The notes under the pieces were generated by a model. That model saw nothing but the letters and a program-made list of their open reading frames with translations. It was not told the origin of the DNA and searched no databases. A stretch of DNA of 64,000 nucleotides from a virus. The stretch lies in the IMG/VR virus record IMGVR_UViG_3300020274_000001, positions 76,337 to 140,336 of that record, one strand, 5' to 3'. The translations under genes and the position numbers were made by a program. How positions within the stretch are numbered: the first letter of the stretch is position 1; each line of letters opens with the position of its first letter. This document shows, piece by piece, positions 1 through 64,000 of this stretch.

Positions 1-2
1 AA

Positions 3-86
3 GTTGCAGACTTCCGTGGAAAAGATTGTGACGTTGTTCTTCCAGAAGTCGCCAATTCGCTTGGCAACATAACAGAAGAACGCTGA
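3..86 (+). CDS. C-terminal end of a hypothetical protein, truncated by the window edge
   Basis: Open frame VADFRGKDCDVVLPEVANSLGNITEER* ends at TGA 84-86, followed by the recurrent gene-end hairpin plus ATAG. Confidence 0.6.
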   Translation, partial: VADFRGKDCDVVLPEVANSLGNITEER

Positions 87-102
87 CGGCCTTACGGCCA
101 TA

Positions 103-159
103 GGAGAGGAGGGCTATGATAATAACCGATGACGATTGGGTCATGGTGCCATAATCTCC
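103..159 (+). ncRNA. Putative structured RNA cassette (long imperfect hairpin, not the dual-spacer type)
   Basis: GGAGA/TCTCC closing stem with inner GGC/GCC, TATGA/TCATG and CCGAT/ATTGG helices; preceded by ATA and followed by CCA-G-ATG. Confidence 0.45.
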
Positions 160-163
160 CCAG

Positions 164-658
164 ATGTCAAACGAAAGGATTGACCTTAATCAGTTTGAAG
201 CAATAACCAAAGGAAAATGGGAAGTGATTAACCTTCCCGGCGGAGGAATTGACATTGGCGTTAGATACACTAACCATGGACATAAGCCAATAGTCAACTT
301 CACCCAGCGCATGGGAGAGCAAGTCAGCAAAATCGAACGCGATGTTGCAGACATGAACGCTATTGCCGCAGTTCCCGAACTAATTGCTGAACTGAAAGAC
401 TTGAGGTGGAAACACATGCAAGTCCTAAGAGAGAGAAAAGACTTGCGAGACGAAGGTCTTCGCTTGGCTAAGAAACTTGATTCCGAACGAAATCGGATAG
501 AGACTCTTATCGACGCTTTGCGATTTATACGAGATGACTTGAACGAGGCAATCGCTCAAGGACATCTGCCAATCACATCTACGAATGGGATTGATGCTAC
601 GAAGATTCGTAACTTCGCAAACGGATGCTACACGTTGAGTAGCAACTCTCGGTCTTAA
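164..658 (+). CDS. Hypothetical protein with coiled coil
   Basis: 164-aa ORF; ATG directly after hairpin-CCA-G; AIAAVPELIAEL motif typical of small viral accessory proteins. Confidence 0.75.
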   Translation: MSNERIDLNQFEAITKGKWEVINLPGGGIDIGVRYTNHGHKPIVNFTQRMGEQVSKIERDVADMNAIAAVPELIAELKDLRWKHMQVLRERKDLRDEGLRLAKKLDSERNRIETLIDALRFIRDDLNEAIAQGHLPITSTNGIDATKIRNFANGCYTLSSNSRS

Positions 659-667
659 CGGCCATAG

Positions 668-850
668 ATGGACATAATGGGTATCATCATGTTAGTGCTA
701 ACATACACGCTGATAGGCTTCGGCTTTGCGTGTGGTTTCGCACTATTCCGTTGGGTTTCCGCCAAAAGAAAATCCAACAAAAAAAAGAAATCTGGTTCGA
801 CTGCTCCCCAAGAATCACAATGGGAGAGAATAAGAAACCGGATTCCTTAG
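668..850 (+). CDS. Small single-pass membrane protein
   Basis: Hydrophobic N-terminus then a Lys-rich segment; hairpin-ATA-G-ATG start. Confidence 0.75.
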   Translation: MDIMGIIMLVLTYTLIGFGFACGFALFRWVSAKRKSNKKKKSGSTAPQESQWERIRNRIP

Positions 851-864
851 AGCACTTGCTCATA

Positions 865-998
865 GGACGCTGAACCAAGGAAAACGAGGGCGCAAGCCCG
901 ATGACCTTGATTCGCAATCGCACGCTCGCGTCAAGAACGAGCGGCGACATAAAACGCAAAAATACACGCATTCGCGCTCACGTGCGATTGCGAATACA
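865..998 (+). ncRNA. Putative structured RNA with a 15-bp inverted repeat
   Basis: ATTCGCAATCGCACG (910-924) pairs with CGTGCGATTGCGAAT (981-995), followed by ACA-G; the region begins after a hairpin-ATA junction. Confidence 0.45.
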
Positions 999-2084
999 GT
1001 TGCAATGAAAAAAAAAGTGAAAGGAGAATATAGGTGCGGCACTCTGCGTGCTGACCAATTCTGCTTGCTGGGAACTGTTGGACAATGGTCCACACGGTCC
1101 GTGTGAAGCAGCACTGGAGGCGATGTATTATGGCTATCGAGCCATCATCGCTGACAAACATATTCTATCACAGATGGATACTTCCACTGGAAGTTCCGGA
1201 ATCATTGCCCAACCTTGCGTTCACTAATCTGAGGTCTGGGAAATATTTCCCCCGACCGGTCGACCGATGGAATTCTTCTTTACAGGTGTTCCATGGTGGC
1301 TAATTAGTGATGAAACATATTCTAACACGAATGTGCCCTCAGTAAGTAGAGACTACTCAACTTGCGTTGCAAGAAGATGTCAAATTTGACAAAAATCTTG
1401 GGACTGAAAATGAGAGAGCGCATTCAATACCCAATCACACCGCTACTCATTGCAGAGTAGTTCGGAGAAAACCCAGAGCAATCTGGAGTATACTCAGGGG
1501 ATTGGCGATAGAACATAGTCTAAGTCGTAATCCGTGCCTATGAGCACGAGATGCTGAAGAATAACCAGAATATTTTCTGGTCACCGACGAAAATTTTCGG
1601 AATTAACTGTCCGCATATGCGGACTGATTTACGAACGTAATTGGGACCAACATCCGCAATGGACGACGTCAGTCGTCAATATAAGGCTGATTTGGATGAG
1701 AAACATATTCTAAAGCATTTAAGTCTGGGTAAACCAGACCGGATACAGCCGAATAACAGCAGAAAATTCATATGAATTATTTTGCTATTCCAAAATCGAT
1801 ACGATATTTCTTGCTACCCTTATTGGGGATAAAGGAACGAAGGTGAGGACTCACCTCTTTCTCTACGTTAAAGTAGACAGAATATCTGACAAACATGTTC
1901 TAAGACAAATAAGGACTCTATCTGGATGCGGTTACGAAGTAATCGATTACCCGGGTAGAAACTCAGTTCGTGGTGTTGTCCAACTACCATACCAATGACT
2001 AACCACTTTTCCAAGTGGAGTTCCTCGTTGGGTGGTAGATGAGACACCGAATATGACCAAAGCGAATACGATGGAACGGTAGGG

Positions 2085-2906
2085 TTGACCCCCTTTACCG
2101 ATTTCCTCCTTGGGGAAAGGCGTCCCCAGAACCGAACCAATGCAAATGAAATGCATCTTGCCCGTATGGTTCACAGAATGGGATTTGAAATACACCCAGC
2201 AGGGAGACCAGACTACCAAGCCAAACTTACGGTTTGGGAATGGAGCCGGTTTCTCGACTTGCTTCTGCATTCGGCAGGAGCAATAAGCATGGAGCAGATG
2301 TTGAACAATATTGTTCATATCTCCATGATGGAGGCACAAGCACTTAATCACGGTAAGAGCGACGAAGAAATCGCTAACTTTGATGTGACTGAATACAAGA
2401 AAAATGTAGAAGTCGTAAAGAAGGCTGACCGTTCAAAAATGGAACTGATTGACGAAAATATGCCAGACGGCAGTAGAATGTTCATCGGTGCTAAATTGAT
2501 GCTGAAAAAAGGCACTCCAGAAAAAGCAATAGATTCAATGGTCGAAATGGTGGCCGTTTCTGTTGCTTGCTTCCAACATATGGAAGACAAGATGTTTGCG
2601 GCGAGGGAAACAGTCCCTTGCTTTCGAGCGTTTGGACAAAACGGACTGACGGTCAAAGGAGATGACATTTGGGCAATCTATGATTGCATGAATAACTTCT
2701 TTGGTAACGACGTTCCAGACCTATTGAGAATGATGGAATTTCCTAACAAGAAGAGAGTTATTCCTAAATTATCTGATAAAGACAGTAAAGCGTTTGTTGA
2801 ATTTATCAAGGAAAATATCCAACCGCACGACGTAGAAAATTGGCCCCGATTATTCGGAGTCATTTGTCAAGCACTTGGTGATGAGGATGACCTCATCATA
2901 TTGTAG
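2085..2906 (+). CDS. Hypothetical protein, start uncertain
   Basis: 273-aa ORF from TTG; ends at the GGCCAAAGGGCC-ATA junction. Confidence 0.7.
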   Translation: MTPFTDFLLGERRPQNRTNANEMHLARMVHRMGFEIHPAGRPDYQAKLTVWEWSRFLDLLLHSAGAISMEQMLNNIVHISMMEAQALNHGKSDEEIANFDVTEYKKNVEVVKKADRSKMELIDENMPDGSRMFIGAKLMLKKGTPEKAIDSMVEMVAVSVACFQHMEDKMFAARETVPCFRAFGQNGLTVKGDDIWAIYDCMNNFFGNDVPDLLRMMEFPNKKRVIPKLSDKDSKAFVEFIKENIQPHDVENWPRLFGVICQALGDEDDLIIL

Positions 2907-2920
2907 GCCAAAGGGCCATA

Positions 2921-2964
2921 GAACCGAACCATGGACGCTGTATTGTATATCCCCCGTGTGGTTC
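2921..2964 (+). ncRNA. Dual-spacer stem-loop unit (x1)
   Basis: GAACC-GAACCA-[TGGACGCT]-GTATTGTA-[TATCCCCC]-GTGT-GGTTC-ATA. Confidence 0.8.
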
Positions 2965-2968
2965 ATAG

Positions 2969-3292
2969 ATGTGGAATAATACTCCCATGGTAAAGGATGA
3001 TGGTCAACACATTATCCTAATTACCGGTGACGTCGAAGAAGACGAGGCCGGATGGATTGTGGCAGAAATGCCTTATCCAGATGAAGAGACGTTGCGTCTC
3101 GAACAACAGAAGAGAGCCATGATGATTAGTGGCCTACCTCTTGCTTACAAAGTCTTACAAGACATCAGAGAAGATGCACTTAGGATGATGGAAGGTAGTA
3201 GTGGACATTTTGCCCACCTCAATACCTTCGTGCTACAAGCAGAACGAGCCTTGGCATTCATGCCGTGGCTTGACGAGGAAAAGGAGGAATAA
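2969..3292 (+). CDS. Hypothetical protein
   Basis: 107-aa ORF starting at ATA-G-ATG and ending inside hairpin GGAGG/CCTCC. Confidence 0.8.
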   Translation: MWNNTPMVKDDGQHIILITGDVEEDEAGWIVAEMPYPDEETLRLEQQKRAMMISGLPLAYKVLQDIREDALRMMEGSSGHFAHLNTFVLQAERALAFMPWLDEEKEE

Positions 3293-3300
3293 CCTCCATA

Positions 3301-3345
3301 GAACCTAAACACAGACAAGGAAGTGCATTGAAGCATGAAAGGTTC
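3301..3345 (+). ncRNA. Dual-spacer stem-loop unit (x1)
   Basis: GAACC-TAAACA-[CAGACAAG]-GAAGTGCA-[TTGAAGCAT]-GAAA-GGTTC-ACA. Confidence 0.8.
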
Positions 3346-3349
3346 ACAG

Positions 3350-3631
3350 ATGGACGACAGTTTTGACGAACTGTATGATTTTCTTTTTCGAGACGCCGCC
3401 AATACACTTGGTAAACACGGAAGATTTGTTCCAAAGGTGTCTCAAAAAATGCAATCACTAAGCCCCATGTTAGGGGTTATAGCAATGTCAATGGCTCTTA
3501 TTGAAGAAGAAGACCAATACCGTGTTGGCTTCGGCAGAATGTTTGTCGTAGCCCACGCAACAGCATTGCAATTATCGACATTAATTACTATTGACTCAAT
3601 GGAATTATTGCTCGATGAAGCGGACAGATAG
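3350..3631 (+). CDS. Hypothetical protein
   Basis: Start moved to the ATG after ACA-G; the ORF-track start at 3335 lies inside the RNA unit. Confidence 0.7.
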   Translation: MDDSFDELYDFLFRDAANTLGKHGRFVPKVSQKMQSLSPMLGVIAMSMALIEEEDQYRVGFGRMFVVAHATALQLSTLITIDSMELLLDEADR

Positions 3632-3638
3632 TCCATAG

Positions 3639-4001
3639 ATGCAACCTACAATTGCAGAATACCTCACTATTAGGAGGTCAAGAGACAGGGAAATTAGTAG
3701 TCCCTATCTCTCAATGAACAACGACGGCGAAGTGCTATACAAGTATGCCATTAATGGCGACTTTTCTATCATTGAGCAAATGTGCCGCGATTTTGTAAAA
3801 GAATTATATGAAGATGATAATGGACCCGAATTGCTCCGTCTTTACGACACAGGAGTTAACTTCGTAGTGTATCATTTGATTCGAGCGTGGAACATATGGC
3901 ATGAGCGAACAGGCAACGTTAATCATAGCCTATCGGTCATGATGTTCGACAAAAAGAATGGCAAATGGATTGAAAACATTTGGTATACAAACCGGCTGTG
4001 A
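3639..4001 (+). CDS. Hypothetical protein
   Basis: 120-aa ORF; hairpin-ATA-G-ATG start. Confidence 0.75.
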   Translation: MQPTIAEYLTIRRSRDREISSPYLSMNNDGEVLYKYAINGDFSIIEQMCRDFVKELYEDDNGPELLRLYDTGVNFVVYHLIRAWNIWHERTGNVNHSLSVMMFDKKNGKWIENIWYTNRL

Positions 4002-4010
4002 TGGCCATAG

Positions 4011-4253
4011 ATGGGGACTGAAAGGTTCACACTACACCGACCCGGTGGACACCAAGAACAACATAACGTAAACTACGTTTCTGGTGAACTCTCACACGAC
4101 AACGGTGTTGCTTGCATCAATCTTTCAATGATTGGGCGAGGCTTTGAGGGGACTCTGAGAATAGGGTATGATGGCAATAAAATCATTATATTCCTAAAAG
4201 ATTCAGAGAAAGAATCTCACGTGATACACATGTATCCTAAAACCGAGGAATAA
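4011..4253 (+). CDS. Hypothetical protein
   Basis: 80-aa ORF; hairpin-ATA-G-ATG start. Confidence 0.7.
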   Translation: MGTERFTLHRPGGHQEQHNVNYVSGELSHDNGVACINLSMIGRGFEGTLRIGYDGNKIIIFLKDSEKESHVIHMYPKTEE

Positions 4254-4262
4254 TTCCTCATA

Positions 4263-4351
4263 GAGCAAAACATGGTGACTGAATTGCAGTTTAAAAGAAC
4301 GCTCATAGAACCGAACCAAGTCAGATGAATTGTAAAAACGTTGATTGGTTC
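4263..4351 (+). ncRNA. Dual-spacer stem-loop units (x2)
   Basis: GAGC unit [TGGTGACT]/[GTTTAAAA], ATA, GAACC unit [AGTCAGAT]/[AAAACGTT], ACA. Confidence 0.8.
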
Positions 4352-4355
4352 ACAG

Positions 4356-5567
4356 ATGAATTGGCGTGAAGAACACACGCAATGTCTACACCGTAAGAAA
4401 GACGGAACCCGTTGTCAACTTGACACGGCTCCCGGAGATTACGTGTGTGGACATCACACCATCGGTCTCGAAGACATCTTTGAGGACCCGATGGCAGTAG
4501 TCGCTAAATTCCGACTATACTTCCCGAAGAATCACCACCCAGCATGTGACAGGAAAGGACAGAACGATTGTGATTGTCCAGACCGCACATTTGGGGAACT
4601 TCTCGGGCTTGCCTACAAGCGAGCCGCAATCACCAGCCTGCAAAGGACAAGGTTGCACCGAGCAATGGTTCGAGCGGAAATGCGAGACAGGACTCGATTG
4701 ATTCGAGCCTATTACAACTCGATAACGGAAGACGACTTGTGGTTAGGAATGCCTAACCCCAAGTGGCGACAAATTCGATACTTCGTATGGAACGATAATG
4801 AGGAGCGAATGATAGTGAAGAAGCACGATAGAAGCATAAGAACAAAGAAACAATTGCTTGACCTGCTACGACGCGAAGCACCTCATCACGTTTACTACAC
4901 CACCTCACAATGGAGAAATCCAGCAGAGGTTGGTCCCGACCCGTTCTCTAAATCGGGTCGAGACAAATACATCAAGAAGAATGCAAAGAGACTTGCTAAG
5001 AAGGAAGGCTCGAAAGACAAAGGTCGTATCAAAGCATTGATGCATCCTGTGTCGAAGTGGTCAGATTATGGCAACGCATTCATTGAACAGGAACTCTATT
5101 TCGACGTTGATTACGAAATGGAAACTTTCCAAGAGTCAGCCGAAGAAACATTGAGGTTGGCTGAATTCTATGAGACCGTAGAATTTGCAGACTGTGAGAA
5201 AGACATACGATTTGTCTTCTCTGGTGGCAAAGGGTTTCACATGATTGATTACGGATTCAGTATCCGAAGAGCCGTTGGTGAGAAAAACTACGGCACGAGA
5301 ATCAAGAACATATTGGAAGGTGAAAAGGCAAGGAGTGGACTGATGAAAGGTCACGCCTTCGCCGCCATGAAGATAAGTCGTAACGTTAAGAAGCGACTCA
5401 TCAAGAAAATCAGAAAGAAAGGAATCCTACTTGATTACGAAGTGACCGTCGACCCTCGACGAATCATTCGACTACCCGGTTCAATACACGGAAAACGTGG
5501 ACGGGTTTGTAGATTGATAACCAAAGAGGACTTGACGGATTTCGACCCCGGACCTACCTTATGGTAA
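4356..5567 (+). CDS. Archaeo-eukaryotic primase (PriS-like) with Cys/His-rich N-terminal extension
   Basis: AEP motifs APHHVYYT, ELYFDVD, FSGGKGFH and DPRRIIRLPGSIHG; start after ACA-G. Confidence 0.85.
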   Translation: MNWREEHTQCLHRKKDGTRCQLDTAPGDYVCGHHTIGLEDIFEDPMAVVAKFRLYFPKNHHPACDRKGQNDCDCPDRTFGELLGLAYKRAAITSLQRTRLHRAMVRAEMRDRTRLIRAYYNSITEDDLWLGMPNPKWRQIRYFVWNDNEERMIVKKHDRSIRTKKQLLDLLRREAPHHVYYTTSQWRNPAEVGPDPFSKSGRDKYIKKNAKRLAKKEGSKDKGRIKALMHPVSKWSDYGNAFIEQELYFDVDYEMETFQESAEETLRLAEFYETVEFADCEKDIRFVFSGGKGFHMIDYGFSIRRAVGEKNYGTRIKNILEGEKARSGLMKGHAFAAMKISRNVKKRLIKKIRKKGILLDYEVTVDPRRIIRLPGSIHGKRGRVCRLITKEDLTDFDPGPTLW

Positions 5568-5579
5568 ATAGGTCATAGA

Positions 5580-6038
5580 ATGGTAAACATCTACACAGAT
5601 GGTGCCTGTATCAACAATGGACTACCAGATGCCAAAGGAGGCATGGGTGTGTTCAGTCAAGAAATGGACCTTGAGTTGTCCATACCGTGGGAGATGGAAG
5701 TCGAACCTACGAATCAAAGATGCGAAATGGGAGCAGTAGTATACGCTCTTATCGCAATCAAGAAGACTGAACCAAGTCAAGATACGGTTTTTCAGATTCT
5801 AAGTGATTCTGAATACGTTGTTAAAGGAATGAATGAATGGATGAAACAGTGGAAGAACCGTGGCTGGAAGACAGCCAAGGGAAAGGAAGTAAAAAACCGC
5901 TGGCTTTGGGAATTGCTTGATTCGCAATCCAAAGGACTCAACGTCATTTACAAACATGTTCGAGGACACTCTGGTGTTCTCGGCAACGAAAAAGCAGACT
6001 CGCTTGCGCTGTCTGCTGCTGAATCGTTAAAGTTGTGA
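5580..6038 (+). CDS. rnhA: Ribonuclease HI
   Basis: YTDGAC, TNQRCE, SDSEY, WKNRGWKT and HVRGHSG..GNEKAD motifs. Confidence 0.95.
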   Translation: MVNIYTDGACINNGLPDAKGGMGVFSQEMDLELSIPWEMEVEPTNQRCEMGAVVYALIAIKKTEPSQDTVFQILSDSEYVVKGMNEWMKQWKNRGWKTAKGKEVKNRWLWELLDSQSKGLNVIYKHVRGHSGVLGNEKADSLALSAAESLKL

Positions 6039-6077
6039 AACTTTGTTTAACAATGATTAAGGGCTTAATGTCCATAG

Positions 6078-6416
6078 ATGGCTACAATGTCAGAAGATGT
6101 AGATGACAGTCTCGAGATGTATCGAGAGTTGGCACTACTCGCATCGCATGGTGTTGAAGAATACCTTGCGGTGGTAGCAGAATTGCTTGATGCAAGCATA
6201 CTGCTAAATGGATTGCCCTGCGAAATTTCGCAGAAGGCAGAGGCATGGGCTGAAGAAATATCAGTCGAAGTGTCTCAAAAAATGGAAGAACAAAATATCA
6301 TCCCGCACTACTATATAGCGGCGTTGATAGAACAATTGCACAAAGTTGGAGTTATGTCTTTCACGACAGGTTTCAATCAAATGGCTTGTCGTAAATTTCA
6401 GGAGGCTTACTCTTGA
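6078..6416 (+). CDS. Hypothetical protein
   Basis: 112-aa acidic helical ORF; hairpin-ATA-G-ATG start. Confidence 0.75.
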   Translation: MATMSEDVDDSLEMYRELALLASHGVEEYLAVVAELLDASILLNGLPCEISQKAEAWAEEISVEVSQKMEEQNIIPHYYIAALIEQLHKVGVMSFTTGFNQMACRKFQEAYS

Positions 6417-6754
6417 TTGAAGACTATGAAAATGTAACAGATGAAGAGTTGAAACTTCTTCTCGATAGAATTTCCGAATTCGCATTTGACTTTATGTCTA
6501 ACAAAATAGAGCAATTTGGTGGTCTTACACAGGAGTATTCTCATGAGGATGGCTCTAAGACCGTTGTTGTTGTTCCAAAAGGGAATGAGGATGTATGCGT
6601 AGAGTGGACGGAATGTCCACATGGCAGGGTTGAAGTATTTCACATAACCCCTGTCGGTCTCGAAATACCAAGACTCATAATCCCCGCTCCGACAATGATA
6701 CAGGAACACATCAGTATACCTATTGATGCGTTCACTATGAAATTGGAAGAGTAG
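6413..6754 (+). CDS. Hypothetical protein
   Basis: TTG start overlapping the upstream stop (TTGA) with GGAGG upstream. Confidence 0.7.
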   Translation: MIEDYENVTDEELKLLLDRISEFAFDFMSNKIEQFGGLTQEYSHEDGSKTVVVVPKGNEDVCVEWTECPHGRVEVFHITPVGLEIPRLIIPAPTMIQEHISIPIDAFTMKLEE

Positions 6755-6772
6755 CGGCCCTGTGGGCCATAG

Positions 6773-7234
6773 ATGGCAGACGACATCAAAAGCACCGACA
6801 GCGACTTGTCCGGCATTAAGTTCGGACTTGACACATCGGGAAACACTCCTACGATTGTGGTAGAGGGTGTTCGAAATATCGGTTTGAAACAACCGGTGAC
6901 CCAAGAAAGGTTCAATGAACTCATCGAAACAATGGGAGACAAAATGACAAGCATACTATCTATTGTTGAAGATGCTTGTAGAAGTCTACGTGACTTAATG
7001 AATGAAATGTCTGATGATGAGAAACTCATTGCAACTTACTTGATTGAACATACTACGTGGCAATATGCTGTCGCTTCAGACACGCCACTGTTTATGTTTA
7101 ATCCTCGACATCTACCAGATGAAGTAGTAGTTGATAACAAATCAAATACAGTAGAAGGGGCCTTTACTAAGAAAAAAGGCGGCTTCGTTTCTGTCCGAAA
7201 GGGCGGAAAGAAATATTGGGAAAAGAAAAAATGA
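6773..7234 (+). CDS. Hypothetical protein
   Basis: 153-aa ORF; hairpin-ATA-G-ATG start. Confidence 0.75.
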   Translation: MADDIKSTDSDLSGIKFGLDTSGNTPTIVVEGVRNIGLKQPVTQERFNELIETMGDKMTSILSIVEDACRSLRDLMNEMSDDEKLIATYLIEHTTWQYAVASDTPLFMFNPRHLPDEVVVDNKSNTVEGAFTKKKGGFVSVRKGGKKYWEKKK

Positions 7235-7252
7235 AACGGCCTTATGGCCATA

Positions 7253-7296
7253 GAACCGAACCAGAGAAAATGAATCACAATCAAAGTGAACGGTTC
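7253..7296 (+). ncRNA. Dual-spacer stem-loop unit (x1)
   Basis: GAACC-GAACCA-[GAGAAAAT]-GAATCACA-[ATCAAAGT]-GAAC-GGTTC-ACA. Confidence 0.8.
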
Positions 7297-7300
7297 ACAG

Positions 7301-7477
7301 ATGGTCACAGACCCCAAAAAAGGACAATGCCCGACATGCGGGCGTTTAACGCTGATATATATTGACAGCGAAGTGCACACAGAATGGTGCGAAAAATGCG
7401 GGTGGGAACACACCGTCAGTTGGAATGAATTAAGCCCCGACTGGTGGCACAAACAATCAAACAAACCGAGCGAGTAA
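7301..7477 (+). CDS. Small zinc-ribbon protein
   Basis: CPTCG...CEKCG; start after ACA-G. Confidence 0.75.
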   Translation: MVTDPKKGQCPTCGRLTLIYIDSEVHTEWCEKCGWEHTVSWNELSPDWWHKQSNKPSE

Positions 7478-7485
7478 GGCTCATA

Positions 7486-7529
7486 GAACCGAATCATAAC
7501 TCGGGAATTACAAATCACCTGTATGGTTC
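7486..7529 (+). ncRNA. Dual-spacer stem-loop unit (x1)
   Basis: GAACC-GAATCA-[TAACTCGG]-GAATTACA-[AATCACCT]-GTAT-GGTTC-ACA. Confidence 0.8.
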
Positions 7530-7533
7530 ACAG

Positions 7534-7860
7534 ATGGATGACAATGAAGACATCATCAGAATTGCCTCAATGTGGTATCCCTTTGTGGGGGACATAAAGG
7601 CAAGACTCGCTATTGGCTTGGAAACATACGGCCATGGCGTGCGTGTCGAAGATGACACAACTCAATGGGGCACAGAGGTAAACTCTTGGCTCGAAATGGG
7701 ATTAGAGGAAATCGATGACTTGGCAATCTATGTCATGGCACAACTCCTCCGAGAAAAAAAGAAAAACTACGACAACTTGAATGAATTCGCTGGTATACTC
7801 AAAGAATTGAGAGACACCAGAAGAAGAATCATGGAAGTCATGTTAAGAGAAGACGCTTGA
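7534..7860 (+). CDS. Possible all-alpha (MazG-like) nucleotide pyrophosphohydrolase
   Basis: R..IG.ETYG...WLEMGLEEIDDLAIY with an acidic EExxD pattern; start after ACA-G. Confidence 0.5.
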   Translation: MDDNEDIIRIASMWYPFVGDIKARLAIGLETYGHGVRVEDDTTQWGTEVNSWLEMGLEEIDDLAIYVMAQLLREKKKNYDNLNEFAGILKELRDTRRRIMEVMLREDA

Positions 7861-7868
7861 GCGTCATA

Positions 7869-7914
7869 GAATCAAATCAAAAAGTCGGTATTTTAGACAC
7901 CACGAGTATGATTC
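7869..7914 (+). ncRNA. Dual-spacer stem-loop unit (x1) with compensatory stem
   Basis: GAATC-AAATCA-[AAAAGTCG]-GTATTTTA-[GACACCACGA]-GTAT-GATTC-ACA. Confidence 0.75.
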
Positions 7915-7920
7915 ACAGTA

Positions 7921-7952
7921 ATCTATAAATTATACATAGTATACGCTATACT
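7921..7952 (+). promoter_or_regulatory. Candidate archaeal TATA promoter for a leaderless gene
   Basis: TATAAAT about 25-29 nt upstream of ATG 7953; this gene lacks the hairpin-ATAG start. Confidence 0.45.
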
Positions 7953-8162
7953 ATGTCGAGGGTCGCTAATTGTGCCGTGAGAATCATGGAGCAACACAGT
8001 GGCCCGCTTTCTATTTACGAAATACACGCAAGAATGAAAGAGCAAATGAGGAATGTCCCAAAAGTAGGAGTCCTTGCTCGCAAACTTGGCGGTTGTGACG
8101 ATATCAGAAGAGTAGGTTACGGTCAGCCATCTATGTGGGTATTGAAGCCGTCACGCTCATAA
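7953..8162 (+). CDS. Small winged-helix-like DNA-binding protein
   Basis: GPLSIYEIHARM...VLARKL pattern; paralogous to 14819-15091. Confidence 0.6.
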   Translation: MSRVANCAVRIMEQHSGPLSIYEIHARMKEQMRNVPKVGVLARKLGGCDDIRRVGYGQPSMWVLKPSRS

Positions 8163-8197
8163 AGCAGTGACCTTCGGATGCCAATTAGATGGCCCAG

Positions 8198-8440
8198 ATG
8201 AATGCCAAGATTAAGGCAATTCCAGAAAGTTCTACGAGAACAGAAAAGGAAATTAAGGACATGCTTAGACAGGCTGTTCTCACTCGTAACAATTGGCTTG
8301 AAGCGTTTGAAAGTTGCAAACAGTTTCAAGACCGACACGGCATGATGGATGCCGCGAGGAACGCTAAAGCACTTGAAGGCGTTATCAAAACTTTACGTTG
8401 GACCCTTGGAGAAAGGGGTATCAACAATCCGCTCTCATGA
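8198..8440 (+). CDS. Hypothetical protein
   Basis: Start follows hairpin GCCA/TGGC plus CCA-G-ATG. Confidence 0.7.
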   Translation: MNAKIKAIPESSTRTEKEIKDMLRQAVLTRNNWLEAFESCKQFQDRHGMMDAARNAKALEGVIKTLRWTLGERGINNPLS

Positions 8441-8449
8441 AAGAGCATA

Positions 8450-8493
8450 GAACCAAACTAATTCACTCGTATTACAAAAGATGCGAATGGTTC
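8450..8493 (+). ncRNA. Dual-spacer stem-loop unit (x1)
   Basis: GAACC-AAACTA-[ATTCACTC]-GTATTACA-[AAAGATGC]-GAAT-GGTTC-ACA. Confidence 0.8.
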
Positions 8494-8497
8494 ACAG

Positions 8498-8785
8498 ATG
8501 AACATTGAGAACATCAATGAACTGCAAGAGCAATACGGCCTTGCAGAATGGCAACGGATGATTAATGACGGAAGTTGCTGGACCCTTGAGGGTTGGTATG
8601 GTAGAAGAGCAGTGGCATTACTCGAGATGGGTGCCTGCTATTTGCCAGAAGAACCACATCACGATTACTACGGTAACCAAGTGCCAGCGAGGCACATGCT
8701 ACAAGCGGGAACAAAAGGAACGCTTGAATTGAGTCAGACCTTCTGGTCTGACGAAAGCAATTACGGATTGTTTGAGGAAGAATAA
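8498..8785 (+). CDS. Hypothetical viral protein
   Basis: 95-aa ORF with WTLEGWYGR.A..LLE.G motif. Confidence 0.75.
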   Translation: MNIENINELQEQYGLAEWQRMINDGSCWTLEGWYGRRAVALLEMGACYLPEEPHHDYYGNQVPARHMLQAGTKGTLELSQTFWSDESNYGLFEEE

Positions 8786-8802
8786 GGTCATATTGACCAT
8801 AG

Positions 8803-8943
8803 ATGCCTAATTCACAAAAAGGTAGAGAGGCCATACTGGGCCTTAATAATTTGAGAGAGAACAATAGACTACTCCGAATTCAAAATAGAATGATACAGAC
8901 TCTTATTGACGAGATTAGAGATATCAGAAGAAGAGGCTTGTGA
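8803..8943 (+). CDS. 46-aa protein missing from the ORF track
   Basis: MPNSQKGREAILGLNNLREN...RRRGL*, bounded by hairpin-ATA-G-ATG and a gene-end hairpin. Confidence 0.7.
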   Translation: MPNSQKGREAILGLNNLRENNRLLRIQNRMIQTLIDEIRDIRRRGL

Positions 8944-8952
8944 TGCCTCATA

Positions 8953-8994
8953 GAGCAAAACACAGGGCATGAATTGCAGGGGAACGGTATGCTC
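8953..8994 (+). ncRNA. Dual-spacer stem-loop unit (x1)
   Basis: GAGC-AAAACA-[CAGGGCAT]-GAATTGCA-[GGGGAACG]-GTAT-GCTC-ACA. Confidence 0.8.
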
Positions 8995-8998
8995 ACAG

Positions 8999-9367
8999 AT
9001 GGAAGTATCATTTGATACAGATTACGGCCTACAATGGTTTAGAGCCGAAGCGTCTGCTCTCTCTTACGAGAAGCGACGACATCTATACGACAAAATCTCT
9101 CGATGGGAGTATATGGCCAAGAACGGTCCTCAAGGTTGGGCTCACGCCCAAGGCGAGGCCGCAAGAGAGTTGAGCCGTCGTCCTTTAACGGGACACATGA
9201 GAGAATTGTTAATTGAAATCAAAGGAATAGCATGGGTCGAAGAAACCGACTATGCGCACCTAAGAAAAAAACAAAAGGAAGAAAGAGAAAGGTTAGAACG
9301 CAAACAGAAACAGGAAGCCTACTTCGCTAAACTTGATTCTGCGCTTGACGACCTTTTGAAAGAGTAA
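8999..9367 (+). CDS. Hypothetical protein with C-terminal coiled coil
   Basis: Start after ACA-G. Confidence 0.75.
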   Translation: MEVSFDTDYGLQWFRAEASALSYEKRRHLYDKISRWEYMAKNGPQGWAHAQGEAARELSRRPLTGHMRELLIEIKGIAWVEETDYAHLRKKQKEERERLERKQKQEAYFAKLDSALDDLLKE

Positions 9368-9385
9368 GGAGGAATACCTCCATAG

Positions 9386-9967
9386 ATGGTGAAAAACACC
9401 TTCAAAATTGTGGCTGTCGTCAAAGAGGAAAACAAGCAATTGATTTGGGACCTCTTACAAATTGCACTAAAGCATGACGACATCTATTTTGCATTTGAGG
9501 AAGGCAAGCCCTCCGAAATAATGCATAAACCAGCCGACATCAAAAAACTGTCGAAAAAGAAGAAGAAACCGGAGAAACCTACTCTATCAAGAAAGGAAGT
9601 ATCCAAGTTGACCAAAGAAAGCATGAAGAAACTCAAAGCAGAGAAACGTGTTTTCACTGGAGCAGTATTCGGTTGGGATAATCAAAAAGATGGCACAATG
9701 AAGCCAAACTGGAAAGAACAAGAAACCATAGACATGATGCGATACTTTTACTACGAAAAGAAGCAATCATTCTCTTTTATTGCGAAGTGGCTCAATGCCA
9801 ACGACGTAAAGGGAAAGCGTGGTGGAAAGTGGCAAAGTTCGGGAGTATCAAGAGTCGTTCACAACGACTTCCATGCTTCTCGAAATGACTTCAAGAAACC
9901 TAAGTGGTTTTTGAAGAAGACCTATCCAGAAATGACATGGGGTAAGAACCCAAAAATCGTCTCGTAA
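9386..9967 (+). CDS. Protein with a serine-recombinase-type DNA-binding (Recombinase) domain and no catalytic domain
   Basis: GAVFGW...MKPNWKEQE...SFSFIAKWLN...GGKWQSSGVSRVVHN. Confidence 0.7.
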   Translation: MVKNTFKIVAVVKEENKQLIWDLLQIALKHDDIYFAFEEGKPSEIMHKPADIKKLSKKKKKPEKPTLSRKEVSKLTKESMKKLKAEKRVFTGAVFGWDNQKDGTMKPNWKEQETIDMMRYFYYEKKQSFSFIAKWLNANDVKGKRGGKWQSSGVSRVVHNDFHASRNDFKKPKWFLKKTYPEMTWGKNPKIVS

Positions 9968-9975
9968 GGGACATA

Positions 9976-10066
9976 GAGCAAAACAAGTCGTGGGTATTGC
10001 ACATATTCCATGTATGCTCATAGAACTGAATCAATAAGGTTGTATTGCAATTGGCCAAAAAGGTTC
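9976..10066 (+). ncRNA. Dual-spacer stem-loop units (x2)
   Basis: GAGC unit [AGTCGTGG]/[CATATTCCAT]; GAACT/GGTTC unit [ATAAGGTT]/[ATTGGCCA]. Confidence 0.8.
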
Positions 10067-10070
10067 ACAG

Positions 10071-10298
10071 ATGGATGTTAAAGAACTACATCAATATGTC
10101 TCGCAACTGCGAGAATACATTGTGACGCTTGAGCGTCGCATTGCTACACTTGAAAAACAAGTGAATCCGCCACAGACCAAGGACCTTGGTAACGGGCGGA
10201 GAACGTTCACACGTTCAGGTATCAACAACCTGCTCGACGGAATGATTGGGAGGCACCGAAAGGACCCCGTCACCGGAGAGTGGCACAAAGTGAATTAG
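10071..10298 (+). CDS. Small coiled-coil protein
   Basis: 75-aa ORF after ACA-G. Confidence 0.75.
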   Translation: MDVKELHQYVSQLREYIVTLERRIATLEKQVNPPQTKDLGNGRRTFTRSGINNLLDGMIGRHRKDPVTGEWHKVN

Positions 10299-10312
10299 GC
10301 CAATAGGCCATA

Positions 10313-10356
10313 GAACCTAAACACAAGAAGGGAATTACATGAGCCCCGAATGGTTC
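10313..10356 (+). ncRNA. Dual-spacer stem-loop unit (x1)
   Basis: GAACC-TAAACA-[CAAGAAGG]-GAATTACA-[TGAGCCCC]-GAAT-GGTTC-ACA. Confidence 0.8.
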
Positions 10357-10360
10357 ACAG

Positions 10361-10876
10361 ATGTCTGTAAAAGAATACGTGCAGATACGTGCTGACCAAT
10401 ACAAACAGCATGACAACGTCTGGGGGGATTTACCCCGAGATGCGCCAATTAGATTGGCTGATATCTTTGAATGGATATTACAGAATGGACAAACCTTTAG
10501 CGGGACCAATATGGATGCCGCTGATGAAATTGTCGAGCATTCTTTTCGTGCACCAGAAATAAAGGCGTGCTACCATAATGCGTTTTTAGTCCCCCCAGAA
10601 GTAAGATACTTCGAGGGATGGTGGGCAGGAATTATTCCTGTCGAACATGCGTGGAATGTCGTAGACGACAAAGTCGCTGATGTAACGCTCACTATTGAGC
10701 AACATCGTGAACGAGCGTTGAGAGACAGACAAGAATACTTTGGAATTGAAATTCCAAGGGATTGGATGTGGAAGCAAGTAAGTAAAGGAACACACTTTAG
10801 GCCAGAAGGCTCGAGTGGTCCTTTCATCTACGACTACGTTATGGAGCAAATCGCAAAAGAACGAGAAGAGGAATAA
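10361..10876 (+). CDS. Papain/transglutaminase-like fold protein
   Basis: Cys-His-Asp pattern: KACYHNA...YFEG...EHAWNV...VADVT. Confidence 0.6.
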   Translation: MSVKEYVQIRADQYKQHDNVWGDLPRDAPIRLADIFEWILQNGQTFSGTNMDAADEIVEHSFRAPEIKACYHNAFLVPPEVRYFEGWWAGIIPVEHAWNVVDDKVADVTLTIEQHRERALRDRQEYFGIEIPRDWMWKQVSKGTHFRPEGSSGPFIYDYVMEQIAKEREEE

Positions 10877-10885
10877 TTCCTCATA

Positions 10886-10974
10886 GAGCAAAACATGATA
10901 CCAGCATTACAGCCAATCCGAATGCTCATAGAACCGAATCAAGTTTCACGTATGGCAAGTTCGTCGTATGGTTC
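10886..10974 (+). ncRNA. Dual-spacer stem-loop units (x2)
   Basis: [TGATACCA]/[GCCAATCC] and [AGTTTCAC]/[AGTTCGTC]. Confidence 0.8.
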
Positions 10975-10978
10975 ACAG

Positions 10979-11395
10979 ATGGCATTAACATGTCCAGATT
11001 GCGGTCAAGAGACCGCTTATGTGCGTGTCGGCATTTACGTCGACCCACATGACACAAGTGTCGAGGCCCTGTCTGAACAGGTCAGCGACATCATAGGCAC
11101 AGGACCGGAAGACTTCGACGACGAACTTCCTACGGTCTGTGCAGAGTGCGAATGCCAAGTCCCATACAGACTTGCATTTGCCGCCACTGTAAGAAAGCAG
11201 GCTCACAAGAATGACGAAGAAGCGGCAATGGCTTACCGTCATGCGCTTGCTGGAGTTGTCCATTTCTTTGGACGCCTACCAATCGCCGAAAATGAGGCTT
11301 GGACAGAGGACCAGCATGAAGCCTATGAAGCAACACACCGTTTGTTCGCTGTTCTTGATGAACCCGAACAAGACGAAACCTCGGAAGAGGAATGA
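10979..11395 (+). CDS. Zinc-ribbon-containing protein
   Basis: CPDCG...CAEC; start after ACA-G. Confidence 0.75.
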   Translation: MALTCPDCGQETAYVRVGIYVDPHDTSVEALSEQVSDIIGTGPEDFDDELPTVCAECECQVPYRLAFAATVRKQAHKNDEEAAMAYRHALAGVVHFFGRLPIAENEAWTEDQHEAYEATHRLFAVLDEPEQDETSEEE

Positions 11396-11412
11396 CGGCC
11401 TTACGGCCATAG

Positions 11413-11574
11413 ATGGCATGGAAAGATGACATTTGGAGATTGGCTAATCAGTTAAATCTCGAGTATAAGCGTGATATGTGGTCTCCCGTTCACGCTTTTA
11501 ATGCAATCGTAGCAGAACTTGAACGTCTTCGTGATGAAGACCTTTCAGACTGTTACATTACACCCGATAGTTAA
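11413..11574 (+). CDS. 53-aa protein missing from the ORF track
   Basis: MAWKDDIWRLANQLNLEYKRD...ITPDS*, flanked by hairpin-ATAG junctions. Confidence 0.7.
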   Translation: MAWKDDIWRLANQLNLEYKRDMWSPVHAFNAIVAELERLRDEDLSDCYITPDS

Positions 11575-11596
11575 TCGGTCGGCCCTGCGGCCATAG

Positions 11597-12238
11597 ATGA
11601 AGACAAACATCAACATCCAACTCGAAGGCGAAGAAGCCCTCGAGGTTATACGGGCTTTGCTTGGAAACCCAAGTAAGTCTGTCAAGGTAGAAGTTCTACC
11701 AGACGATACACAAACGACAGAAAGTCGTAAAATGACAGAAGAACCAGACAACACTCGACATTGCACAAGATGTGGAGTGAAATTAGAATCTTCTGTAAAT
11801 ATCAAAACAGGTAGATTTATTCGAAGAGAATTTGTCTGCAATGGTTGTTATTCTGGAAGCAGAAAGGGCAAGAAGGTGAACCGAACAGGTTCCAATCACT
11901 GTCGTAAATGCGGAGTAGAATTGACAACAGATAATTGGCAGAGTAAACGAAGTTATATCTGCACATCTTGTAAAGTCAAAAAATCGGATGACCACGTTAC
12001 TATCACGGCTGAACAGCGAACCCAGTGGGCTCGTGAACGTCGTGAAATCATAGGCGGCAAAATCACACAAGTAGGAACCTTCCAAGGTGCGCTCATCGTA
12101 GAGCATATCCGAGGAACACACTACAAGATACAACTCCCAAGCGGAGCAGTGATTGACGCCAAGCACAAGAAGCAGAAGACCCTTGGTGGGGACGAACTCG
12201 GTGCTGGTTGGAGTAAGTGGGAGAAACGGTCTGGATAG
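11597..12238 (+). CDS. Protein with two C4 zinc fingers
   Basis: HCTRCG..VCNGC and HCRKCG..ICTSC. Confidence 0.75.
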   Translation: MKTNINIQLEGEEALEVIRALLGNPSKSVKVEVLPDDTQTTESRKMTEEPDNTRHCTRCGVKLESSVNIKTGRFIRREFVCNGCYSGSRKGKKVNRTGSNHCRKCGVELTTDNWQSKRSYICTSCKVKKSDDHVTITAEQRTQWARERREIIGGKITQVGTFQGALIVEHIRGTHYKIQLPSGAVIDAKHKKQKTLGGDELGAGWSKWEKRSG

Positions 12239-12244
12239 ACCATA

Positions 12245-12332
12245 GAGCAAACAAGCCATCCGAAATATACAAAATGTGAAGGCTCATAGAACCCAATCAA
12301 GTGATTTGAAATACAGGAAATTTGAATGGTTC
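12245..12332 (+). ncRNA. Dual-spacer stem-loop units (x2)
   Basis: [AGCCATCC]/[CAAAATGT] and [AGTGATTT]/[GGAAATTT]. Confidence 0.8.
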
Positions 12333-12337
12333 ACAGA

Positions 12338-12997
12338 ATGCCTAATTGGGCTTACAACAATATGACCGTTGAGTCAGACGGAAGCGAAACAGGTGATGAA
12401 CAATTGCGCTGTTTCGTTAATGTCGCTATCACTGAAGATAGCGAATTGACTTTTAGCGGTCACTTACCTATGCCGAAAGAACTCGACATAGGCAATGCTC
12501 CCTTTGCTGGAATAAAGGATGATGAATCTCTGCTCGAGGCGTTAGCCAAGATAGAGAATCCAGAAACGCCGGAGTTTACAAAGGGGAACTTACTAAAACA
12601 AATCAAGATGTATCAGAACAAGAAAGAATTCGGATACTCTTCTTGGTATGACTGGAACTGTGCCAAGTGGGGGACAAAGTGGGATGCTTCGCAATCCAAT
12701 GTCTCCTCTTTCGGAAATAGTGTTCAAATCAGTTTCAATACTGCTTGGGACCTACCGAGAGGTTGGCTTTTTCATATAATGAACTTAGCAGAATGCTCAC
12801 ACCTGCGAATACGCCTTGTGTGTGAAGCAGAAGGTGAAGCAGTTATACTGGACTCCAATGGAAAGGAAGTCCCGTATGAAGAAAATGTAGACGGACAATG
12901 GTTTCACCATGCCGAATATGTTGAGAAAGAGCCTAATGGTAAAATCAGTCATTACAATAAAACCGCCGAACAACGGTGGAAAGACGGAGAATTTTAA
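12338..12997 (+). CDS. DUF1281/YubB ferredoxin-like family protein
   Basis: MPNWAYN...WYDWNCAKWGTKWD...FNTAW signature. Confidence 0.75.
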   Translation: MPNWAYNNMTVESDGSETGDEQLRCFVNVAITEDSELTFSGHLPMPKELDIGNAPFAGIKDDESLLEALAKIENPETPEFTKGNLLKQIKMYQNKKEFGYSSWYDWNCAKWGTKWDASQSNVSSFGNSVQISFNTAWDLPRGWLFHIMNLAECSHLRIRLVCEAEGEAVILDSNGKEVPYEENVDGQWFHHAEYVEKEPNGKISHYNKTAEQRWKDGEF

Positions 12998-13005
12998 TCT
13001 CCATA

Positions 13006-13094
13006 GAGCGAATCATTCAGCCTGTATTGCACAGCCTAAGAACGCTCATAGAACCGAACCATCATTGAGGAATTACAAAACACCAGAATGGTTC
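13006..13094 (+). ncRNA. Dual-spacer stem-loop units (x2)
   Basis: [TTCAGCCT]/[CAGCCTAA] and [TCATTGAG]/[AAACACCA]. Confidence 0.8.
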
Positions 13095-13098
13095 ACAG

Positions 13099-13479
13099 AT
13101 GTCAGAAATTATTCATGACAGCCACGTTGAGTTAGAGAGTCTATCTCGACGATACATTGAGGAGCAAAGAGCCCTCAAGCAAGCGAAGGATTCAGTAGAA
13201 TCCATCAAAAAGGATATACAGAAAATCCTTGGGAGTTCACGTTTTGTGGAAACCCAGCACTTCACCGTAGAGGTGAAGGAAGTGGAACAGAAGAGAATGA
13301 TGAGTAAAGACGATTTTATTCGCAAACATTCTCCACCAATGAAGGATTCACAAGGCAACGTCATGCTGAATCCAGACAACGAACCAATCCTTGACACTGC
13401 TGTTGGAGCGAAATTCTACAACGAACATCTTGTAGAGCGTCCTTCCAACAGATTCTATGTGAAGAAAAAACCGGTCTGA
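13099..13479 (+). CDS. Hypothetical protein (coiled coil plus beta hairpin)
   Basis: 126-aa ORF; resembles 14449-14832. Confidence 0.75.
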   Translation: MSEIIHDSHVELESLSRRYIEEQRALKQAKDSVESIKKDIQKILGSSRFVETQHFTVEVKEVEQKRMMSKDDFIRKHSPPMKDSQGNVMLNPDNEPILDTAVGAKFYNEHLVERPSNRFYVKKKPV

Positions 13480-13489
13480 AAGGACCATA

Positions 13490-13579
13490 GAGCAAAAACA
13501 TCGTCTCTGAAATGCACAAGAAAGGAATGCTCATAGAACCAAATCAAGCATGCTGAATTGCAGGTGATTCGTAAGGTTC
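13490..13579 (+). ncRNA. Dual-spacer stem-loop units (x2)
   Basis: [TCGTCTCT]/[CAAGAAAG] and [AGCATGCT]/[GGTGATTC]. Confidence 0.8.
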
Positions 13580-13585
13580 ACAGAA

Positions 13586-14233
13586 ATGCGTTATTTCAAA
13601 AATTATGACGACGCTTGGAGTTATCTCCAAAGAGGTCGAAACATCGAGAAGGGGAGACCTATCGGTGCGCACACCAGAATTTACAAACGTAAAGATGGAA
13701 CAATAGCAATCAGATATCACAGCACTGATATTGTTCGCTATTACAAGCATAAGAACGGAAAGCAATGGATGTCATTTGACAACGAGGGATGGACCTCCAC
13801 GACAACATTGCAAAGACTGCATTACGTCATGCCCAATGGCATAGGCGTCGATACGAGTCTAAACCGATTCATAGGACAGTGGTTTACCAGATGTAACGGT
13901 GAATTATACAACCTAAACCATCACGTAAAATTCGATGAAAATCTTAACGTAAAAAACAAGAAACAGATGTCTCTGAAAACGATGGACAATATCAGTGATG
14001 CTGGGACAAGAATAAGAAAATTGTTAGCATCATCATTGAGTTCAATTGAAAGAGATGTTTCAAAGAAGAGGCAAGAAAATGCCGAACTCTCCTACGAGAG
14101 AATTCAACTTCGTGGCGAAATAATGGCTTTCGAAGAAATGAGAGAAACACTTCGTGGAGAAGTAGGATACTTGTTGAAACTAAAGAAGGGCGACACCGAT
14201 AATGGTGCAAAAGACGTCCTCAACAGGGTGTAA
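13586..14233 (+). CDS. Hypothetical protein with C-terminal coiled coil
   Basis: 215-aa ORF after ACA-GAA. Confidence 0.75.
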   Translation: MRYFKNYDDAWSYLQRGRNIEKGRPIGAHTRIYKRKDGTIAIRYHSTDIVRYYKHKNGKQWMSFDNEGWTSTTTLQRLHYVMPNGIGVDTSLNRFIGQWFTRCNGELYNLNHHVKFDENLNVKNKKQMSLKTMDNISDAGTRIRKLLASSLSSIERDVSKKRQENAELSYERIQLRGEIMAFEEMRETLRGEVGYLLKLKKGDTDNGAKDVLNRV

Positions 14234-14241
14234 TGCCCATA

Positions 14242-14444
14242 GAGCGAAACATCGAACCCGAATTACATTGAACCCGTAATTCGCTCATAGAGCGATAGGT
14301 CATAGGACTAAACCATAACAAAAGAAATACAAGAGGTCTGAAAAGTCCATAGAGCAAACAACAACGAAGAACTGTATACAATTAGAATGCTCATAGAACC
14401 GAACCACACCAAATATGCCGAATTACAGGGTGGCAGAATGGTTC
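14242..14444 (+). ncRNA. Dual-spacer stem-loop units (x4, plus one empty mini-hairpin)
   Basis: [TCGAACCC]/[TTGAACCC]; GGACT/AGTCC unit [TAACAAAA]/[AGAGGTCT]; [ACAACGAA]/[TACAATTA]; [(CACCA)AATATGCC]/[GGGTGGCA]. Confidence 0.8.
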
Positions 14445-14448
14445 ACAG

Positions 14449-14832
14449 ATGTCAGACGACATACAATACGTCATGGCCAGAATTAAGGCCATGGAAGATG
14501 TGAGAAAGAATCTCGCATCTGCGATAAAGAAAGACAAAGAATATGTCAGAGAAACAATGGGTGAAAGGGAAGTCTTGGAGACCCCAGCCTTCACTGCAAA
14601 GATTGTTACTCGGACTTCAACACGATTGTTGGGGATAGAACATATTCGTAACCTATTAGGGTCGACAACCGTGGATAAAATCACGAAGACGTCGGAATCT
14701 AAGTCGCTGTCAATCAAAGAAACGTTGGCTAATTTTGAACCGTTCGAAGTCGAAGACCTCGAATTAGTTCCAGATTGGGCCAAGTCTGCCGCTATTACGC
14801 TACAAGTGAGGGAATTACTTGGCGAGAATTAG
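14449..14832 (+). CDS. Hypothetical protein
   Basis: 127-aa ORF after ACA-G; resembles 13099-13479. Confidence 0.75.
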   Translation: MSDDIQYVMARIKAMEDVRKNLASAIKKDKEYVRETMGEREVLETPAFTAKIVTRTSTRLLGIEHIRNLLGSTTVDKITKTSESKSLSIKETLANFEPFEVEDLELVPDWAKSAAITLQVRELLGEN

Positions 14833-15091
14833 GCGAGCATCGGACAGATATCATACTCAAATCGAAACGATATTGAGAGAAAAAGGTCCGCTTGTTGCTT
14901 ATGACATCCGTCAAGCAATGGTTGGGCGTTGGAAAAACGTCCCTACTCCGAATCAACTCGGAAACCTATTAGCGAAAAACAAGAACATTAAATCATTAGG
15001 ACCGGGACACAAAAAATCGTTCTCGGCTCTACTCGATGGTTCTGGCACAGGAGGTGTAAACCTCTGGGCTTTGGTTGAACAAGGGGATTGA
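14819..15091 (+). CDS. Small winged-helix-like DNA-binding protein
   Basis: GPLVAYDIRQAM...PTPNQLGNLL; TTG start with GTGAGG upstream. Confidence 0.6.
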   Translation: MARIRRASDRYHTQIETILREKGPLVAYDIRQAMVGRWKNVPTPNQLGNLLAKNKNIKSLGPGHKKSFSALLDGSGTGGVNLWALVEQGD

Positions 15092-15098
15092 CCCCATA

Positions 15099-15234
15099 GA
15101 GCAAAACAGGCACGGTGAAATACATAGGACACGTATGCTCATAGAACCAAAACACTTTGTCGGTATTGCATACTTGTAGTGTGGTTCACAGAATCGAATC
15201 AAGTATACAGTATTGTAGAACAAAAGAATGATTT
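15099..15234 (+). ncRNA. Dual-spacer stem-loop units (x3)
   Basis: [GGCACGGT]/[TAGGACAC]; [CTTTGTCG]/[TACTTGTA]; GAATC/GATTT unit [AGTATACA]/[GAACAAAA]. Confidence 0.8.
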
Positions 15235-15237
15235 ATT

Positions 15238-15282
15238 GAGAGAGAAGTAGACAGAAATGTCCACTTCTCTCTCTTTTTTTTT
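15238..15282 (+). terminator. Hairpin plus T-tract terminator closing the early array
   Basis: GAGAGAGAAGT...ACTTCTCTCTC followed by T9, between convergent gene blocks. Confidence 0.75.
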
Positions 15283-15298
15283 GGCTCAAAAAATCACA

Positions 15299-16621
15299 TT
15301 AAGCGGCGGCGACTTCTTCGGAGGTCGTCGTCGCTTTTTCTTTTTCGACCTTTACATCCATGCATAGAATCGAGTATGCTTCGTAGCGAGGGACAGTGTA
15401 AGTCCCCGGTGCTACGACTCTATCAAGAACGTGCACATTGCACTCGTTCTTGACTTCGATTTCTACCATGTCTCTACCAACAGAGTCTCTAATGTGCTCA
15501 AACATGAGGTCCAAGTCATCAAGCATGTCATAGGTGATTTCGATACAAGGCATACCAGAAGTAGTGTGCAAGGAACCAATCAATCTCAATTGACGATTCA
15601 ATTCTTTGGTAATGGCGTCAGCCTCCACTCCTTTTGTCAGTTGTGCTCTTTGAATGACCATTCGGATAAGGTGCTTCAAGCCGGTTGACTTGAGACCAGC
15701 CGCATTGGCGTGGCGAGTCAAAGCCCAATCCTTTGTCAGTTGCTCAAGCACATACTGATTAGTTAGGAAGTCGTGTATTTGCTGGTATACTCCATCTGTA
15801 ATCTTGACAGTCTCTTTCGATGTGAAAGAAGGTCGCTTGAACGTAGAGTCTTTGATGCTACCTTGGTGTATTGGAGTCCAAGACTTCAATCGTTCCATCT
15901 TCATCTCATCTGTTGGCAAAGAGTAGTATTCGTTTACCATCTCAATGAAAGTCTGCGTGAACAGTCCTCCCCATCCGGGGACATTGTTCGGATACAGACG
16001 ATATTGAAATTGTCCTTTCTTGTTAGCCCATACTCCTTGGTGATTGGATACATGAAGGAACCCACTCAAGTGGACCTCGTGTCCTCGCACATAATTCTCG
16101 ATGTTTGCTCGCTCGGCTGTTCCCATAGACAGTAGAGATTCGTCAGTGACAACCATGTGATATCCACGGTGTCCAGAAAATCGTATAGAGATGTATTGTG
16201 GGTCAATAGCGAGGTCTTTCGTCAAGAAAAAGTAGAGTCTCTTCGCGTTTTCCTTTGCATGTTCAAGACCATGACGGTAAGAACGAATGTTAGGCAAGTG
16301 GTCGTAATCGATATCAAAACCAATGTCAATACCAGCATGACCTTTGTCATTCATTCCCCAACGAACATGCTCATCGGGGCTCATGTTCTTGGTAGCGTAT
16401 GGTTCTCTTCGCTCTGGGTCAAAGTATCGGGCCAGACTGTGGGTAATAGAGACGGGGGCCGTTTCTATGGCATACTCTCGAAGTGCGTCGACAGACGGGA
16501 ACGCTTTATGGCGAGACTGGTGGCTGAACATGAATTCTCTGCGCTCGACCGCCTTCACATCGAGGTCTGTCGTTTCATAGAACGACTTGATTGCCTCTTC
16601 AAAGGTGCCAATGGAGAACAT
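15299..16621 (-). CDS. priS: DNA primase small (catalytic) subunit, archaeal type
   Basis: RREFMF, DIGFDID, FSGHRGYH and RQLRLIGSLH motifs; in an operon with MCM. Confidence 0.9.
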   Translation of the reverse strand: MFSIGTFEEAIKSFYETTDLDVKAVERREFMFSHQSRHKAFPSVDALREYAIETAPVSITHSLARYFDPERREPYATKNMSPDEHVRWGMNDKGHAGIDIGFDIDYDHLPNIRSYRHGLEHAKENAKRLYFFLTKDLAIDPQYISIRFSGHRGYHMVVTDESLLSMGTAERANIENYVRGHEVHLSGFLHVSNHQGVWANKKGQFQYRLYPNNVPGWGGLFTQTFIEMVNEYYSLPTDEMKMERLKSWTPIHQGSIKDSTFKRPSFTSKETVKITDGVYQQIHDFLTNQYVLEQLTKDWALTRHANAAGLKSTGLKHLIRMVIQRAQLTKGVEADAITKELNRQLRLIGSLHTTSGMPCIEITYDMLDDLDLMFEHIRDSVGRDMVEIEVKNECNVHVLDRVVAPGTYTVPRYEAYSILCMDVKVEKEKATTTSEEVAAA

Positions 16622-16625
16622 GTGT

Positions 16626-17393
16626 TCACTCTCCTAACAAGTTTTCCAATGCCTTGATTGCTTCTGTGGCATCGTGTTCGGAAAGGTCACCTTTGCCGAC
16701 AATCTTGACACTACCACTTCCAACCAATGATTGTAGTGTAATGTTGCCTTCGTCGACTGCTACGTTAATTGCGTCGAGCAATTGTTGGGCGGTATATCCT
16801 TGTGGGAAGATATCCTTAGCAAGACCGTTGATTTGGTCCCACTGTTCCTGTGTTGCTTTGTTCAAAACAGACTGCGCCATCGTTCCTGTCGATTGAGAAG
16901 GGATAGATATGTCATTAGATGGGTTGTCTCTCGGGTCTACTCCGAGGTCGCCCTCTATGTTATTTCCACTCGCTACAAACATCGGCTGTAATTCTTTGTA
17001 GGTATTGCCTGTAAATTTGGACTCTCTCTCACGAATTCGGAATTTGAATTCGATTGGGTAGTGGTGTCCGTCTTCTTTGGCTTTCTCAAGCATGGCGGAT
17101 AGGCGGTCTCGGAAGATACTGTTTCTTCCATTTGATGAAGTAGAAGCAAACCACCAATCCATGCGGTTTCCATCTCTTAGGTTTACGATGTTTACTGCCA
17201 CAGAAGGGGCCCATGTAGGGTTCTTCGATGGTATCTCCCACGAGGGTTCTCGTAGGATTGCTATTCGGTCGTATACTTTTCCAACCTCTGGTTTGAATTT
17301 GTCATTGTTACCACCACGGGCAGGGACAACGACACTCGCTCCAAAGGCATTCCATTCTTCGTCAAATTCGGCGTTTTTCTTTTCTTGGGACAT
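16626..17393 (-). CDS. Replication-operon protein, possibly ssDNA-binding
   Basis: Lies between MCM and PriS; GGAGG RBS before MSQEKK; beta-rich N-terminal half; function inferred from context only. Confidence 0.5.
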   Translation of the reverse strand: MSQEKKNAEFDEEWNAFGASVVVPARGGNNDKFKPEVGKVYDRIAILREPSWEIPSKNPTWAPSVAVNIVNLRDGNRMDWWFASTSSNGRNSIFRDRLSAMLEKAKEDGHHYPIEFKFRIRERESKFTGNTYKELQPMFVASGNNIEGDLGVDPRDNPSNDISIPSQSTGTMAQSVLNKATQEQWDQINGLAKDIFPQGYTAQQLLDAINVAVDEGNITLQSLVGSGSVKIVGKGDLSEHDATEAIKALENLLGE

Positions 17394-17452
17394 GATTATT
17401 TCCTCCAAAAGTAGGGGACGTGTCCCCACCTATAAATGATTCTACGGATTAT

Positions 17453-19858
17453 TCATAGACCCTTTACTCCGAGCATCTGACCTTTGCGTTCGATTTTATT
17501 TTGCTTAGACAATGCTGTCAAGAAAGTATCGAAATCTCTCTCTATTGGACATGGATAATCAGCAGAATCAAGTTCCCAGAATTTCTTCACGTATGCATAA
17601 GCATCCTTCTTGTTGCCATAATCCTTCATACCTAATTCAATTCCAGCCCAGACTTCAAGGAGGCGCATAATTTCATCCATGACCTTAGACTGCTCTTGAC
17701 CAAGACCGGTGCCCCCTTCATTAACCATGTTAGGTTCTTTGGTAGTCAACGATTCTATGAGAATTGAATGTGCGTAGTCAATGTGCTCTTTGTTGACAGA
17801 TGAAGAAAGGTCAAGACGGGCCACTGCGCAAGACAAGCGTTGCAACGCCGCTCCCCATCGGAAGTTAACAGTAGCACCGTTCACTCGATTCTGTCGAGTT
17901 TTTACGAAGATATCTGTCAAGTGCTTAGTAGCCTCGTCGTCAAATAAGACCGGTGCCGCTTGAACATCCCTACATAGTTGCAGGTATTTGCGGTAGCCGT
18001 CTTGAACAGGGAATAATTCGTTAGGGTCAACCTCGGAATGATTCATACCAGCAGTCATACCCTCCATGATAGAAGCATCTCTTTCATCATTAACAACATC
18101 GAGGAATACGAAAATCAAGTCGAACCGAGAAACGAATGACACAGGTAGTCTTGCTTGCTCTATCAGAGGGATACCAGAATACAAGTCGAAACGACTGTTG
18201 TCTCCACCTTTTGGATTTGCACAACCGAGAATAGGTGTATTGGTCTGTATGGTTCCTTTCATTTGCATCTGCACGGAAACTTGCCCTGTCTCCATAGCAT
18301 CATTGAGAGCAGTAAACACATTCTGGTCTCCTAAAGCGTGCATCTCATCGATACCTGCTATTGCACCCGGAGGAATCAAAGCGAGCATTCCCGGAGAAAG
18401 AGATGTTCGACTTGCACCTAACAACCTCTGATTCTCGGACTTACCACCTATCAATCCGGGGATAGAAGACCTCGCACCGGTTGCCATGTTGCTACCGGGG
18501 TGCATGTTACCATTTCGACAAGCGAAATTCAGTAATTGTGACTTAGCGGTTCCGGGGTCTCCGATTAAGAGAACGTGAACAAAGGGCCGCTTGCCGTCTG
18601 GAAGACCAGAATAAGAACCGACTGCTTGTAAGAGAAGAGCCTGCTTTTCTCGAGTATGTCCTATGACATGCGGGGCTGTTACCCTTGTAAGAATCTCCAT
18701 AATCTCATCAAGAGAGTGCTCTTCTTTCCAAGCCGCAAGAGCATGACGCTCTGTATCGTTAACCTCTATGACGGAATCCTGTGATGTCCGAGTAAGGTCG
18801 GTCGCATGAAGAACGCACATGCGCTCATTCTTGCCACCTGTTTTGTCAACATGCGTTCCAAAGATACCGGTGATGACGACATCCTCTCCTTGATTCATAG
18901 CATGGACATGTGTCCCACGGACTTCGACAAGTAGAGTAGGTGGAGTGGTCATTTGGGTATTGGTTTGTCGTAGCATTAGTCGTTGGAAAGTAATGAACGA
19001 TGAATTCGGTGCACCGTCTTGAACCCATGCGGTTCTGGGGTTACCCTGCATACCTGCACCGCAATGTGGACAGTTATCGGGTTTGATTTCTGAATCTTCG
19101 AAAAAGTCGGGGAAGGTATTGACGATTCCTCCGCAATTGTCGACTTTACATTTCCATGCTATCTTGATTGCTCGCTTTCGTGCATCTCCCATTTCGAGAA
19201 CCTGTCCTATGATTTTGACAAGACGACCGTCTTGTTGAGTAGAACAAATCAAGTCGTTGATTGACATTTCATCATCGATTCCGGACATTCGGATTTCTGG
19301 TGGAGCAAAGGAATCGGTGCCGAGAGCAAGGCGTAGTGCCATGTCAGCGTTGATAATTGAACCGAAAGTCTGCCATACTGTGGCTTTCAATTGCTCAATA
19401 ACTTCATTGGGGAAGTTGGTGATACAGATTCCTAATTCCATGTATGCATTTCTGAAGTCGGAGTAGTCGGCAAAGGTAACAACATCAGAAGATGCCAAAC
19501 CTGCTTGCCCTACTTGAATCGTTAATGGAGAGGGTATGTTAGCCGATTCGCTCGAATTTGGAAGAGGTAGGTGTAGTGCTCTCTGTAAGACACCCCTGTC
19601 CATGCAAATTGCTTCGGTTCCTATTTCTGAAAAGTATGAATCGAATGACATGCAAGAAATTGCTCTCTGTCGTGGTATGTTTTCTGAATTGACATACTGT
19701 TCGATTGCATTATTTGCTCGGGTGTCGACGTAATCTCTCGTAAACCCGTAGTCCTGTAAGAACCCAGAATGGTATGCCATGAATGCTACCACTGCTCTCT
19801 GTGCCCTGTCTTCTCTGTTCATCGGTTGGATGTTGTTCTGTTGCCATGCTAAGACCAT
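17453..19858 (-). CDS. mcm: MCM replicative helicase
   Basis: Zn finger CKVDNC..CPHC, Walker A IGDPGTAKSQLL, Walker B GIDEM, ANP, arginine finger SRFDLIF. Confidence 0.95.
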   Translation of the reverse strand: MVLAWQQNNIQPMNREDRAQRAVVAFMAYHSGFLQDYGFTRDYVDTRANNAIEQYVNSENIPRQRAISCMSFDSYFSEIGTEAICMDRGVLQRALHLPLPNSSESANIPSPLTIQVGQAGLASSDVVTFADYSDFRNAYMELGICITNFPNEVIEQLKATVWQTFGSIINADMALRLALGTDSFAPPEIRMSGIDDEMSINDLICSTQQDGRLVKIIGQVLEMGDARKRAIKIAWKCKVDNCGGIVNTFPDFFEDSEIKPDNCPHCGAGMQGNPRTAWVQDGAPNSSFITFQRLMLRQTNTQMTTPPTLLVEVRGTHVHAMNQGEDVVITGIFGTHVDKTGGKNERMCVLHATDLTRTSQDSVIEVNDTERHALAAWKEEHSLDEIMEILTRVTAPHVIGHTREKQALLLQAVGSYSGLPDGKRPFVHVLLIGDPGTAKSQLLNFACRNGNMHPGSNMATGARSSIPGLIGGKSENQRLLGASRTSLSPGMLALIPPGAIAGIDEMHALGDQNVFTALNDAMETGQVSVQMQMKGTIQTNTPILGCANPKGGDNSRFDLYSGIPLIEQARLPVSFVSRFDLIFVFLDVVNDERDASIMEGMTAGMNHSEVDPNELFPVQDGYRKYLQLCRDVQAAPVLFDDEATKHLTDIFVKTRQNRVNGATVNFRWGAALQRLSCAVARLDLSSSVNKEHIDYAHSILIESLTTKEPNMVNEGGTGLGQEQSKVMDEIMRLLEVWAGIELGMKDYGNKKDAYAYVKKFWELDSADYPCPIERDFDTFLTALSKQNKIERKGQMLGVKGL

Positions 19859-19862
19859 ATTT

Positions 19863-20579
19863 TCACTTCCTTCTCATTGTTAACCCCGTAATTCTCCATA
19901 CTTCTAAACCACCTATTTCGGGTAACAGGTATTGGTGTAGCCATGTAAAGAGAGCAGACCGCATAGTATACACAGTCAAGTCTGGGAATAGTGGGTGGTC
20001 AATCACATTGAAAGCCTCATACAACCGGATTTCTTGTGCGTCGAATTCGATAGCATTCATTGCAATCTTGACCATTTGACCTGCGTCTTCTTTGTTCGTA
20101 GGGTCATACGCTCGGTCTCGGGCATTGAATAGAGACTCAACATCACAGTCATCTGAAACATAAAGAGTAGGCTTTCTTCCTTTTTGTTTTGCTCGGGGTA
20201 GTGGGGTGTGATATGCCCTAAAACCCGTAACAGTGTTCTTCCGTAGAATACTGTTCATGATGCTGTTCCATTGTTGTGGACCCCAATCGGATGGTATCAA
20301 CTCATACTTGACTGCGATTCTTCGGTCGATGTAACCGTATAGGTCTCTCTCATCTCGAACATGTTTCAAATGGTGTTCGATTGCCGCTACGATTTTTTCA
20401 TGAGACTTGACAAGGCGGACTCCATTTAGGAAACCGCTCATCTCCTTCTTGAAGGGAACATTATCGGACTTGTTGATTTTGTCACGGAGTGCATTTAGAG
20501 CCTCTACTTTGTTACTATTCTTCATCCCGAAGAATGAGTTCACCCAAGAATCGATACCTATCTCCGTCATCGTCATCAT
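19863..20579 (-). CDS. Hypothetical protein, first gene of the replication operon (possible origin-binding protein)
   Basis: 238-aa basic ORF adjacent to the iteron region. Confidence 0.65.
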   Translation of the reverse strand: MMTMTEIGIDSWVNSFFGMKNSNKVEALNALRDKINKSDNVPFKKEMSGFLNGVRLVKSHEKIVAAIEHHLKHVRDERDLYGYIDRRIAVKYELIPSDWGPQQWNSIMNSILRKNTVTGFRAYHTPLPRAKQKGRKPTLYVSDDCDVESLFNARDRAYDPTNKEDAGQMVKIAMNAIEFDAQEIRLYEAFNVIDHPLFPDLTVYTMRSALFTWLHQYLLPEIGGLEVWRITGLTMRRK

Positions 20580-20632
20580 CTCCGCTCGGCGGGGAACCTA
20601 CCCAATTTGGAGGGGCATATTAACTTAACTCA

Positions 20633-20773
20633 TTTTATCACCCGATAAAACGAATAGATAAAACCAGCGTTGCAGTGATGCCTTTGTTTTATCAACGGGG
20701 GATTTATGATGTTCTAAAAACGTTATACTGAATAATATTTTATTTTATCAAAGCGTTTTATCCGATGATAAAA
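20633..20773. repeat. Putative replication origin with 7 TTTTATC/GATAAAA iterons
   Basis: Copies at 20633, 20644, 20657, 20687, 20743, 20756 and 20767 in both orientations, in an AT-rich intergenic gap upstream of the MCM operon. Confidence 0.6.
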
Positions 20774-20838
20774 CCAAAGCCTGCGCGAAGCGAACCTTAT
20801 TCTCTACGATACTATACTACTACAATTACATCTTCTAT

Positions 20839-21177
20839 TCATTCTTCTTCTTCATGAAAGATTACATTTCTTCCTATGATTACAGGAGAACCAAGATGGC
20901 CTCTGTCGCTAACTGTGAATGGTGCATTGATGGTTCCAATGTCACATTCGAATTCGACATAACATCTTTTTCTTTTCTTTACGCCGTTAGCATTCCTAAC
21001 TCGCACGACGGTCCCAGTGTATTCTACTCCAACGAAGTGTGCAAGTTCCTCGTCAATTGACGACGACGAAGCACCCGTGTCGACTAATGCGTTGACAGTA
21101 ATTGGCCAACCGTTTTCGGTTGTTAGTGTGATTTGAATTATCGGACCATCACGGAGCAGTTCCATAAACTCGTTCAT
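20839..21177 (-). CDS. Retropepsin-like aspartic protease
   Basis: ALVDTGASSSSID catalytic motif, VRNANG flap, VIIGRN; single-lobe size of 112 aa. Confidence 0.85.
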   Translation of the reverse strand: MNEFMELLRDGPIIQITLTTENGWPITVNALVDTGASSSSIDEELAHFVGVEYTGTVVRVRNANGVKKRKRCYVEFECDIGTINAPFTVSDRGHLGSPVIIGRNVIFHEEEE

Positions 21178-21787
21178 GGGATGCCTCCAATCCTTCTTCT
21201 TCCTTGTAGTAGAACCACCACATTCTGTTTCGCTTCCAATAAGTGATTCCTTCTGTGGCGTTGACTAAGTCTCTTACCTTGACTCTATCCTCATACTCGT
21301 ATTCTTCGGGTATGAGGTTTTTCTTTTTCCATTCTGCGTTAGCGACGCCACCATGCTCTTCGATGTAATCGATGATTCCCTTTGCGTAATCTTCGTGTGT
21401 CTTGGTCTCGTTAGGCACTTCTAATTCTTCTTCGACTTCTTCAGCGTTGCCAAAGGTAAACCCACTTTCGACAACGGTGACCCCTTCTCCATCGTCGACA
21501 TAGTCTTCCTTGTCTGGCCAAACACCAATCTTGGTCCCCGCAATATCATTCAATTCTTCTGGAGATATGAAATCAAGAACAGAATCGGAACGACGGTTCT
21601 CTTCGATATTCTGTAATCTCCGTTGCATGGCCTCAATGCTACCGATAGTCTCACCCTGCATTAGCATAATTCTTCTTTCAAGTTCTACGATTCTTTCTTC
21701 GAGTTCCGCAATCTTCTCTGAGTTTGCACTACCGAAGAGCGGTTGGCTTTTTCCAAGTTGTGACAACGCTGATTCGTCCTCGTCCAT
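21149..21787 (-). CDS. Acidic hypothetical protein with coiled coil
   Basis: ORF with likely start at MDEDE. Confidence 0.65.
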   Translation of the reverse strand: MDEDESALSQLGKSQPLFGSANSEKIAELEERIVELERRIMLMQGETIGSIEAMQRRLQNIEENRRSDSVLDFISPEELNDIAGTKIGVWPDKEDYVDDGEGVTVVESGFTFGNAEEVEEELEVPNETKTHEDYAKGIIDYIEEHGGVANAEWKKKNLIPEEYEYEDRVKVRDLVNATEGITYWKRNRMWWFYYKEEEGLEASHERVYGTAP

Positions 21788-21821
21788 AGTGTCCGTAGGT
21801 TTCGTATCAGTCAAAAGTCTG

Positions 21822-22076
21822 ATGTATGGAGTTGCCCTCCGTTTACCTGTGCCGGTCAAGTTGTTTGGAGTTTCATGGATGCGTCAAACACGCTCCGCAC
21901 AATCAATGTTATCGGACGCAGATATCCCATTCACCTTCATAGACGTAGGAGATAAACCACACATGGTCTCCGCATTAGAAGTTATCATCGGAGAACATAC
22001 TCTACCGGTTCTTCTGGTAGATGGAGTTCCATACAAGGGGGTAGAGCGTGTCAGAGAATACATCAAATCAACATAA
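21822..22076 (+). CDS. Glutaredoxin-fold protein lacking CxxC
   Basis: VKLFG.SW...LSDADIPFTFIDV...TLPVLLVDG. Confidence 0.55.
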   Translation: MYGVALRLPVPVKLFGVSWMRQTRSAQSMLSDADIPFTFIDVGDKPHMVSALEVIIGEHTLPVLLVDGVPYKGVERVREYIKST

Positions 22077-22923
22077 TCTTCCCGAAGACTTTGAATGTCC
22101 TATGGACTTACCCGACCCAAGTTGCGGGGCAAAACAAGGTCAATGGATTACAGGAGAGACCGATATTTCTTGCGAAGTGTGCAATGTGTTTCTGTTTAAC
22201 AATTTACACATCGGAGAAGAAGAAACCGTAGACACGGATGCTGACGCAGACGACATGGAAGACGACTATGTTGACGATGTGACTGTTGGAGAGGCAGAAA
22301 TAGACATCAACACCACACCCGAAGAGGCAAGAGCAAAGAGAGCAATGGAAGGTTTAGATGTCATAAAAAATCGTCTCCGATTAGAAGACTCTCCGGTCAT
22401 CAAAAACTTCGGAGACTTCATACAAACAAATCGTTTCGACATCCAGATAACCTACTTAGTAGTGCAAGAATCCAAGAAATTTTTCACCACCGGAATCGCT
22501 ATGCCAGAAAGAATGATGATAGTGACCGTTACATATTGTAAATTCATCAATCAATATGATATCCCAGAAGAAGTATACGAATTGCTTTCTTTCAACAGAG
22601 CAAAGATAGAGGGGATAGCCACAAGGTTCTTTGAAGAATATGCCGGCAAAGAGCAACCAAGAATCATTACTTGGATGAAAACATACGGTCGGTCTTTCAA
22701 ATATTCGCCAGAAGTCATTAAGATGGCCATCGAATTATGGGACGCCGCAGACCCAATTTATGTCGTGGCCGAAGACCAAGTGCGAGCAGTCGTTTGGTTG
22801 GAGTTAACCAAACATAAGATGGAAAAGACAAAAATCAACATGGCCGCACTGGCTCGGGCCACCGGTTTTGATTCAAGAGTCATATCCCGAGTAGTAAAGA
22901 AATACAAAGTTTACTTCGAGTGA
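22048..22923 (+). CDS. TFB/TFIIB-like transcription factor (divergent)
   Basis: N-terminal C4 Zn ribbon (CPM..PSC..CEVC), acidic linker, two helical cyclin-like repeats ending in MAALARATGFDSRVISR. Confidence 0.6.
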   Translation: MSENTSNQHNLPEDFECPMDLPDPSCGAKQGQWITGETDISCEVCNVFLFNNLHIGEEETVDTDADADDMEDDYVDDVTVGEAEIDINTTPEEARAKRAMEGLDVIKNRLRLEDSPVIKNFGDFIQTNRFDIQITYLVVQESKKFFTTGIAMPERMMIVTVTYCKFINQYDIPEEVYELLSFNRAKIEGIATRFFEEYAGKEQPRIITWMKTYGRSFKYSPEVIKMAIELWDAADPIYVVAEDQVRAVVWLELTKHKMEKTKINMAALARATGFDSRVISRVVKKYKVYFE

Positions 22924-22956
22924 AGACTTATGTCTAATGCCAAGCGTCAGTGTAAC

Positions 22957-23559
22957 ATGGCGAAGGTCAAATGGAACGAGTTCCGCAAGTTGCACAACGG
23001 AACCTCAAAAGAAGAAATCAGCAGACTGTGGAAAGATTACAAGGCAGGAGAATACGAAATTCCAACACAGGAAGAAGTAGTCGAAACCGTAGAAGAAGTT
23101 CAAGAAGAAGTTCAAGAAGAAGTTCAAGAGGAAGGCAAGTCTTTCGCAGAACTGTTCAATGATGTATTCAACAACCCTGCTCTTACCCCAGAAGAGATTC
23201 AATCGGCCAGACATGAGTTAGCGAAAGTCGCCCAAAAGACATCAGTCAAAGGATACGTTTGTTCTCCGACCGATGGTTGGAAACTATGGATTGGTCCAAC
23301 CAAAGCGGCTGTGCTTTGTAATGAAACTAAGGACATAGCATTCGCTTGTAACCGTGGTTATTGGCAAGCATTCTATCATGGTGCATCGCTATGCTACGTC
23401 GAAACATGTCAAGAAGAAGAAACCGTATTCCGTATGGCAGACTACTTCCGTAAGCGTGGACGATTCGTTGAGCGAGTCCCCATCCCTTCATACGAAATCA
23501 TGCTACCCGCTTCTAAGTTGGAAATCATCAACACAGCAAGCGGGAGTTGGAACCCTTGA
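22957..23559 (+). CDS. Hypothetical protein with EEVQ repeats
   Basis: ORF with likely start MAKVKW; GAAGAAGTTCAA tandem repeat at about 23092-23130. Confidence 0.7.
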   Translation: MAKVKWNEFRKLHNGTSKEEISRLWKDYKAGEYEIPTQEEVVETVEEVQEEVQEEVQEEGKSFAELFNDVFNNPALTPEEIQSARHELAKVAQKTSVKGYVCSPTDGWKLWIGPTKAAVLCNETKDIAFACNRGYWQAFYHGASLCYVETCQEEETVFRMADYFRKRGRFVERVPIPSYEIMLPASKLEIINTASGSWNP

Positions 23560-23978
23560 CCTCTATCGATGAGTTACAGGAACAACTTCAATTGATGCAA
23601 CAACAAATGGCATCGATGTTGAAACCGAAGGACAATCTTCCAATCGAAGATGAATTGTTCCTTGTATACAACCCACATAATGTTCGTGTGTGGTGTTCCA
23701 AATTAGATTGCCCTCACCTTGGTCGAGAATCAAGAGTCGATATGGTTAAACAACCGGTAGATGAAGAAGCCGCCAAAGCAATGGGAATCGAAACTAACGA
23801 AGTAGAGGTGCCGGTCGTTCGAGTAAGTGAACCAAAGAATGGCGCACACCCACTCGGTATTATTGCGGCCTTTGGAACAGAGAGAGAAGCAATTCGATTC
23901 GTCGAGAAATACTATCGACGCAACCGAGAACTGATGGATGACAATTTTGAATTGTGCATATCGAAGTTACTTCTTTGA
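23547..23978 (+). CDS. Hypothetical protein
   Basis: 143-aa ORF with TTG start overlapping the upstream gene. Confidence 0.65.
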   Translation: MEPLTSIDELQEQLQLMQQQMASMLKPKDNLPIEDELFLVYNPHNVRVWCSKLDCPHLGRESRVDMVKQPVDEEAAKAMGIETNEVEVPVVRVSEPKNGAHPLGIIAAFGTEREAIRFVEKYYRRNRELMDDNFELCISKLLL

Positions 23979-24010
23979 AGGTTTATATCCACTCGTAAGT
24001 TGCACTGTGT
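23977..24010 (+). promoter_or_regulatory. Candidate BRE/TATA promoter (leaderless)
   Basis: GAAGG-TTTATAT about 23-29 nt upstream of ATG 24011. Confidence 0.5.
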
Positions 24011-24247
24011 ATGAAGCACACACGTCACGCATACAACTGTGAAATATGCAATGGACCGATATCCGCCAACAATGTCAAGAAAAGAAAATTACCTTGGATG
24101 ATATGTTTCAAGTGTATGGCTAACATTCCCGATGAATACAGGTGCGGTGCCCCGAAGGTCAATGGAGAGCCGTGTCGCCAGATTGGGTCATTCGACGGAA
24201 GATGTAAACGTCACAGAGAGTCCCAAGAAACATCTTCTAAATCGTAA
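24011..24247 (+). CDS. Small double zinc-finger protein
   Basis: CEIC..CFKC and CGA..C..CKRH. Confidence 0.7.
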   Translation: MKHTRHAYNCEICNGPISANNVKKRKLPWMICFKCMANIPDEYRCGAPKVNGEPCRQIGSFDGRCKRHRESQETSSKS

Positions 24248-24765
24248 AGTAAATCTTCATCGACAATTTCGATGTCGTCTATTAGTTTACGCACAGCGTC
24301 CATTTCAGCACCATGTTTGAATCGTTTCATGAACACAGACCGAGAAGCCTCTTCCCTATCGACCTGCAACACCTTTGGAATCAACTTTCTGTTCCAAGGG
24401 TTGGCACCCTGCAAATAAATCCGGAGTAATCGAACGGCCATATGTATTATCGCAGAGTCCGAAGTAGTGTCAACGCTCTTCTTGTCATCCTCATGATATT
24501 GAGAAGTGCTGACGATTCTTTCAAAGAGAATCTGGGCTACTTCGTCTGGTATATATTTCCAAGTGTCTAATTCAGATAAATATCGAATCTGGGCTAAGTC
24601 ATCGATGACCTCCCCACGAAGAGAAACCCCGAGCCTTCGAGAATCCTTCGGAATCGGTTTGATTTGACCAGTGAATATGGCTCGCAATTTATCCTCTCTT
24701 GTCCTCATTTCCCGAATTGCTCGCAGATTTAAGTCCAAATTTTTTCGTGGTCTACCTCGTGGCAT
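24211..24765 (-). CDS. Putative DNA-binding protein with AT-hook
   Basis: N-terminal PRGRPRK AT-hook. Confidence 0.65.
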   Translation of the reverse strand: MPRGRPRKNLDLNLRAIREMRTREDKLRAIFTGQIKPIPKDSRRLGVSLRGEVIDDLAQIRYLSELDTWKYIPDEVAQILFERIVSTSQYHEDDKKSVDTTSDSAIIHMAVRLLRIYLQGANPWNRKLIPKVLQVDREEASRSVFMKRFKHGAEMDAVRKLIDDIEIVDEDLLYDLEDVSWDSL

Positions 24766-24891
24766 TGTTTCGTTTCCCCAGCACAGACGACATCAATAAT
24801 ACAAATCAATGTTTTGCAATCACACTAATCGTAGTTGTCCAATTAAACATTAAAATAAATTTCTCAATTTCAATCGGTTCGCTTATGGCTG

Positions 24892-25263
24892 ATGCGAAGC
24901 CTACGGGTATTCATGCAAGTGACGCCGACAAGCGTGGTCGTTCTCGACCCGAGCAATGAAGCAAAGAAGATTGAAAACCCTACTGTCTTGATGGCAGACT
25001 TTGGATTATGGGTAAAGACCGAGAAGTCACTATCCCTGTATACTTGGGAAAGAGTGGCGCACATTGAATTTGGAGATGAAGCGTCTGTTCAGAAAGTTTG
25101 GGAAGAAGCGATTCTTACCGTGTTTGAAGATTTACTCGACGACATGGAAGAAGACATGGAATTCGATGAAGAGGAAGCAACTACCGAGCCGGAGACCCCA
25201 ACCGAAGAATCAAAGGAAGGGCCTACTAATGCAGATGACCCGAACGCTAACCCATACAATTGA
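24892..25263 (+). CDS. Hypothetical protein with acidic tail
   Basis: 123-aa ORF. Confidence 0.7.
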   Translation: MRSLRVFMQVTPTSVVVLDPSNEAKKIENPTVLMADFGLWVKTEKSLSLYTWERVAHIEFGDEASVQKVWEEAILTVFEDLLDDMEEDMEFDEEEATTEPETPTEESKEGPTNADDPNANPYN

Positions 25264-25273
25264 GGCGATTTGA

Positions 25274-25762
25274 TTGGTAGAAGAAAAGGAGTTTTTCGAG
25301 AGCGGGGGTCGACCCGAAAGTGTCGACGTCGTTAACGACCAAAACGACCTGTCTGTCAAGTTGAAGAATGTGAGAGATGATATGATGGCTACACTTGCTT
25401 TGATTATCCACGACCCTCAAAAGCACGGGCATGAGATTGACGGGCTACGTAGGGACATCATTCGATTGGCCACTGCCATGCTGGAGCATGGTGTGAGACT
25501 CGAAGTTCCTAAGAAAGAAAGAACAGCCGAGGATGTAATCAAGGAAGCCGCAGGTGAACTTGGTTCAATGTTTGGGGCAAAGGGTGTAGCCGCAGGGTTA
25601 TCCTTTGTTAACAAAGTTCGGACAAATATCACGACCAACCGAGAAGAGTTGGTAATTTACGAAGATGAAGCAGGCGGGCTGTATTACATCGACGAAGATG
25701 GCAATGAGATTGATTGCGACGAAGAAGGCAACCCGTTAGATGGAGATGAAGACGATGATTGA
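25274..25762 (+). CDS. Hypothetical protein
   Basis: TTG start with GAGGCGA RBS; acidic C-terminus. Confidence 0.7.
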   Translation: MVEEKEFFESGGRPESVDVVNDQNDLSVKLKNVRDDMMATLALIIHDPQKHGHEIDGLRRDIIRLATAMLEHGVRLEVPKKERTAEDVIKEAAGELGSMFGAKGVAAGLSFVNKVRTNITTNREELVIYEDEAGGLYYIDEDGNEIDCDEEGNPLDGDEDDD

Positions 25763-27242
25763 AGATGAAGAATTTGACATGACTGGTGGAACAAATGAAG
25801 ACGACCCACAATGGTCATCACTAACGACAGACGATAAGAAAGAACTCATGATGAGTGTTTTCGACGACGAAGAATGGTATGCAGGAACTCCGGCTCATGT
25901 TGGCGGAGACGCTTTACCAGAATTCGGAGAAATCGCCGCAAGACTTTCTGCTCCGCAGAATGATATCAAGAAATACTATGCGGCATGGTTGAAGACTCAA
26001 AACCTGAACCCGCAGGAAATCATGACTCGTGGGAAAACCATGGCCGAAGCACCAGCCCCAAAAAATGTCGCACAACCTAACACTATGCCTACTCCGGCGA
26101 TGCCAATGCCAAGCAGTAGCACCGCAGGTGTAGCAAGTTCAATGAAAGGGGCATTGATGAATGACATGATGGGTAACATGTTTGGTGGCCAACAGCAGTC
26201 TGGTAGTGGTGGCGACATGAAATACATGATGGGCATGATGATGATGTCAAGTATGTTAGAATCGGAAAGACGGCAACACGAAGCACAGATGCAACTACAA
26301 CGAGAACAATTTGCGGCGGCACAGAACAATTCTATTCGACAAGAACAACAACAACGTCAAGACGGAATGATGACCATGCAGATGAATTTCATGAACAACA
26401 TGATGAAGCAAGGTATGAAGCAGAACGAAGATGAGTTTGCTACAATTCTCAAAGCCGCCGCTATGGATAAAGTTGCAGACAACTTATTCGGCGGAAGCGA
26501 ATCGACGGCTGAAAGAATTCTATCAAAGGTGCTCGACCCCGATGCTCTCGGAGCAGTAGTGGCAGGAGCACGTGGTGCAATGGCCAACCGTCAGACCGCC
26601 ATACCAGCAGGATACGATGTGCCGTCATACAATCCGTATGCTCAACCACTACCACCACAAGAATCAGCACCAGAACCAGTGTATGAGCAAGAATTGCCAC
26701 CTGCCCACGCCGACGATAGAGGATTCTTTGAAGGACCAGAGCAAGAAGGACCTTCACAGATGGACGTTCAAGTGACAGATGAAGAATTCCGAAACACTCT
26801 ACTTGGCGCATTCAAGCAGAACATGGGCGCACAGTTAGAAGATGAAAAGACACGCAAGGCATTACTGGAACAGATTGACATATCAATCGATGTTGTCAAA
26901 CTAAAACACTCTGAATTGACACCACAGAATCAACTTGAGCGTATGTCACAAGAGTTGATTCTTGTCCGCTCATTGAGGGATATTGGTATGGGTCTCCGAC
27001 AGGCTAAACAATACCTCGACAATGGTGTTAGTGAACCAACTGTTATCAGTGGAATCAAAGATGAAATCAATCAACAACCTGTATTTGCACAGATATTCAC
27101 CGAGAATACCTATGAGCAACTCATGGGCTTAATTGAGCCATACAAGGAAACGGGAGGCGTGATTCACGATTACAACTTCCTGTTACAACCAGACATAGCG
27201 AGTCTATGTCGGGGCGTTCTTGTCTCGTTCAAACAGGGGTGA
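25755..27242 (+). CDS. Met/Gln-rich hypothetical protein
   Basis: About 495-aa ORF with low-complexity M/Q and Pro segments. Confidence 0.75.
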   Translation: MIEDEEFDMTGGTNEDDPQWSSLTTDDKKELMMSVFDDEEWYAGTPAHVGGDALPEFGEIAARLSAPQNDIKKYYAAWLKTQNLNPQEIMTRGKTMAEAPAPKNVAQPNTMPTPAMPMPSSSTAGVASSMKGALMNDMMGNMFGGQQQSGSGGDMKYMMGMMMMSSMLESERRQHEAQMQLQREQFAAAQNNSIRQEQQQRQDGMMTMQMNFMNNMMKQGMKQNEDEFATILKAAAMDKVADNLFGGSESTAERILSKVLDPDALGAVVAGARGAMANRQTAIPAGYDVPSYNPYAQPLPPQESAPEPVYEQELPPAHADDRGFFEGPEQEGPSQMDVQVTDEEFRNTLLGAFKQNMGAQLEDEKTRKALLEQIDISIDVVKLKHSELTPQNQLERMSQELILVRSLRDIGMGLRQAKQYLDNGVSEPTVISGIKDEINQQPVFAQIFTENTYEQLMGLIEPYKETGGVIHDYNFLLQPDIASLCRGVLVSFKQG

Positions 27243-27246
27243 TTAA

Positions 27247-28020
27247 ATGTCAGAAGACACATCCGAATCCGCATTAGAAGACTTAATCGAAGATGTAATG
27301 AATCAACCGGAGGATGACAAACTCTTACCTACATGGGGATACATTATCCTATTCTTTTTACCTGCCACTTTGACATTTTTCATTGCCCGGACACAACTTG
27401 GTTGGGACCCGTTATTTGCAGGTATTACATCCCTTGCCATTATGAATGGTTCAATCAACATCGTCATAGCATGGATGACAATTAGACTCGATGGTCATTC
27501 TAACGAAGCATTGGAACATCTTGAAACAATTATGGATGAGATGGATAAATTAGAGGACACTCTCGAGGAAGCGAGCACCATGGTCACTAATTTTACAGGA
27601 GACTTAGGGGAAGCACAGGAATTATTTCGAAGAGTTGGTGTTAACCTAACGGACCTCGACCTCGAATCAATCGCAGATGTCGTAGGGTCTCTCAAGGAAA
27701 ACAAGACAGACTTGAATGACATACTCGGCAACCTTAGAGATGTTGATGTGCAATTCTACATTCGAGAAATTAAATCAATAGATTGGCAAGCATTATTGTT
27801 AGGAATCAATGATGTAATGGCCTTCATCAAGACCAAGAACACTCAACCAACTCGGGCACCCGTATCACAGGTAATCAATTCAATACCTTCATTCGATGAT
27901 GAGATTCCTATCGATGACGAACTCGACGACTTCGAAGATTTCGATGACGAATTCGAATTGATGCCTAAGCCAAAACTTTCGCTAAAGCGAGGTAAAGGAC
28001 TATCACTCAAGCGTCGGTAA
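27247..28020 (+). CDS. Membrane protein (2 TM) with coiled coil
   Basis: Two hydrophobic helices near the N-terminus; GGGGTGA RBS. Confidence 0.75.
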   Translation: MSEDTSESALEDLIEDVMNQPEDDKLLPTWGYIILFFLPATLTFFIARTQLGWDPLFAGITSLAIMNGSINIVIAWMTIRLDGHSNEALEHLETIMDEMDKLEDTLEEASTMVTNFTGDLGEAQELFRRVGVNLTDLDLESIADVVGSLKENKTDLNDILGNLRDVDVQFYIREIKSIDWQALLLGINDVMAFIKTKNTQPTRAPVSQVINSIPSFDDEIPIDDELDDFEDFDDEFELMPKPKLSLKRGKGLSLKRR

Positions 28021-28453
28021 GTTCGCCCAGTTGTGAAAATTCAGCCACAACAAATGGTGCTTCGCCTTGCTCACAGATGATTTTGTCAGCAACAATTCTA
28101 ACAATTTGAGTGTCGTTCATGAATACAACAGATTCACACGCATCGAATATCGCTTTCGATAGATTATCTATGTCTGGACGCTTAGTGTGCCATTGTCGTG
28201 GCTTTGGTGTTCTTTTTCTGTGATGACTCTTAGGTAATTCAAATCCAAAGCGCATACGTGCAAGTATGGGACCATCGAATGGTTTCTCGTGTCCGGCATC
28301 ATACATTGCCTTCTCCGCAACGTCCTTGATGAATGCTTTCCAATCTCTGGACTTCTTAGGGTCAAACGCACGTGCCTGTCCGTGGATTGTTGTTAGTCGT
28401 GGGCGACCTTGAGCAATAGGTTCGGCCTTTATTCGGAATTTAACGGCTTCCAT
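28007..28453 (-). CDS. rusA: RusA-family Holliday junction resolvase
   Basis: PIAQGRPR, KRPDIDNLSKAIFDA and NDTQIV motifs. Confidence 0.9.
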   Translation of the reverse strand: MEAVKFRIKAEPIAQGRPRLTTIHGQARAFDPKKSRDWKAFIKDVAEKAMYDAGHEKPFDGPILARMRFGFELPKSHHRKRTPKPRQWHTKRPDIDNLSKAIFDACESVVFMNDTQIVRIVADKIICEQGEAPFVVAEFSQLGELTDA

Positions 28454-28513
28454 GTTACCGCCATGTTCCGAGCGGATATCAATGTAAGGGCAATACCTAT
28501 GAGCATACACATC

Positions 28514-29209
28514 ATGGGACTGTTCATGGCGGAGAAAATTCTACGGGTAAAATTTGGCCCCGGAACCTCCCCAGAAGGCAGATTCAAACACGTCGTAAAA
28601 CTGCTGGTTCAACTCATAGAAGATGGACTGCGAGACGAATATGTTCGAAGGAAGGCAGTAGAAGTTGTCAATCGAGCAGGAGTTAGAGGTCATGACGAAT
28701 TGGGAGAAATACGAGCAGTTACGAAGTGGGTTCAACAAAATGTAGTTTATCGCAAAGACCCCATAAACGTAGAATATTTTCACAGCGCAAGAAGGCTCAT
28801 CAAAGATGTAGAAGATGGACGGTCTGCCGCAGATTGTGATGATTTCGTTATCGTCTGGGGAGCGATGTTAGGAGCACTCGGATATGAAGTGGCCGCAGTC
28901 ATCGTCGATAGTAATGGAGACGGTATGCTAAACCACGTGATGGGAGCCGTCAAGACATTTGCACCTACACAACAATTCGGTAACAATTGGATTCCAGTAG
29001 AATTGATTTTAGGCACAGACTTCGACCTTGGTAAATCGGTAAAGGTATCACAAGTATATCCACTAACTGCCAATGGAGATACATCGAGAACCCCACTATT
29101 CATGCAAAAATTCGCAGGTATTGCCGGACTTGGTGGCCATGGCGGTAACCAATCGCAATATCAACATCCCGTGGCAAGAATGCTCGGGGCAATTAGGAGG
29201 AGAAAGTAA
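28514..29209 (+). CDS. Transglutaminase-like cysteine protease (candidate maturation protease)
   Basis: WVQQNVVYRKD...DCDD...NHV...WIPVE: Cys-His-acidic triad pattern; first gene of the late block. Confidence 0.75.
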   Translation: MGLFMAEKILRVKFGPGTSPEGRFKHVVKLLVQLIEDGLRDEYVRRKAVEVVNRAGVRGHDELGEIRAVTKWVQQNVVYRKDPINVEYFHSARRLIKDVEDGRSAADCDDFVIVWGAMLGALGYEVAAVIVDSNGDGMLNHVMGAVKTFAPTQQFGNNWIPVELILGTDFDLGKSVKVSQVYPLTANGDTSRTPLFMQKFAGIAGLGGHGGNQSQYQHPVARMLGAIRRRK

Positions 29210-29553
29210 TGTCTTGGTTTGGTGAAGATAAGGCGAAAGACGAAATGACAAATGGATACATTCCTAATCTGGAGCCTTCTGCTCCACGAAACCTCGGTAA
29301 CAGTAACATGGTAAACATACCAGCAGACAACAGTGCAATGGACTTGATGAATAGTCCACAAACCAAGGAAGCATTCGGACTTGGTTCTGCACCAATCCCT
29401 CCTCCTCGACGTGGCCTCGGTAAAGCCGTTCCTAAGTTCAACCGCACGGTTGGAGATATAGAATGGAAGACTGGAGAGACGTGGGGAGTATTGATAGGGG
29501 GCGTCGCCCTCGGCATGATTACGCTGACGGTTTGGAACCGTTTTACAAAATGA
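29209..29553 (+). CDS. Putative virion membrane protein
   Basis: C-terminal TM helix; NLG/GLG motifs. Confidence 0.7.
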   Translation: MSWFGEDKAKDEMTNGYIPNLEPSAPRNLGNSNMVNIPADNSAMDLMNSPQTKEAFGLGSAPIPPPRRGLGKAVPKFNRTVGDIEWKTGETWGVLIGGVALGMITLTVWNRFTK

Positions 29554-29585
29554 TGATAGACAATAACAACCAATGGTGATAGAAA

Positions 29586-29972
29586 ATGGCACAAATGAGC
29601 GCAAAAGAAGCAAGACGAAGAGGCATGACGACAAAAACATCGTATCCACGTTCACCCGATGTGAACGCAAATATGTTTGTAAGCAGAGACGTAAACCCAA
29701 GAGAAGTATCGAGATACGACGGAACACCAATCATGTTCGGCGGTCTTGGTAACGTCAATTGGTTTGGTAATGAACCAGAGTCAAAGGTGACCGGTGGACA
29801 GAACATGTATGTCAACGGCCTGTATGGCGTTGGTGTTACTGAAGAGGATGAAATGGCATACCTCGGTAGCGTCGAACACGTCAAAGACCCAGACTTCTAC
29901 CTTGGTGGTGGATTGGGACTTGCACTTGGAGCATTAGCACTCTTCGCATTGAAGTATCAAGGCAAGATTTGA
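29586..29972 (+). CDS. Putative virion membrane protein
   Basis: C-terminal TM helix; GGLG/YLG motifs. Confidence 0.7.
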   Translation: MAQMSAKEARRRGMTTKTSYPRSPDVNANMFVSRDVNPREVSRYDGTPIMFGGLGNVNWFGNEPESKVTGGQNMYVNGLYGVGVTEEDEMAYLGSVEHVKDPDFYLGGGLGLALGALALFALKYQGKI

Positions 29973-30662
29973 TTGGCGGGTGATTGCTTGCCCAAAATCC
30001 TTTCTGACTCGGAATACAAGCGTCTCAAGAGAGACTCTTCCAATTACAAAGATTTGAAATCAGATTACTATGCGCTCAAAAAGTCATCGATTTCATTGAA
30101 GTCCTATTCTCTTGTCAAGAAAGCATTGATGGACGCAAAAGACAGTAACGACGCATTGACTAAGCAAATAGACAGTGTTTCAAATTCATACTCTGGATTG
30201 AAAGGTAAATACTCCTCGGTGTTGATTGCGTTAAAAAATAAGCATAACTCACTAAAAGACACCCTTGAACAATTACAATCAATGGAAACCAAATACAAGG
30301 CAACCTCAAACAAATATCACGAAATGGTTGCAAATAACGCAACATCATTGGCGACAATGTCTAAAATGAAGATAAAGCACAATCAAGCCGCTAAACAACT
30401 CCAAGCGGCACTTGAGACTGCTTTACAAGAAGCAGAGATAGCCAAAAAAGAAGCACAGGCATTGACAGTAAAAATAGCAGAAATCGAAAAGAACGAGAGA
30501 GAGGCCCGAGAATCATCGTTGACTCAAGCCATTGTCAACACTCGAGACTTTATGTTCGATAACACTATTGCCGGTGTAAATGTTTCAGAAAACCAATCAC
30601 GTGGGCTTGCGATAATTGCAGGGGCCGCAGTAGCCGCATACATGATGACGAGGGTGAGTTAA
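29973..30662 (+). CDS. Coiled-coil protein with C-terminal membrane anchor
   Basis: Long heptad pattern and terminal hydrophobic helix. Confidence 0.7.
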   Translation: MAGDCLPKILSDSEYKRLKRDSSNYKDLKSDYYALKKSSISLKSYSLVKKALMDAKDSNDALTKQIDSVSNSYSGLKGKYSSVLIALKNKHNSLKDTLEQLQSMETKYKATSNKYHEMVANNATSLATMSKMKIKHNQAAKQLQAALETALQEAEIAKKEAQALTVKIAEIEKNEREARESSLTQAIVNTRDFMFDNTIAGVNVSENQSRGLAIIAGAAVAAYMMTRVS

Positions 30663-32183
30663 ATGGCAGTAGGAGCAACAAAAATTACACCGACCCAACT
30701 GGTGCCGGGAGACAAAGAACGAATTGAACGCACTATGCGTATACTTGAGCAAGATGTGGCCCGTCTGGAAAAGTCGCTTGCAGAACGTCGGTCAAAGGAA
30801 GGACAAGAAGCAACCAGAAACACAATCTTGTCGAAGCGTGCCCGAATCCACCGGTTGAATTCTTACTTACAGCGAGCAACGCCGTCACGAGTTATTGCTC
30901 GGACCAAGCCGATTCCATCCGCACATACCCCTACAAATGTTCCACCAAAAGGCTCTGCACTATTGAAAGACCGAATGGAGGAAGCCCGCGAGCAGTTAAA
31001 AAGAGAAACTGCGAAACCTTCTGTTCAACAAATAGCAGTCGAAACTAAAGTTGACTTGAAACCACTTCCTAAAGTAGTCGACGAGAAATCATTACAGAAG
31101 TTCAATGAAACGTTGGAGGACAACAAGAAGGCAGTTCACGAAATGAAGATGAGAGTCGACTCTTTAGAGCGTCAGAAGAAACTTGACCTCAAGAAGAAAA
31201 TAGTTGAAGTTCCAAAAGGTCCTCCATTGTCGCCGCTTGAAATGAAGCAGGAGAAAGACATTCCAAAACAAATCAATCATCTACAAACTCGATACCGTTC
31301 TGTGTCAAGAACAATTAGTCACGTTAACCGGTCTTCTCGGATTCGTTCACTACTATTTCAATTCCGCAGAACAAGAGACCGACGATTGCTTACGCAATTC
31401 CCACGAGACTTTTCATTAAACGTAGCCCTTCAATTGACGCCAGTTCCCGGTAGATTCCACACACGTATTGTAAATGGCCGCCGAGTAAGAATTGGCATTA
31501 TGACGCATCCAGACATGAAGAACATACCACAGAAGGTCAAGTCTCTCAACAATCAATTGGTGTTCTTACGAAAGAAGAAGGAAGCACATCATCACCACTC
31601 TGCATTACACACTCACACATCTGTCGCGGGTTTAGAAAATTGGCAGAAATCAGAAATGGTCAAACCTAAGCGAGAGCCAACATCACTTACAATGCAAAGC
31701 ATACCGAATGAGGTTTTGACTCTTGTTCAGCAGATGGAAGGTGAATTAGAGGGATTGAAGTCCATACCCGGTGTTCCAGAGATAATAGAAGATGTAAAGC
31801 GAATGATTATCAGTAACCGATATACTTCATTCGAGCAATTCATTCAAAACCCTCAAGCAAAGGTGCTCGAAGAAAGATTGATGAGAGCGGCCAAATCGCA
31901 GGGCATTAACTTAGGAGGAGTAAACCTCGGAGGCCACGCTCACCGACCATATGCAATGCCACGAAACCTCGGAATAGTAACCGTCTTGAAGCAACGCCAA
32001 CTTCAAAAGAACAATCGGCCAGAAATTGAATCCACTAACATGGCAGGTCTACGAAGATACACCGCCGCTCAATACGCACGGGAATCAAGAGTAAAGGCAG
32101 AGCAAGAGCAAGAGAAAGAAGTTGCTAACCTCGCAGGAGCCTTTTCACAAACCCGAGCAGTAATGGAGCGTATGGTGAGGTAG
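30663..32183 (+). CDS. Basic coiled-coil putative virion protein
   Basis: 506-aa ORF; GGGTGA RBS; repeated NLG/MAG/LAG motifs. Confidence 0.75.
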   Translation: MAVGATKITPTQLVPGDKERIERTMRILEQDVARLEKSLAERRSKEGQEATRNTILSKRARIHRLNSYLQRATPSRVIARTKPIPSAHTPTNVPPKGSALLKDRMEEAREQLKRETAKPSVQQIAVETKVDLKPLPKVVDEKSLQKFNETLEDNKKAVHEMKMRVDSLERQKKLDLKKKIVEVPKGPPLSPLEMKQEKDIPKQINHLQTRYRSVSRTISHVNRSSRIRSLLFQFRRTRDRRLLTQFPRDFSLNVALQLTPVPGRFHTRIVNGRRVRIGIMTHPDMKNIPQKVKSLNNQLVFLRKKKEAHHHHSALHTHTSVAGLENWQKSEMVKPKREPTSLTMQSIPNEVLTLVQQMEGELEGLKSIPGVPEIIEDVKRMIISNRYTSFEQFIQNPQAKVLEERLMRAAKSQGINLGGVNLGGHAHRPYAMPRNLGIVTVLKQRQLQKNNRPEIESTNMAGLRRYTAAQYARESRVKAEQEQEKEVANLAGAFSQTRAVMERMVR

Positions 32184-32185
32184 AC

Positions 32186-35131
32186 ATGAAGCCGTTCCTT
32201 CAAGCACAGAAAGCGCGTCGACATACACGCTTTGGTTCACTTGGGGCACAGGCTACGCCATCTCTCGCAACCGCACCTATCCTTCGAAACTTACGAATGA
32301 ACGTCAAGGGTCAACGAAGGCAGTATCCTATTTATGAAAACGGCCAATGGGTAACTAAGCCACTAAATCTCAAGAAAGGTTCTGTCATAGAATTCCATTA
32401 CGACATGGAAGGCGACGAACGAGTTAACGGGTTTTTGTATGCAACCTTTGCAGAAAAGGGCTTACTCACTAATGAAAAAGGACAAGAATTACCGGGCCGC
32501 CCTGTTGGATATGTTCGAGAATTTTTATTCGTTCGTCCTATTTCTCCAGCCAATGGCAGGGCTACAAGGTCAAGGTTTACCATAGAGATACCAACTAAAA
32601 TCAAAGGATTAGTCTTCTATGTAAGTAAACATTTACCACTCGGTGTAGAAAGCAATTATTTGAGGAAATCAGACATCAAGATGGTAACCACTCCCGGTAT
32701 TCAAATGCAAGAACCCGACAATGTATTCCGTTCACCGACACTCGGTTTCACTCCCAAAGACCCGCCACACAATGGCAAAACTAAGACAGTTGGTAGACAA
32801 TCAGAGCATTACAAATTATGGAACGGAGATATTGATGACCACGGGTGGAGCAAGGTCGGATATTCTGGCGACCAAGCGAAACTTATTGACGGAACCACTT
32901 TCGATGGTCCACGCTATCTTAGGCCGGGAGACCCTCACAAGACAGTGAGAACATCTCTGTATATTTGGAGAGATGGCAACTATCCAGAGTATGGTGGAAA
33001 AGATTTGAAAGGTTGGGACGCAATACGACTTAACGCACCAATACCAGCAGGGATACCAATCGCTATGGTTTCGAAGTGGTGGTGGCATGACCAAGATGAC
33101 GGAAAGTTCGAATATGGAGAATGGTGGAAACGTAAAACAGATGTGCCTCGGACACAAATCTGGATGGGAGAGATTCCTAATGGAGCGATAGGAACGCACC
33201 CATATGGTCCCAAGAAGGGATACAAAACACACAGCGGTGGATTTTCTGAAACAGACATAGACTTGCGAATTTATCGTGGAGAATATGGTTTGAACAAATA
33301 CAAACTCGACCCATCAAGATACGTTGGCGAAAGGCAATCATCCGGTGATTACGCCCCACTACAAGACAGAATAGACAACGTCGCCGGAACAATAAAGCCA
33401 AACGACATCAGATACTTTGCATTCAAAGTAGAGTGGTGGGACCAGAAAGAAAAGAAATGGACTAAGCCACAAATTCACCCCCCACATGACATGGACCTCA
33501 AAAACGCTAAAGGGATGCTAATATTCCGCTTCCCTCGTCAAGTAGCATTAGAAGACCCCGATATCAAGAAAACACCATTCTGGTCAATAAAGGAAACATT
33601 CGATTGTTACCCAAGAGTTTTCAGCGGTCCCGGAGATTTAGAAATTGTTAAGCGGGGAGTCATTGGTAGGCTCAAAGTATTGGACGAAAAAACAGGCGAA
33701 ATGAAAAACCCCGAAGTGTGGTATGACGGACATAGGCTAAGTGCAACCGATAATATTCCTTTCAATATCCAATTCGGATACGGTGGCGACGGACAAGTAA
33801 TGTCAGACAGTTCCACACGGTTTGCAGTTGCAGACCCTAAAATGTGGGCTTACACTAACAACCCAGCGTTCAACAACGTCTATTGGAAAGAAGGAGAGTT
33901 CTCTCCCGGTTCAAGAATGATTATCATCGGACAGGGACTCAACCGTTTCCCAGAGATAGGTCTGACAAAAATCAAAGACCATTCAACAGATAAAATCCGA
34001 GAGTTGGTGAAAAACATTGACCGCTCTGGCGACACCGCTGGCTCCATGGACGCAGATATTCTGAAAATAGAGCACGTGATAACAACAGACTACCTCACAG
34101 ATAGTGCTGTTTCGGGAGCAGAAGGAGAGATACAAAAGGTATGGAAAAATGTGTTCGGCACCGAATTATCTGAAGCATGGTTCGACATTGTTGGAACAGG
34201 AGGAACTATGCCAGACGGCACAACAATTACCCCGTTGAAGAATCAGTCTCCTACCAGAAGCACTCACTATGCTTTACAGTATGAGGGACAAGTATTCGAA
34301 TTCCCATACAGTATTGCAATAGTCAAGATACCTAAAACATGGGTGGGTCCCGTCTTGGACTTCGAAATAGCCGGAGACACTCCTTTCCTAACTGCTAACT
34401 CTCTAAAGAAAGGAGAAAATACCTACATTGTTTCCGAGACAGCATTCAAGCAGATTGTTGAACAACAATTGAATCTTGATGAAGAAATTCAATATCAACT
34501 TGATATGCTCGCTAAAGGACTCACACCAGAAGCAGTGTTTGTTGGTAATGACACAGACTATGATGCAATCATTAACACAGCGGCGGTAGTAGACCAAGAC
34601 CGTAAGGATAATCTTGACAGCGGAGAAGAAGGAGGTAGTGGCGGCGGATTTTTATCCGGTTTGTTTGAATGGATGGGTAATTTATTCAAGCCTAAAGAAT
34701 CCAACAATTGGGTAGCGGCTAATACATTGGTTCCAACTGGAAAGACTCGTCTTGCAGGATTTGGTAGCGGACCTATCATAGAAGATGTTACCAACAAGTA
34801 TAGTGCAGACCATGTATCATCTCTCGGTAGTGCAGGCCAACGACACCTACCCATACCAGTAGAAACCAATTTCAACAACTTTGACGAAATCGAGGAGGTG
34901 TATCTCATGAATGGACAACCTACTTCGCCAAACCTTGGATGGTTTTCGGGGACAACGCCAGTTAGACAAACTACTGTCAGACCGGCTCCAGTCACCCGTA
35001 AACAGTTCGGAAGTATTGATTCTCAATCAATGCATGCCCGTGCAACCAATCGAGGTAACCAATTGGACGTGACACTGATTAACGGAGTGACACGTCCTTT
35101 TCGGGGCGGGGACCGTCGCCGAATGGGTTGA
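32186..35131 (+). CDS. Large beta-rich putative virion protein (spike-like)
   Basis: 981-aa ORF; GGTGAGG RBS; Trp/Gly/Pro-rich core with LG motifs near the termini. Confidence 0.7.
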   Translation: MKPFLQAQKARRHTRFGSLGAQATPSLATAPILRNLRMNVKGQRRQYPIYENGQWVTKPLNLKKGSVIEFHYDMEGDERVNGFLYATFAEKGLLTNEKGQELPGRPVGYVREFLFVRPISPANGRATRSRFTIEIPTKIKGLVFYVSKHLPLGVESNYLRKSDIKMVTTPGIQMQEPDNVFRSPTLGFTPKDPPHNGKTKTVGRQSEHYKLWNGDIDDHGWSKVGYSGDQAKLIDGTTFDGPRYLRPGDPHKTVRTSLYIWRDGNYPEYGGKDLKGWDAIRLNAPIPAGIPIAMVSKWWWHDQDDGKFEYGEWWKRKTDVPRTQIWMGEIPNGAIGTHPYGPKKGYKTHSGGFSETDIDLRIYRGEYGLNKYKLDPSRYVGERQSSGDYAPLQDRIDNVAGTIKPNDIRYFAFKVEWWDQKEKKWTKPQIHPPHDMDLKNAKGMLIFRFPRQVALEDPDIKKTPFWSIKETFDCYPRVFSGPGDLEIVKRGVIGRLKVLDEKTGEMKNPEVWYDGHRLSATDNIPFNIQFGYGGDGQVMSDSSTRFAVADPKMWAYTNNPAFNNVYWKEGEFSPGSRMIIIGQGLNRFPEIGLTKIKDHSTDKIRELVKNIDRSGDTAGSMDADILKIEHVITTDYLTDSAVSGAEGEIQKVWKNVFGTELSEAWFDIVGTGGTMPDGTTITPLKNQSPTRSTHYALQYEGQVFEFPYSIAIVKIPKTWVGPVLDFEIAGDTPFLTANSLKKGENTYIVSETAFKQIVEQQLNLDEEIQYQLDMLAKGLTPEAVFVGNDTDYDAIINTAAVVDQDRKDNLDSGEEGGSGGGFLSGLFEWMGNLFKPKESNNWVAANTLVPTGKTRLAGFGSGPIIEDVTNKYSADHVSSLGSAGQRHLPIPVETNFNNFDEIEEVYLMNGQPTSPNLGWFSGTTPVRQTTVRPAPVTRKQFGSIDSQSMHARATNRGNQLDVTLINGVTRPFRGGDRRRMG

Positions 35132-35436
35132 GCGGCCCCCGTTATGATAGCAATATTGGTTTTGCAAGCCTTGACGCGGCTAAGGATGTGGTAGACAAGA
35201 TGGGTGATACCATTGAAGATATTACCTTGACCGGTTACCGTTTGACTACCCTTGTGGTTGTTTTAGGAGTAGCATCGTTCTTCGCTCCTTTAATGGTTCG
35301 AGGAGCCATTGGTTCTTTGAAACATGTTCCTTCCGCAATAGGAGAGATAGCCCGTTTACCTGTAAGAGCATACGGATGGACCAGACAAGTTGGAGAAGAT
35401 TACCGAACCAACAAAGAAAACAAAGAAAAGAAATAG
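35128..35436 (+). CDS. Small membrane protein
   Basis: Central TM helix; TTGA overlap with the upstream gene. Confidence 0.65.
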   Translation: MSGPRYDSNIGFASLDAAKDVVDKMGDTIEDITLTGYRLTTLVVVLGVASFFAPLMVRGAIGSLKHVPSAIGEIARLPVRAYGWTRQVGEDYRTNKENKEKK

Positions 35437-35466
35437 AATACACATGTTCCCTTGGAGTGACCGACC

Positions 35467-36909
35467 ATGACAATTGACGCAACGACAGCACAAATGATAG
35501 CAAGAAGATATGACCGAGAGGTTGAAGATGCCATTAAGATGGCCGACCTCGGAAGATACATTGGAACAGATTTACTGAACCCCGTTCAGATGGAAGTCAA
35601 TGCATTCAATGAAAAAATGAAGACAGCGACATCGGTATCGTCGATAGAAGCCGAATCAGTGGCTTCGGTTAGAAAGATACACGGTGTATTGCGTAGTATT
35701 GCCAACGACAAGTTCGGTAAGTCAAACCTCGGGTCAGTAGGTGGTCAAATGTCAATGCTTGACGTTCCAGCATGGAGTTCTGCGCTATCAGAAGTAACAA
35801 TGCGCATTGAACAGATTGGTTCACAATATGGTAAGTTAATTTTGAATCAACCAGACAAAGACAAGATTGATAGAATGATTGCGTCGAGCCTCGTCGCACT
35901 TGAGAATGCTTTTGCTATGAGTCCTACTCCAGCCGCCGCCAACAACGCTAAGAATCAAGCAATGGCTACACTTTCCAACATTGAAACAATGCTGAATCAG
36001 CGTAAGATGGGATTGATGCAACAATCGTTGACAAACCTAATCGCACAGAAAGAAGTTGACTTGTTGAACACCATTTCTGTATTGAAGATGAACGAATCAA
36101 GTCTAAAAGACGGAGAGATTGCAGTCGTAAAGATGCATTCGGTCAAAGCAACCGAATTCCTCGCTACAATGAAGACTAACCCTGCTTCATACGACAAAGC
36201 CATATTGCAACAACAACTTGCAACATTTGACAGTATTCTTGCACCCCTTGTGCAAATGAGAGAAAGCGTGCAATACCGCGCCGCATTGTCTGGCGGTAAC
36301 TTCTCATCACCGCGCCGACCAACAAACAAAACCTTCGGGTTCGGTAGTGTTCCAAAACGACGATATCACGAAGATAAGACGCCAATACCCACTAACCGTT
36401 CGCCTTTTCGGGACGCCCCTAATGCTGTAAGTGTTAGGGGCCTTGGTAGTGCTGTCACAAGCAGTGTTAGCACCCAGATGAATAAAGTAGAAGACGGAGC
36501 AGATGTTTCGGACGTAATACAATACAATCTCGAAATTGGTTCTGCTCAAGGGTTCATTACCCCAGCCGATGAAGCAATTCTTAGGGAGCAGTTGTCACAA
36601 TTAAACATTGAATCTTTTGGTGGAGACCAAGAGATGTATGATTCCGCTAAAGCAACGCTGAAGAATACGATTGATTACTTAGCAGAACAATACGCCAATC
36701 AAATCAAGTCTGGTTTGATTGATGCAAACCTACCGCCAAATGCGCCCGGTGTGAAAAAAGACAAGTGGTATCAGCGTAAGAATATATTATCGAGAACCAT
36801 TATGACGGGAACAATTGGTCTTGGTGGTGCGGCAGTATTGGGAGTTCTTACATTACTTTACATGAATTCCAGAGAGAACAAAACATCAACAGAAGAGGCT
36901 AAGTCATAA
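35467..36909 (+). CDS. Helical putative virion protein with C-terminal TM
   Basis: 480-aa ORF; DLG/NLG/GLG motifs; terminal hydrophobic helix. Confidence 0.75.
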   Translation: MTIDATTAQMIARRYDREVEDAIKMADLGRYIGTDLLNPVQMEVNAFNEKMKTATSVSSIEAESVASVRKIHGVLRSIANDKFGKSNLGSVGGQMSMLDVPAWSSALSEVTMRIEQIGSQYGKLILNQPDKDKIDRMIASSLVALENAFAMSPTPAAANNAKNQAMATLSNIETMLNQRKMGLMQQSLTNLIAQKEVDLLNTISVLKMNESSLKDGEIAVVKMHSVKATEFLATMKTNPASYDKAILQQQLATFDSILAPLVQMRESVQYRAALSGGNFSSPRRPTNKTFGFGSVPKRRYHEDKTPIPTNRSPFRDAPNAVSVRGLGSAVTSSVSTQMNKVEDGADVSDVIQYNLEIGSAQGFITPADEAILREQLSQLNIESFGGDQEMYDSAKATLKNTIDYLAEQYANQIKSGLIDANLPPNAPGVKKDKWYQRKNILSRTIMTGTIGLGGAAVLGVLTLLYMNSRENKTSTEEAKS

Positions 36910-36939
36910 AGCGTATTCGGATAGACAGGAGGGGACACT

Positions 36940-39345
36940 ATGCAGGCATCAAAGACATTCAAAGACCCAGTCGATGGCACTACTTTTGACTCCTCCTCAT
37001 ACGAAGTTAGAACCAATGGCAGTGGACGCATTTTACGAACAAGAGCACCCTCTGGTGCAATGGCTGTCGTTATGGATTCTATCTCCGACGACGACACAAA
37101 TTCATCATACGACGCATTCGCAGATGACATAACAGAAGAAGAGTTGAACAATATGGTTGAAGATTACCAAGAAAGCATGAACATTGAGACAAACCCGCCC
37201 GGAAGAATTAGCCGAGCAATCGGAACCCTTACGCAAGGAATTGGTGGAGTTGGACCAAATTCATGGCAATCTCTCCGGCTACCAAGCGTCGGGTTCGGAA
37301 AGAGAGCCGGAGTAGCATCGAAGTTAGCCGGTGTATTGGGCGGACTCGGTATTGACCGCGGAACATTCCGTAGTGGTCATGCATCCACACTAATCACTGC
37401 AAGAATGTGGACCAACTATCTAAACAACATGGATATGCAAGATGTTGCGGCAGAATTGAGCGCAGACATATCCCCAGAAGAGAAATTCTCAATTTACGAA
37501 TTCTGCAAGGAATGGGAGAGAGACCCCGGACACGTTGCATTCGTTCAACGGCTACACAACACCCCAGATGTAAACTCAATTGACGAGATTGCAAAAGGTC
37601 AGATTGTATACGACTTGATGACAGGCGGTGTAAGGCCCGGACCCGGTGGAGTCAAGGACCCATCGACCGTTAAGCACGACAAAATGTTCCGTCTTGCACT
37701 TGACATTATCAATTCAATTCGACTCACCGACTACAACTTTTACACTTTGAATGTCGTTCACCGAGATGAAGGAACCCGTCTGTATGACGACTTCATGGCA
37801 AACTATGTGCCTCTTGAACCAGACGAAGTGGAAGTAATTCACGAAGTCCGCCAAGGAATTGAGCGTCACGCCCAATCCTATGCATTCAAGTCAACAGATT
37901 CCGAAGGAGACCCTATGGGTGCGTATGATTTGATGATACGGCTTAACAACGCATACAATTCCGGAGATACCCGTCTTTGCCGGTCGATACTCGACACATT
38001 GTTTGCATACCCATACCGGTTTGTTCCTAATGTTGGCTACAAAGGATTGTTTAGCCCAACATCATCTCGGTTCATTGGACAAGAGCCACACCATCTTTAC
38101 ATCAACCAAGGGTGGAGATGGATTCTTCCTAACGAGGAAATTGGTAATACCATCTCCGACGACGGTCGTAAATTCACAGTTTCGGATGGCGCACAACTCA
38201 TTGAGGTTCTCGACTTCAACTACCCGAAACCTATTGGTGTTTTCACCAAGTTGGGTGGCGGAGGCAACAAATACTCATACATGCCGTGGACTCAATTCGA
38301 GCGCACAGGTCAAGCCGCCGCAAGCATGGTGCCACAATCTTCCAGCGACTTCGACAACCGTGTAAGAGATGCACAAGCAAGAGAAGACGGTAAAACAAAA
38401 ACACAGTCCGGTAACAAAGGTGGCGGTGGACGTGGAGGCGGCGGTAAAGGCAAACGCTTCGGGAAGCGCAACCCTCCTAAGAAGAATCCCGGTCATGCAG
38501 AAGGCAGGGACGAGTGGGCCGCCGGTATGCTCCGAAATACAAAATACGCTCGACTCGTTAACACGAATCAAATGCGCACAGCCTTGGGTCAATTGACAAG
38601 AGAAACACCGTATCTGATGTTCGGAGCAAACGGATTTTGGCCCACAAGTGACGAAGCACTACGACGAGGTTTCCAAGGTGAAGACGGAATTGTTGATGTG
38701 GCCTCCTATATCCGAGAATATGGAAATCAAGGAGAATACGCTGTTTACAACCTCAATACTGACGAATGGTTCCCCTTTGGACAGCCAGCAGTCCAGTTGA
38801 TAGAACGAAACCCAGCACCGGGACGTAAAGGAAAGAAAGATGGCACACTATCTCTCGGGCGTGGCAAGCAATACCACATCGAAATCCTACCTAAGACACA
38901 ACTGAAAGGTATGTCGAAAGGTGCTATTGGTATCGACAAGAAGACCGGAAAGGAACGGCGTAAAGGCCGAGACACATTGAAGGCTCAAGGTAAAGACACG
39001 AAAGGAGAAAGACTTGCAGGAATCACAGATGCATTCGGCTCATACCAACACGTAGCACTTGACAAAGTGACAGGTAAGACTGTTCCATTCGTAATCAAGG
39101 TCCCGTCAAAGCATTTCCGTGCAGTGAACCTTGAAGTCGAAGGTAAGACAATCCGCACATTGATGCCAATGACTAAGACATCAAAGAAGCAACAAGAAGC
39201 ATGGGCTAAGTTCCTTTCCGTGTATGGTTATCCTAAGTTAGCCAACACCAAAGGAGACCCCGTCCGTTTCAAAATCCACAAGCCAACCCGAGGTTCATTC
39301 TATCGTAGGTTGCTGAATGACAGAAAGAAGGCAAAGAAGGCGTGA
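36940..39345 (+). CDS. Large NP-motif multidomain protein
   Basis: 801 aa; GGAGG RBS; ETNPP, KRNPPKKNPG and ERNPA motifs. Confidence 0.8.
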   Translation: MQASKTFKDPVDGTTFDSSSYEVRTNGSGRILRTRAPSGAMAVVMDSISDDDTNSSYDAFADDITEEELNNMVEDYQESMNIETNPPGRISRAIGTLTQGIGGVGPNSWQSLRLPSVGFGKRAGVASKLAGVLGGLGIDRGTFRSGHASTLITARMWTNYLNNMDMQDVAAELSADISPEEKFSIYEFCKEWERDPGHVAFVQRLHNTPDVNSIDEIAKGQIVYDLMTGGVRPGPGGVKDPSTVKHDKMFRLALDIINSIRLTDYNFYTLNVVHRDEGTRLYDDFMANYVPLEPDEVEVIHEVRQGIERHAQSYAFKSTDSEGDPMGAYDLMIRLNNAYNSGDTRLCRSILDTLFAYPYRFVPNVGYKGLFSPTSSRFIGQEPHHLYINQGWRWILPNEEIGNTISDDGRKFTVSDGAQLIEVLDFNYPKPIGVFTKLGGGGNKYSYMPWTQFERTGQAAASMVPQSSSDFDNRVRDAQAREDGKTKTQSGNKGGGGRGGGGKGKRFGKRNPPKKNPGHAEGRDEWAAGMLRNTKYARLVNTNQMRTALGQLTRETPYLMFGANGFWPTSDEALRRGFQGEDGIVDVASYIREYGNQGEYAVYNLNTDEWFPFGQPAVQLIERNPAPGRKGKKDGTLSLGRGKQYHIEILPKTQLKGMSKGAIGIDKKTGKERRKGRDTLKAQGKDTKGERLAGITDAFGSYQHVALDKVTGKTVPFVIKVPSKHFRAVNLEVEGKTIRTLMPMTKTSKKQQEAWAKFLSVYGYPKLANTKGDPVRFKIHKPTRGSFYRRLLNDRKKAKKA

Positions 39346-39349
39346 TAAC

Positions 39350-39736
39350 ATGACAAACCACAAATCGTTTATGCAGACAGTAAAAGACACAACGCCACAA
39401 GACGTGCTACTAACGGGTGTGTTCGCCGGAGTAGTAGCAGGTATTAGTGGAGTAGGAAATTGGATTGATAAGAACATAACATCGTATACGATGGGATTCA
39501 AATCTAATTTATCAAGCAAGGACCTCTTCGTCCGAGGAGCATTAGTAGGGGGACTCATCTCGCTACCGTTCGCATACCTTTCAGCAACATCTGTTCTTGA
39601 CAACAATGCATTAGGTAATACTTATGTCAATCCAGTATTGAAAGGGGAACTGCCACCCGCACCGAAAGACTATGTTTACGCATCGGCAGAAGGAGAACAG
39701 CCTTACTTGATTTTAGACCCTAAATTCGGATTGTGA
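39350..39736 (+). CDS. Membrane protein (2 TM)
   Basis: Two hydrophobic segments. Confidence 0.7.
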   Translation: MTNHKSFMQTVKDTTPQDVLLTGVFAGVVAGISGVGNWIDKNITSYTMGFKSNLSSKDLFVRGALVGGLISLPFAYLSATSVLDNNALGNTYVNPVLKGELPPAPKDYVYASAEGEQPYLILDPKFGL

Positions 39737-39747
39737 GGTGATTCAAC

Positions 39748-42700
39748 ATGGTAACCGTTCCAGACTTTCTAAAGGGCGCAACAATACTTGATGCACATCA
39801 GTGGGTTGTTTCTAACCTTGACGGGCGTAACGAATATGTTCTAAAGGATATGTCGGGAATGGAAACCACCCTATCAGACCTTACAAGAGGAACGGTTACC
39901 GAGGTCAACATTACCCCAGCAGGGTCAAGAATGAATCCAGCACCATCGTATGTGTTCAAACCAGAATTCCAGCCACAAAAGCGTGTCCAACAATTCTCTT
40001 CCCGAGTAATGTTACCCGATGGAATATCTCCATCTGTTGTGCATACACTCGAAGCCAAGCACGGTGCCGCATACAGATTCATTGCTTCAAAAATGCTATC
40101 ACAACGGTCTCGTCGACAACAACTTTCTCCACGTGGAACACGGATGCTAAGTTCATTCATTATGGCAGACCCATATGCTGGTGTGCGAATTAACCCAATC
40201 GGTCTACGTCAAACGCCAAGCGGCATTAGAATGACCCGCATCGTTGGAGACAGAGGTAGGGTAATGGATGATGCAGTAGTTGCCGAAGTCAAAGGATATC
40301 TTGAAGGAAACGAATTACCGTTTGACATTGCCGCATCAGAAAGGCAGTTCAACCAATTTGTGAAAGGGGTGTTACAACCATACCTCATTTGCCTTCGTTC
40401 CAATCAAGCCCTTATTAAATACCTTAACGAGACTCTGCTACCCCATATGTTGAGATTGATTGACGCCGGAGAATTTGACGCTGACATAGGAGAAATCGGC
40501 TTCTTCCGCAAAAAATTCAAGTCAGCAGTAGAAGCAAGAACGGTATTCAAATCTGCGGCAGGAAAGGACAAAGTGAAGAAAATTCTCTCTGACCAATATG
40601 AAACAGTGATTCGCAGACTCGCTACGTCTCCACAAGACTTCTACTATGGGCGCAACGAAGCACTCGTTGCGCACCCAGCGTTCATGTTCCCTCAAGCAGC
40701 ATACTACCTGTTGCCACCTCCACGGGGCCTAACGGGCGCAACTCGAGCAGAGTTGTTCTTTTACCAAGCGGGCGAACCACCACGATATGTCGCCTCCACC
40801 CGAGATAGTCTTGGAGTTGACAAGCCCGCCATTATTCAAGAGATGCCAGAAAGAATGTTGAAAAAAATGGCTTTAGACGAGGAAGGAGACCCCATACTGC
40901 CCATTGCTCGAGTCAATAACACTCCAGTTGATTTCGGTAGAACCATGAACGTTCAGTCTGTCCAAAGGGCGTTAGCGGCAGGCAATGTCGGACAGGTCAT
41001 ACTTATGGCTTCTCAAGCGTTTTCAAATGATGGTGTTTTGAAAAGAATGTTCGGGCTGGGTGCCGCCACTCCCCCAAGTAGCCTAACAGAAAAAGAAGGA
41101 AACGCCTTGCTTGACCTCAATGAAATAGTCAAAGAGTTAAATCAAGCAGCAGACATAAACGAAGTTTTCAGAAAGAGTATATCCGATGACGCAGACAAAT
41201 ACCCTCTGTGTGCCGCTATCGAAGTTAACATCGGTGGCATTAAACCTAAGCCATTAGGTTGGCCCGAAGGATTGATATTTGCAGTAATGCAAGTCATATC
41301 AGAAAATTCTGACCAAATTATGCAAGTAGGTGCCGGGGAAACAGGGGTCAAAGATTTCTTTCAGCCTAACATTGAGGGCATAGGGCCCCTAACACTTAAA
41401 TTAACAAAACCAGCAGACCTTGACGCCAAACTCGAAAAAACAAAAGACCAAGTCAAGAAAGTGGTTGTCAATTATTTCGATAAAGGCATAATGCTTTCAG
41501 ACCTTGTTCGTGAGTCTGACAATAAAACCACAAACGATTTCAAATACGCATATGCGGCATCACTTGCTTTACACTTCGCTAATAACGGCAACGTATTGGA
41601 AGAAAACATGATAGCAAGCAGTTCCACATCGGACAAAGATGCAGAAACTAATTTCAAGAACGGAACCGTGATGGACCCACGTAAACAATTCAAGAATAGT
41701 GACAACCGACTTTCTGCATTCAACTCAATGACGCGAAACCAAGCATCTACGCCAAATAAACTCGGAATAATGAGCATACTCCAACTTGCTTTGACGAGAT
41801 TCAAGCAGGACGGAGGACAACCTACTCCAGAACAAGTTAACTTTGTAGCGCAATTGACGCTGTATTCTCTCCAGAATTTGAGCACTGAATTTGATGCTTT
41901 TGGGACAACCAATTTGGTTGACCTGTTGAAAGAAACCGTAACCGACTTACAAGGTAAGTCCGCAGAAGCAAGAGAGGCACAAATAACTAATTTGATATCG
42001 AGACTCGACGCGAGCAGAGCAACAATCCCCGACGAAAACGTCCTCCAACAAATTGTCGAAGACCGCTTGTTAGAGGATTTCTTCCAAGAACTGTTGACTA
42101 ACGACCTCGAAGATGTGTTTGATAACCCTCGCCGGAACCCACCGCTTCCAAAACTTTCTGAAATAATAGGAGAAGCCCCGAAAGATACCAATGCACTTAG
42201 GAGAGCACTCTCTGTATTGAAGAAGAAGAATCAAGAGAATGCGGCAGTATTGGGGTCAAGTCCATTCCTTCCAACAGAAGAAACAGTCAGAAAATTGGCC
42301 GACTCCATGAAAGGTATATTCCAAGCGGCTCAAGCAGAAGCAAAAGAAGCAAGAGAAGAAGCAGAAGCGGCAATCAAGCGAGATGACGAATTGACCAACT
42401 TACTTGATTCTTTCAAAGATGCTGAGGTTTCAGTAGCAAGAACGGACTCTTATCTGCAACTGATTGAAGGTATTGGAAAATCACTAAAGGCACTGTGTCG
42501 GCACGAATTGGATTTTGCAAAAGAATTCATGCTCATACCGGACAACCCTAATATGGAACTTGAGGACAATTTAGTAAGACAAGAAATGTTCAACCATCCT
42601 CTCTACATCGCACAGAAACTTCTTGGCGACCACAAGATGTTTATGGACAACATTCAGATGGTAGAAACGAGCCTAAGAGCGGGCCTGTCTTCTGCCCGGT

Positions 42701-44067
42701 TCCAATATCGAGCAGAGGAAGGGGCATGGCGACAAATGGAACGTAAACAACAAATTGAGTATCTTGTGTCTGCGATTGAGTTTTGTAATGGGTTACAAGA
42801 AGCATATGCAGAGGTAGGAGGCTCCCTTGGTATGGCAGTTGACGACATGAGAGTTGACGACAAGGACAGTATTTCTCCTCACCTATACATTGCACTTTTC
42901 GACGTAACAGACAACTTCGTATTGCGAGATAATGTTCGTCAAGCCCTTCGAGCCCTCTCGATTACTTCAATGAGATTGATAGACCCATTGACCACGAAGA
43001 TGACTTTCGATGAATTGACTAAGAAATCCTATGACCTCGTTGGAGAAATGTTCGGAGGTTTCCCCGGAGACACGTCAGCAATCAAACCCCAAAACAATCC
43101 TCTTGTTTTGGGTAAAGCATACTTGAATAAGTTGGTTGACGCAGACATTGACTTTTCTGGTTCAACCATTGGAAGAGATAGTGACAGTCAACTGCGACTC
43201 AAATTCATAGCAGAAGTAACAGGTGCAAAATATGACTTGACGAGGGCCACACGAGAGCCCCTTTCATTTGGTATTCCCGGCTCTACTACCCCTTCTTTGT
43301 TTGGATTTGAAAGAGACGAAAAGCAAGCGTCGTCATATGCACAAAGTCTTTATGACGAACAAGTTGCATTAGAGAAAAAAATACGAGGACGAGAAATAAG
43401 AGACGAGAGGGCTTTCCAACAAGCATTGGAAGAACAGACTAACAGTATAAAAGACTTCAAATTGCAAGCCCTCGAGATAGATGTTGAGGGACAAGAGAAA
43501 GACGTCAAAAAATTGAACAAAGAAATTAAAAAAATGGGTCTAAATTTCGCACGCAAAGCCGAAGAAGCAACGCGGGGCAAAAACGCCCTCGAAGAAGCGG
43601 CGAACAAAGCAATTGATGATTTGTCCAGTGACGTTGACGTCTTAACAGATGCAATCAGAGTTAAAGATAGTCGCATTAAAGATTTGGAGAAAGAAGTGGA
43701 GAGAATTGCGGCAGAAAAAGCCAAGGAAGCAGAGAAAAGAACAACCGTCCTTAGACCGATAAAAAAGAGATTCAAACCCGTCAAGGAGAACCCGAACGAG
43801 CATCCTTTCGGCACGAGATATGATATGACACATCGAGACTCCAACATTGACACTACACAAGGAACCAGTGCACTATCCGATGAGGCATTGGCACGAGGAT
43901 ACTACGCTCAACAAAAGAAGCGTATGCCTAAGAAGTCTGTAAAGATGGTAAAATGTATGCGCTGTGGTAAACCAACGTTCGAAGATTCGCTGGTCGAAAA
44001 CTCATTCTGCCAAAAGTGTGCAGATGCTCTCGCCAGAACCAATCCGGTGGTGAGATGGAGTGTCTGA
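39748..44067 (+). CDS. Very large helical NP-motif protein
   Basis: 1439 aa; GAGGTGA RBS; coiled coils, C-terminal C4 Zn finger, several NP motifs. Confidence 0.8.
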   Translation: MVTVPDFLKGATILDAHQWVVSNLDGRNEYVLKDMSGMETTLSDLTRGTVTEVNITPAGSRMNPAPSYVFKPEFQPQKRVQQFSSRVMLPDGISPSVVHTLEAKHGAAYRFIASKMLSQRSRRQQLSPRGTRMLSSFIMADPYAGVRINPIGLRQTPSGIRMTRIVGDRGRVMDDAVVAEVKGYLEGNELPFDIAASERQFNQFVKGVLQPYLICLRSNQALIKYLNETLLPHMLRLIDAGEFDADIGEIGFFRKKFKSAVEARTVFKSAAGKDKVKKILSDQYETVIRRLATSPQDFYYGRNEALVAHPAFMFPQAAYYLLPPPRGLTGATRAELFFYQAGEPPRYVASTRDSLGVDKPAIIQEMPERMLKKMALDEEGDPILPIARVNNTPVDFGRTMNVQSVQRALAAGNVGQVILMASQAFSNDGVLKRMFGLGAATPPSSLTEKEGNALLDLNEIVKELNQAADINEVFRKSISDDADKYPLCAAIEVNIGGIKPKPLGWPEGLIFAVMQVISENSDQIMQVGAGETGVKDFFQPNIEGIGPLTLKLTKPADLDAKLEKTKDQVKKVVVNYFDKGIMLSDLVRESDNKTTNDFKYAYAASLALHFANNGNVLEENMIASSSTSDKDAETNFKNGTVMDPRKQFKNSDNRLSAFNSMTRNQASTPNKLGIMSILQLALTRFKQDGGQPTPEQVNFVAQLTLYSLQNLSTEFDAFGTTNLVDLLKETVTDLQGKSAEAREAQITNLISRLDASRATIPDENVLQQIVEDRLLEDFFQELLTNDLEDVFDNPRRNPPLPKLSEIIGEAPKDTNALRRALSVLKKKNQENAAVLGSSPFLPTEETVRKLADSMKGIFQAAQAEAKEAREEAEAAIKRDDELTNLLDSFKDAEVSVARTDSYLQLIEGIGKSLKALCRHELDFAKEFMLIPDNPNMELEDNLVRQEMFNHPLYIAQKLLGDHKMFMDNIQMVETSLRAGLSSARFQYRAEEGAWRQMERKQQIEYLVSAIEFCNGLQEAYAEVGGSLGMAVDDMRVDDKDSISPHLYIALFDVTDNFVLRDNVRQALRALSITSMRLIDPLTTKMTFDELTKKSYDLVGEMFGGFPGDTSAIKPQNNPLVLGKAYLNKLVDADIDFSGSTIGRDSDSQLRLKFIAEVTGAKYDLTRATREPLSFGIPGSTTPSLFGFERDEKQASSYAQSLYDEQVALEKKIRGREIRDERAFQQALEEQTNSIKDFKLQALEIDVEGQEKDVKKLNKEIKKMGLNFARKAEEATRGKNALEEAANKAIDDLSSDVDVLTDAIRVKDSRIKDLEKEVERIAAEKAKEAEKRTTVLRPIKKRFKPVKENPNEHPFGTRYDMTHRDSNIDTTQGTSALSDEALARGYYAQQKKRMPKKSVKMVKCMRCGKPTFEDSLVENSFCQKCADALARTNPVVRWSV

Positions 44068-46864
44068 ATGTCCGACCTGTAATTACCGCAACCCATCGGG
44101 CGTATTGGTATGCATGATGTGTAGCCGTAAAATGGACGCAGGCACACGCAAGAATCCTTCAATCTATCCGGTTGACTATCACTCACAATCACCACTACAA
44201 CGAGGAAAATTGGCTTTATTCGACATAGACGACACTCTATACGATGCGACTCAAAGAGAACAAAATGCAGTCCGAGCCGGACTTGTTGTATATGGAGACC
44301 GAACGCCCGGCGAACTTCGCAAAAGCACTAAGCCAAAAGGAAGGAAAGCGTTCCTTGATTTCTTCAACTCTCCAGAGCAATTCAGAACAGATACACCGTT
44401 TCCCGGAGCCGTAGAATATGTTCGTAGTCTTGTAAACAAAGGATATACCATCGCTTACCTTTCCGGTAGAGATGCTAAACCAATGGAGGCTACTATTGAA
44501 CACTTGAAGGAGACAGGGTTCCCCATCTTCAAGAACAGCCGTGGAGAGACCATGGTATATCTCAAGAAGAACCGGAAAATTGCTACTGACCGATACAAGT
44601 ATGAAAAGATGCGAGAATTGCAAGCAGAATATGATATTCACTACTTCTTCGATGACCTTCAAAAGAACCGAGACAAGGCACTTTCACTTGGAGTCATTGG
44701 AGTATACCACCTACCGGCTCACCTCGGAATAAAACAAAACCCATCTCATCTTAACTGCGGATGTGGTCAGACACCGTGCAAGACTTATGGGGTTAGGGGC
44801 AACGTCCCTACTGAAATGCAACCATCAGATAGTTCTGGTGTCAGTCTGAAGACACTCATCGAAAAATATACAACACTGCACCCTCAAGCCAAATATCCAC
44901 TGAAAAAGCAATACTACCAAACCGTGTTAAAATCTAACAAGCCACTACCCGGAGAGTTTATCATTTTAGGAGGAGGGGCACTACGAGAACTCGATATCGA
45001 TACGGAACTTGAATTGAGGTCACTCGGGTGGAAAATCGCTGGTCGAACGCCCGGAGAGTGGCTGGGAGACCTCAACGTTGGCCGAATAGAAAGAATGAGC
45101 ATGATGGGGGGTTCAGACGAACGGAAAGGCCGCGGATTGTATGTTCACAGGAAAATGTTTGGACCGGGATTCAAACCAACCCCAACCAACCCAGCCCACC
45201 CTATCTACGAAAAGGCAGGGATTGCCGCCATTCAATTTAGGCCAGCCCTTGTCATGACAAACTACTCTCGAGTTCTGATGAAGAGGGGTAGCGGACCATT
45301 CGAAGTCATGGCAGGTAACATTACAGTCCCAGACCCCGAAACGGGAGTTGTTGGTGTGCCCCGGACAAAATTCGCAACAAGAGCGGAGGCGTTCTTTTAC
45401 GGGCGAAGGAATGCCGGGGCCGGTATGCGCATCGAAACCAGAATCTCCAACTATGAATATCCAGATTTCAACACTCACTTCTATTGGCCAATGAGACTAC
45501 CAGAAATGTATCTTGATACCACCGCTCCACCTACACCGTTGCTTGAAGATGATGTAGACGGCGGAATGATACTAACCAAAGAAGACTATCAACAGAGAGT
45601 AGTAGAGTCTCTCCCTTCCGGTTGGCAACAACCGGCTAAAGAAAGAATGGGCTCTCTCGGTCCATACCAACGCCCCGGAGACCCTTGGACAAAACTAAAC
45701 CCAAACACAGACGTCCCAGCAGGATACCGTGAAGCCGCAGGTTGTATGGTTCAGCGTGCATCGGACGGTAAGATACTGTTCCTACGACGCTCTCCAAAGG
45801 AAACTTCCAAACACGGACTATACGAATTTCCCGGTGGCAAGTTAGAAGACGGAGAGACAGCAAGAGAAGCGGCACTCATCGAGACCGAAGAAGAGGCTGG
45901 ACTCAAAGTCAAAATTATCCGACAGTTAGACTCTCATGTTGACCATTCCATGAAGAAAGTATACCACTGTTTCTTAGCAGTTCCTAAGAAGGGTGCCCGA
46001 GTTAAGTTATCAGAAGAGCATGATAAATTCATGTGGGCTGGTCCAAATAAAAAGTGGCCGAAAAGTAAGTTAAGCCATCACGCTCGATACATGATTAACC
46101 AACTACATGACTCGGGTAGTGAATACCACAAATACATCGACAAGGTCCATGAAATTCTAACGATAGAAGGTGGTGCCGCAGGTCTTTCAGCGTTGAAGCC
46201 AGCCTTCCCTAAGAAGACAAGTAAGAAGAAAGCAGAATCACTTCTGGCTAAGATGCCGGGTGTTGTGCAACATGCAGACGGAGATTACATCTTAGTTACA
46301 GGATTAAGCAACCCTGCACTACCAAATCCACTACCGTCACCTAAGAAGAAGAACGGTAGAAAAGAGCCATCGAAGAATTATGTCAATCGCATGATGGGCA
46401 ATACAAAGATGCGAGCAGAATTCCCAGATGCAGGACAACGCTATGCAGTTACACTAAAGTTAGTGGAGAAGCACTACGGTAAAGCCACACGAAAGAGGAT
46501 TGCACCGAGAGAGAACCCACGTATGCCACTTGACGGAATGGAAGACAAGAAAGTGAAAAAGGCCAAGAAAGCCTACAAAAAATTCCACGGTGGCAAAGAA
46601 CCAACCGACATGAAAAAGGAGACTATTGATGTCGGAGATGTCTGGTATGCTCTCGGCCCATGTTGGTCCATTGGATACATGTCACCAAAAGAAACAGGCG
46701 AAGATAACCAGAAATACATTCATCACACCAACGAGGACAGTAAGGATGGCAACTTCCCAATGATGTATGCTACTATGCCCGAGAACGGCGAACCAATGAT
46801 TGTCATCAAAGGTGGAAGTATGAAGATAGGCATGCGTGACGGACTTGCATGGTTGATTGATTAA
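44060..46864 (+). CDS. NP-motif multidomain protein: Zn ribbon, HAD phosphatase, NUDIX hydrolase and others
   Basis: FDIDDTL / YLSGR / K / FFDD HAD motifs; Nudix box GGKLEDGETAREAALIETEEEAGL. Confidence 0.85.
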   Translation: MSECPTCNYRNPSGVLVCMMCSRKMDAGTRKNPSIYPVDYHSQSPLQRGKLALFDIDDTLYDATQREQNAVRAGLVVYGDRTPGELRKSTKPKGRKAFLDFFNSPEQFRTDTPFPGAVEYVRSLVNKGYTIAYLSGRDAKPMEATIEHLKETGFPIFKNSRGETMVYLKKNRKIATDRYKYEKMRELQAEYDIHYFFDDLQKNRDKALSLGVIGVYHLPAHLGIKQNPSHLNCGCGQTPCKTYGVRGNVPTEMQPSDSSGVSLKTLIEKYTTLHPQAKYPLKKQYYQTVLKSNKPLPGEFIILGGGALRELDIDTELELRSLGWKIAGRTPGEWLGDLNVGRIERMSMMGGSDERKGRGLYVHRKMFGPGFKPTPTNPAHPIYEKAGIAAIQFRPALVMTNYSRVLMKRGSGPFEVMAGNITVPDPETGVVGVPRTKFATRAEAFFYGRRNAGAGMRIETRISNYEYPDFNTHFYWPMRLPEMYLDTTAPPTPLLEDDVDGGMILTKEDYQQRVVESLPSGWQQPAKERMGSLGPYQRPGDPWTKLNPNTDVPAGYREAAGCMVQRASDGKILFLRRSPKETSKHGLYEFPGGKLEDGETAREAALIETEEEAGLKVKIIRQLDSHVDHSMKKVYHCFLAVPKKGARVKLSEEHDKFMWAGPNKKWPKSKLSHHARYMINQLHDSGSEYHKYIDKVHEILTIEGGAAGLSALKPAFPKKTSKKKAESLLAKMPGVVQHADGDYILVTGLSNPALPNPLPSPKKKNGRKEPSKNYVNRMMGNTKMRAEFPDAGQRYAVTLKLVEKHYGKATRKRIAPRENPRMPLDGMEDKKVKKAKKAYKKFHGGKEPTDMKKETIDVGDVWYALGPCWSIGYMSPKETGEDNQKYIHHTNEDSKDGNFPMMYATMPENGEPMIVIKGGSMKIGMRDGLAWLID

Positions 46865-46873
46865 GGTGATAAC

Positions 46874-47182
46874 ATGGCACACGACGCAGCACTCGGACTA
46901 TCGCACAAGACATGGGTGCGCATAGATGCTCTTGCGGCAACAGGGCTTGCACTATCACTTACTCGAGAATTGATGGAAAAGAGAGGCAAAAATGTAAACC
47001 TCGGTCTATCTCGTAAATCATGGAGCCGTCTTGAGTATGGTTCACTTGTTTTCGCATTACTATTCGCATTCAGAAACATCTACGAAGCAGTCGACGAATA
47101 TGAAGGCACATACGGAGTCGGTTCTTTCTTGAACCCGAACGCTGTCGTCGCAACAGGCCCGAGGAGATATAACGAGTTTTGA
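46874..47182 (+). CDS. Small membrane protein
   Basis: AGGTGA RBS; hydrophobic helices; internal repeat LGLSHKTW / LGLSRKSW. Confidence 0.7.
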   Translation: MAHDAALGLSHKTWVRIDALAATGLALSLTRELMEKRGKNVNLGLSRKSWSRLEYGSLVFALLFAFRNIYEAVDEYEGTYGVGSFLNPNAVVATGPRRYNEF

Positions 47183-47194
47183 GGAGGTGACACC

Positions 47195-47743
47195 ATGACC
47201 AAATACGACCCATACAAAGGACTCAAGCCCACCCGAAGACGAACTTCTTCTCTAACATCGTCAGCGCGGTCACGATGGGGAATCGTTGCGGCATCTGCTA
47301 TTGGAATATACTACTACAACAAGCAGAATCGTAGTGTGGCAAAGTCTGGCGGCTCATACGGAGGAGTTCCGTCTTCTGTCGAACTGACTCAAGATTCTGG
47401 TGTAGGAACATTCAATGTCGAAAACGTAAATGTCCAACCAAATGCAACAGTGAATGCAGACATGGTTTTGAACACCGCTTCTCTTAATGTCCAAGTTAAC
47501 CTAACCAAACAAGAAACAGGGCATACTGTCAACGTATATCCTTATGTTGGGGGCCAATCATTGCCGAATACGAAGTTGAGCACGACAGACGCCAGTGGCG
47601 TCGCATCAGTCACCTTTTCAGCCGAAGATATGAATGTCATAAAGAATGAAGGGACAGGTGGCACCACTTCTGTGATATTCCGAATTGTCGTCGATGGGGC
47701 ATACGCCGATTCAGTTAATGTAGTGTGCTCCATCGGAGCATGA
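47195..47743 (+). CDS. Membrane-anchored Ig-like/beta-sandwich protein
   Basis: GGAGGTGA RBS; N-terminal TM; TTDASGVASVTF Ig-like pattern. Confidence 0.65.
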   Translation: MTKYDPYKGLKPTRRRTSSLTSSARSRWGIVAASAIGIYYYNKQNRSVAKSGGSYGGVPSSVELTQDSGVGTFNVENVNVQPNATVNADMVLNTASLNVQVNLTKQETGHTVNVYPYVGGQSLPNTKLSTTDASGVASVTFSAEDMNVIKNEGTGGTTSVIFRIVVDGAYADSVNVVCSIGA

Positions 47744-47748
47744 GGGCG

Positions 47749-50661
47749 ATGTCGGACGATAAGAAAAACTTCCGGCGAGCAAAGCCTGTCTTCATGGGAC
47801 TGCGACGCAAATTGAATGGAGATATTCAAAATCTCATCAACGACAACGAGAAGAAGTTTGCGAAGCAAGCAGAAAAAACACTTACTCCATTTATCGTTCA
47901 ACGATACAATATGTATCGGGATTTCACAAGAGTCCGCGATAATCCCGGAGAATCCCCTCCAGAATACAGTTACACTCCTCGTATCGCTCAATTACTAACG
48001 CAACATGTGTATGGTGATTATGTCCTGCAAGATAGAGCAAGACTGATGCATCGAAAGAATCCATTAGCGGTAATCTCTTATGGTCCCGGAGCAGGATTTG
48101 CAGGACCAATTACACGTCCTACTCGTGACCCACTTGAAAGAATGCGTGGTGGCCTCACCAATTTCGTAGATATGGAAGAGGGCCTAATGGGGGCGGGTAT
48201 GGATGGAGATGGACAATACATTCCCACCCGGGAGGGCGAAAAAGCAATATTTGAAGAAATCATCAACACAAGAGCACCCGAGAGTATCTTTTTCCTTCCT
48301 TCGATTGGAACAGCGATTATGGAGTTGGCCGCTCTCACACAGGCTTGGCCAACAGCGTTAATCCAATATTTCTACGGACAGCGCAACAAAGAAAACAGTG
48401 GCAGAATACCACAACTATTTCATCGTATATTGGATAACACAGACCCAGAGGACGACAACAGATTGGGAACAGAAAGCAGACCCTTACTGCGGGCACCGTG
48501 GTTTGAAGCGTCAGAAGGGGCTAACTCAATGGTCCAAACATTGGTCAATTTAGCATATGATAACCCAGTTGTAGGCCAACCCTTGATAGACGCAGAAAAA
48601 AGTCTCTTCTTCATTAGTTGGGCTCATTCTATGTTGGACAGTCCGGTTATGAACTTAGAATTACAAAAGGGTGTAGCAAAAGCCGCATTGTTAGCCACTT
48701 TTAACTCCACCAATGACATATTTAGTGCAGAACAAGTAAGAGCATTCGGTTTCGGTGCCGCCGAGAAGGAAAGAGCAACCATACCAACAAATTTCACAAA
48801 AAATGGAATGAACCCAGCCGGTGCTACCTTCGAATTCTTGAACACCATCGAAGAATTGTTTAGTGCGACAGCAGTTAATGATGAGGGGAAGAGGGTTACT
48901 CTAAACCAAAAAAAGGAATTTTACCAAGAATTGTTTGGTCCGGGAATTGAAGGAATGACTCCTACGGAAGACAATCCATTTCCATGGACGTCGAGTAATG
49001 GATACACGGTAGGGCCAAACACTCCGCCATTCGAAGATTGGGTTCAATACAATGGAATTTATCCAGATGGATTCGCCTACATTGTTGACTCCAGCCCAGA
49101 AGATAATCCGGACGACACCGGATGGGTAATAGTGAAAGAATACTTGGTCGCAGGAGAAAAGAGGTATGATGTTCAATATTCTGGTTATGCTTTGGTCAAT
49201 GAAAACGACGACCCCCTTGACTTGGCACCAACTAACATTGACTTGGACACAGAACAGATATACGAAATCAGAGGACTACGAGCACAAGATTTCGAAATAG
49301 AATCAGACGTCGACGAGGACGAAGAAGATGTAAGTTCAGCAATCGGTTCATACAACTCAACCCAAATATGGTTTACTCGGGTCATGCTCGACAGGTATTT
49401 CGAGATGGAGTCACACCTATCCCTTGTCCTTAATTCAACTAAAATTGACTTTAGAAGATATTCTAAAGAATACAAAGAGGTAGATGAAGCCTTCTCCGCA
49501 GATGCAGACTTCTATACAACATCCGCTAAGAAACAAAAGCAGGTTGCAGAATTCCTCGCAGAAGAAAGAGCATCCATCATGAGTGGGTTAGCCGCTTCCT
49601 TCCTTGCTCTCGCGGGCGACGGAAACTATCGTAAACTCTACGAGCAAGATTTGAATTTACTTGAAATAAAATGGTATTCAGATTTCATTTCTACCCGACT
49701 CTTACAGGCAAGACCTGTCGAAGAACAGGTCAATCAATTGCGACAGCGAATGGCGGTTCCCGCTCCGGCACCTGCTGGAGCAGGCATATACAATATGCAA
49801 GTTGTTCAGCCAACCACAGTTATCAGAACACTCGACGTTCCTACACTACGAATGATTATGAAAACATACTTCCAACGGTTTTACAATGAAATAGCAAACA
49901 TTGCCATCGAGTTAGACAGACAGCCTCAAAAGAAGAACAAGAAGGGTAAGAAGCAGAAAAGGAAGCCATTGTTCGACCAAATGTGGGACACTGTGGAAGC
50001 GACAATCGTTACAATGCTATCACTCGAGAAGGCCAATCCGGCCAGATATTGGCAACAGACATTCTCTCAAGTCGAACAGGTGAGACAGAACACGCAAATG
50101 ATTCTGCCACCATCATGGGCTGGAACGGTGTCAAGGGCAGAATTAGAAAGCGACAAATTCTCTATTGGTCTCACACCAGACATCGAGAAGAACATATTGT
50201 TGTTCAAGAATTACGTTTCGTTCCTACGAACAACATATCGAGACAACTACGTTCTAATTGCCGGTCTTTTGACAGCATTCCAGTCCACTGGTTCAGATAG
50301 CATAACCGATATATCCGAATTACAGGACTTCTTCATGCAAAGACTACGCAACGATGAGTCGTTCCAATTGAGAGGAAGGTCGGTTCCAGCATACCGTCAA
50401 TTCATCTACATTTGTCGAGAAACACTGACTGTCCCAAGTTATGTTCTTGCCGCATCATTAGCAATGGAAAGAAATATCGAAGCAACAAGGTCACCAGTAG
50501 AATCACAAGGAGCAGAACTTGAGGGAGGCATCATGATGGGTCCAACACCCAAGGAGTTTCAACAATCAGCCCCTACTTCTCCGTCGTCAACAGTGGGGAA
50601 CGTCACTGTCGTTAGACCAAACCCAAGCCTCCTACGCCCAAATAGGAGGACAAGCGAATGA
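47749..50661 (+). CDS. Large hypothetical NP-motif protein
   Basis: About 970-aa ORF; RDNPG and RKNPL motifs near the N-terminus. Confidence 0.75.
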   Translation: MSDDKKNFRRAKPVFMGLRRKLNGDIQNLINDNEKKFAKQAEKTLTPFIVQRYNMYRDFTRVRDNPGESPPEYSYTPRIAQLLTQHVYGDYVLQDRARLMHRKNPLAVISYGPGAGFAGPITRPTRDPLERMRGGLTNFVDMEEGLMGAGMDGDGQYIPTREGEKAIFEEIINTRAPESIFFLPSIGTAIMELAALTQAWPTALIQYFYGQRNKENSGRIPQLFHRILDNTDPEDDNRLGTESRPLLRAPWFEASEGANSMVQTLVNLAYDNPVVGQPLIDAEKSLFFISWAHSMLDSPVMNLELQKGVAKAALLATFNSTNDIFSAEQVRAFGFGAAEKERATIPTNFTKNGMNPAGATFEFLNTIEELFSATAVNDEGKRVTLNQKKEFYQELFGPGIEGMTPTEDNPFPWTSSNGYTVGPNTPPFEDWVQYNGIYPDGFAYIVDSSPEDNPDDTGWVIVKEYLVAGEKRYDVQYSGYALVNENDDPLDLAPTNIDLDTEQIYEIRGLRAQDFEIESDVDEDEEDVSSAIGSYNSTQIWFTRVMLDRYFEMESHLSLVLNSTKIDFRRYSKEYKEVDEAFSADADFYTTSAKKQKQVAEFLAEERASIMSGLAASFLALAGDGNYRKLYEQDLNLLEIKWYSDFISTRLLQARPVEEQVNQLRQRMAVPAPAPAGAGIYNMQVVQPTTVIRTLDVPTLRMIMKTYFQRFYNEIANIAIELDRQPQKKNKKGKKQKRKPLFDQMWDTVEATIVTMLSLEKANPARYWQQTFSQVEQVRQNTQMILPPSWAGTVSRAELESDKFSIGLTPDIEKNILLFKNYVSFLRTTYRDNYVLIAGLLTAFQSTGSDSITDISELQDFFMQRLRNDESFQLRGRSVPAYRQFIYICRETLTVPSYVLAASLAMERNIEATRSPVESQGAELEGGIMMGPTPKEFQQSAPTSPSSTVGNVTVVRPNPSLLRPNRRTSE

Positions 50662-53600
50662 GAGACTTCAGTCTGTATTTGGTCGAGTTTAACAAATTCA
50701 TACAACTGATAGTAGGTTCTGGTAGAATCCCAGACGAATCAGATGTAGACCTATTCATCGATAAGATGTGGACGAAGCCATATTGGGCGTATGATGAAAA
50801 CAACTTTTCTGACGCTTCTACTTTCAAAGGAGTTCAAGCGTTCGACATGGCTACCGGAGAAAAGGTGCTTGATATCGAAAGTTACGGCTTTGCAGATTAT
50901 GTCGCTGATGTCAAACCCATGCTAATGGAAAAGTTGGAAGGCTCTGTTGGAGAAGTAGGAGAGTCGGCTGTCCGTGCTTGGGACCCCATGCCAATACCAT
51001 TAGCAAGATTGGCAGAAAGGAACGCCAACAAAGACGGCTTCAAGGGGTGGAAAGACCTCGACAACGTGAAGAAGCGCAACTCGGAGTATTGGATAAGGGC
51101 AGACGCAGAAATATCCTACATTAAGTCAAGGCTTCTTGAATACAACCGAAAGGTTGTCCCATACCAACTCAAAAAAACAATGTATCACACGTTGACATCA
51201 ATTCAATATTCGTCCAGTAATGGTAAGTGCTTTGTAGGCCATATGGGTAGACCAACCATACATTCAGAAGAAGAAATTGAAGCGTTCATGCACGAACATG
51301 TTGAAACAGGTAGCCATCGTTCCCTATGGTTCACCATTAGTAACACAGGAGAAAAATACAAGGCCGGAGTAGCCGACATCGACTTCCATGATATTGATGT
51401 AACAGAACGACAGAAAAAGAGAGTCGTTAAAGAAGTAGCGAGAAGACTTCGAGCGGCAGGATACCCCATACTGATTCAATACAGCGGACATGGCTACCAC
51501 GTTTGGTTTGGACAAGGTAGTGGGCCGTCATTTGATGACCGTCATGCAATGAACAATCTCATTCGACGAGCATTAGGAAATGTTCCGGGTGCCGTCTTCA
51601 AGAGTAAGTCGAGTAAGGCCGAATCTATTGCCGAGAACCTCGCTATCATAGAATTAGAACAAAGAACCCCGGCAATGTGGGCAATGTTCTTCGGACTACA
51701 TTACAAGCCTCATAGTAAAGGCGCAACCTTGGAAGACGATGGCATGTGGGCTACGCCCGGAAGTGGTTTGGTCAGAGTCCCACTATCGCTCGACCAACTT
51801 GATGCATTTGACCCATTCAGAGATGCACACCCAGAGCACGTTCTCGCCAACTTTGACCGTATGGCTATACTCGTAGACAACTTCTTTGATGAAGTAGAAA
51901 TTGGATATGGTCACGAAGAAGAAGGCCAAACCGAAGCGCACCCTCCATGTTTCCGAAGCGAGGGAGTAGAGCCAGAACATCCACTTGCTTTAGCCACAAC
52001 ACAGTGGAAAAAGAAACCAGACTTTACACAACTCCGATGGGAAGAGGCATTGGAGATGTTTTCAGACAAAGAAAACTATTCGGTAACGCCAAAATTCAAC
52101 GGCTCGTTGTTTGGTATACACTACAAAGAACAAGGAGGCCACAAAGTCGGCGGAACCGTTCTTACATCAGAAAGAACGATTGTTTCTCGAGGCTCTGGTG
52201 CTACAACACTCAAGACCCCTGTAACGACTATCATGGCAAGTAAGGGAGGGCTCATTCTTTGGGAAAATCACGTCACAAGAGAGTTTGAAGATGCCTGCCG
52301 CAAGAAGGGAGTGTCGGAAGCACTGTTTGTAGGAGAGTTGTTTCAACACGACGAATTTGGAATAGTGCGAGGACCTCAAGCGATTACTTCGGTAGTCATG
52401 AGAAATGAAATCGACCCTAAAGCGTTCAAGCAATTGCGGTATGCTTTGATTGATGCAATTAGTATCGACAACAATCCTGCAAATGCAGGATACAAAGTTC
52501 GCCACGGGGAACTTCTTCCATTTGAGGGCGATAAAGTCAAGATTATACCCTTAGAACATATTCCTAACGCAAGTGGTCCCAGATTGGAGGCCCTCTGGAG
52601 CCTGCACGTGAAAGAAAACCAGCAAGAAGGGTTGGTGATTCATCACGAAGGTAAGAGGTTCAAAGTTAAGCGTCGTCACACGATTGATGTAGTTATTATT
52701 TCTGTTTCTACCGAATCCAAGCCGTGGAAGGACAAGAAAAAGAACCGTCATGTGTTCGAGGTAGCGGTAGCCAAGAAAACCAAGTATGGTGACCCTACCT
52801 ACGTCTACATCGGTAGTGTAGGCTGGGGTCCCGGTTGGGACAACCAAAAACAATCAGAATTGTTTGACATGGTGATGGGCGAGCAAGTTTCAGAAGGTAA
52901 ATGGGAGCACACAATTAACGTTCCAATTGTTCCACCAGAAGACCCGACTTACTTCGTATCCCAAGGAAGACACTTTGTCACCCCTCGGGTTGTCGTTGAA
53001 GTAGAGTATGAACGGCTATCCGAAGGAAGAAGCGCATCATTTGGCACATATTTCTATCAAGCAACAAAGAGGGCACAACGAGGACGAAAGAAAGCCAAGT
53101 CCGGTTACAGAGTATATCCTCAAGTCCTCGCTTCTCGAAGAATGATTGGTCCAGCAGTAATCCGTGAGTTGAGACCAGATAAGGACCCCGAAAGCACGTT
53201 TGACTTACGTGTGGAGCAAGCAGATGGAGCAGGTGGGCTGAACATAGGTAGAGCCCCTCGCAAAAACCCGATGACTGTAAGCGGATATCCTGCTTGGATG
53301 CAAGGGCTCGCCAACCTTCTGCCCATTATCCCTTCTACCGGGTCAGAAGTAGACCGAGCGTTGATTGTTGATTCTTCCTTGAGTAAAATGAAATTTTACA
53401 ACTCTCCGCAAGGGTTCCCCCGAGAAGAACCGTGGTTGATGCCAATAGAAGCATACCGTAAGTTATGGAACCTTTCGAAACGTTCTGGTCGTAGTAAGGA
53501 GTATGGAGGATACATCAAGGATGGCACCATATTTTACGGGTCTTCTCACCATCGTGGTTCTATCGATATGTGGTTGACCAACGATGTATATGCGGCAGAC

Positions 53601-55025
53601 GTCGTATTTCACACACATCCGAGAGACACGTTCAAGCCACCCATGTTCCCAATTATTTCGGGACACGACCTCGCTTCTTCTCTAACATCCAAATATTTCA
53701 TGGGTGTTCCTTGGGAAATGATTGTCGTGCCTCATGGCTTCGTATTCTTCCGACCTAAAGCACTAAGGAAAGGCTCGAAGGTTTTGAAATCAGTAGAGGC
53801 TTTGAAAAAGTCTCCTTCACAGAAGCAGGCAGACAAAACAAGTAATGACTTACACACAGAAAGTAAGAAAGTCATCAAATCTTACACGAAGGCCCGTAAG
53901 AAAGTGTTGAAGGATGCCGCAAAATTGACAAGAGAAAAAGGGTTCATTTCTGAACACCCGTCTTGGACAGAGGATGCTATTGTCGACCAGATGAACATTG
54001 ACACGGAGAGCGATGTGTTGTTCGAGTATGTGTTTGTCCCACTTTATGTCCTTGGGCCCAACTTCCGTAAGAAGAAGTGGCAGACAATCAAGAGTAATCC
54101 GTCCACCGGATACTTTGGTGTTAGTAAAAAGCGACCTACGTTTGAAGCAGGGGTAATTGGTCCAGATGGGGAACCAATGTCCCCATCTATTTCGCTCGAC
54201 AAGGAATTCGCTGATGCATTAGCAAGAGGAAGAAGGGCAGACCCAAAAGAAAAAGGATACAAGTTATACAAAGGATACAACACCAATCAAGGTGAAGGGT
54301 ATGCGTTTGTCCTCGGTCTACCAATCAACATGCAAATGGATTTCACAGACATGTATGGTGGCCCCGGAGCAACAGGTATTGCCATGTTAAGTTCAGATGA
54401 AGGCAACATTCGTGCTACCACTGAACAATTCAATTACGCATATAGAGCGCACGACCCAGAGCAAAGCAAGAACGATTTGAAAGTGATTTATGCGGCTTCG
54501 ATGGAGATGCCACGCAAGGAAGACCCCGAAATGAGAACACCCGCCCCTACACTATACGATACAGGTAAGATGAAGGGCAGTATTGCCAAAGAAATGGAAA
54601 GTGCGCTTAAGGGGGCGAAGTTCACAGGGTCTCAAGCAGAAAAGTTAGCCCACCTGCGTGTCCTAAAACAAGACCTTGGGACATTAACGAATCCACCAAC
54701 CGACATCGAAGAGTGGGATAATAGAATCACACTATACTCACAACGATACCAAGAATTCCATGCCGCCCCTACTCACCAAACGTGGATGGACCATGCTTCC
54801 TCTGAATTCCCAATGTGGGAAATTCCACTCCTTGAGAAAGGAAGGCTTCTGATGGAAGCAATTGAAAATTACACACTTACCGATGAGGAGGTTGCCCGTG
54901 TTCGGCAGGAATACTCATCTATGAGCCTTGACCTCGCTAATCCATTGGGGAACTTGCTGACAGGGCTGGACTCCGAAGAAGATGAAGACTTCGAAGAGGG
55001 TGAGGAAGATGACGAGACTGAATGA
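50658..55025 (+). CDS. AEP primase-polymerase / ATP-dependent DNA ligase / JAB-like fusion protein
   Basis: ADIDFH and YSGHGYH (AEP); TPKFNG, VGEL, EGLVIH, FKVK, PRVVVEVEY and RELRPDK (ligase); FHTHP..ISGHD (JAB/MPN-like). Confidence 0.85.
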   Translation: MRDFSLYLVEFNKFIQLIVGSGRIPDESDVDLFIDKMWTKPYWAYDENNFSDASTFKGVQAFDMATGEKVLDIESYGFADYVADVKPMLMEKLEGSVGEVGESAVRAWDPMPIPLARLAERNANKDGFKGWKDLDNVKKRNSEYWIRADAEISYIKSRLLEYNRKVVPYQLKKTMYHTLTSIQYSSSNGKCFVGHMGRPTIHSEEEIEAFMHEHVETGSHRSLWFTISNTGEKYKAGVADIDFHDIDVTERQKKRVVKEVARRLRAAGYPILIQYSGHGYHVWFGQGSGPSFDDRHAMNNLIRRALGNVPGAVFKSKSSKAESIAENLAIIELEQRTPAMWAMFFGLHYKPHSKGATLEDDGMWATPGSGLVRVPLSLDQLDAFDPFRDAHPEHVLANFDRMAILVDNFFDEVEIGYGHEEEGQTEAHPPCFRSEGVEPEHPLALATTQWKKKPDFTQLRWEEALEMFSDKENYSVTPKFNGSLFGIHYKEQGGHKVGGTVLTSERTIVSRGSGATTLKTPVTTIMASKGGLILWENHVTREFEDACRKKGVSEALFVGELFQHDEFGIVRGPQAITSVVMRNEIDPKAFKQLRYALIDAISIDNNPANAGYKVRHGELLPFEGDKVKIIPLEHIPNASGPRLEALWSLHVKENQQEGLVIHHEGKRFKVKRRHTIDVVIISVSTESKPWKDKKKNRHVFEVAVAKKTKYGDPTYVYIGSVGWGPGWDNQKQSELFDMVMGEQVSEGKWEHTINVPIVPPEDPTYFVSQGRHFVTPRVVVEVEYERLSEGRSASFGTYFYQATKRAQRGRKKAKSGYRVYPQVLASRRMIGPAVIRELRPDKDPESTFDLRVEQADGAGGLNIGRAPRKNPMTVSGYPAWMQGLANLLPIIPSTGSEVDRALIVDSSLSKMKFYNSPQGFPREEPWLMPIEAYRKLWNLSKRSGRSKEYGGYIKDGTIFYGSSHHRGSIDMWLTNDVYAADVVFHTHPRDTFKPPMFPIISGHDLASSLTSKYFMGVPWEMIVVPHGFVFFRPKALRKGSKVLKSVEALKKSPSQKQADKTSNDLHTESKKVIKSYTKARKKVLKDAAKLTREKGFISEHPSWTEDAIVDQMNIDTESDVLFEYVFVPLYVLGPNFRKKKWQTIKSNPSTGYFGVSKKRPTFEAGVIGPDGEPMSPSISLDKEFADALARGRRADPKEKGYKLYKGYNTNQGEGYAFVLGLPINMQMDFTDMYGGPGATGIAMLSSDEGNIRATTEQFNYAYRAHDPEQSKNDLKVIYAASMEMPRKEDPEMRTPAPTLYDTGKMKGSIAKEMESALKGAKFTGSQAEKLAHLRVLKQDLGTLTNPPTDIEEWDNRITLYSQRYQEFHAAPTHQTWMDHASSEFPMWEIPLLEKGRLLMEAIENYTLTDEEVARVRQEYSSMSLDLANPLGNLLTGLDSEEDEDFEEGEEDDETE

Positions 55026-58000
55026 ATACGTCATCTCTCACGCATACGGTCTGCCCCAAGAGCAAGACGTAATTGGTCAGTCAACCGTTGCCGCTTCTGG
55101 CTTCGATGTAGAGAAAGGAAAGTGGTTTGTCATTCTCAATGGAACCGTGCAAAAGCAAGATATCGCTAAGTCGGTAAAAAGCGTCATTGGTAAGTCAAAA
55201 TACTTCTCCACCCAAGGTAGAGTATACGAAGTAACTACTGATTCAAAATACAATACGGAGGTCGTAAAGTCAAATCCTCCCGGTCAAGTTCAAACCGTAG
55301 TAAGTGGTGGCGTTACTTCTCAACGTGTTCGCAAGAATCCTGTTAGTGTGTCAGATTTCCGTTCAGAAATGCATGGTATGCTTGTCAGCGACCCACGTCG
55401 AGACTTCAAGGTAATTGATGCACCCACTCCATTCGGGGGAGAATCTTTCCGAGATGTTCTGTATTCATTCGTATCATATCGAGGAGAGTCATATGGATGG
55501 ACAAAAGGCAACAAAATTTACCATCGTCGTGGGTCACTTATTATGCCCAAACTGAAAGTGAACAGGGCAGTAGAAGGAGCAAAGATGTTTTATCATACGC
55601 ACCCTTCGAAAGATGAGCCATCGCTATCAAGTGCTGATGATTACCAATTCTACTTCGACCTTGCTTTTGCCTTTGGTATCAAACATTTCTATACGATAAT
55701 GGAGAACCGTCTTGACCATTTCGAAATCACAGTCAAGAAATCAAAGGAAGAAGATTACCTCAAGATGGATGAAGACAAGGTTCTCGACGACATAAACAGT
55801 ATCATCGATGCTTCTGAAGCAGAAATCACCAAGAAGCACAAGTCAGACAAGAATCTGCCAGATGAGAAATTTTACGCTAAAATGACGAAGGATACCGTGA
55901 CACGACTCAACAGAAGGTTCGGGGATTTTGCCACAATCAAATACAAGGGTCACGCTAACCCCAAGATTGTCCGTGAAAACCCGAGTGATGCCGGATTTCG
56001 CCACAATCCACCTATCAGAATATCACACATCCACAAAGCATCACAACTCGAAGAATTACGAGACACAACCAACAACTTCGAACACTACGGGGCTAACGAA
56101 TACGGACATTCACAATACGTCTACTGGTGGGTCGACCATCACTTCTCAAACACCAACATCCACCCACAAGGAAGACTCTACAAGTTGAAAGAGTTAGGAC
56201 TCGACGACGATAACCGACGACTTCTAAGAGCATACATGGAAGAAGAAATAGCACCGGGTTATTCTAAACTTGATATTCTTTTGCTATTGGCTCTCTATCA
56301 TGACGTGGGCAAGAAAAGAGAGAAAGAACAAGGGATTCATCATTCAATTATCGCTTCGAACATGTTCCAAGATGAAATCGGCCCCGAACTGAACCTTCCA
56401 AAAGAAGTCTCGGATGTATGTGCACTATTGATGCTAACCGACTGCGGGAGGAAAAATACCACTCCCGAAGCATTCAAGTCTCAAGCCGGAGATTTCCTTG
56501 GAGTAGCATACGCATTACAGATTGCCGATATGATTGCTCACCATCCATTCATGTTCACATCATTGGCTTCTGAAGCCAAGCAAGAAGGTCGTCTCGACAA
56601 GGCTAATGTAGAACAATACAAGGTAATGGTCGCTAAAGAATTATTCAGCAAGATAGCAGACTTCTTGCAGACAAGAGTCAAGACAAACCCACCTCCTGTT
56701 GCCAAGTCAATCATCTACGCTGGTTCATACGATTCTCCAATTGATGGGGACATAGCCGAACAATATCTTGAGGCCAAGAAGAAGCACAACGGTCAACTGT
56801 TCATACCGATAGAAGAATCAGATGCTACTGTTACCTTGGGACTTTCAAGCGGCTCGTTCAGAACTACAATGTCTCGAGCGAAAGGTCACTTCACGGAAGA
56901 AGACCCATTCGGAGCAGACCTTGCAGTTTCCCTTTACGAACAAGTAGGTCGTGTATTATCAGACTTCACCCCCGGCCTTTCGTTCGCAGAAGCACCAGAA
57001 CCAGCAGTAATGGTCAACCCAAGACATGCTAAGAAGATACACGTAGTTACCGTAGCGGGTCCAACAATGACAGGTAAGCAGGCCGTTATCGAAGAAGTCG
57101 CACGTATGACGGGTGGCGTAGTTATTCCAACAGTGACTACACGACCAAAGCGCAAGCACGAAGCCAAGTCTACCGACAGGATATTCGTATCAGAATCTAA
57201 GTTCAAAGAAATGATTGAACAGGGCGAATTCGTAGAATGGAACAAGGCAAAGAATGGATACATGTTTGGTCGTAGGTTTTCTGACTTCACAAAGTCGGTA
57301 GCCGTCGTGGATGTTAACCTCCGTAATGTATCGAAATATCAAGACGCATTCCCAAATACTACTTCTGTGTTCCTTGACCCCGACATGACGCCCGCTAAAC
57401 TCACAACCAAAATACGGTCAGAGGTTGCCGTCTCGAAGGAACAGGCGGCAACAAAGGTAAAACAAATCATGAAGCAAGTCGCAAATGCTCAACACATTCC
57501 ATTTGATATGGTCATCAAATCTCAAGGTGACAAACCTCACGCAACAGCGAAACACATTTCAGACGACATCGAAAGGCAGAACCCTCCAGAGTTGCTACCA
57601 GTATACGGTTGCCCCGTGTGTGATGTAAAAGCGATGACTCATACTAATTGGTATTGTAAAGAGCACGGAGAAGTTGAAGCAAACCCAAAATCCCGAGAAG
57701 AATGGTTCATGGATTGGGCTAAACTCATCAACATGAAGAACAAGGAACTCGAAGCATTCCTCAATTCACCGCTTGGAAAGAAAGCAGGGTTATCTGCTTC
57801 CGAGGCCAAGGAGCAAGGAATCAACTCTGGCCGAGTAAGCGGGAGAGCCATCTTGCGGATGAGGAAGAAGATTGGTCTTGGTGGTCCAAAGGATTACGTC
57901 AAAGGACCAACGCATGCAAGTGCACTGTTTATCTTAGCACAGAAAAAGTGGAATGACCTCGATTGGGAATGGTGTTCTCGACAAGTAAGATTCAACAAGC

Positions 58001-61000
58001 GATTCATGGGAGATTGGATGGGCAAGCGCAAAGGTCCACTTGTCCGAAAAGGACAACCTACACGCAGACTACTTGCACTATGGGTATGGGGATTCGACCC
58101 ATGGCGATACGCCCGCAAAGTCGAGAAGCGTAAAACCATGCCGAAGTGTCCAAAGGTCCCATGGATTGGTAGAACCGAGAAGCGCATGTATGGAGTTCAA
58201 TCCGATGAAGTAAAGATGAACCCACCGTCAAAATCAATTCGATTGGCAGACTTAATTTCTCGATTAGATATGAAGGCTCTAATAAGGAATATGACTGCCA
58301 GAATGGAAGGAAAGCGGGGGCTTCCGGGTCATTGGAGCAAAACATCGGGAATTACACTGGAGGAAAAACACAAACGAAACAAGAAAATATATGCCAAATT
58401 CCTCAAAGACCAATATGGCTACACAGGCAATTCTCCGATTAACGCTTTAGAGGCAGTGTTTGCCTCGCAGTTAAAAAAGTTCAAGAAAGACAAATTGACA
58501 ATATATCGAGCAATCATTACAGTCAATGACCCAGAAGCATTGTCAGAAACATGGAACAAATATGGTGTGTTCGAATCATGGGGAACCAAGAAACACAACG
58601 CTGACATTTACTCTGCTGGAGGTAATGTCGTTAAACTCATGAACGCTGGTAACCAAGCACTTATCGAAGGAGAGATATATTTCGGAGACGTCGATTGGAC
58701 GCAAACCATTGAAAATAACATTCATTTTGGCAAATCTGAAGACGAAATAAACCCGGACCCACACACTACCGTTTTTGTCAATAAGGTTTCCTTCTACAAA
58801 TTGGACGATAAAGCCCGCAAGAAATATGCTGACGCCGTGACCGGAATTGGTTTCAATTGGAAGCCATGGATTGACCCATCGTTTAAGCCCGTCAATGTAT
58901 GGGAACCAAAAGAGCACTTTCCGGTTTATGGCCCCAATTACAACGACCTATACGGCCCAGCAAAGGCAAACCCACAAGACAAACTACCATGGCTCCCAGA
59001 ACCAGAAGTAGACCCTGCAACAATCGAGCCTCACCTTGATTGGCCACAATTCACTAAACCATCGTGGTTACCGCAGAGCATGATTCCTAAGACTGCGGTG
59101 TTGTCTCCTCGCCGAGTAATAAATTTCCAAGGACAACGAAGAGTAAAGCCGGCGTTCTATTACATTCCACCAGCAGACCTCAACGCTTTAATCAACTCAC
59201 AGAAGTATCTTGAGTTACAAGAAGCAGACCGACAACGCAAGATAGCCGAAGCCGAAGCACTCAAGAAACAATTACAAGAGCAGGGCCAAACATTCCTCGG
59301 CGATTGGAAGGAGAATCCTCCGCATATATTCAAGAAAGGAGACATAATTTACTACAACAACGACACTCCGAAGAAATGGCAAGGTAGAAAGGGTAGAGAG
59401 ACTCTCATCGAGAAATATGACTCTTTCAGAGTTTGGGAAGTAAAGGGAGTAAATGAAATGCCCAATTTGCCGCCAGCGTATCAATTAATGCCAATAAAAT
59501 CATTCAATGTAAAGACGAAAATCACATTGGGTCAGAAATTTGTTGAGGCTAATTTCATCAAAGAACCCGACATGGGCGGTTCGATGTTGCCAGATTATCT
59601 GGTGAACCCGTCTAACATTCCGTTCCCGATTCCCGAGGAATACCAAGAGGAACTTGAACGTCGTCTTACCGAAGAGATGACCTCCGAAGGATACAAGCCA
59701 CACACAATCCCCGAAGTTATCGAGGAAGGACTGTATGATGACTCTCCGTCAGACTTTGCATATGCGCAAGGAGAGTATGAAGAATTCCTCGAAGAAATAG
59801 AGAAAGGAGACTTTGACGAGGCGTATGCAGAATACAGTGACGTAGAGGGACATGTCGCTTATTGGCTGTGGACCAATCACCGCATCCAAGTCCCAATCTA
59901 TACAGGGACTCACGTAGATAAGACCCGAGTAAGAATACAGATATTCAATCATCTATTCAACCAATACGGCTTGAAATTCGGACCTAAGTATCTCAAGGGT
60001 GGTTCCAATTATGAGAAGGTCCACAAAGTGCGTAAGGCTCTCGATGCCGCCGCAGACGACCAAGGTAAGCCACGCAGTAAAGATACGGACGAAGAGATGG
60101 CCAAGAAGGTGGCAACATCAGTAGCGGCGATAGTAAAGAAAAATCCACCAACTGTAATAGCAACGGGTGCTCCACACAAGATAGCAGAATATGAGAAGCA
60201 TCTGGGAGATGGATATTCCTTCAACGACACGTATGACCTCCCCGAAGTCGAAGCAGGGCCGAAAACGGTAGCAATACACAAAGCCAAACTCGCTTACGAG
60301 GTGATGGGTGGGCCCGTTCTTGTAGAGGACACTACTTTACACATTCGAGGGATGTCATCAAAAGACGCATCGAAAATCAAGTTCCTTGTCAAGAATCTCG
60401 ACAAACACATAGGTAAGCGTGCCATCGAACGGGTATACATTGGCTATTGTGATGGAGAAAAGGTGTATCTGTATCTCGGTCAAACCAAAGGAACACTACT
60501 GTCCCCTCGTGGTGACAAAGGATTTGGATATGACCTATACTTCTCACCAGATGGCTCCGATAAGACCTACGCAGAAGAAAAGTTCGTTTCAAGTAGAACG
60601 AAGGCAATAAAGAAAATGCTTTCAGACAAGCCAGACTATGTTGGTCCTATGCCTGCTGATTGGAAAGGCGAATGGCAAGCAGGATATAGTCCAGCAGACG
60701 GAATCAATGAAAACCCGCCTAACTCTCTTGAAGAAGACTTTGAGTGGATGATTGACAACGCTTACGAGAACCTTACCAAGAAGATACAAGGAGAAGACTC
60801 AGACTACAATGGTCAACTGTGGTGGAATGAACAGAAGCCTTGGATTAGAGAGAAGTATGGAATGTCTCCGGTCGAAGGCGCAAGATGGTTAACTCCGATT
60901 TACGAAGAAGACTTCGACCCAGATAGCACCGAAGGTGAATTTACCGAGACAGATGACGCAACACCCCTGCACTTCTTGAACCAACTCAAGCGAATACCAT

Positions 61001-61608
61001 TGCAACGAGAACCGAATGCACTTAGAATACTACAAGTCGCTCTGAACATAGGTCAAGGACTTGCAACAGACGCTATCGAAGAAAGGTATTCCATCGAAGA
61101 CTTCGTTGCTTATGACAATCCCCGGACACCCAAAGGCAAGAAGTTTCCATCTAAGTATCTCAAAGGACTCAACTCTCTGGAGAAGATGATTGCCGAAGAT
61201 GAGATAGACAAGGGATACAAGTATGATGCTGACGACCCCAAGGCATACGAATTTTGGAAGTCTGACATCAAAGCCACTGCTCGGGGACTAAAGATTGGCA
61301 CATCTAAGCACCGTGTCAAATATTACAAGAAGTATAGGAAGAACATCGACAAGGACTACAAGCCAGCCGGTAACAGCCCTAAGCAGAAATTCCTCAACCG
61401 TATTCGTAAGGAAACCAAAATCAAGAAGTCAATACTTGAGAAGATATACGACAAAGGGTTAGCCGCTTGGAGAGTAGGACATAGACCGGGTGTAGCACAG
61501 CACCAATGGGCGGCAGGTAGAGTGTATGCTTTCGCAGTCGGTGCAGACTCTTCCACAGGCAAAGGTAAGCCAGACCACAAGTTAGCCGTCGAAGCGGGTG
61601 TGAGATGA
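55009..61608 (+). CDS. About 2200-aa NP-delimited multidomain protein: JAB-like, HD, guanylate-kinase-like, DUF3140-like, MazG-like, ITPase (Ham1), DUF5824-like
   Basis: YHTHPS..SSADD; LYHDVGK; AGPTMTGK..TTRPKR; WAKLINM..SGRAIL; EFLEE..EYSDV; ATGAPHK..VEDTTL..GFGYD; KGLAAWRVGHRPG..QWAAGRVYAF. Confidence 0.85.
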   Translation: MTRLNEYVISHAYGLPQEQDVIGQSTVAASGFDVEKGKWFVILNGTVQKQDIAKSVKSVIGKSKYFSTQGRVYEVTTDSKYNTEVVKSNPPGQVQTVVSGGVTSQRVRKNPVSVSDFRSEMHGMLVSDPRRDFKVIDAPTPFGGESFRDVLYSFVSYRGESYGWTKGNKIYHRRGSLIMPKLKVNRAVEGAKMFYHTHPSKDEPSLSSADDYQFYFDLAFAFGIKHFYTIMENRLDHFEITVKKSKEEDYLKMDEDKVLDDINSIIDASEAEITKKHKSDKNLPDEKFYAKMTKDTVTRLNRRFGDFATIKYKGHANPKIVRENPSDAGFRHNPPIRISHIHKASQLEELRDTTNNFEHYGANEYGHSQYVYWWVDHHFSNTNIHPQGRLYKLKELGLDDDNRRLLRAYMEEEIAPGYSKLDILLLLALYHDVGKKREKEQGIHHSIIASNMFQDEIGPELNLPKEVSDVCALLMLTDCGRKNTTPEAFKSQAGDFLGVAYALQIADMIAHHPFMFTSLASEAKQEGRLDKANVEQYKVMVAKELFSKIADFLQTRVKTNPPPVAKSIIYAGSYDSPIDGDIAEQYLEAKKKHNGQLFIPIEESDATVTLGLSSGSFRTTMSRAKGHFTEEDPFGADLAVSLYEQVGRVLSDFTPGLSFAEAPEPAVMVNPRHAKKIHVVTVAGPTMTGKQAVIEEVARMTGGVVIPTVTTRPKRKHEAKSTDRIFVSESKFKEMIEQGEFVEWNKAKNGYMFGRRFSDFTKSVAVVDVNLRNVSKYQDAFPNTTSVFLDPDMTPAKLTTKIRSEVAVSKEQAATKVKQIMKQVANAQHIPFDMVIKSQGDKPHATAKHISDDIERQNPPELLPVYGCPVCDVKAMTHTNWYCKEHGEVEANPKSREEWFMDWAKLINMKNKELEAFLNSPLGKKAGLSASEAKEQGINSGRVSGRAILRMRKKIGLGGPKDYVKGPTHASALFILAQKKWNDLDWEWCSRQVRFNKRFMGDWMGKRKGPLVRKGQPTRRLLALWVWGFDPWRYARKVEKRKTMPKCPKVPWIGRTEKRMYGVQSDEVKMNPPSKSIRLADLISRLDMKALIRNMTARMEGKRGLPGHWSKTSGITLEEKHKRNKKIYAKFLKDQYGYTGNSPINALEAVFASQLKKFKKDKLTIYRAIITVNDPEALSETWNKYGVFESWGTKKHNADIYSAGGNVVKLMNAGNQALIEGEIYFGDVDWTQTIENNIHFGKSEDEINPDPHTTVFVNKVSFYKLDDKARKKYADAVTGIGFNWKPWIDPSFKPVNVWEPKEHFPVYGPNYNDLYGPAKANPQDKLPWLPEPEVDPATIEPHLDWPQFTKPSWLPQSMIPKTAVLSPRRVINFQGQRRVKPAFYYIPPADLNALINSQKYLELQEADRQRKIAEAEALKKQLQEQGQTFLGDWKENPPHIFKKGDIIYYNNDTPKKWQGRKGRETLIEKYDSFRVWEVKGVNEMPNLPPAYQLMPIKSFNVKTKITLGQKFVEANFIKEPDMGGSMLPDYLVNPSNIPFPIPEEYQEELERRLTEEMTSEGYKPHTIPEVIEEGLYDDSPSDFAYAQGEYEEFLEEIEKGDFDEAYAEYSDVEGHVAYWLWTNHRIQVPIYTGTHVDKTRVRIQIFNHLFNQYGLKFGPKYLKGGSNYEKVHKVRKALDAAADDQGKPRSKDTDEEMAKKVATSVAAIVKKNPPTVIATGAPHKIAEYEKHLGDGYSFNDTYDLPEVEAGPKTVAIHKAKLAYEVMGGPVLVEDTTLHIRGMSSKDASKIKFLVKNLDKHIGKRAIERVYIGYCDGEKVYLYLGQTKGTLLSPRGDKGFGYDLYFSPDGSDKTYAEEKFVSSRTKAIKKMLSDKPDYVGPMPADWKGEWQAGYSPADGINENPPNSLEEDFEWMIDNAYENLTKKIQGEDSDYNGQLWWNEQKPWIREKYGMSPVEGARWLTPIYEEDFDPDSTEGEFTETDDATPLHFLNQLKRIPLQREPNALRILQVALNIGQGLATDAIEERYSIEDFVAYDNPRTPKGKKFPSKYLKGLNSLEKMIAEDEIDKGYKYDADDPKAYEFWKSDIKATARGLKIGTSKHRVKYYKKYRKNIDKDYKPAGNSPKQKFLNRIRKETKIKKSILEKIYDKGLAAWRVGHRPGVAQHQWAAGRVYAFAVGADSSTGKGKPDHKLAVEAGVR

Positions 61609-62072
61609 TGCCGGTAGAAACATACACCGGAAAAGACGGCACTCTGCTAATCTATTTGGACGACGCAGAATTCAACAATCTCATCTTAGAATATCTTCGT
61701 AACGTTCCCAAGGACCAATGGCCCTCTTATTTGCAAGATTCCGCGCAGAACATGTTTCGTTTAACGGGCATCGGATACTATCCAAACGGTATGGCGACAG
61801 ACGGTAAAATATACATTCGTTGGAAATGGCGAGGAGATGCCGAGTTGCTCGCACATGAATATGGACACATACTTGGACATGACCACACAGATTCCCTATC
61901 TATCATGAATGCCGTCACGCAATTACGGTTCTCCGACCCTCACGATTTAGAGCAGAAAGCAAAGGATAACTTCCCCGAACCGTGGCGTAAACATATTCAG
62001 CCTCACGAAGCCTACCGAAAAACGGTGATAGGGGGATTAGCCCTGTCTGCCGTCTGGGCGTGGATGATGTGA
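61605..62072 (+). CDS. Metzincin-type zinc metalloprotease with C-terminal membrane anchor
   Basis: HEYGHILGHDH (HExxHxxGxxH) and Met-turn SIMN. Confidence 0.85.
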   Translation: MMPVETYTGKDGTLLIYLDDAEFNNLILEYLRNVPKDQWPSYLQDSAQNMFRLTGIGYYPNGMATDGKIYIRWKWRGDAELLAHEYGHILGHDHTDSLSIMNAVTQLRFSDPHDLEQKAKDNFPEPWRKHIQPHEAYRKTVIGGLALSAVWAWMM

Positions 62073-62788
62073 GTAGCGACGGAAAGGTATTGTCTAAGGG
62101 GTTTTTGAAAGACATTCAGCGACGACATACAGTCATTATTGGAATGACTCGTTCTGGTAAGACATTCCTGTGTAAGCATATTTTGGAAGAATTGCAGAAC
62201 ATGAATACACATACCGTATTCTTTGACCCGAAACACGACGACGATTTCGCATCACTTGGAACAATATGCAAAACACCCATGCAATTTTACGCCCAACTCA
62301 TTGCTAAAAACCCACGAATTGTATACCGACCATCGGGGACAAAGGAGGGTCGTCAGAAAGACCTTACTAAGATTATTGACTTGACATTCAATCTGCAAAA
62401 GAACAAGAAGTTCCGTAACATTCGTCGAGTTATTGCTATTGATGAGATTCAGTTAATGGTAAAGAAGGGAGGACACGACGGAATAGAAAAATTGTGGACA
62501 GTCGGTGCCGGTCAAGGTATTGTTGGACTTGCAATTACCCAACGAGTGCAATTACTAAATGAGACGGTTTGGTCACAATCTGAAAACAAGTTACTGTTCA
62601 AAGTAGAGGACCGCCCCGAGTATCTCCGAAGTCGTAATCTTGAACACTTTGCAGAGTTACGAGACTTCTTCCTTGACCTCGCACATCAGTATTGGTTTTA
62701 CTATACTACCGGTGGTGGAGATTGGTTTAGACATCCTCCGGTTCGAGAAAGACCCAAGTATCATGGACCTCTCCGCTTGAAACGTTAG
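62060..62788 (+). CDS. Genome-packaging ATPase (A32/FtsK-HerA superfamily)
   Basis: Walker A GMTRSGKT, FFDPK, Walker B IAIDE, ITQR; about 240-aa stand-alone size. Confidence 0.8.
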   Translation: MDDVSSDGKVLSKGFLKDIQRRHTVIIGMTRSGKTFLCKHILEELQNMNTHTVFFDPKHDDDFASLGTICKTPMQFYAQLIAKNPRIVYRPSGTKEGRQKDLTKIIDLTFNLQKNKKFRNIRRVIAIDEIQLMVKKGGHDGIEKLWTVGAGQGIVGLAITQRVQLLNETVWSQSENKLLFKVEDRPEYLRSRNLEHFAELRDFFLDLAHQYWFYYTTGGGDWFRHPPVRERPKYHGPLRLKR

Positions 62789-62790
62789 AC

Positions 62791-63375
62791 ATGTTACTCG
62801 TCACAGTCCCCCACGCTAAACGAGAGGCGTCCGGAGACCATGATGAGGGCTCCATCCGCATGATACCCCACCTAAAGAGGGCACTTGACAACGAAGGTGT
62901 CGATTACGAAATACTCGTAGGTGATACTTACCGAAGCATCATCGACCTCAACCGAGGAGAGGCGAGAAACACCGAGTTCGCTAAAGATATGCGACGATTG
63001 CTAAAAAAGAGCAGGTATCACATTGATTTACACTCATTCCCCGACGTTTCACAAGATGCGTCAGAAGAAGAGTCGATAACTGCGATGGGAGATGACATTC
63101 GTAATTGGGCACTGTCCGATGTGGTGTTCCTAACAATACCAGACATTACCGACCCCGTATTCTTAGAAGAAATGAAAATGGGTTTGGAAGAAACAGTAAT
63201 TGTAGACGATATCCAAACCGACGATTACAATTTCATCACGGTCTTTTCGCAGGTTGCGATGGATGTCCCATCCATCCTCCTTGAATTGAATGAGGGTTCT
63301 GTCCAAGCATACCCTGCTGTTGCGGCGGAGATTGCCCGGGTTGTTGGACGTTTGCTTGGTTCTGTTGTCGCATGA
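62791..63375 (+). CDS. N-formylglutamate amidohydrolase-like zinc hydrolase
   Basis: VTVPHA, IDLNR, HIDLHSF and LLELNE motifs. Confidence 0.6.
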   Translation: MLLVTVPHAKREASGDHDEGSIRMIPHLKRALDNEGVDYEILVGDTYRSIIDLNRGEARNTEFAKDMRRLLKKSRYHIDLHSFPDVSQDASEEESITAMGDDIRNWALSDVVFLTIPDITDPVFLEEMKMGLEETVIVDDIQTDDYNFITVFSQVAMDVPSILLELNEGSVQAYPAVAAEIARVVGRLLGSVVA

Positions 63376-63499
63376 ATTGTGTGATAATGATATTTACTCC
63401 AGCCGACCGAGAAGGCCACCATCTCATTCGTATTCCGTATTCAATATAGTCGAATACATCTTTGTCTAAAGTGATGGAGATTTTCTCCTTTGCCGCCAT
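63236..63499 (-). CDS. Ribbon-helix-helix (CopG-like) regulator with Gln-rich tail
   Basis: KEKISITLDKDVFDYI...SRSAGVNIII. Confidence 0.65.
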   Translation of the reverse strand: MAAKEKISITLDKDVFDYIEYGIRMRWWPSRSAGVNIIITQFMRQQNQANVQQPGQSPPQQQGMLGQNPHSIQGGWMGHPSQPAKRP

Positions 63500-63665
63500 C
63501 TCTCTTTGTGGATGACGTGGTCCTGCCATGTATGTCCGATGTTAAGGGTAGACTTGACTGTTCCTATCATTTCGTCTCGATTTATAGGTATCCTACTCTA
63601 TCCTACTTTATCGCACCACCATTAATATGCGTATTCGGTTTCGGGTAGGAATAAGGGCGATTGTT

Positions 63666-64000
63666 ATGGCACTAAATGAAGTTATTATCGTAAACCCATC
63701 CGGCAAGCGAAAAAAGACTACACGGCGTCGAAAATCCCCTAACAGGAGTGCGAAAAATATGGCTCGAAGAAAAACGACAAGAAGCAAGACAGTGCGGCGG
63801 CGGAAATCCCCTGCACGTAGAAAATCAACGACCCGGCGACGGAAATCACCGGCACGACGCAAGTCAACCACACGGCGGCGGAAATCCACCACACGGCGGC
63901 GCAAGTCACCAAAGCGGCGGTCCACAACTCGCCGGCGGAAATCCACCACACGGCGGCGCAAGTCACCAAAGCGGCGGACCACACGGCGGCGGAAGACAAC
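63666..64000 (+). CDS. Protamine-like Arg/Lys/Ser/Thr-rich protein, truncated by the window edge (candidate genome-condensing core protein)
   Basis: MALNEVIIVNPSGKRKKTTRRRKSP followed by repeated RRRKSTT / RRRKSP; not in the ORF track because it has no stop in the window. Confidence 0.8.
   Translation, partial: MALNEVIIVNPSGKRKKTTRRRKSPNRSAKNMARRKTTRSKTVRRRKSPARRKSTTRRRKSPARRKSTTRRRKSTTRRRKSPKRRSTTRRRKSTTRRRKSPKRRTTRRRKT

What the first reader, a model, noticed from the sequence alone, without database searches (positions are those of the whole stretch)
84..15098. Hairpin-AUA-G-AUG punctuation: genes use the same junction signal as the guide units
Seen in sequence: about 29 genes end in or just before a 4-7 bp hairpin that opens with G and closes with C, followed by ATA (rarely CCA) and G. 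That G is either the first base of a guide unit or the base before the next ATG. Examples: GGCC-TTAC-GGCC 88-99, GGAC-AGATA-GTCC 3622-3634, GAGGAAT-A-ATTCCTC 4245-4259, GGGC-TTAAT-GTCC 6061-6073, GTCTC-GTAA-GGGAC 9959-9972. The hairpin sequences differ but pairing is kept, including G-U pairs. Most of these genes have no Shine-Dalgarno, unlike the late genes. Inference: one long transcript is cut at stem-NNA sites by a single nuclease, releasing both guides and nearly leaderless (G-AUG) mRNAs, so guide maturation would double as an mRNA-processing code.
Basis: partly seen in the sequence, partly recalled or inferred. Interest (0 to 1): 0.85.

Follow-up and report, generated by a model that had tools for sequence, protein, structure and literature searches.

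The report
Hairpin-AYA-G gene punctuation, archaeal virus
In a 45-kb one-strand block of a marine, probably archaeal, virus nearly every gene and every small guide RNA ends in a short hairpin plus A-U/C-A, and RNA ends found in seawater samples begin exactly at the next G, so the virus most likely chops long transcripts into leaderless messages and guide RNAs with one shared signal.

Summary
The window is the last 64 kb of a complete 140,336-nt virus genome. On the + strand of genome ~46.9-91.6 kb, 39 of 43 ORFs of 100 aa or more end in a G...C hairpin followed by NNA|G. Elsewhere in the genome it is 5 of 75. In the window it is 29 of 32 genes.

The G is followed at once by ATG or by a 45/47-nt unit. 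These units fit stem-loop tigRNAs, and the genome encodes a Tas protein (NF052498, E 1e-43). Block genes lack Shine-Dalgarno motifs (6/43 against 39/75).

Pairing looks RNA-level: G.U outnumbers A.C 38 to 12, and compensatory changes occur in relatives. No promoter-like motif precedes 204 such starts.

Metatranscriptome contigs start exactly at the junction G at 5 of 13 left ends (P about 1e-9). Fifty-eight related marine contigs carry the same code and differ by whole modules inserted at A|G.

Cleavage rather than initiation is likely but unproven, and the nuclease is unknown. This scan noted similar hairpin-plus-motif punctuation on other marine archaeal elements (unchecked here).

The parts
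1..15282 (+). Window part of the punctuated one-strand block (whole block: genome ~46.9-91.6 kb; the window starts at genome 76337)
88..102 (+). gene-end hairpin GGCC-ttac-GGCC + ATA; next G (103) starts a 60-nt module
103..162 (+). 60-nt module closed by GGAGA/TCTCC + CCA; next G then ATG 164; absent in relative L089
651..666 (+). gene-end hairpin + ATA; G-ATG 668
850..864 (+). gene-end hairpin + ATA; RNA contig starts at G865
2129..2175 (+). A unit (47 nt) + ACA; RNA contig starts at G2176; ATG 2178
2906..2920 (+). gene-end hairpin + ATA
2921..2967 (+). A unit, ends ATA; G-ATG 2969
3283..3300 (+). gene-end hairpin + ATA
3301..3348 (+). A unit + ACA; G-ATG 3350
3622..3637 (+). gene-end hairpin + ATA; G-ATG 3639
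3994..4009 (+). gene-end hairpin (G.U pair) + ATA; G-ATG 4011
4245..4262 (+). gene-end hairpin, stop codon in the loop, + ATA
4263..4307 (+). B unit (45 nt) + ATA
4308..4354 (+). A unit + ACA; G-ATG 4356 (AEP primase)
5551..5577 (+). gene-end hairpin (6 bp, 12-nt loop) + ATA; G-A-ATG 5580 (RNase HI)
6061..6076 (+). gene-end hairpin (G.U) + ATA; G-ATG 6078
6756..6771 (+). gene-end hairpin + ATA; RNA contig starts at G6772; ATG 6773
7238..7252 (+). gene-end hairpin + ATA
7253..7299 (+). A unit + ACA; G-ATG 7301; unit absent in relatives L175, L071 and in a contig of DNA run X4
7472..7485 (+). gene-end hairpin + ATA
7486..7532 (+). A unit + ACA; G-ATG 7534
7852..7868 (+). gene-end hairpin + ATA
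7869..7917 (+). A-like unit with covarying stem GAATC/GATTC + ACA; followed by an AT-rich stretch
8180..8196 (+). hairpin + CCA; G-ATG 8198
8431..8449 (+). gene-end hairpin + ATA
8450..8496 (+). A unit + ACA; G-ATG 8498; unit absent in L136
8786..8801 (+). gene-end hairpin + ATA; G-ATG 8803
8933..8952 (+). gene-end hairpin + ATA
8953..8997 (+). B unit, ends ACA; G-ATG 8999
9368..9384 (+). gene-end hairpin + ATA; G-ATG 9386; L143 has a whole extra gene+hairpin here
9959..9975 (+). gene-end hairpin (two G.U pairs) + ATA
9976..10022 (+). B unit + ATA
10023..10069 (+). A unit + ACA; G-ATG 10071
10298..10312 (+). gene-end hairpin + ATA
10313..10359 (+). A unit + ACA; G-ATG 10361
10868..10885 (+). 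gene-end hairpin + ATA
10886..10930 (+). B unit + ATA
10931..10977 (+). A unit + ACA; G-ATG 10979
11397..11411 (+). gene-end hairpin + ATA; G-ATG 11413
11577..11595 (+). gene-end hairpin + ATA; G-ATG 11597
12228..12244 (+). gene-end hairpin + ATA
12245..12288 (+). B unit + ATA
12289..12335 (+). A unit + ACA; G-A-ATG 12338
12986..13005 (+). gene-end hairpin + ATA
13006..13050 (+). B unit + ATA
13051..13097 (+). A unit + ACA; G-ATG 13099
13473..13489 (+). gene-end hairpin + ATA
13490..13535 (+). B unit + ATA
13536..13582 (+). A unit + ACA; RNA contigs of two runs start at G13583; ATG 13586
14226..14241 (+). gene-end hairpin + ATA
14242..14447 (+). run of four units (B 14242-14289, GGACT-type 14305-14351, B 14352-14395, A 14396-14447) with a 15-nt piece ending ATA between the first two; G-ATG 14449
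15083..15098 (+). gene-end hairpin + ATA
15099..15190 (+). last B unit (15099-15143) and A unit (15144-15190)
15238..15282 (+). strong hairpin followed by U9: terminator-like end of the block
   Evidence: z -3.47

Best explanation
The block is transcribed as one or a few long RNAs. Candidate promoters are three identical 30-nt repeats at the 5' side of the block, and a hairpin+U9 terminator sits at window ~15240-15282. The RNA is then cut endonucleolytically three nucleotides 3' of any short helix that opens with G and closes with C, between the A of A-U/C-A and the following G.

Every module, whether 'gene plus its terminal hairpin' or a 45/47-nt stem-loop tigRNA-like guide unit, therefore starts with G and ends in stem+AYA. 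The cut gives mRNAs with a one-base leader (G-AUG) that are translated as leaderless mRNAs, with a 3' hairpin. The same cut frees the guide units for the virus's Tas protein.

Shown: the signal, its strand specificity, its RNA-type pairing, the lack of SD and of promoter motifs, ATG-only starts, RNA 5' ends at the G, and the modular evolution at A|G.

Inferred: that the ends arise by cleavage, that the precursor is long, that one enzyme does it, and that it is a host RNase. No nuclease candidate was found in the virus.
For: (1) Recurrence far above chance and on one strand only.

(2) RNA-level pairing. Among 283 distinct hairpins with at most one internal non-Watson-Crick pair there are 38 G.U/U.G against 12 A.C/C.A (binomial 3e-4). 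On the opposite strand there are only 32 hairpins.

(3) Structure is kept in evolution. At 51 gene-end junctions with 122 variant homologues, 104 of 122 still have a hairpin+NNA|G. Changed stem positions stay paired in 49 of 89 cases (11 double compensatory), against 38 of 125 (0 double) with the partner slid by one. Chance hairpins inside coding sequence (13253, 13718, 13840) are broken in relatives.

(4) No information above 0.2 bit at -60..-19 before 204 distinct hairpin-AYA-G-ATG starts, so there is no BRE/TATA per gene. Genome 64.2-91.5 kb has almost no non-coding DNA apart from hairpins and units.

(5) Leaderless signature. SD core in 6/43 block genes against 39/75 others. Of 932 distinct junctions the triplet after G is ATG in 335, while GTG and TTG are not among the 20 commonest (each 4 or fewer). 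The two window genes without a junction (6413, 14819) have TTG starts behind GGAGG/GAGGG.

(6) RNA ends. In two metatranscriptome runs from the sample that also holds the DNA, 5 of 13 listed contig left ends lie exactly on the junction G (865, 2176, 6772, 13583 twice). 0 of 13 right ends lie at a junction (P about 1e-9, or about 1e-7 for 4 of 12 distinct ends).

(7) The hairpins are too weak (-5 to -7 kcal/mol, z -0.3 to -1.1) and lack U-tracts, so they are recognition marks rather than terminators. A 3' end three nt behind a stem cannot come from hairpin-driven termination, because the RNA-DNA hybrid is 8-9 bp (established knowledge).

(8) -1 is always A, against the usual pyrimidine(-1)/purine(+1) start rule of multisubunit RNAPs (recalled knowledge).

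(9) Any module can follow any other. 60 of 176 homologous junction/relative pairs differ by 30 nt or more. The pairs I read in the listing differ by 0-3 units or a whole gene+hairpin inserted at A|G.

(10) The units fit stem-loop tigRNAs and a Tas gene is present. For such RNAs, processing at a 3-nt motif at the stem base by an unknown, probably host, RNase is reported (Xu et al. 2026 preprint, sections read).
Against: The RNA evidence is from contigs of two runs of one sample and one study. Contigs carry no 5' chemistry and no strand, so a primary start at G is not excluded.

No contig ends at the A before the cut (0 of 13), so the 3' product is unseen.

No unit-sized RNA can be seen in contigs.

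Contigs of a third RNA run (oligo-dT, relatives at 85-99% identity) bridge junctions (for example 10665-11137 across three junctions). This may be precursor, but equally DNA carry-over.

The virus encodes its own Rpb1-like RNAP subunit, which could use unorthodox signals.

No nuclease was found: 0 hits for Beta-Casp, Lactamase_B_2 and RNase III in the genome. Among 37 block proteins scanned with Pfam, besides RNase HI, none showed a nuclease fold.

The one archaeal enzyme I checked in print, aCPSF1, cuts C|A, not A|G.

17 of 86 predicted block genes lack the end hairpin and 24 of 86 lack a junction-coupled start. Many of these are doubtful small ORFs in non-coding stretches.
Confidence: 0.68

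Rival explanations
1. Stop-start transcription by the virus's own RNA polymerase. Each G is a primary start, and the stem+AYA in front of it is a promoter or terminator element read in single-stranded DNA or nascent RNA (compare the hairpin promoters of phage N4 and the 'hairpin rule' for mimivirus transcript 3' ends, both recalled). Every gene and unit is then its own short transcript.
For: The genome encodes a 1664-aa Rpb1-like subunit. RNA 5' ends at G fit a start as well as a cut. The signal is strictly strand-specific. G is a common initiating nucleotide.
Against: Nothing is conserved upstream except a helix of free sequence. The favoured G.U pairs point to RNA. 45-nt units would each need initiation and termination within 3 nt. 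-1 is always A (recalled start-site rule). Hairpin-driven termination cannot leave only 3 nt behind the stem. Unit-size stems with about 35-nt loops and 4-bp hairpins would have to act as the same promoter.
Confidence: 0.12
2. The hairpin+AYA|G marks are mainly DNA-level (single-strand) recombination sites that delimit mobile cassettes, as attC sites do in integrons. RNA ends at the same place are secondary.
For: Relatives differ by whole modules inserted or lost exactly at A|G, including complete gene+hairpin cassettes and 0-3 units (DNA run X4). Identical hairpins recur at several gene ends (GAGGC-ttgat-GCCTC three times). Strand-specific folding with G.T pairs is also possible in single-stranded DNA. 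ORF 9386-9967 has a weak 'Recombinase' domain match (24.8 bits).
Against: It does not explain the fixed G-ATG spacing, ATG-only starts, lack of SD, or the RNA contig starts at G. No integrase was recognised among 37 block proteins. The hairpins are 11-19 nt, far smaller than attC sites. Module shuffling can follow from recombination between the repeated junction letters without being their purpose. The two readings are not exclusive.
Confidence: 0.1
3. No cutting at all. The hairpins are 3'-end stabilisers or translation-coupling devices inside uncut polycistronic RNA, and the units are trimmed out by exonucleases up to protein-protected stems, as proposed for archaeal C/D box sRNAs (recalled from Tripp et al. 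2017, cited in the reference list read).
For: The stop codon often lies in the hairpin loop and the next ATG is 5-20 nt away, a layout that could support termination-reinitiation. Oligo-dT run contigs bridge junctions.
Against: RNA contigs start exactly at G at four junctions. Up to four units (about 200 nt) can separate stop and start (14242-14447). 4-bp stems are poor exonuclease blocks. Exonucleolytic release of units would destroy the neighbouring mRNAs.
Confidence: 0.07

Closest known systems
Stem-loop TIGR-Tas arrays (Faure et al. 2025, PMC12045711, passages read; Xu et al. 2026 bioRxiv 10.64898/2026.09.09.750476, outline, sections 7, 10, 11 and passages read)
   Same: A Tas protein is present (NF052498, 149.8 bits). 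The units have two 8-nt variable segments, each between a ...CA (box C-like) and a G (box D-like), a 8-nt conserved loop, and a closing palindromic stem. The block ends with a degenerate unit and a hairpin-U terminator. Published stem-loop tigRNAs are processed at a 3-nt motif at the stem base by an unidentified, probably host, RNase.
   Different: Here only 3 of 42 units lie beside tas. The others sit singly or in runs of 1-4 between about 60 protein genes over 38 kb. The linker is just 3 nt, or a whole gene. The boundary motif is AYA|G, not CUU. The same boundary is also carried by guide-less 11-19-nt hairpins at gene ends. Targets and guide activity were not examined.
tRNA punctuation of animal mitochondrial transcripts (recalled: Ojala, Montoya and Attardi 1981; RNase P and RNase Z)
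   Same: A long polycistronic RNA would be cut at structured RNA elements between genes, giving mRNAs with no or almost no 5' leader. The excised elements are functional small RNAs.
   Different: No tRNAs are present (0 in the window and in 10 related loci). The determinant lies upstream of the cut and is a 4-8 bp helix plus 3 nt. Most marks are bare hairpins with no other role.
RNase III processing of phage T7 early polycistronic mRNA (recalled: Dunn and Studier)
   Same: Viral early genes would be released from a long transcript by cuts at intergenic hairpins, which remain as 3' ends.
   Different: T7 has five sites with long imperfect duplexes and keeps SD-led translation. Here there are more than 150 sites with 4-8 bp stems and a cut 3 nt outside the helix. 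No RNase III gene is in the virus, and the products are leaderless.
Other marine archaeal virus-like elements noted by this scan (e1-5354649: hairpin + TAYTAG touching ATG over 39 kb; e1-1063336: about 90 genes each starting with one heptamer)
   Same: One-strand trains of small genes, each preceded by a short shared boundary mark touching the start codon, read as leaderless-mRNA punctuation.
   Different: They are on other DNA with other motifs. No guide units were reported there. I did not see or test those sequences (AI notes).

Membership tests
Stem-loop TIGR-Tas system (for the guide units) | Tas protein with the Nop-type RNA-binding domain | tested here: met
   P0001 (genome 52046-53083): NCBIfam NF052498 TIGR_Tas_endo, E 1e-43, 149.8 bits against cut-off 100, profile 1-214/215. 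Best PDB sequence match 9mty_A, an IS110 C-terminal-domain protein, E 9.8e-5. No Pfam family at E 0.01 or below.
Stem-loop TIGR-Tas system (for the guide units) | Units with two short spacers, each flanked by box C upstream and box D downstream, closed by a stem | tested here: met
   195 distinct 47-nt and 100 distinct 45-nt units. Invariant stem arms...YCA, 8 variable nt, G-AAUUG-CA, 8 variable nt, G-AAU, stem arm. The definition is taken from Faure 2025. Box letters differ (CA/G here).
Stem-loop TIGR-Tas system (for the guide units) | Units in tandem arrays adjacent to tas | tested here: not met
   3 units at genome 53471-53608, about 390 nt after tas. The other 39 of 42 are dispersed between genes up to 38 kb away.
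Stem-loop TIGR-Tas system (for the guide units) | Processing into unit-size RNAs bound by Tas | tested here: inconclusive
   RNA contigs begin right after A units at 2176 and 13583. Unit-size RNAs cannot be seen in contigs. Binding is not testable here.
tRNA punctuation (mitochondrial type) | tRNA genes at gene borders | tested here: not met
   ARAGORN found 0 tRNAs in the window and 0 in 10 loci of the block and relatives. No Rfam family at gathering score.
tRNA punctuation (mitochondrial type) | Cleavage by RNase P and RNase Z | not testable with these tools
   The host is unknown. No Lactamase_B_2 (RNase Z fold) in the virus.
RNase III intercistronic processing (T7 type) | Long (about 20 bp) duplex cut within the helix | tested here: not met
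   Stems are 4 bp (221), 5 bp (264), 6-8 bp (69). RNA ends lie 3 nt outside the helix. No RNase III domain in the genome.
Intrinsic (hairpin + U-tract) terminator at each gene | U-run directly after the hairpin | tested here: not met
   The tail is A-U/C-A-G followed by AUG or a unit. A hairpin+U9 occurs only at 15238-15282.
Canonical archaeal promoter in front of every gene | BRE/TATA element about 25-35 nt upstream of the start | tested here: not met
   204 distinct sites: information 0.2 bit or less at every position from -60 to -19.
Integron-type gene cassettes | attC-like site (57-141 nt imperfect palindrome) and a neighbouring integrase | tested here: not met
   Hairpins are 11-19 nt. 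No integrase among the block proteins scanned, only a weak Recombinase-domain match in 9386-9967. Cassette-like whole-module differences at the boundary are seen.

The most novel reading that the evidence does not exclude
The whole 45-kb early block is in effect one giant TIGR-type array whose 'linkers' have become genes. A single structure-specific RNase, probably a conserved host enzyme and the same unknown one that matures stem-loop tigRNAs, reads 'G-closed helix + AYA' more than 150 times per transcript. It thereby releases about 60 leaderless mRNAs and about 42 guide RNAs at once. Because each module is self-sufficient for expression once flanked by this mark, genes and guides behave as freely exchangeable cassettes. 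This would explain the module-by-module differences between relatives. It would be a viral counterpart of mitochondrial tRNA punctuation built on guide RNAs, and it would give the processing signal for stem-loop tigRNAs in nature.
Probability: 0.35. Interest if true: 0.9.

Novelty: new variant of a known kind. Interest (0 to 1): 0.8.

Why it matters
Two papers on TIGR-Tas leave two points open. One is which enzyme and which signal mature stem-loop tigRNAs. The other is whether their ends are processed or primary (Faure 2025 discussion; Xu 2026 discussion).

This virus lineage offers a natural data set of hundreds of sites: 932 distinct junctions in the genome plus 58 marine contigs. The data set defines the signal precisely as a G...C-closed helix of 4 bp or more, then A-Y-A, then G. 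It also shows that guide-less hairpins share the signal, so it cannot depend on Tas binding. First environmental RNA evidence places 5' ends exactly at the G.

The finding also describes a gene-expression strategy not reported for archaeal viruses in the library I searched. In it, leaderless mRNAs are made by punctuation rather than by one promoter per gene.

Finally, it explains how such viruses can swap genes and guides as cassettes.

The strategy is directly testable with a 1-kb construct.

Tried and rejected
Rfam at gathering thresholds on the whole window gave no family. ARAGORN found no tRNA.

Searches for relatives:
- IMG/VR pattern scans for the unit gave 56 and 6 single matches with wrong spacing. 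I treated these as chance.
- The genome-contig scan gave 18 single matches in unrelated bacterial MAGs, also chance, so there is no host clue.
- A protein-based search with the AEP primase found one distant relative (L057, 42% identity). It lacks the signal (2 CATAG on + against 11 on -) and has a different intergenic motif. The code is therefore lineage-specific.

Search for a nuclease:
- Pfam on 37 block proteins (10, of which nine lie in the block, 10, 10, 10, two of which, window 10979-11395 and 13099-13479, lie inside ORFs not scanned before) and on the operon upstream gave RNase HI twice and nothing else nuclease-like.
- The HD protein next to tas is a SpoT/RelA-type hydrolase.
- Beta-Casp, Lactamase_B_2 and RNase III families have 0 matches in the complete genome.
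- aCPSF1 was considered as the host enzyme, by analogy with the stem-loop-dependent 3' processing of histone mRNAs (recalled). It is not supported: the Pyrococcus enzyme cuts C|A (passages read).
- RNase P was rejected because the determinant lies upstream of the cut and mRNA 5' parts have no helix.
- The splicing endonuclease was rejected because the two 3-nt single strands lie at the same end of the helix, not across a 4-bp helix (my reading of the geometry).

The sigma-70/terminator scan was uninformative. Promoter-like hits were at shuffle level (29 against 26.6). Many '- strand terminators' were the gene-end hairpins read backwards.

The generic hairpin enumeration was too permissive to be useful, apart from ATAG being the top tail.

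Oligo-dT RNA run X20 covered 27 of 30 bins but cannot be told from DNA carry-over. Parts without cover in X21 and X23 mean nothing. Supplements of the papers were not opened, and TIGRFinder tables could list this lineage.

Literature searches for a prior description found none. Of I saw only the listings.

Full report
**What the DNA is.** The window is the last 64 kb (76337-140336) of a single 140,336-nt virus record with direct terminal repeats, rated complete.
- It encodes an MCM helicase, two AEP primases and RNase HI in the window.
- Upstream it encodes a 1664-aa Rpb1-like RNA polymerase subunit.
- Outside the block, genes carry GGAGG/GGUGA-type Shine-Dalgarno motifs.
- I therefore read the host as a prokaryote, and from the replication and transcription genes most likely an archaeon. 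This is an inference.
- The DNA and close relatives occur in marine metagenomes of 12 studies.

**The observation.**
- The signal runs through a one-strand block at genome ~46.9-91.6 kb. The window holds its last 15.3 kb.
- In the window, 29 of 32 predicted genes end in or just before a G...C hairpin followed by NNA|G. 27 of 31 have their ATG 0-2 nt behind a junction G.
- For the whole block the figures are 69 of 86 and 62 of 86.
- Controls:
  - 81 hairpin+(ATA|ACA|CCA)G sites on the + strand of genome 40001-91600, against 11.9 +/- 3.2 in 100 dinucleotide shuffles and 14 on the other strand.
  - 39 of 43 block ORFs of 100 aa or more carry the end signal, against 5 of 75 elsewhere in the genome (P 4e-21).
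  - 77 of 89 CATAG in the block are preceded by a stem, against 20 of 50 on the opposite strand.

**What the G leads into.** There are 42 units of 44-52 nt in the genome, 27 of them in the window. The three other rows of that listing are two chance hits and a 60-nt module.
- There are two main classes. A units are 47 nt, with stem GAACC/GGUUC and tail ACA. B units are 45 nt, with stem GAGC/GCUC and tail AUA.
- Over 195 and 100 distinct copies from this genome and relatives, the anatomy is: stem arm...YCA, 8 variable nt, G-AAUUG-CA, 8 variable nt, G-AAU, stem arm, AYA.
- This is the layout of stem-loop tigRNAs: two short spacers, each between a box C and a box D, closed by a palindrome (Faure et al. 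2025; passages).
I tested it. The 345-aa protein at genome 52046-53083 matches NCBIfam NF052498 'TIGR-Tas system RNA-guided endonuclease' at E 1e-43, 149.8 bits (cut-off 100), over the whole profile.
- Unlike published arrays, only three units lie next to tas. The rest are scattered between genes.
- The usual order is gene, hairpin-AUA|G, B-AUA|G, A-ACA|G, AUG. Any of the middle pieces may be missing.

- 58 contigs (301,556 nt) hold two or more units.
- In these plus the block there are 377 distinct A[TC]AGATG sites on the sense strand and 34 on the other. A stem ends exactly before the A in 331 of 377 against 8 of 34.
- 405 distinct small hairpin+ATA|G sites lead into G-ATG (117), G-N1-3-ATG (32), an A unit (113), a B unit (96) or something else (47).
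- IMG/VR and the species-genome collection gave only chance single hits.
- A distant relative found through the primase lacks the signal.

**Is the helix real, and at which level?**
- The hairpin sequences differ freely (GGCC, GAGGAA, GGTCT, GTCTC, GCTCT and others) but pair.
- Among 283 distinct sense-strand hairpins allowing one internal mismatch, 207 are perfect. 38 have G.U/U.G, 12 have A.C/C.A and 26 have other mismatches. The opposite strand has 32 hairpins in all.
- Transitions create G.U and A.C equally, so 38 against 12 (P 3e-4) points to selection on the sense strand as a single strand. That is most simply RNA.
- At 51 gene-end junctions with 122 variant homologues, 104 still show a hairpin+NNA|G.
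- Changed stem positions remain paired in 49 of 89 cases, 11 by double compensatory change. With the partner slid by one it is 38 of 125 and 0 double.
- Chance hairpins inside coding sequence are broken in relatives.
- The small hairpins are thermodynamically weak. They look like recognition marks, not exonuclease blocks or terminators.

**Start or cut?**
- Against a promoter per gene:
  - In 204 distinct hairpin-AYA-G-ATG sites no position from -60 to -19 carries more than 0.2 bit.
  - Genome 64.2-91.5 kb has almost no non-coding DNA outside hairpins and units.
- For a long transcript:
  - Three identical 30-nt repeats containing a TATA-like ATATAAT lie at genome 46463, 47800 and 55553, at the 5' side of the block.
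  - A strong hairpin with U9 closes the block at window 15238-15282.
- For leaderless translation:
  - The SD core is present in 6 of 43 block genes against 39 of 75 others.
  - ATG follows the G at 335 of 932 distinct junctions, while GTG and TTG are not among the 20 commonest triplets.
  - The two window genes without a junction have TTG starts behind GGAGG/GAGGG.
- Direct RNA evidence:
  - It comes from contigs of two metatranscriptome runs, X21 and X23. They are from the same sample as the best DNA holder and from one study.
  - 13 contigs are listed. Their left ends are 865, 1329, 2176, 4627, 4888, 5156, 6772, 13583 and 1009, 1329, 5696, 12000, 13583.
  - Five of these (865, 2176, 6772, 13583 twice) are exactly the G behind AUA/ACA. 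None of the 13 right ends lies at a junction.
  - With about 58-80 junctions in 15.3 kb this has P about 1e-9 to 5e-9. For four of twelve distinct ends it is 1e-7 to 4e-7.
  - The one-sidedness argues against an assembly artefact at repeats or palindromes.
  - Contigs cannot tell a primary from a processed end.
  - Contigs of an oligo-dT run (X20; relatives at 85-99% identity) bridge junctions, which may be precursor RNA or DNA.
- My reasons to prefer cleavage:
  - The only shared upstream feature is an RNA-type helix of free sequence.
  - Units of 45 nt would otherwise each need initiation and termination within 3 nt.
  - An RNA 3' end three nt behind a helix cannot arise by hairpin-induced termination.
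  - -1 is invariably A (recalled start-site rule).

**Modular evolution.**
- Of 176 pairs of a homologous gene junction and a relative, 60 differ in length by 30 nt or more.
- In those I read, the difference is 0-3 whole units or a whole gene with its own hairpin, inserted exactly between A and G. Examples are at own coordinates -7273, -313, 658 and 9367. The A unit 7253-7299 is missing in L175 and L071, and in a contig of DNA run X4.
- Each module, from G to stem+AYA, is thus a unit of evolution. This fits an expression system in which a module needs nothing from its neighbours.
- A DNA-level cassette mechanism remains a possible second role.

**The nuclease.** None was found.
- Pfam scans of 37 block proteins, plus NCBIfam on seven of them, showed RNase HI and a SpoT-type hydrolase but no endoribonuclease.
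- Beta-Casp, Lactamase_B_2 and RNase III are absent from the complete genome.
- aCPSF1 cuts C|A rather than A|G.
- For stem-loop tigRNAs the literature reports processing at a trinucleotide (CUU) at the stem base, absence of the Tas Y/H catalytic loop, and maturation in E. coli. It concludes that a conserved host RNase is likely, and that primary versus processed ends are unresolved.
- The bare hairpins here show that the signal does not need box C/D or spacers.

**Comparison and novelty.**
- The kind of mechanism, punctuation of polycistronic RNA at structured elements, is known from mitochondria and phage T7 (recalled). Stem-loop TIGR arrays are also known.
- What I found nowhere in the searchable library is the following combination:
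  - guide units dispersed through a 45-kb gene train;
  - a shared helix+AYA|G boundary also borne by guide-less hairpins;
  - G-AUG leaderless genes as the rule;
  - module-wise exchange at the boundary.
- Earlier notes of this scan describe hairpin-plus-hexamer and heptamer punctuation in other marine archaeal virus-like elements. I did not test those. They suggest a wider habit of such viruses.

**Verdict.**
- The best explanation is endonucleolytic punctuation at helix-AYA|G giving leaderless mRNAs and tigRNA-like guides, with confidence about 0.68.
- It is a new variant of a known kind, with interest 0.8.

Noticed in passing
window 865-2128: A 1.26-kb stretch without a convincing gene, bounded by AUA|G (865) and CCA|G (2129). 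It has the highest RNA-contig depth in the region (33 and 8.9 in X21). It holds four copies of a 12-nt word (AAACATATTCTA or one mismatch) at 1156, 1313, 1701 and 1891. A second cluster of four lies at genome 61241-62113. RNA contigs of two runs start at 1329, five nt behind one copy. This is probably a structured ncRNA or several.
   Followed up: partly
window 103-162: A 60-nt module closed by GGAGA/TCTCC + CCA|G. It contains GGAGG followed by a 12-codon mini-ORF. The whole module is absent at the same junction in relative L089.
   Followed up: partly
genome 46463, 47800, 55553 (before the window): Three identical 30-nt repeats with a TATA-like ATATAAT, each behind an ACATATGT palindrome, at the 5' side of the block. 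They are candidate promoters with operators.
   Followed up: partly
genome 47-59 kb versus 59-91.5 kb: There are two dialects of the mark. Early in the block the hairpins have AAU/UAU triloops and tail ACA (or CCA). Later they have 4-5-nt loops and tail AUA. This may reflect two temporal classes or two origins.
   Followed up: no
window 6413 and 14819: The two window genes that lack a junction overlap the previous gene, start with TTG and have GGAGG/GAGGG 6-9 nt upstream. SD-led initiation seems to be used exactly where no cut is made.
   Followed up: partly
gene-end hairpins, e.g. 4245-4259, 10868-10882, 3283-3297: The stop codon often lies in the hairpin loop (loops TAA, AATAA, TTGA, GTAA and others), so the 5' arm encodes the last residues of the protein. 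The base before the hairpin G is C in 62% and A in 30% of 491 sites, which hints at a second boundary on the 5' side of the hairpin.
   Followed up: no
L117 and L093 (relatives), junction homologous to genome ~54058: An extra module of about 90 nt with a long terminal stem, bounded by ACA|G on both sides. It is neither a guide unit nor a tRNA.
   Followed up: partly
window 7918-7952: An AT-rich stretch (with TATAAAT-like letters) directly after an A-like unit. It is the only promoter-like gap in the window part of the block.
   Followed up: no
genome 51360-52013 (before the window): The gene just upstream of tas encodes a 217-aa SpoT/RelA-type HD hydrolase (small alarmone hydrolase-like).
   Followed up: yes
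L057 (IMG/VR contig, 42% identical primase): This distant relative has no hairpin-AYA-G code. It repeats GGCAATCGTG followed some bases later by CCAATG in front of several genes, a different boundary motif.
   Followed up: partly
window 15191-15237: After the last A unit comes a degenerate unit with a decayed 3' arm, and then the terminator. Published TIGR arrays likewise end with a truncated repeat and a terminator.
   Followed up: partly

Follow-up and report, generated by a model that had tools for sequence, protein, structure and literature searches.

The DNA analysed here, referred to as the window, is a stretch of 64,000 nt from the IMG/VR virus record IMGVR_UViG_3300020274_000001 (genome 140,336 bp; window = genome 76,337-140,336). 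A strict parser applied to the whole genome identified 43 dual-spacer units of about 44 nt. They span 38 kb and all have + orientation; the minus strand has none. The units occupy 27 loci in total, singly or in groups of two to four, between unrelated protein genes. An earlier note on this DNA had listed 27 units at 16 loci (2921-15234, + strand); the parser recovered 27/27, in agreement with direct reading, and added a 28th window unit absent from that list (first row of Table 1). Fifteen more units were found by the parser upstream of the window (genome 53471-74171). A covariance model built on the 28 window units gave 37 matches in the genome at E<=1, all on the + strand and all within genome 53467-91574, and it alone detected one extra unit at genome 64637. 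The scattering described in the earlier note was confirmed, and its extent was revised from 27 units over 12 kb to 43 units over 38 kb.

Table 1. Dual-spacer units and the closing hairpin in the window, with the state of matching junctions in related strains.
Positions	Strand	Feature	Identified by	Related strains
2129-2172	+	one GAACC-type unit, then ACAGA-ATG	model, parser	present with 1-2 spacer changes in L018, L019, L020
2921-2964	+	one GAACC-type unit, then ATAG-ATG	reading, model, parser	no unit in L018, L020; different units in L019, L021
3301-3345	+	one GAACC-type unit, spacer B 9 nt	reading, model, parser	related unit in L020; different ones in L018, L019
4263-4351	+	tandem pair 5' of primase gene: GAGC-type 4263-4304, GAACC-type 4308-4351	reading, parser	entirely different units in L018, L019, L020, L021 despite near-identical flanks; GAGC unit reappears downstream of primase in L020
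7253-7296	+	one GAACC-type unit	reading, model, parser	also in L020
7486-7529	+	one GAACC-type unit	reading, model, parser	
7869-7914	+	one unit, GAATC/GATTC stem, spacer B 10 nt	reading, model, parser	
8450-8493	+	one GAACC-type unit	reading, model, parser	no unit in L020
8953-8994	+	one GAGC-type unit immediately 5' of ACAG-ATG	reading, model, parser	same unit plus one extra in L020
9976-10066	+	two units: GAGC-type 9976-10019, GAACT/GGTTC-type 10023-10066	reading, parser	GAGC unit reappears upstream of primase in L020
10313-10356	+	one GAACC-type unit	reading, model, parser	
10886-10974	+	two units, order GAGC-type, GAACC-type	reading, model, parser	
12245-12332	+	two units, order GAGC-type, GAACC-type	reading, model, parser	
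13006-13094	+	two units, order GAGC-type, GAACC-type	reading, model, parser	GAACC unit reappears at another junction in L019
13490-13579	+	two units, order GAGC-type, GAACC-type	reading, model, parser	
14242-14444	+	four-unit mini-array: GAGCG 14242, GGACT 14305, GAGC 14352, GAACC 14396 (spacer A 13 nt)	reading, model, parser	
15099-15234	+	three units: GAGC 15099, GAACC 15144, GAATC 15191; final locus of field	reading, model, parser	
15238-15285	+	terminator-like hairpin and T run, closing the + strand gene block after the last unit	direct reading	

On direct reading, the frame proposed earlier was seen in the units: stem, NAAHCA, 8 nt, GWAWTRYA, 8 nt, GWAW, stem, AUA/ACA. The closing stem has 4-5 bp and an 8-nt loop box (G-N5-Y-A) lies between the two guides. 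Spacer A is 8 nt long in 27 of the 28 window units and spacer B in 24, the remainder being 9-13 nt. Frame statistics were calculated on 168 units from 12 related sequences, in which the 8-nt length was kept by spacer A in 161/168 and by spacer B in 158/168. Spacer A is bordered by CA on its 5' side (158/168) and G on its 3' side (161/168), and spacer B by CA or TA (166/168) and G (154/168). The first base of the loop box (G1) can pair with Y7 in 154/162 units. Spacer composition is near random (<=0.32 bit per position) and 148/168 units are distinct; unit pairs within the genome are never closer than 6/16 spacer positions. In these respects the spacers resemble guides. Equal dual spacers with box C-like and box D-like flanks, which are characteristic of TIGR-Tas, were found; since the motifs given in the accessible part of the published description are CCA and UG (PMC12045711), the TIGR layout occurs here with shortened motifs (CA and G).

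Covariation of the stems, also claimed earlier, was evaluated on 107 model matches from relatives, in which 3/5 closing-helix pairs have changes at both positions. Pairing within this helix is kept in 480/480 cells, and the observed values were reached by 0/500 shuffles, in an alignment that leans towards structure because it was fitted to the covariance model. Palindromic flanks, a mark of stem-loop TIGR-Tas, close each unit in this model-fitted alignment. The covarying helix and the possible G1-Y7 pair of the loop box point to a structured RNA. The folding-energy signal is weak (z-scores -0.3 to -3.5, not far from shuffled sequence), with the closing stem present in the minimum-energy fold of 9/12 units.

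A search for a Nop/IS110-like protein, proposed in the earlier note, identified a tas ORF of 345 aa elsewhere in the virus genome. It lies at genome 52046-53083, which is 24 kb before the start of the window. The protein matched NCBIfam NF052498 (TIGR_Tas_endo, equivalog) with 149.8 bits (E 1e-43, profile positions 1-214 of 215), the curated cut-off being 100 bits. Its AlphaFold model (pLDDT 82.7, pTM 0.82) was compared to the PDB with Foldseek, where each of the best 10 matches listed was a TasH or TasR complex (E 3e-6 to 1e-5, probability 1.0), and the Tas family profile matched the TasR structure 9mty with E 1.2e-16. Pfam Nop (PF01798) had no match anywhere in the genome. A Tas with a Nop/IS110-type RNA-binding domain, as expected of TIGR-Tas, is carried by the same element as the units. 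The tandem array adjoining tas that also characterises such systems was not found in the virus genome: the first three units begin 388 nt past the tas stop codon, no more than 0.6 kb separates 3/43 units from tas, and 40/43 lie at 13-38.5 kb from it.

The virus Tas is TasA-like, with no recognisable nuclease domain, so the outcome of its action would be binding or repression and not cleavage. A C-terminal His is absent from the three Tas of this clade (W, L025 and L027) and kept in 80/80 other viral Tas. By its spacing, though not by residue-level alignment, the lost residue would correspond to the catalytic H296 of SpTasH, as far as the available part of its description goes (PMC13421893).

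Compact arrays were found beside homologous tas genes. Period-34/36 arrays adjoin tas in 53/80 IMG/VR loci (TRF), and most of the remaining 27 loci have compact arrays detected by regular expression. In the period-34/36 arrays each repeat opens with G and closes with CA, and the spacers are 8 nt long. The arrays of the closest homologues consist of a 10-nt repeat, N8, an 8-/10-nt repeat and N8, for example GAGCGAGCCA-N8-GAACATCA-N8, and the earlier view that 8-nt spacers are unusual was not upheld for this Tas clade. Three of these loci (L103-L105), whose Tas are 46-47% identical to the virus Tas, share the 8-nt spacers and G...CA repeats with the virus units; their loop repeat GAACATCA resembles the virus loop box GAAWTRCA, and their edge repeat GAGCGAGCCA resembles the virus stem plus box 1 (GAGC-GAAACA, GAACC-GAACCA). 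In contrast to the virus units, the L103-L105 arrays are compact (period 34-36 nt), lie about 0-150 nt from tas and have no closing stems, and their Tas have retained the C-terminal P[YF]...GH motif (80/80 comparators), unlike the virus Tas.

Based on the Tas in the same genome and the matching arrays beside its homologues, which support the guide-RNA system suggested in the earlier note, we consider it very likely that the units are stem-loop tigRNA guide genes of a TIGR-Tas system in this 140-kb virus. Stem-loop TIGR-Tas systems with nuclease-less TasA have been described (Faure et al. 2025, PMC12045711; Xu et al. 2026, bioRxiv 10.64898/2026.09.09.750476). In the accessible portions of these two papers, the described systems share with the virus the Nop/IS110-type RNA-binding fold of Tas, a palindromic stem closing the units, two short equal spacers framed by conserved nucleotides and the possibility of units on either side of tas; a Tas without C-terminal self-processing residues may be a further common trait, if the lost His of the virus is placed correctly by its spacing. 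Within the same portions, the loop between the spacers is mostly 9 nt, as opposed to 8 nt in the virus, and the stem base is CUU, a processing mark absent from the virus units, which instead have AYA-G, the gene punctuation of the genome. Further differences from those accounts are the position of most virus units far from tas among unrelated protein genes, a host that is probably archaeal, and a Tas that by sequence is closest to proteins beside dual-repeat arrays. The host of the virus is probably to be sought among marine archaea. No dispersed TIGR-Tas layout was found in the published literature, and compared with known TIGR-Tas the dispersal at gene junctions, the turnover of units between strains and the missing C-terminal His are unusual.

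Archaeal box C/D sRNAs (Nop5, fibrillarin, L7Ae) also have two guides, internal twofold symmetry and a terminal stem, with guides of 10-12 nt compared with 8 nt in the virus units. The available part of PMC12045711 relates the Tas fold to Nop5, and published Tas systems differ from box C/D sRNAs in targeting DNA. No box C/D signature was found in the units: TGATGA followed by CTGA occurs in 0/43 units, as the earlier note had stated for canonical boxes, the Rfam search gave 0 matches, and there was no Pfam Nop match. IS110-family recombinases (IS621, ISCro4) formed the second tier of matches to the virus Tas, by fold (Foldseek) as well as by sequence. Their bridge RNA has paired guide segments like the virus units; however, the virus Tas has no DEDD/RuvC-like N-terminal domain, and many short units stand against one bridge RNA per IS110 element.

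Related strains were compared junction by junction. The search of relatives with the covariance model, also proposed earlier, gave its 107 matches only in 11 loci with a primase >=79% identical, and 77 other sources gave 0 matches. No tas was found in relatives without units (0/4 records, each 15-79% complete). In L025 one unit directly adjoins the start codon of tas and a second lies after the stop, and in L027 units lie after tas. Among near-identical strains, units were replaced, gained or lost in 18/24 junction comparisons, with 0, 1, 2 or 3 units per matching junction between near-identical flanks. Identical units at different junctions in different strains (at least 6 cases) and CAYAG on both sides of every unit would suit selfish miniature mobile elements inserting at CATAG, or the decaying remnant of a scattered array, no longer used by Tas. 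This is highly improbable, as copies of such an element should match throughout and here only the frame is conserved, strongly constrained in all 168 units; there are no duplicate units inside the virus genome, and the tas of L025 and L027 are intact with 68-71% amino acid identity to the virus Tas. Scattered guide units exchanged rapidly between strains, unlike a single array beside the protein, are the most likely explanation.

The units sit at gene junctions and share an AYA-G tail with gene-end hairpins (ACAG 92, ATAG 50 among the 148 distinct units). Hairpin-AYAG-ATG junctions number 53 on the + strand vs 1 on the - strand at genome 50-92 kb, and similar punctuation is common in relatives without units (791 kb), with a hairpin, CTAG/TTAG and ATG in 576 cases on + vs 270 on - (CTAG form alone 160 vs 15). 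From this, the units could be read as enlarged hairpin punctuation, acting in RNA processing, stability or translation re-initiation, with the variable stretches as filler. We regard this as very unlikely, because plain short hairpins serve most junctions, also in all unit-less relatives, because filler would hold neither exact 8+8 nt nor CA/G frames identical to those of Tas-associated arrays, and because the units, on the partial records of unit-less relatives, are restricted to the clade with tas.

The position of the units relative to genes was also weighed. The ATG lies within 2 nt of the tail in 22/28 GAACC-like units, so that their loop box spans positions -29 to -22 relative to the start codon, where the TATA box of an archaeal leaderless mRNA would lie; every unit is on the gene strand, and the genome has an Rpb5-like gene. 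These observations favour DNA-level promoter or regulatory cassettes for a host or viral RNA polymerase, functionally unrelated to Tas and comparable with the mobile promoter/stem-loop cassettes (PeSL-like) of T4-type phages. Such a role is improbable, given that 12/15 GAGC-type units precede another unit and not a gene, that tandems reach four units, that the closing helix covaries, that the twofold CA-N8-G frame is the frame of the arrays beside homologous tas, that unit number varies so widely at matching junctions, and that units and tas co-occur in the records compared. The fixed spacing at which GAACC-like units abut the start codon is not needed by a pure guide RNA and counts against the guide reading; a promoter or leader element would fit such spacing too. 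On the same side stand the absent Pfam Nop match, the CA and G anchors in place of CCA and UG, AYA in place of CUU, the weak folding energies and the outcome of the target search given below.

If the units are tigRNA guides, they would be transcribed as parts of long + strand RNAs covering the gene block (genome 53-91.6 kb) and excised at the hairpin-AYA-G junctions, the same ones that punctuate the genes. The excised RNAs would be bound by a Tas dimer and guide it to DNA sites, one guide pairing with each strand. The repertoire would be diversified between strains as whole units, and perhaps half units, are exchanged at the conserved frames. Exact 16-nt targets were searched in four geometries in 1.29 Mb of the virus genome and relatives, with 0 matches and near matches at control level. 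In the RNA-library data, which are low-depth assembled contigs whose ends are not resolvable, contig X19 links sequence of the downstream gene to a unit belonging to another strain at the 7486-7529 junction.

A more far-reaching proposal is offered tentatively and is rather doubtful as a whole: the guide repertoire would have been broken up and fused with the gene punctuation of the genome, guides being matured by hairpin-AYA-G cutting in place of the self-processing that Tas would have lost and the downstream mRNA being left leaderless. Unit exchange would then be the natural route to new TIGR guides, with a nuclease-free Tas silencing genes of the host or of rival viruses in marine archaea. 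If true, this fusion with punctuation would also account for the 'arrayless' Tas genes reported from viral genomes with dense gene packing.

The stem-loop units most likely belong to a TIGR-like system, as had been proposed from the sequence, judged both by their own layout and by a Tas protein encoded upstream of the window. The search for an RNA-binding protein of this type was done by scanning 141 genome ORFs against NCBIfam, where one match was obtained, to NF052498 ('TIGR-Tas system RNA-guided endonuclease'; E 1e-43, 149 bits, cut-off 100). The suggested Nop-domain check with Pfam PF01798 gave no match in a six-frame search of the whole genome; the protein was caught by the NCBIfam model instead, and the Tas ORF carried no Pfam domain at E<=0.01. 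An AlphaFold model of Tas, made with 27 homologues, was helical with a small Cys-rich insertion (pLDDT 82.7, pTM 0.82). The ten best Foldseek matches shown from the PDB were TasH-tigRNA complexes and TasR (9mty), with IS110-family recombinases coming after these ten. The Tas family profile was aligned to TasR at E 1.2e-16 (query 42-340 to chain 123-324). The N-terminal part of TasR (~120 residues) has no counterpart in this Tas, and we therefore infer that the protein is TasA-like, i.e. without a nuclease domain. The Cys-rich insertion (~30 residues, Tas residues about 121-150, genome 52406-52495) occurs in some homologues but not in others, and may be a zinc ribbon. Predictions of a Tas homodimer scored 0.00, 0.56 and 0.01 (mark 0.42), which speaks neither for nor against binding.

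Positions of features in the genome, the window and a related strain (L021)
Feature	Position	Strand	Remarks
tas	genome 52046-53083		345-aa ORF
NF052498 match	genome 52142-52978		six-frame; inside the tas ORF
Divergent unit	genome 64637		found by the covariance model
28th unit	window 2129-2172	+	GAACC type; preceded by CCCAG, not CATAG; absent from the original list
Archaeo-eukaryotic primases	window 4356-5567 and 15299-16621	opposite strands	two separate genes
193-aa protein	window 9386-9964		inside the unit field; 'Recombinase' domain of serine recombinases only (Pfam PF07508, E 2.6e-5)
Units with near-identical direct-repeat spacers	window 14242-14286; L021 4318-4358		both spacers contain GAACCC
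Strong hairpin and ~9-T run	window 15238-15285		right after the last unit
MCM helicase	window 17453-19858		next to the primases

Reading of window 2700-15600 confirmed that the 27 units occupy 16 intergenic loci and lie on the + strand throughout; a strict parser recovered 27/27. Their frame was as described: stem, NAAHCA, 8 nt, GWAWTRYA, 8 nt, GWAW, stem and AUA/ACA. Dispersal held in that the units are scattered among genes; the extent of 27 units over 12 kb did not, the parser giving 43 units at 27 loci in a 38-kb block (genome 53471-91570) and none on the minus strand of the whole genome. The additions were one unit in the window and 15 upstream of it. The added window unit is the one conserved in three near-identical strains (L018, L019 and L020), with 1-2 spacer changes. 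A covariance model, as the earlier note had advised, was built from the 28 window units and run on the whole genome and relatives; with overlapping tandem units partly masked, 37 genome matches were found at E<=1, all on the + strand and inside the 38-kb block, and one extra divergent unit was detected.

Covariation of the stems was upheld in the 107 model matches of relatives, in an alignment fitted to the model: 480/480 helix cells were paired, three of five pairs were changed on both sides, and none of 500 shuffles equalled the observed helix values. Complementarity is also kept in the rarer stems (GAATC/GATTC, GGACT/AGTCC, GAGTC/GGCTC and others), and folding energy alone was unimpressive (z -0.3 to -3.5). 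The GAACC...GGTTC class usually continues as ACA-G-ATG, with the ATG at most 2 nt past the tail in 22 of the 28 GAACC-like units of this genome, and the GAGC...GCTC class as ATA-G plus another unit (12/15). Among 168 units from 12 sequences, the spacers were 8 nt in nearly all cases, as claimed (spacer A 161/168, spacer B 158/168); spacer A was preceded by CA in 158/168 and followed by G in 161/168, and spacer B by CA or TA in 166/168 and G in 154/168. G1 of the loop box was able to pair with Y7 in 154/162 units, and spacer positions held at most 0.32 bit of information each. Spacers A and B were no more complementary than under shuffled pairing, with p 0.44 in register, 0.09 when scored by the longest run and 0.05 when scored by runs >=5. 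Neither Rfam nor a tRNA scan matched anything in the window, and the exact unit pattern had no match in IMG/VR. The direct-repeat spacers listed in the table resemble the units' own GAACC stem, and the two units may be self-directed or degenerate.

The first three units begin 388 nt past the tas stop codon. In one relative (L025) tas has a unit directly at its start codon and another after its stop, and in a second (L027) units lie downstream of tas. Units were confined to 11 related loci with a primase at least 79% identical, with 107 matches against none in 77 other sources (979 kb searched). No tas was found in the four records of unit-less relatives, which are 15-79% complete.

IMG/VR stretches encoding relatives of this Tas numbered 532, of which 80 were fetched for comparison. 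Arrays of period 34/36 or multiples lay beside tas at 53/80 loci (TRF), and most of the remaining 27 had compact arrays (regex). Their repeats start with G and finish with CA, with 8-nt spacers between; in the closest Tas homologues (46-47% identity) the array reads GAGCGAGCCA-N8-GAACATCA-N8. By sequence resemblance, the loop box GAAWTRCA and the stem with box 1 (GAGC-GAAACA, GAACC-GAACCA) look derived from these repeats. Since the homologues' arrays have spacers of the same length, 8-nt spacers are normal for the Tas clade and not unusual as had been thought, whereas dispersal and closing stems are not normal for it. A generic stem-loop-unit regex was noisy on the other Tas loci, with equal counts on both strands. 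After the discovery of the Tas gene and homologous arrays, several early readings of the sequence were set aside: hairpin promoters of the T7 or N4 kind, an archaeal TATA/leaderless promoter, bulge-helix-bulge or RNase P/Z sites, and H/ACA-like hairpins with an ACA behind them. A promoter reading is retained as a rival to guide RNAs.

Genes of this genome close with short hairpins whose sequence varies freely; AYA-G comes next, and after it an ATG or a unit. Between genome 50 and 92 kb, the + strand has 53 hairpin-AYAG-ATG junctions and the - strand has one. In unit-less relatives (L001-L005, L029-L097) the order is hairpin, CTAG or TTAG, ATG, and 791 kb contain 576 such sites on the + strand and 270 on the - strand. 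The CTAG variant has a strong gene-strand bias (160 against 15). As these relatives have the same kind of punctuation, it is independent of the units; we infer that it predates the units, which follow its pattern. The family-wide sites may serve RNA processing or re-initiation, giving leaderless mRNAs. The hairpin with the T run, where the + block meets convergent - strand replication genes, looks like a terminator.

H296 of SpTasH is catalytic for pre-tigRNA processing, according to the accessible text of PMC13421893. The C-terminal loop of 80/80 fetched Tas relatives carries the motif P[YF]...G-H-x-H, and spacing from an aligned helix, without residue-level alignment, puts H296 no more than one or two residues from the family His. 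In the unit-bearing clade, all three Tas proteins have TFF...(S/A)E instead and no His, a change that would fit the reading as a stem-loop system. By analogy with published systems (PMC12045711; bioRxiv 10.64898/2026.09.09.750476), the units would be processed at AYA-G and bound by Tas, with repression as the outcome.

Turnover was assessed against four collinear strains with flanks 85-99% identical, in 24 comparisons of junctions where one or both strains carry a unit: five had the same unit, one was partly the same and 18 showed a different unit or gain/loss. Five strains have five different unit sets in front of the primase, between near-identical flanks, and the primase-RNase H junction has no unit here and two or three in others. 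At least six units are found at one junction in one strain and at another junction in another strain. That all spacers differ was borne out, no unit pair within this genome being closer than 6/16 spacer positions, and 148/168 units were distinct overall. Unit-by-unit replacement between near-identical flanks was seen in a set of about ten co-circulating strains. Sharing of one spacer only was a weak signal (16 unit pairs against roughly 8 expected by chance); the pair genome 74128 and L025 7443 shares one spacer plus both adjacent boxes. Pfam searches of ten larger ORFs of the unit field gave nothing relevant at E<=1 except the Recombinase domain, and this protein could have a bearing on unit exchange. 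A second genome ORF also matches Recombinase, and a Resolvase domain lies elsewhere in the genome.

The description of TIGR-Tas dates from 2025, and surveys in print seek arrays around tas. TIGR-Tas itself, stem-loop arrays and nuclease-free TasA repressors are already reported in the available portions of PMC12045711 and bioRxiv 10.64898/2026.09.09.750476; as far as its accessible text goes, the latter preprint leaves open spacer acquisition, stem-loop guide maturation and Tas genes in dense viral genomes without a detectable array. The present system departs from the family in array organisation, stem-base motif and link to gene punctuation, and it bears on all three questions: through unit-by-unit replacement among co-circulating strains; through units ending in general hairpin-AYA-G punctuation while Tas is without the conserved C-terminal His; and through candidate guides tucked one at a time into very short gene junctions, as far as 38 kb away from tas. 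Guide number in such genomes would be badly underestimated by annotation pipelines. Among the papers searched, none had a dispersed tigRNA layout (the array tables of the TIGR papers or TIGRSafari could record one), and TIGR-Tas together with an archaeal virus occurred only in PMC12045711 and bioRxiv 10.64898/2026.09.09.750476.

The proposed search for 16-nt spacer-pair targets was run with 134 distinct 8+8 units in four arrangements on 1.29 Mb of this virus and relatives, and returned no exact match; with <=1 mismatch there were 11/5/4/2 matches against control means of about 6-7, and with <=2 mismatches counts were at control level. Three RNA runs (two oligo-dT, one metatranscriptome) contained contigs from this strain or related ones, short and at low depth, without ends or strand; some extend from a gene into an upstream unit, with DNA carry-over a possible source. 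Contigs of this or close strains matching window 1-16000 occur in two oligo-dT-selected marine RNA-seq libraries (X18, X19), which is odd for a presumed archaeal virus and might be explained by priming at A-rich sites, by DNA carry-over or by polyadenylation.

The genome is a 140,336-bp IMG/VR record with direct terminal repeats, the window being its last 64 kb. It encodes an MCM helicase, two archaeo-eukaryotic primases, a family B DNA polymerase, a thermosome-type chaperonin, RNase H and an Rpb5-like protein. Searched by DNA, a phage collection gave no match; by protein, the closest to MCM were archaeal tailed viruses, at a distant 24-28% identity, and MCM had no match in IMG/VR. Chaperonin, primase and PolB are listed as typical for viruses of marine group II archaea in the accessible part of PMC11706807. 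Gene content suggests a virus of marine archaea, and this would then be a TIGR system in a virus probably infecting them. One DNA run labelled as a single organism (X2) contained 96% of sampled words of window 2900-12800 and might point to the host or to a co-culture.

Follow-up and report, generated by a model that had tools for sequence, protein, structure and literature searches.

The proteins described here are encoded by a 140-kb marine archaeal-type virus, 64,000 nucleotides of which form the stretch considered here (the window). Several giant proteins in the second half of the window consist of unrelated enzymes in series with a short conserved motif ending in Asn-Pro (NP) between them, and their genes adjoin those for a P-loop ATPase and a basic core protein (Table 1). 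Pfam domains within the giant proteins of the window comprise guanylate kinase, Ham1, DUF5824, DUF3140, HD, HAD and NUDIX. The 2208-aa protein begins with a beta-rich domain followed by JAB/MPN+, HD-like, unknown and guanylate kinase modules and a 34-aa Cys-rich mini-module; its second part contains a DUF3140-like module, five modules without a Pfam match, Ham1/ITPase, one further module without a Pfam match and DUF5824. All 15 motifs quoted for this protein in a preliminary description could be located, two others (HANPK at 326 and EINPD at 1257) having been omitted there.

Table 1. Genes, modules and Pfam domain starts discussed in the text
Feature	Position	Strand	Remarks
Retropepsin-like aspartyl protease, 112 aa	20839..21177	-	PF13975 at 38.5 bits (cut-off 28.2)
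Transglutaminase-like (papain-fold) Cys protease candidate, 266 aa	28409..29209	+	Cys and His motifs
801-aa protein	36940..39345	+	No Pfam family
1439-aa protein	39748..44067	+	No Pfam family
934-aa putative polyprotein	44060..46864	+	HAD phosphatase (49-197), NUDIX (556-672)
978-aa protein	47725..50661	+	No Pfam family
1455-aa protein	50658..55025	+	Ligase-like region, JAB paralogue, acidic tail
2208-aa putative polyprotein	54982..61608	+	17 NPs, about 14 conserved seams
JAB/MPN+ module (residues 119-328 of 2208-aa protein)	55336..55965	+	E...HxH...S..D motif
Metzincin-like zinc protease, 155 aa	61605..62072	+	HEYGHILGHDH, then Met-Asn, hydrophobic C-terminal tail
P-loop ATPase, 242 aa	62060..62788	+	AAA_22, HerA/FtsK-like matches
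Protamine-like protein	63666..64000	+	10-residue leader ending VNP, then RRRKSP/RRRKSTT repeats
HAD start (Pfam)	residue 49 of 934-aa protein		After NP32
NUDIX start (Pfam)	residue 556 of 934-aa protein		After NP547
Guanylate kinase start (Pfam)	residue 689 of 2208-aa protein		After NP679
DUF3140 start (Pfam)	residue 911 of 2208-aa protein		After NP901
Ham1/ITPase start (Pfam)	residue 1725 of 2208-aa protein		After NP1721
DUF5824 start (Pfam)	residue 2056 of 2208-aa protein		After NP2046

Conserved NPs (seams) are unevenly distributed among the giant proteins. Over residues 1-870 the 1455-aa protein is ligase-like and lacks conserved NPs. Seam NP870 leads into a second JAB paralogue (870-1147), after which come seam NP1147, seam NP1345 and the acidic tail; these three NPs are kept in homologues, whereas NP606 is kept in none of 8. 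The JAB-like module, proposed earlier to begin just after an NP, lies between NP870 and NP1147. Conserved seams do lie at domain junctions, although NP606 shows that not every NP is a seam. The 934-aa protein has seams kept in relatives at NP32, NP756 and NP819 and an NP with a seam-like score at which no relative aligned (NP227), and its middle modules are swapped among relatives. Seams are few in the 1439-aa protein (NP63, a 793/797 pair, 1348 and 1432, the last six residues from the C-terminus). The 801-aa protein has one NP kept in a single relative (NP85) and a pair, NP511/516, within a Gly/Lys-rich tract, and good-scoring NPs of the 978-aa protein are found only near its ends (73 and 966, leaving an 11-residue tail). 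Because NP606 is unconserved and the 801-, 1439- and 978-aa proteins contain long seam-free stretches, the description of these proteins as strings of modules holds mainly for the 2208-, 934- and 1455-aa proteins.

To quantify the motif we utilized a greedy ORF set of the whole genome, comparing the 12 ORFs from 36940 onward (the block; 8,829 aa) with the other 134 ORFs (31,493 aa). NP occurs 53 times in the block against 21.3 expected and 85 times against 66.5 expected outside it, so that the earlier observation of NP motifs in these large proteins is confirmed. Within-protein shuffling gave a block mean of 21.5, and the observed count was reached in 0 of 1000 shuffles. By the same procedure the block contains 27 [RK]xNP against 2.9, 16 [VIP][RK]xNP against 0.5 and 12 NPP, the commonest form, against 1.1, while [VIP][RK]xNP in the rest of the genome numbers 1 against 1.3. 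The form said to be usual, [RKE]xNP, accounts for 33 of the 53 block NPs. The control dipeptides PN, DP, NG, QP and SP showed no enrichment in the block (z -2.2 to 1.6). Across 93 homologues we counted 1460 NPs against 454 expected, with unchanged flanking preferences. At the seams Asn is encoded by AAC (18) and AAT (15) and Pro by CCA (16), CCG (9), CCT (6) and CCC (2), and this mixture of synonymous codons indicates selection at the protein level. Chance, amino acid composition or a signal in the nucleotides, for instance a word related to RNA processing or restriction, could draw on the mild NP excess in the rest of the genome; they are, however, refuted by the shuffles and by the codon and frame counts, the DNA word AAYCC occurring 53 times in frame and 11 and 14 times in the other frames, and the motif is kept across homologues of 27-60 % identity.

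The position of the motif relative to predicted folds was assessed with Pfam and AlphaFold. When projected to profile position 1, five of the seven Pfam domains begin 1-8 residues past an NP, and the guanylate kinase, DUF3140-like, ITPase, DUF5824-like, HAD and NUDIX domains all start after an NP as the preliminary description had stated (Table 1); the weak HD match (422) has no adjoining NP. The model covers residues 1-1100 of the 2208-aa protein and contains 10 NPs, of which 8 fall in low-confidence linkers, among the 183 residues with pLDDT under 50 (NP-bearing segments 117-119, 332-351, 569-573, 678-681, 866-902 and 1056-1100), while seam 98 lies in the turn of a predicted beta-hairpin within a folded domain and not in a linker. 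At 13 of the 17 NP sites of this protein N and P are 86-100 % conserved among the 93 homologues, against a mean column identity of 49 %, and across 26 sequences N119, P120, N679, P680 and N901 do not vary.

Homologues also join and part at exactly these positions. BLASTP high-scoring segments start precisely on the N in 77 of 267 cases and within -5 to +15 of it in 170 (random mean 40); 44 of 214 segments end on the P and 141 within -15 to +5 (random mean 32). In 57 of 79 loci a seam-bounded module of a relative has its match in a phage protein of about 145 aa that stands alone. Relatives therefore join and swap unrelated enzymes as modules at NP, as had been suggested. Natural C-termini of DUF5824 modules stop 0-3 residues short of the N that follows in internal copies. 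Gene starts of relatives lie off the seams, one split gene beginning 48 residues from the closest NP and other N-termini aligning 9-13 residues past one.

We lean towards reading the NPs of 36940-61608 as processing sites. The giant proteins would then be polyproteins of complete small enzymes and structural pieces arranged head to tail, and the linker motif (a hydrophobic residue or Pro, then Arg/Lys/Leu, any residue, Asn, Pro, and often Pro or Ser) would be where a virus-encoded protease recognises and cuts the chain. We infer that the cut falls at or next to Asn-Pro, which would leave the recognition residues on the upstream product and give the downstream product a near-native N-terminus. 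Processing is supported by the motif statistics, protein-level selection, linker position, conservation and exchange at NP, as well as by the DUF5824 C-termini, the leader and NP of the basic protein and the presence of proteases; a recurrent short consensus at module junctions is likewise found in protease-processed viral polyproteins. It is weakened by seam 98 and by the gene starts of relatives, and 16 of 140 proteins have an NP among their first 40 residues, which is no more than seam density predicts. X-Pro bonds are moreover poor substrates for most endopeptidases. The products may be virion cargo, which we consider a little less likely than not, or may act within the infected cell; what points to packaging is the position of the genes next to those for the ATPase and the basic core protein.

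The protamine-like ORF spans the 55-bp circular overlap and amounts to 365 aa when counted from an upstream ATG at 63627. It carries IVNPS as claimed, and its leader and NP are kept in all five relatives read. As a 10-residue leader precedes the NP of this basic core protein, the NP there cannot be a domain linker; the same site would serve for removal of the leader from a DNA-condensing protein. The neighbouring P-loop ATPase is a candidate genome-packaging ATPase.

A less probable but serious explanation is that NP is never cut and the proteins act full-length as multi-enzyme chains, as many polyvalent phage proteins do, the motif being either a conserved spacer that keeps domains independent or a linear docking tag bound by a packaging or assembly factor. 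Linker position and conservation are equally consistent with this, and N4 vRNAP, ArdC and TraC1 are described as travelling unprocessed in PMC5512222. However, a spacer would not require two invariant residues and three biased upstream positions, the protamine-like leader and the short tails of the 1439- and 978-aa proteins join nothing, and four putative proteases are present within one genome; these points tell against the spacer version and leave the docking-tag version unaffected. Self-cleavage by asparagine cyclisation, in which Asn attacks its own carbonyl through its side chain and frees a Pro-initiated product with no protease, we regard as improbable. According to PMC3207474 and PMC10328401 the Asn-Pro bond is cut in FlhB (N|PTH), reovirus-type coat proteins and RsgI; both residues are near-invariant at the seams, and seam 98 lies between two predicted strands like the RsgI site. 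However, the known lyases (FlhB/YscU, reovirus mu1/VP5 and RsgI, some of them viral structural proteins) cut themselves in cis at one site per folded domain, which supplies an acidic residue (PMC3207474), unlike the recurrent motif with upstream recognition residues found here. The analogy with FlhB drawn earlier fits poorly: NPTH is absent from the 53 block NPs, and of the 10 modelled ones 8 lie in linkers between unrelated folds, which offer no folded catalytic context. Co-translational separation of the 2A 'StopGo' type (D-V/I-E-x-N-P-G|P) on archaeal ribosomes is very improbable: V-[K/R]-x-N-P bears a superficial likeness to V-E-x-N-P-G-P, but 2A peptides need G-P, NPGP occurs in 0 of 53 block NPs and NPG in only two, and the residue after Pro is variable in the 93 homologues (P 24 %, R 12 %, S 11 %).

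Should the seams be cut, the genome offers four viral protease candidates (JAB/MPN+, transglutaminase-like Cys, metzincin-like and retropepsin-like), each tied to the NP site by co-occurrence only. The JAB/MPN+ modules within the polyproteins rank first, tentatively; the transglutaminase-like Cys protease and a host or other enzyme are weaker possibilities, the metzincin appears weaker again and the retropepsin is the least probable. The JAB/MPN+ module of the 2208-aa protein is flanked by the invariant seam N119-P120 and an NP cluster at 326/333/342. Its E169, H205, H207, S217 and D220 are invariant, and the E...HxH...S..D motif of the family (E51, H87, H89, S99, D102) is invariant in 9 and in 30 sequences. 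The predicted structure (pLDDT 90.1) gave Foldseek matches whose best rows include JAMM1, CSN5, BRCC36 and AMSH at E 0.035-0.8 only; in VIA-align nearly all of the top 50 rows were MPN proteins, including Rpn11, JAMM1, Cap3 and RadC, with Z 5.5-6.8, under the caution mark of 8. Pfam Prok-JAB matched one of nine family members (E 0.0022) and a profile search of the PDB gave no match. The family profile recovered no more than 90 representatives from 1.84 billion proteins. Among those newly found, the 60 that reach 250 aa all have NP above expectation and 59 contain the motif, although this association is partly circular since it was the JAB search that led to the distant genomes G001 and G002.

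It is a speculative and rather unlikely proposal that this narrow JAB/MPN+ family, dedicated to the task and itself part of the polyproteins, recognises a five-residue code with Asn-Pro at its end and cuts there; the V-R-x-N register would then mimic the L-R-G-G tail of ubiquitin. Characterised JAB enzymes (JAMM enzymes) cut after the Gly-Gly of ubiquitin-like proteins, which the seams are not, and PMC5512222 argues that RadC-type JABs may act on nucleic acids; both points weigh against the processing reading, in which the JAB modules rank first.

The metzincin-like gene lies between the polyprotein and ATPase genes in 8 of 8 related IMG/VR loci. Its HExxHxxGxxH motif and Met-turn are present: across 38 sequences H84, E85, H88, G91 and H94 are invariant, and conservation of M101 and N102 is 90 % or more; Pfam M10, M48 and Reprolysin_5 matched below their cut-offs (E 0.0025-0.0054), and the profile matched stromelysin-3 (0.0022) and fragilysin, MMPs and archaemetzincin (0.02-0.7) in the PDB. 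The Cys and His motifs of the Cys protease candidate are conserved in G001 and G003. A complete related genome keeps the JAB and Cys proteases and lacks the metzincin and retropepsin. A retropepsin-like protease is indeed encoded, but the suggestion of retropepsin cutting is weakened, as the sole complete related genome with NP seams contains no match to it. Protease absences in relatives otherwise say little because all records except G000 and G001 are fragments.

Among large eukaryotic DNA viruses the core polyproteins pp220 and pp62 of ASFV are cut at Gly-Gly-X, and adenovirus processes precursors including the basic pVII. The virus described here shares with these a dsDNA genome, large late polyproteins (putative here) with a short recurring junction motif, its own protease candidates and a basic DNA-condensing protein with a leader (removable there, presumptively so here); it differs in Asn-Pro versus Gly-Gly, other protease families, enzymes as modules, a prokaryotic host and a case made from sequence. 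Internal proteins of phage T4, which are basic and DNA-associated, carry a capsid-targeting leader of about 10 residues and are cut after Glu by the head protease; the leader here is of similar length, ends in Val-Asn-Pro and would likewise be removed. Polyvalent proteins of phages and conjugative elements (Iyer, Burroughs, Anand, de Souza and Aravind 2017; PMC5512222) similarly combine many unrelated enzymatic domains in one viral polypeptide with variable architectures, include RadC-type JAB domains and have been proposed to be processed by a peptidase domain, a zincin-like MPTase. The text available for that study names no junction motif ('linker' and 'Asn-Pro' do not occur, 'cleavage site' occurs in a reference only) and uses the word 'Archaeal' once. 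The signature domains of polyvalent proteins (MuF, MPTase and ART) gave no Pfam match at E ≤ 0.01 in our six giant proteins, in which many modules are matchless altogether and divergent versions may be present. The zinc metalloprotease PPEP-1 of Clostridioides difficile acts on VNP|PVP, its best site containing Asn-Pro followed by Pro (PMC10413326), so enzymatic cutting right after N-P is feasible. PPEPs require Pro at P1' and favour it at P3' (consensus XXPPXP), and their substrates are bacterial surface adhesins. Sites of the XXP|PXP type do not describe the seams, NPP making up 12 of 53 block NPs and 24 % in homologues.

That polyproteins are processed at a fixed motif is textbook knowledge for RNA viruses and for some few large DNA viruses of eukaryotes; a literature search turned up no published account of it in archaeal or bacterial viruses. 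Cutting at the seams would make the giant hypothetical proteins of a widespread ocean virus group readable as ordered lists of small enzymes, supply a simple rule for dividing them up before annotation and structure prediction, and imply a protease of unusual specificity, at or next to the Asn-Pro bond. Were the JAB reading also true, it would represent a plug-and-play polyprotein system in prokaryotic dsDNA viruses, in which any captured gene flanked by a seam becomes a releasable module, and JAMM enzymes would gain both a new class of substrate and a new specificity. Recombinant protein would allow a direct test of the seam idea that does not depend on culturing the virus. Most of the modules are enzymes that handle nucleotides (guanylate kinase, ITPase, NUDIX, HAD, HD and ligase), which hints at a reshaping of host nucleotide pools by these uncultured viruses, and precomputed Pfam annotations of homologues add glutaredoxin, GNAT, SET, PAP2, ABC ATPase and ligase domains.

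The virus is represented by a single contig of 140,336 bp, of which the window forms the final 64 kb; the contig ends overlap by 55 bp so that the assembly closes into a circle. Within the window a block of 12 ORFs from 36940 on includes six adjoining plus-strand ORFs encoding giant proteins of 801, 1439, 934, 978, 1455 and 2208 amino acids (aa), together spanning 24.7 kb. The window also encodes two archaeo-eukaryotic primase-like proteins in addition to an MCM helicase and a HerA/FtsK-like P-loop ATPase (see table), and phage family libraries recognised almost nothing in it. A peptide-pattern search of IMG/VR for close relatives of the 2208-aa protein returned none and Pfam at E ≤ 1 gave nothing usable for the 801- and 978-aa proteins. 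The 1439-aa ORF closes, and the 934-aa ORF that overlaps it by 8 nt opens, with zinc-ribbon-like Cys-x-x-Cys pairs.

All of the Asn-Pro (NP) motifs quoted for the giant proteins in the preliminary description are present, and the motif is a real and strong feature of the block. Counting over a whole-genome ORF set (12 block ORFs and 134 others) identified 53 NPs in the block against 21.3 expected from composition, and 85 against 66.5 in the rest of the genome. The block count was reached in none of 1,000 within-protein shuffles, which on average gave 2.9 [RK]xNP (27 observed), 0.5 [VIP][RK]xNP (16 observed) and 1.1 NPP (12 observed), while outside the block the longer patterns occur at expectation (1 against 1.3 for [VIP][RK]xNP). 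Flanking residues in the block are biased to V/I/P three positions and R/K two positions before Asn and to P/S/A after Pro, and none of the control dipeptides PN, DP, NG, QP and SP is enriched there. At the motif Asn is encoded by either of its codons and Pro by any of its four, and the DNA word AAYCC occurs 53 times in frame against 11 and 14 times in the other two frames; because of this codon mix and frame bias the signal lies at the protein level, and a nucleotide-level signal was ruled out. A position matrix trained on 93 homologues of the 2208-aa protein scored ≥ 2 for 13 of the 33 NPs in the five other giant proteins and for 4 of 79 NPs outside the block, scores for the 2208-aa protein itself being circular. 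Close NP pairs suggestive of tandem sites numbered five against about 3 by a hand estimate, which is not significant.

The observation that domains open just after an NP held for guanylate kinase, DUF3140, Ham1/ITPase, DUF5824 and NUDIX, the first profile position of which falls 1–8 residues downstream of the motif, and the JAB/MPN+ (JAMM) metalloprotease-like domain of the 1455-aa protein likewise begins at such a junction, or seam. An HD match was weak and adjoins no NP. In a structure model of residues 1–1100 of the 2208-aa protein (26-sequence alignment, mean pLDDT 72.9), confidence fell below 50 at residues 117–119, 332–351, 569–573, 678–681, 866–902, 1056–1100 and a few others, the last of these long stretches perhaps partly owing to the truncated end of the model. 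Eight of the ten modelled NPs (119, 333, 342, 569, 679, 867, 901 and 1080, numbered by the Asn) lie in such stretches, which make up 183 of the 1100 residues; the exceptions are NP98, in the turn of a predicted beta-hairpin, and NP326, which the model places at the end of a strand. The rows listed by Foldseek for this model were guanylate kinases and one MAGUK-type entry with a kinase-like domain, and so bear on no other module.

Coordinates of features in the window and of modules within the giant proteins
Feature	Protein residues	Window coordinates	Strand	Remarks
MCM helicase		17453-19858	minus	
Retropepsin-like aspartyl protease		20839-21177	minus	112 aa; PF13975, 38.5 bits, over Pfam cut-off
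Transglutaminase-like candidate Cys protease		28409-29209		
Cys-x-x-Cys pairs		43950-44160		1439-aa ORF end, 934-aa ORF start
HAD	49-197 (934-aa)			Pfam; after NP32
NUDIX	556-672 (934-aa)			Pfam
1455-aa protein		50658-55025	plus	
JAB module	870-1147 (1455-aa)			Seam-bounded; paralogous pair with 119-328
Acidic tail (1455-aa)		54939-55025		Asp/Glu runs
2208-aa protein		54982-61608	plus	
N-terminal region	1-118 (2208-aa)	54982-55335		Directly upstream of JAB
JAB module	119-328 (2208-aa)			Seam-bounded; paralogous pair with 870-1147
Guanylate kinase	689-847 (2208-aa)			Pfam
Mini-module	867-901 (2208-aa)	57580-57690		34 residues between two seams
DUF3140	911-963 (2208-aa)			Pfam
Ham1/ITPase	1725-1880 (2208-aa)			Pfam
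DUF5824	2056-2189 (2208-aa)			Pfam
Metzincin-like candidate protease		61605-62072		155 aa; HEYGHILGHDH, conserved Met-Asn after, hydrophobic tail
HerA/FtsK-like P-loop ATPase		62060-62788		
Protamine-like ORF		63627-64000		Continues into genome start

Two further regions of the 2208-aa protein deserve mention. The mini-module carries CPVC...C..H, possibly a zinc knuckle, and roughly three quarters of the homologues lack it. The N-terminal region has a predicted strand-strand-helix-strand-strand-strand order (residues 34–116) that recalls a ubiquitin-like beta-grasp; were this so, the pairing of N-terminal domain and JAB module would mirror that of ubiquitin and JAMM.

A word-seeded search identified the 93 homologues of the 2208-aa protein, which range from 1354 to 3733 aa in variable architectures and whose precomputed Pfam annotations add glutaredoxin, NUDIX, GNAT, SET, PAP2, ABC ATPase and DNA ligase. 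They contain 1460 NPs against 454 expected, flanked as in the block (V/P/A, R/L/K, any residue, N, P, then P/R/S), and their coverage of the 2208-aa protein steps at NPs, with 86, 27, 87 and 18 sequences over residues 679–867, 867–901, 901–1080 and 1080–1257. Of 267 internal HSP starts 77 fell exactly on Asn and 170 within −5 to +15 residues of it (random mean 40, maximum 62 in 500 trials), and of 214 HSP ends 44 fell on Pro and 141 within −15 to +5 (random mean 32), counts that are inflated by kinship among the homologues, unique end-points giving the same pattern. Both residues are 86–100 % conserved at 13 of the 17 NPs of the 2208-aa protein against a mean column identity of 49 %, with N119, P120, N679, P680 and N901 invariant in the 26-sequence alignment and weak conservation at sites 326, 342 and 1257.

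Comparison of the other giant proteins drew on DNA lying upstream in two related records. Almost all of the 6–7 homologues aligned to the 1455-aa protein (25–67 % identity) retain NP870, NP1147 and NP1345, while none of eight retains NP606; in the 934-aa protein NP32, NP756 and NP819 are kept, NP11 and NP751 not. For the 801- and 1439-aa proteins the one relative retains NP85 and NP63, respectively. The 801-, 1439- and 978-aa proteins contain long seam-free stretches, and rather than strings of modules they resemble large proteins trimmed at their ends. Residues 1–870 of the 1455-aa protein had no phmmer match in PDB, and a six-sequence profile of them matched archaeal ATP-dependent DNA ligases there (E 3.5e-4 to 0.013).

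Certain modules also occur at chain ends or as free-standing proteins. With DUF5824 in last place the chain ends ...AGVR in 41 of 108 proteins, and internal copies run on as K-N-P-P or K-D/E-N-P-P. The natural end of DUF5824 thus falls 0–3 residues ahead of Asn, on the evidence of a single module family with many HSPs counted. P0200, a protein of a distant relative, has a module between NPs 357 and 491 that is matched in at least 597 stretches of IMG/VR by a Cys-rich protein of about 145 aa (65–80 % identical in loci L018–L096). The match is a free-standing ORF of about 140–195 aa in 57 of 79 loci examined; in the two loci where the module lies inside giant ORFs, NP brackets it again. From these end-points, therefore, the preceding module carries the recognition-like residues at its C-terminus, and its successor begins almost immediately after NP; such an asymmetry would be expected if a protease recognised the non-prime side of the site. 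On balance we consider it somewhat probable that the seams are polyprotein processing sites.

The main rival, that the seam is a docking or spacer motif which stays uncut, appears to us rather improbable. The ORF of the protamine-like protein crosses the circular junction to give 365 aa, in which long RRRKSP/RRRKSTT repeats give way to a C-terminal part that is hydrophobic, Gly-rich and perhaps membrane-located. In all five relatives read, the basic tract is preceded by M-A-L-x-E, a hydrophobic triplet and V-N-P; a conserved 10-residue leader of this kind, closing on a seam, cannot serve as a spacer between domains. The leader would fit either a removable or a docking function, by analogy with the capsid-targeting leader borne by internal proteins of phage T4. 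Short N-terminal leaders before NP were found in 16 of 140 cases among homologues, not above the expectation from seam density. The C-terminal tail of the 1455-aa protein is strongly acidic, as in its homologues including the relatives L004 and L005, and a possible partner for it is the protamine-like protein, which is very basic.

Motif counts in the block ruled out FlhB-type cleavage at NPTH, and the analogy with the FlhB family first offered for NP cleavage is a poor one. They also ruled out 2A-like StopGo, since 2A peptides require NPGP, which is absent from the block. In the sources consulted, Asn-Pro cutting is known only as self-cleavage in folded domains, namely FlhB/YscU (N|PTH), reovirus-type coat proteins and RsgI, whose Asn-Pro pair is held in a turn that links two strands (PMC3207474, PMC10328401); only seam 98 resembles such self-cleavers. 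The zinc protease PPEP-1 cuts VNP|PVP, right after Asn-Pro, but needs Pro-x-Pro downstream (PMC10413326), whereas most seams here do not have it. The seam-bearing proteins are akin to viral polyproteins and to the polyvalent proteins for which processing by zincin-like peptidases has been proposed, although the text on the latter gives no junction motif (Iyer et al. 2017, PMC5512222). The literature searched, covering main texts, describes no Asn-Pro junction code for viruses that infect prokaryotes.

Four candidate proteases are encoded in the window. In both JAB modules the invariant residues follow the JAMM order (E, HxH, S, D); we accept the motif, and an MPN fold is likely. The model of the first (pLDDT 90.1) had no Foldseek match at E ≤ 0.001, the best rows (E 0.035–0.8) including CSN5, Pyrococcus JAMM1, BRCC36 and AMSH, and in VIA-align (Z 5.5–6.8) nearly all of the top 50 rows were MPN proteins including Rpn11, Cap3 and RadC; RadC-type JABs are predicted by Iyer et al. 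2017 (PMC5512222) to act on nucleic acids. Pfam Prok-JAB matched one of nine members (E 0.0022), a PDB profile search with the JAB modules returned nothing relevant, and tblastn against GenBank phages gave no match. Prediction of a complex of the JAB module, Zn and residues 1–45 of the protamine-like protein scored 0.02 against a mark of 0.32, which in a run with no controls speaks neither for nor against an interaction. The metzincin-like protein has 49 small homologues and weak PDB matches to MMPs, fragilysin and archaemetzincin, and its gene lies between the putative polyprotein and ATPase genes in all eight related IMG/VR loci; a profile search of IMG/VR returned the same eight contigs and no others. 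In most of its relatives the zinc site is closely followed by two NPs (H-T-H-P-L-N-P-N-I-M-N-P), and over the 49 homologues NP occurs 50 times, with 18.4 expected. The copy in the window has none. These NPs seem to belong to the active-site region rather than to be seams. The retropepsin gene adjoins the MCM operon.

A third JAB subtype, C-terminal in otherwise different giant proteins with seams of the form [I/P/L][K/R]xNP[P/S], led to G001, a complete related record of 128,784 bp with direct terminal repeats and a 2151-aa protein that contains 19 NPs where 5.5 are expected. G001 contains the JAB module (E 2.5e-22; present in G002–G004, related fragments, and so in every record tested) and the Cys protease (E 1.3e-28; also in G003), the Cys and His motifs of which align across the present genome, G001 and G003. 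The metzincin profile, found in the related fragments G003–G008, had no match in G001 at E ≤ 1, and the retropepsin, present in the fragment G004, had no match there either. Absences in the other related records mean little because these are 33–79 % complete, and JAB presence in G001 and G002 is by construction because both were reached via JAB. A full-library profile search identified 90 representatives of the JAB family among 1.84 billion proteins, 77 of them new and the rest already known as homologues of the 2208-aa protein. The 77, which include the third subtype, contain 487 NPs against 165.7 expected, and of the 60 new representatives of at least 250 aa all exceed the NP expectation and 59 have the extended motif. 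What does not depend on the route to G001 and G002 is that the members of this narrow JAB family all occur in NP-rich proteins.
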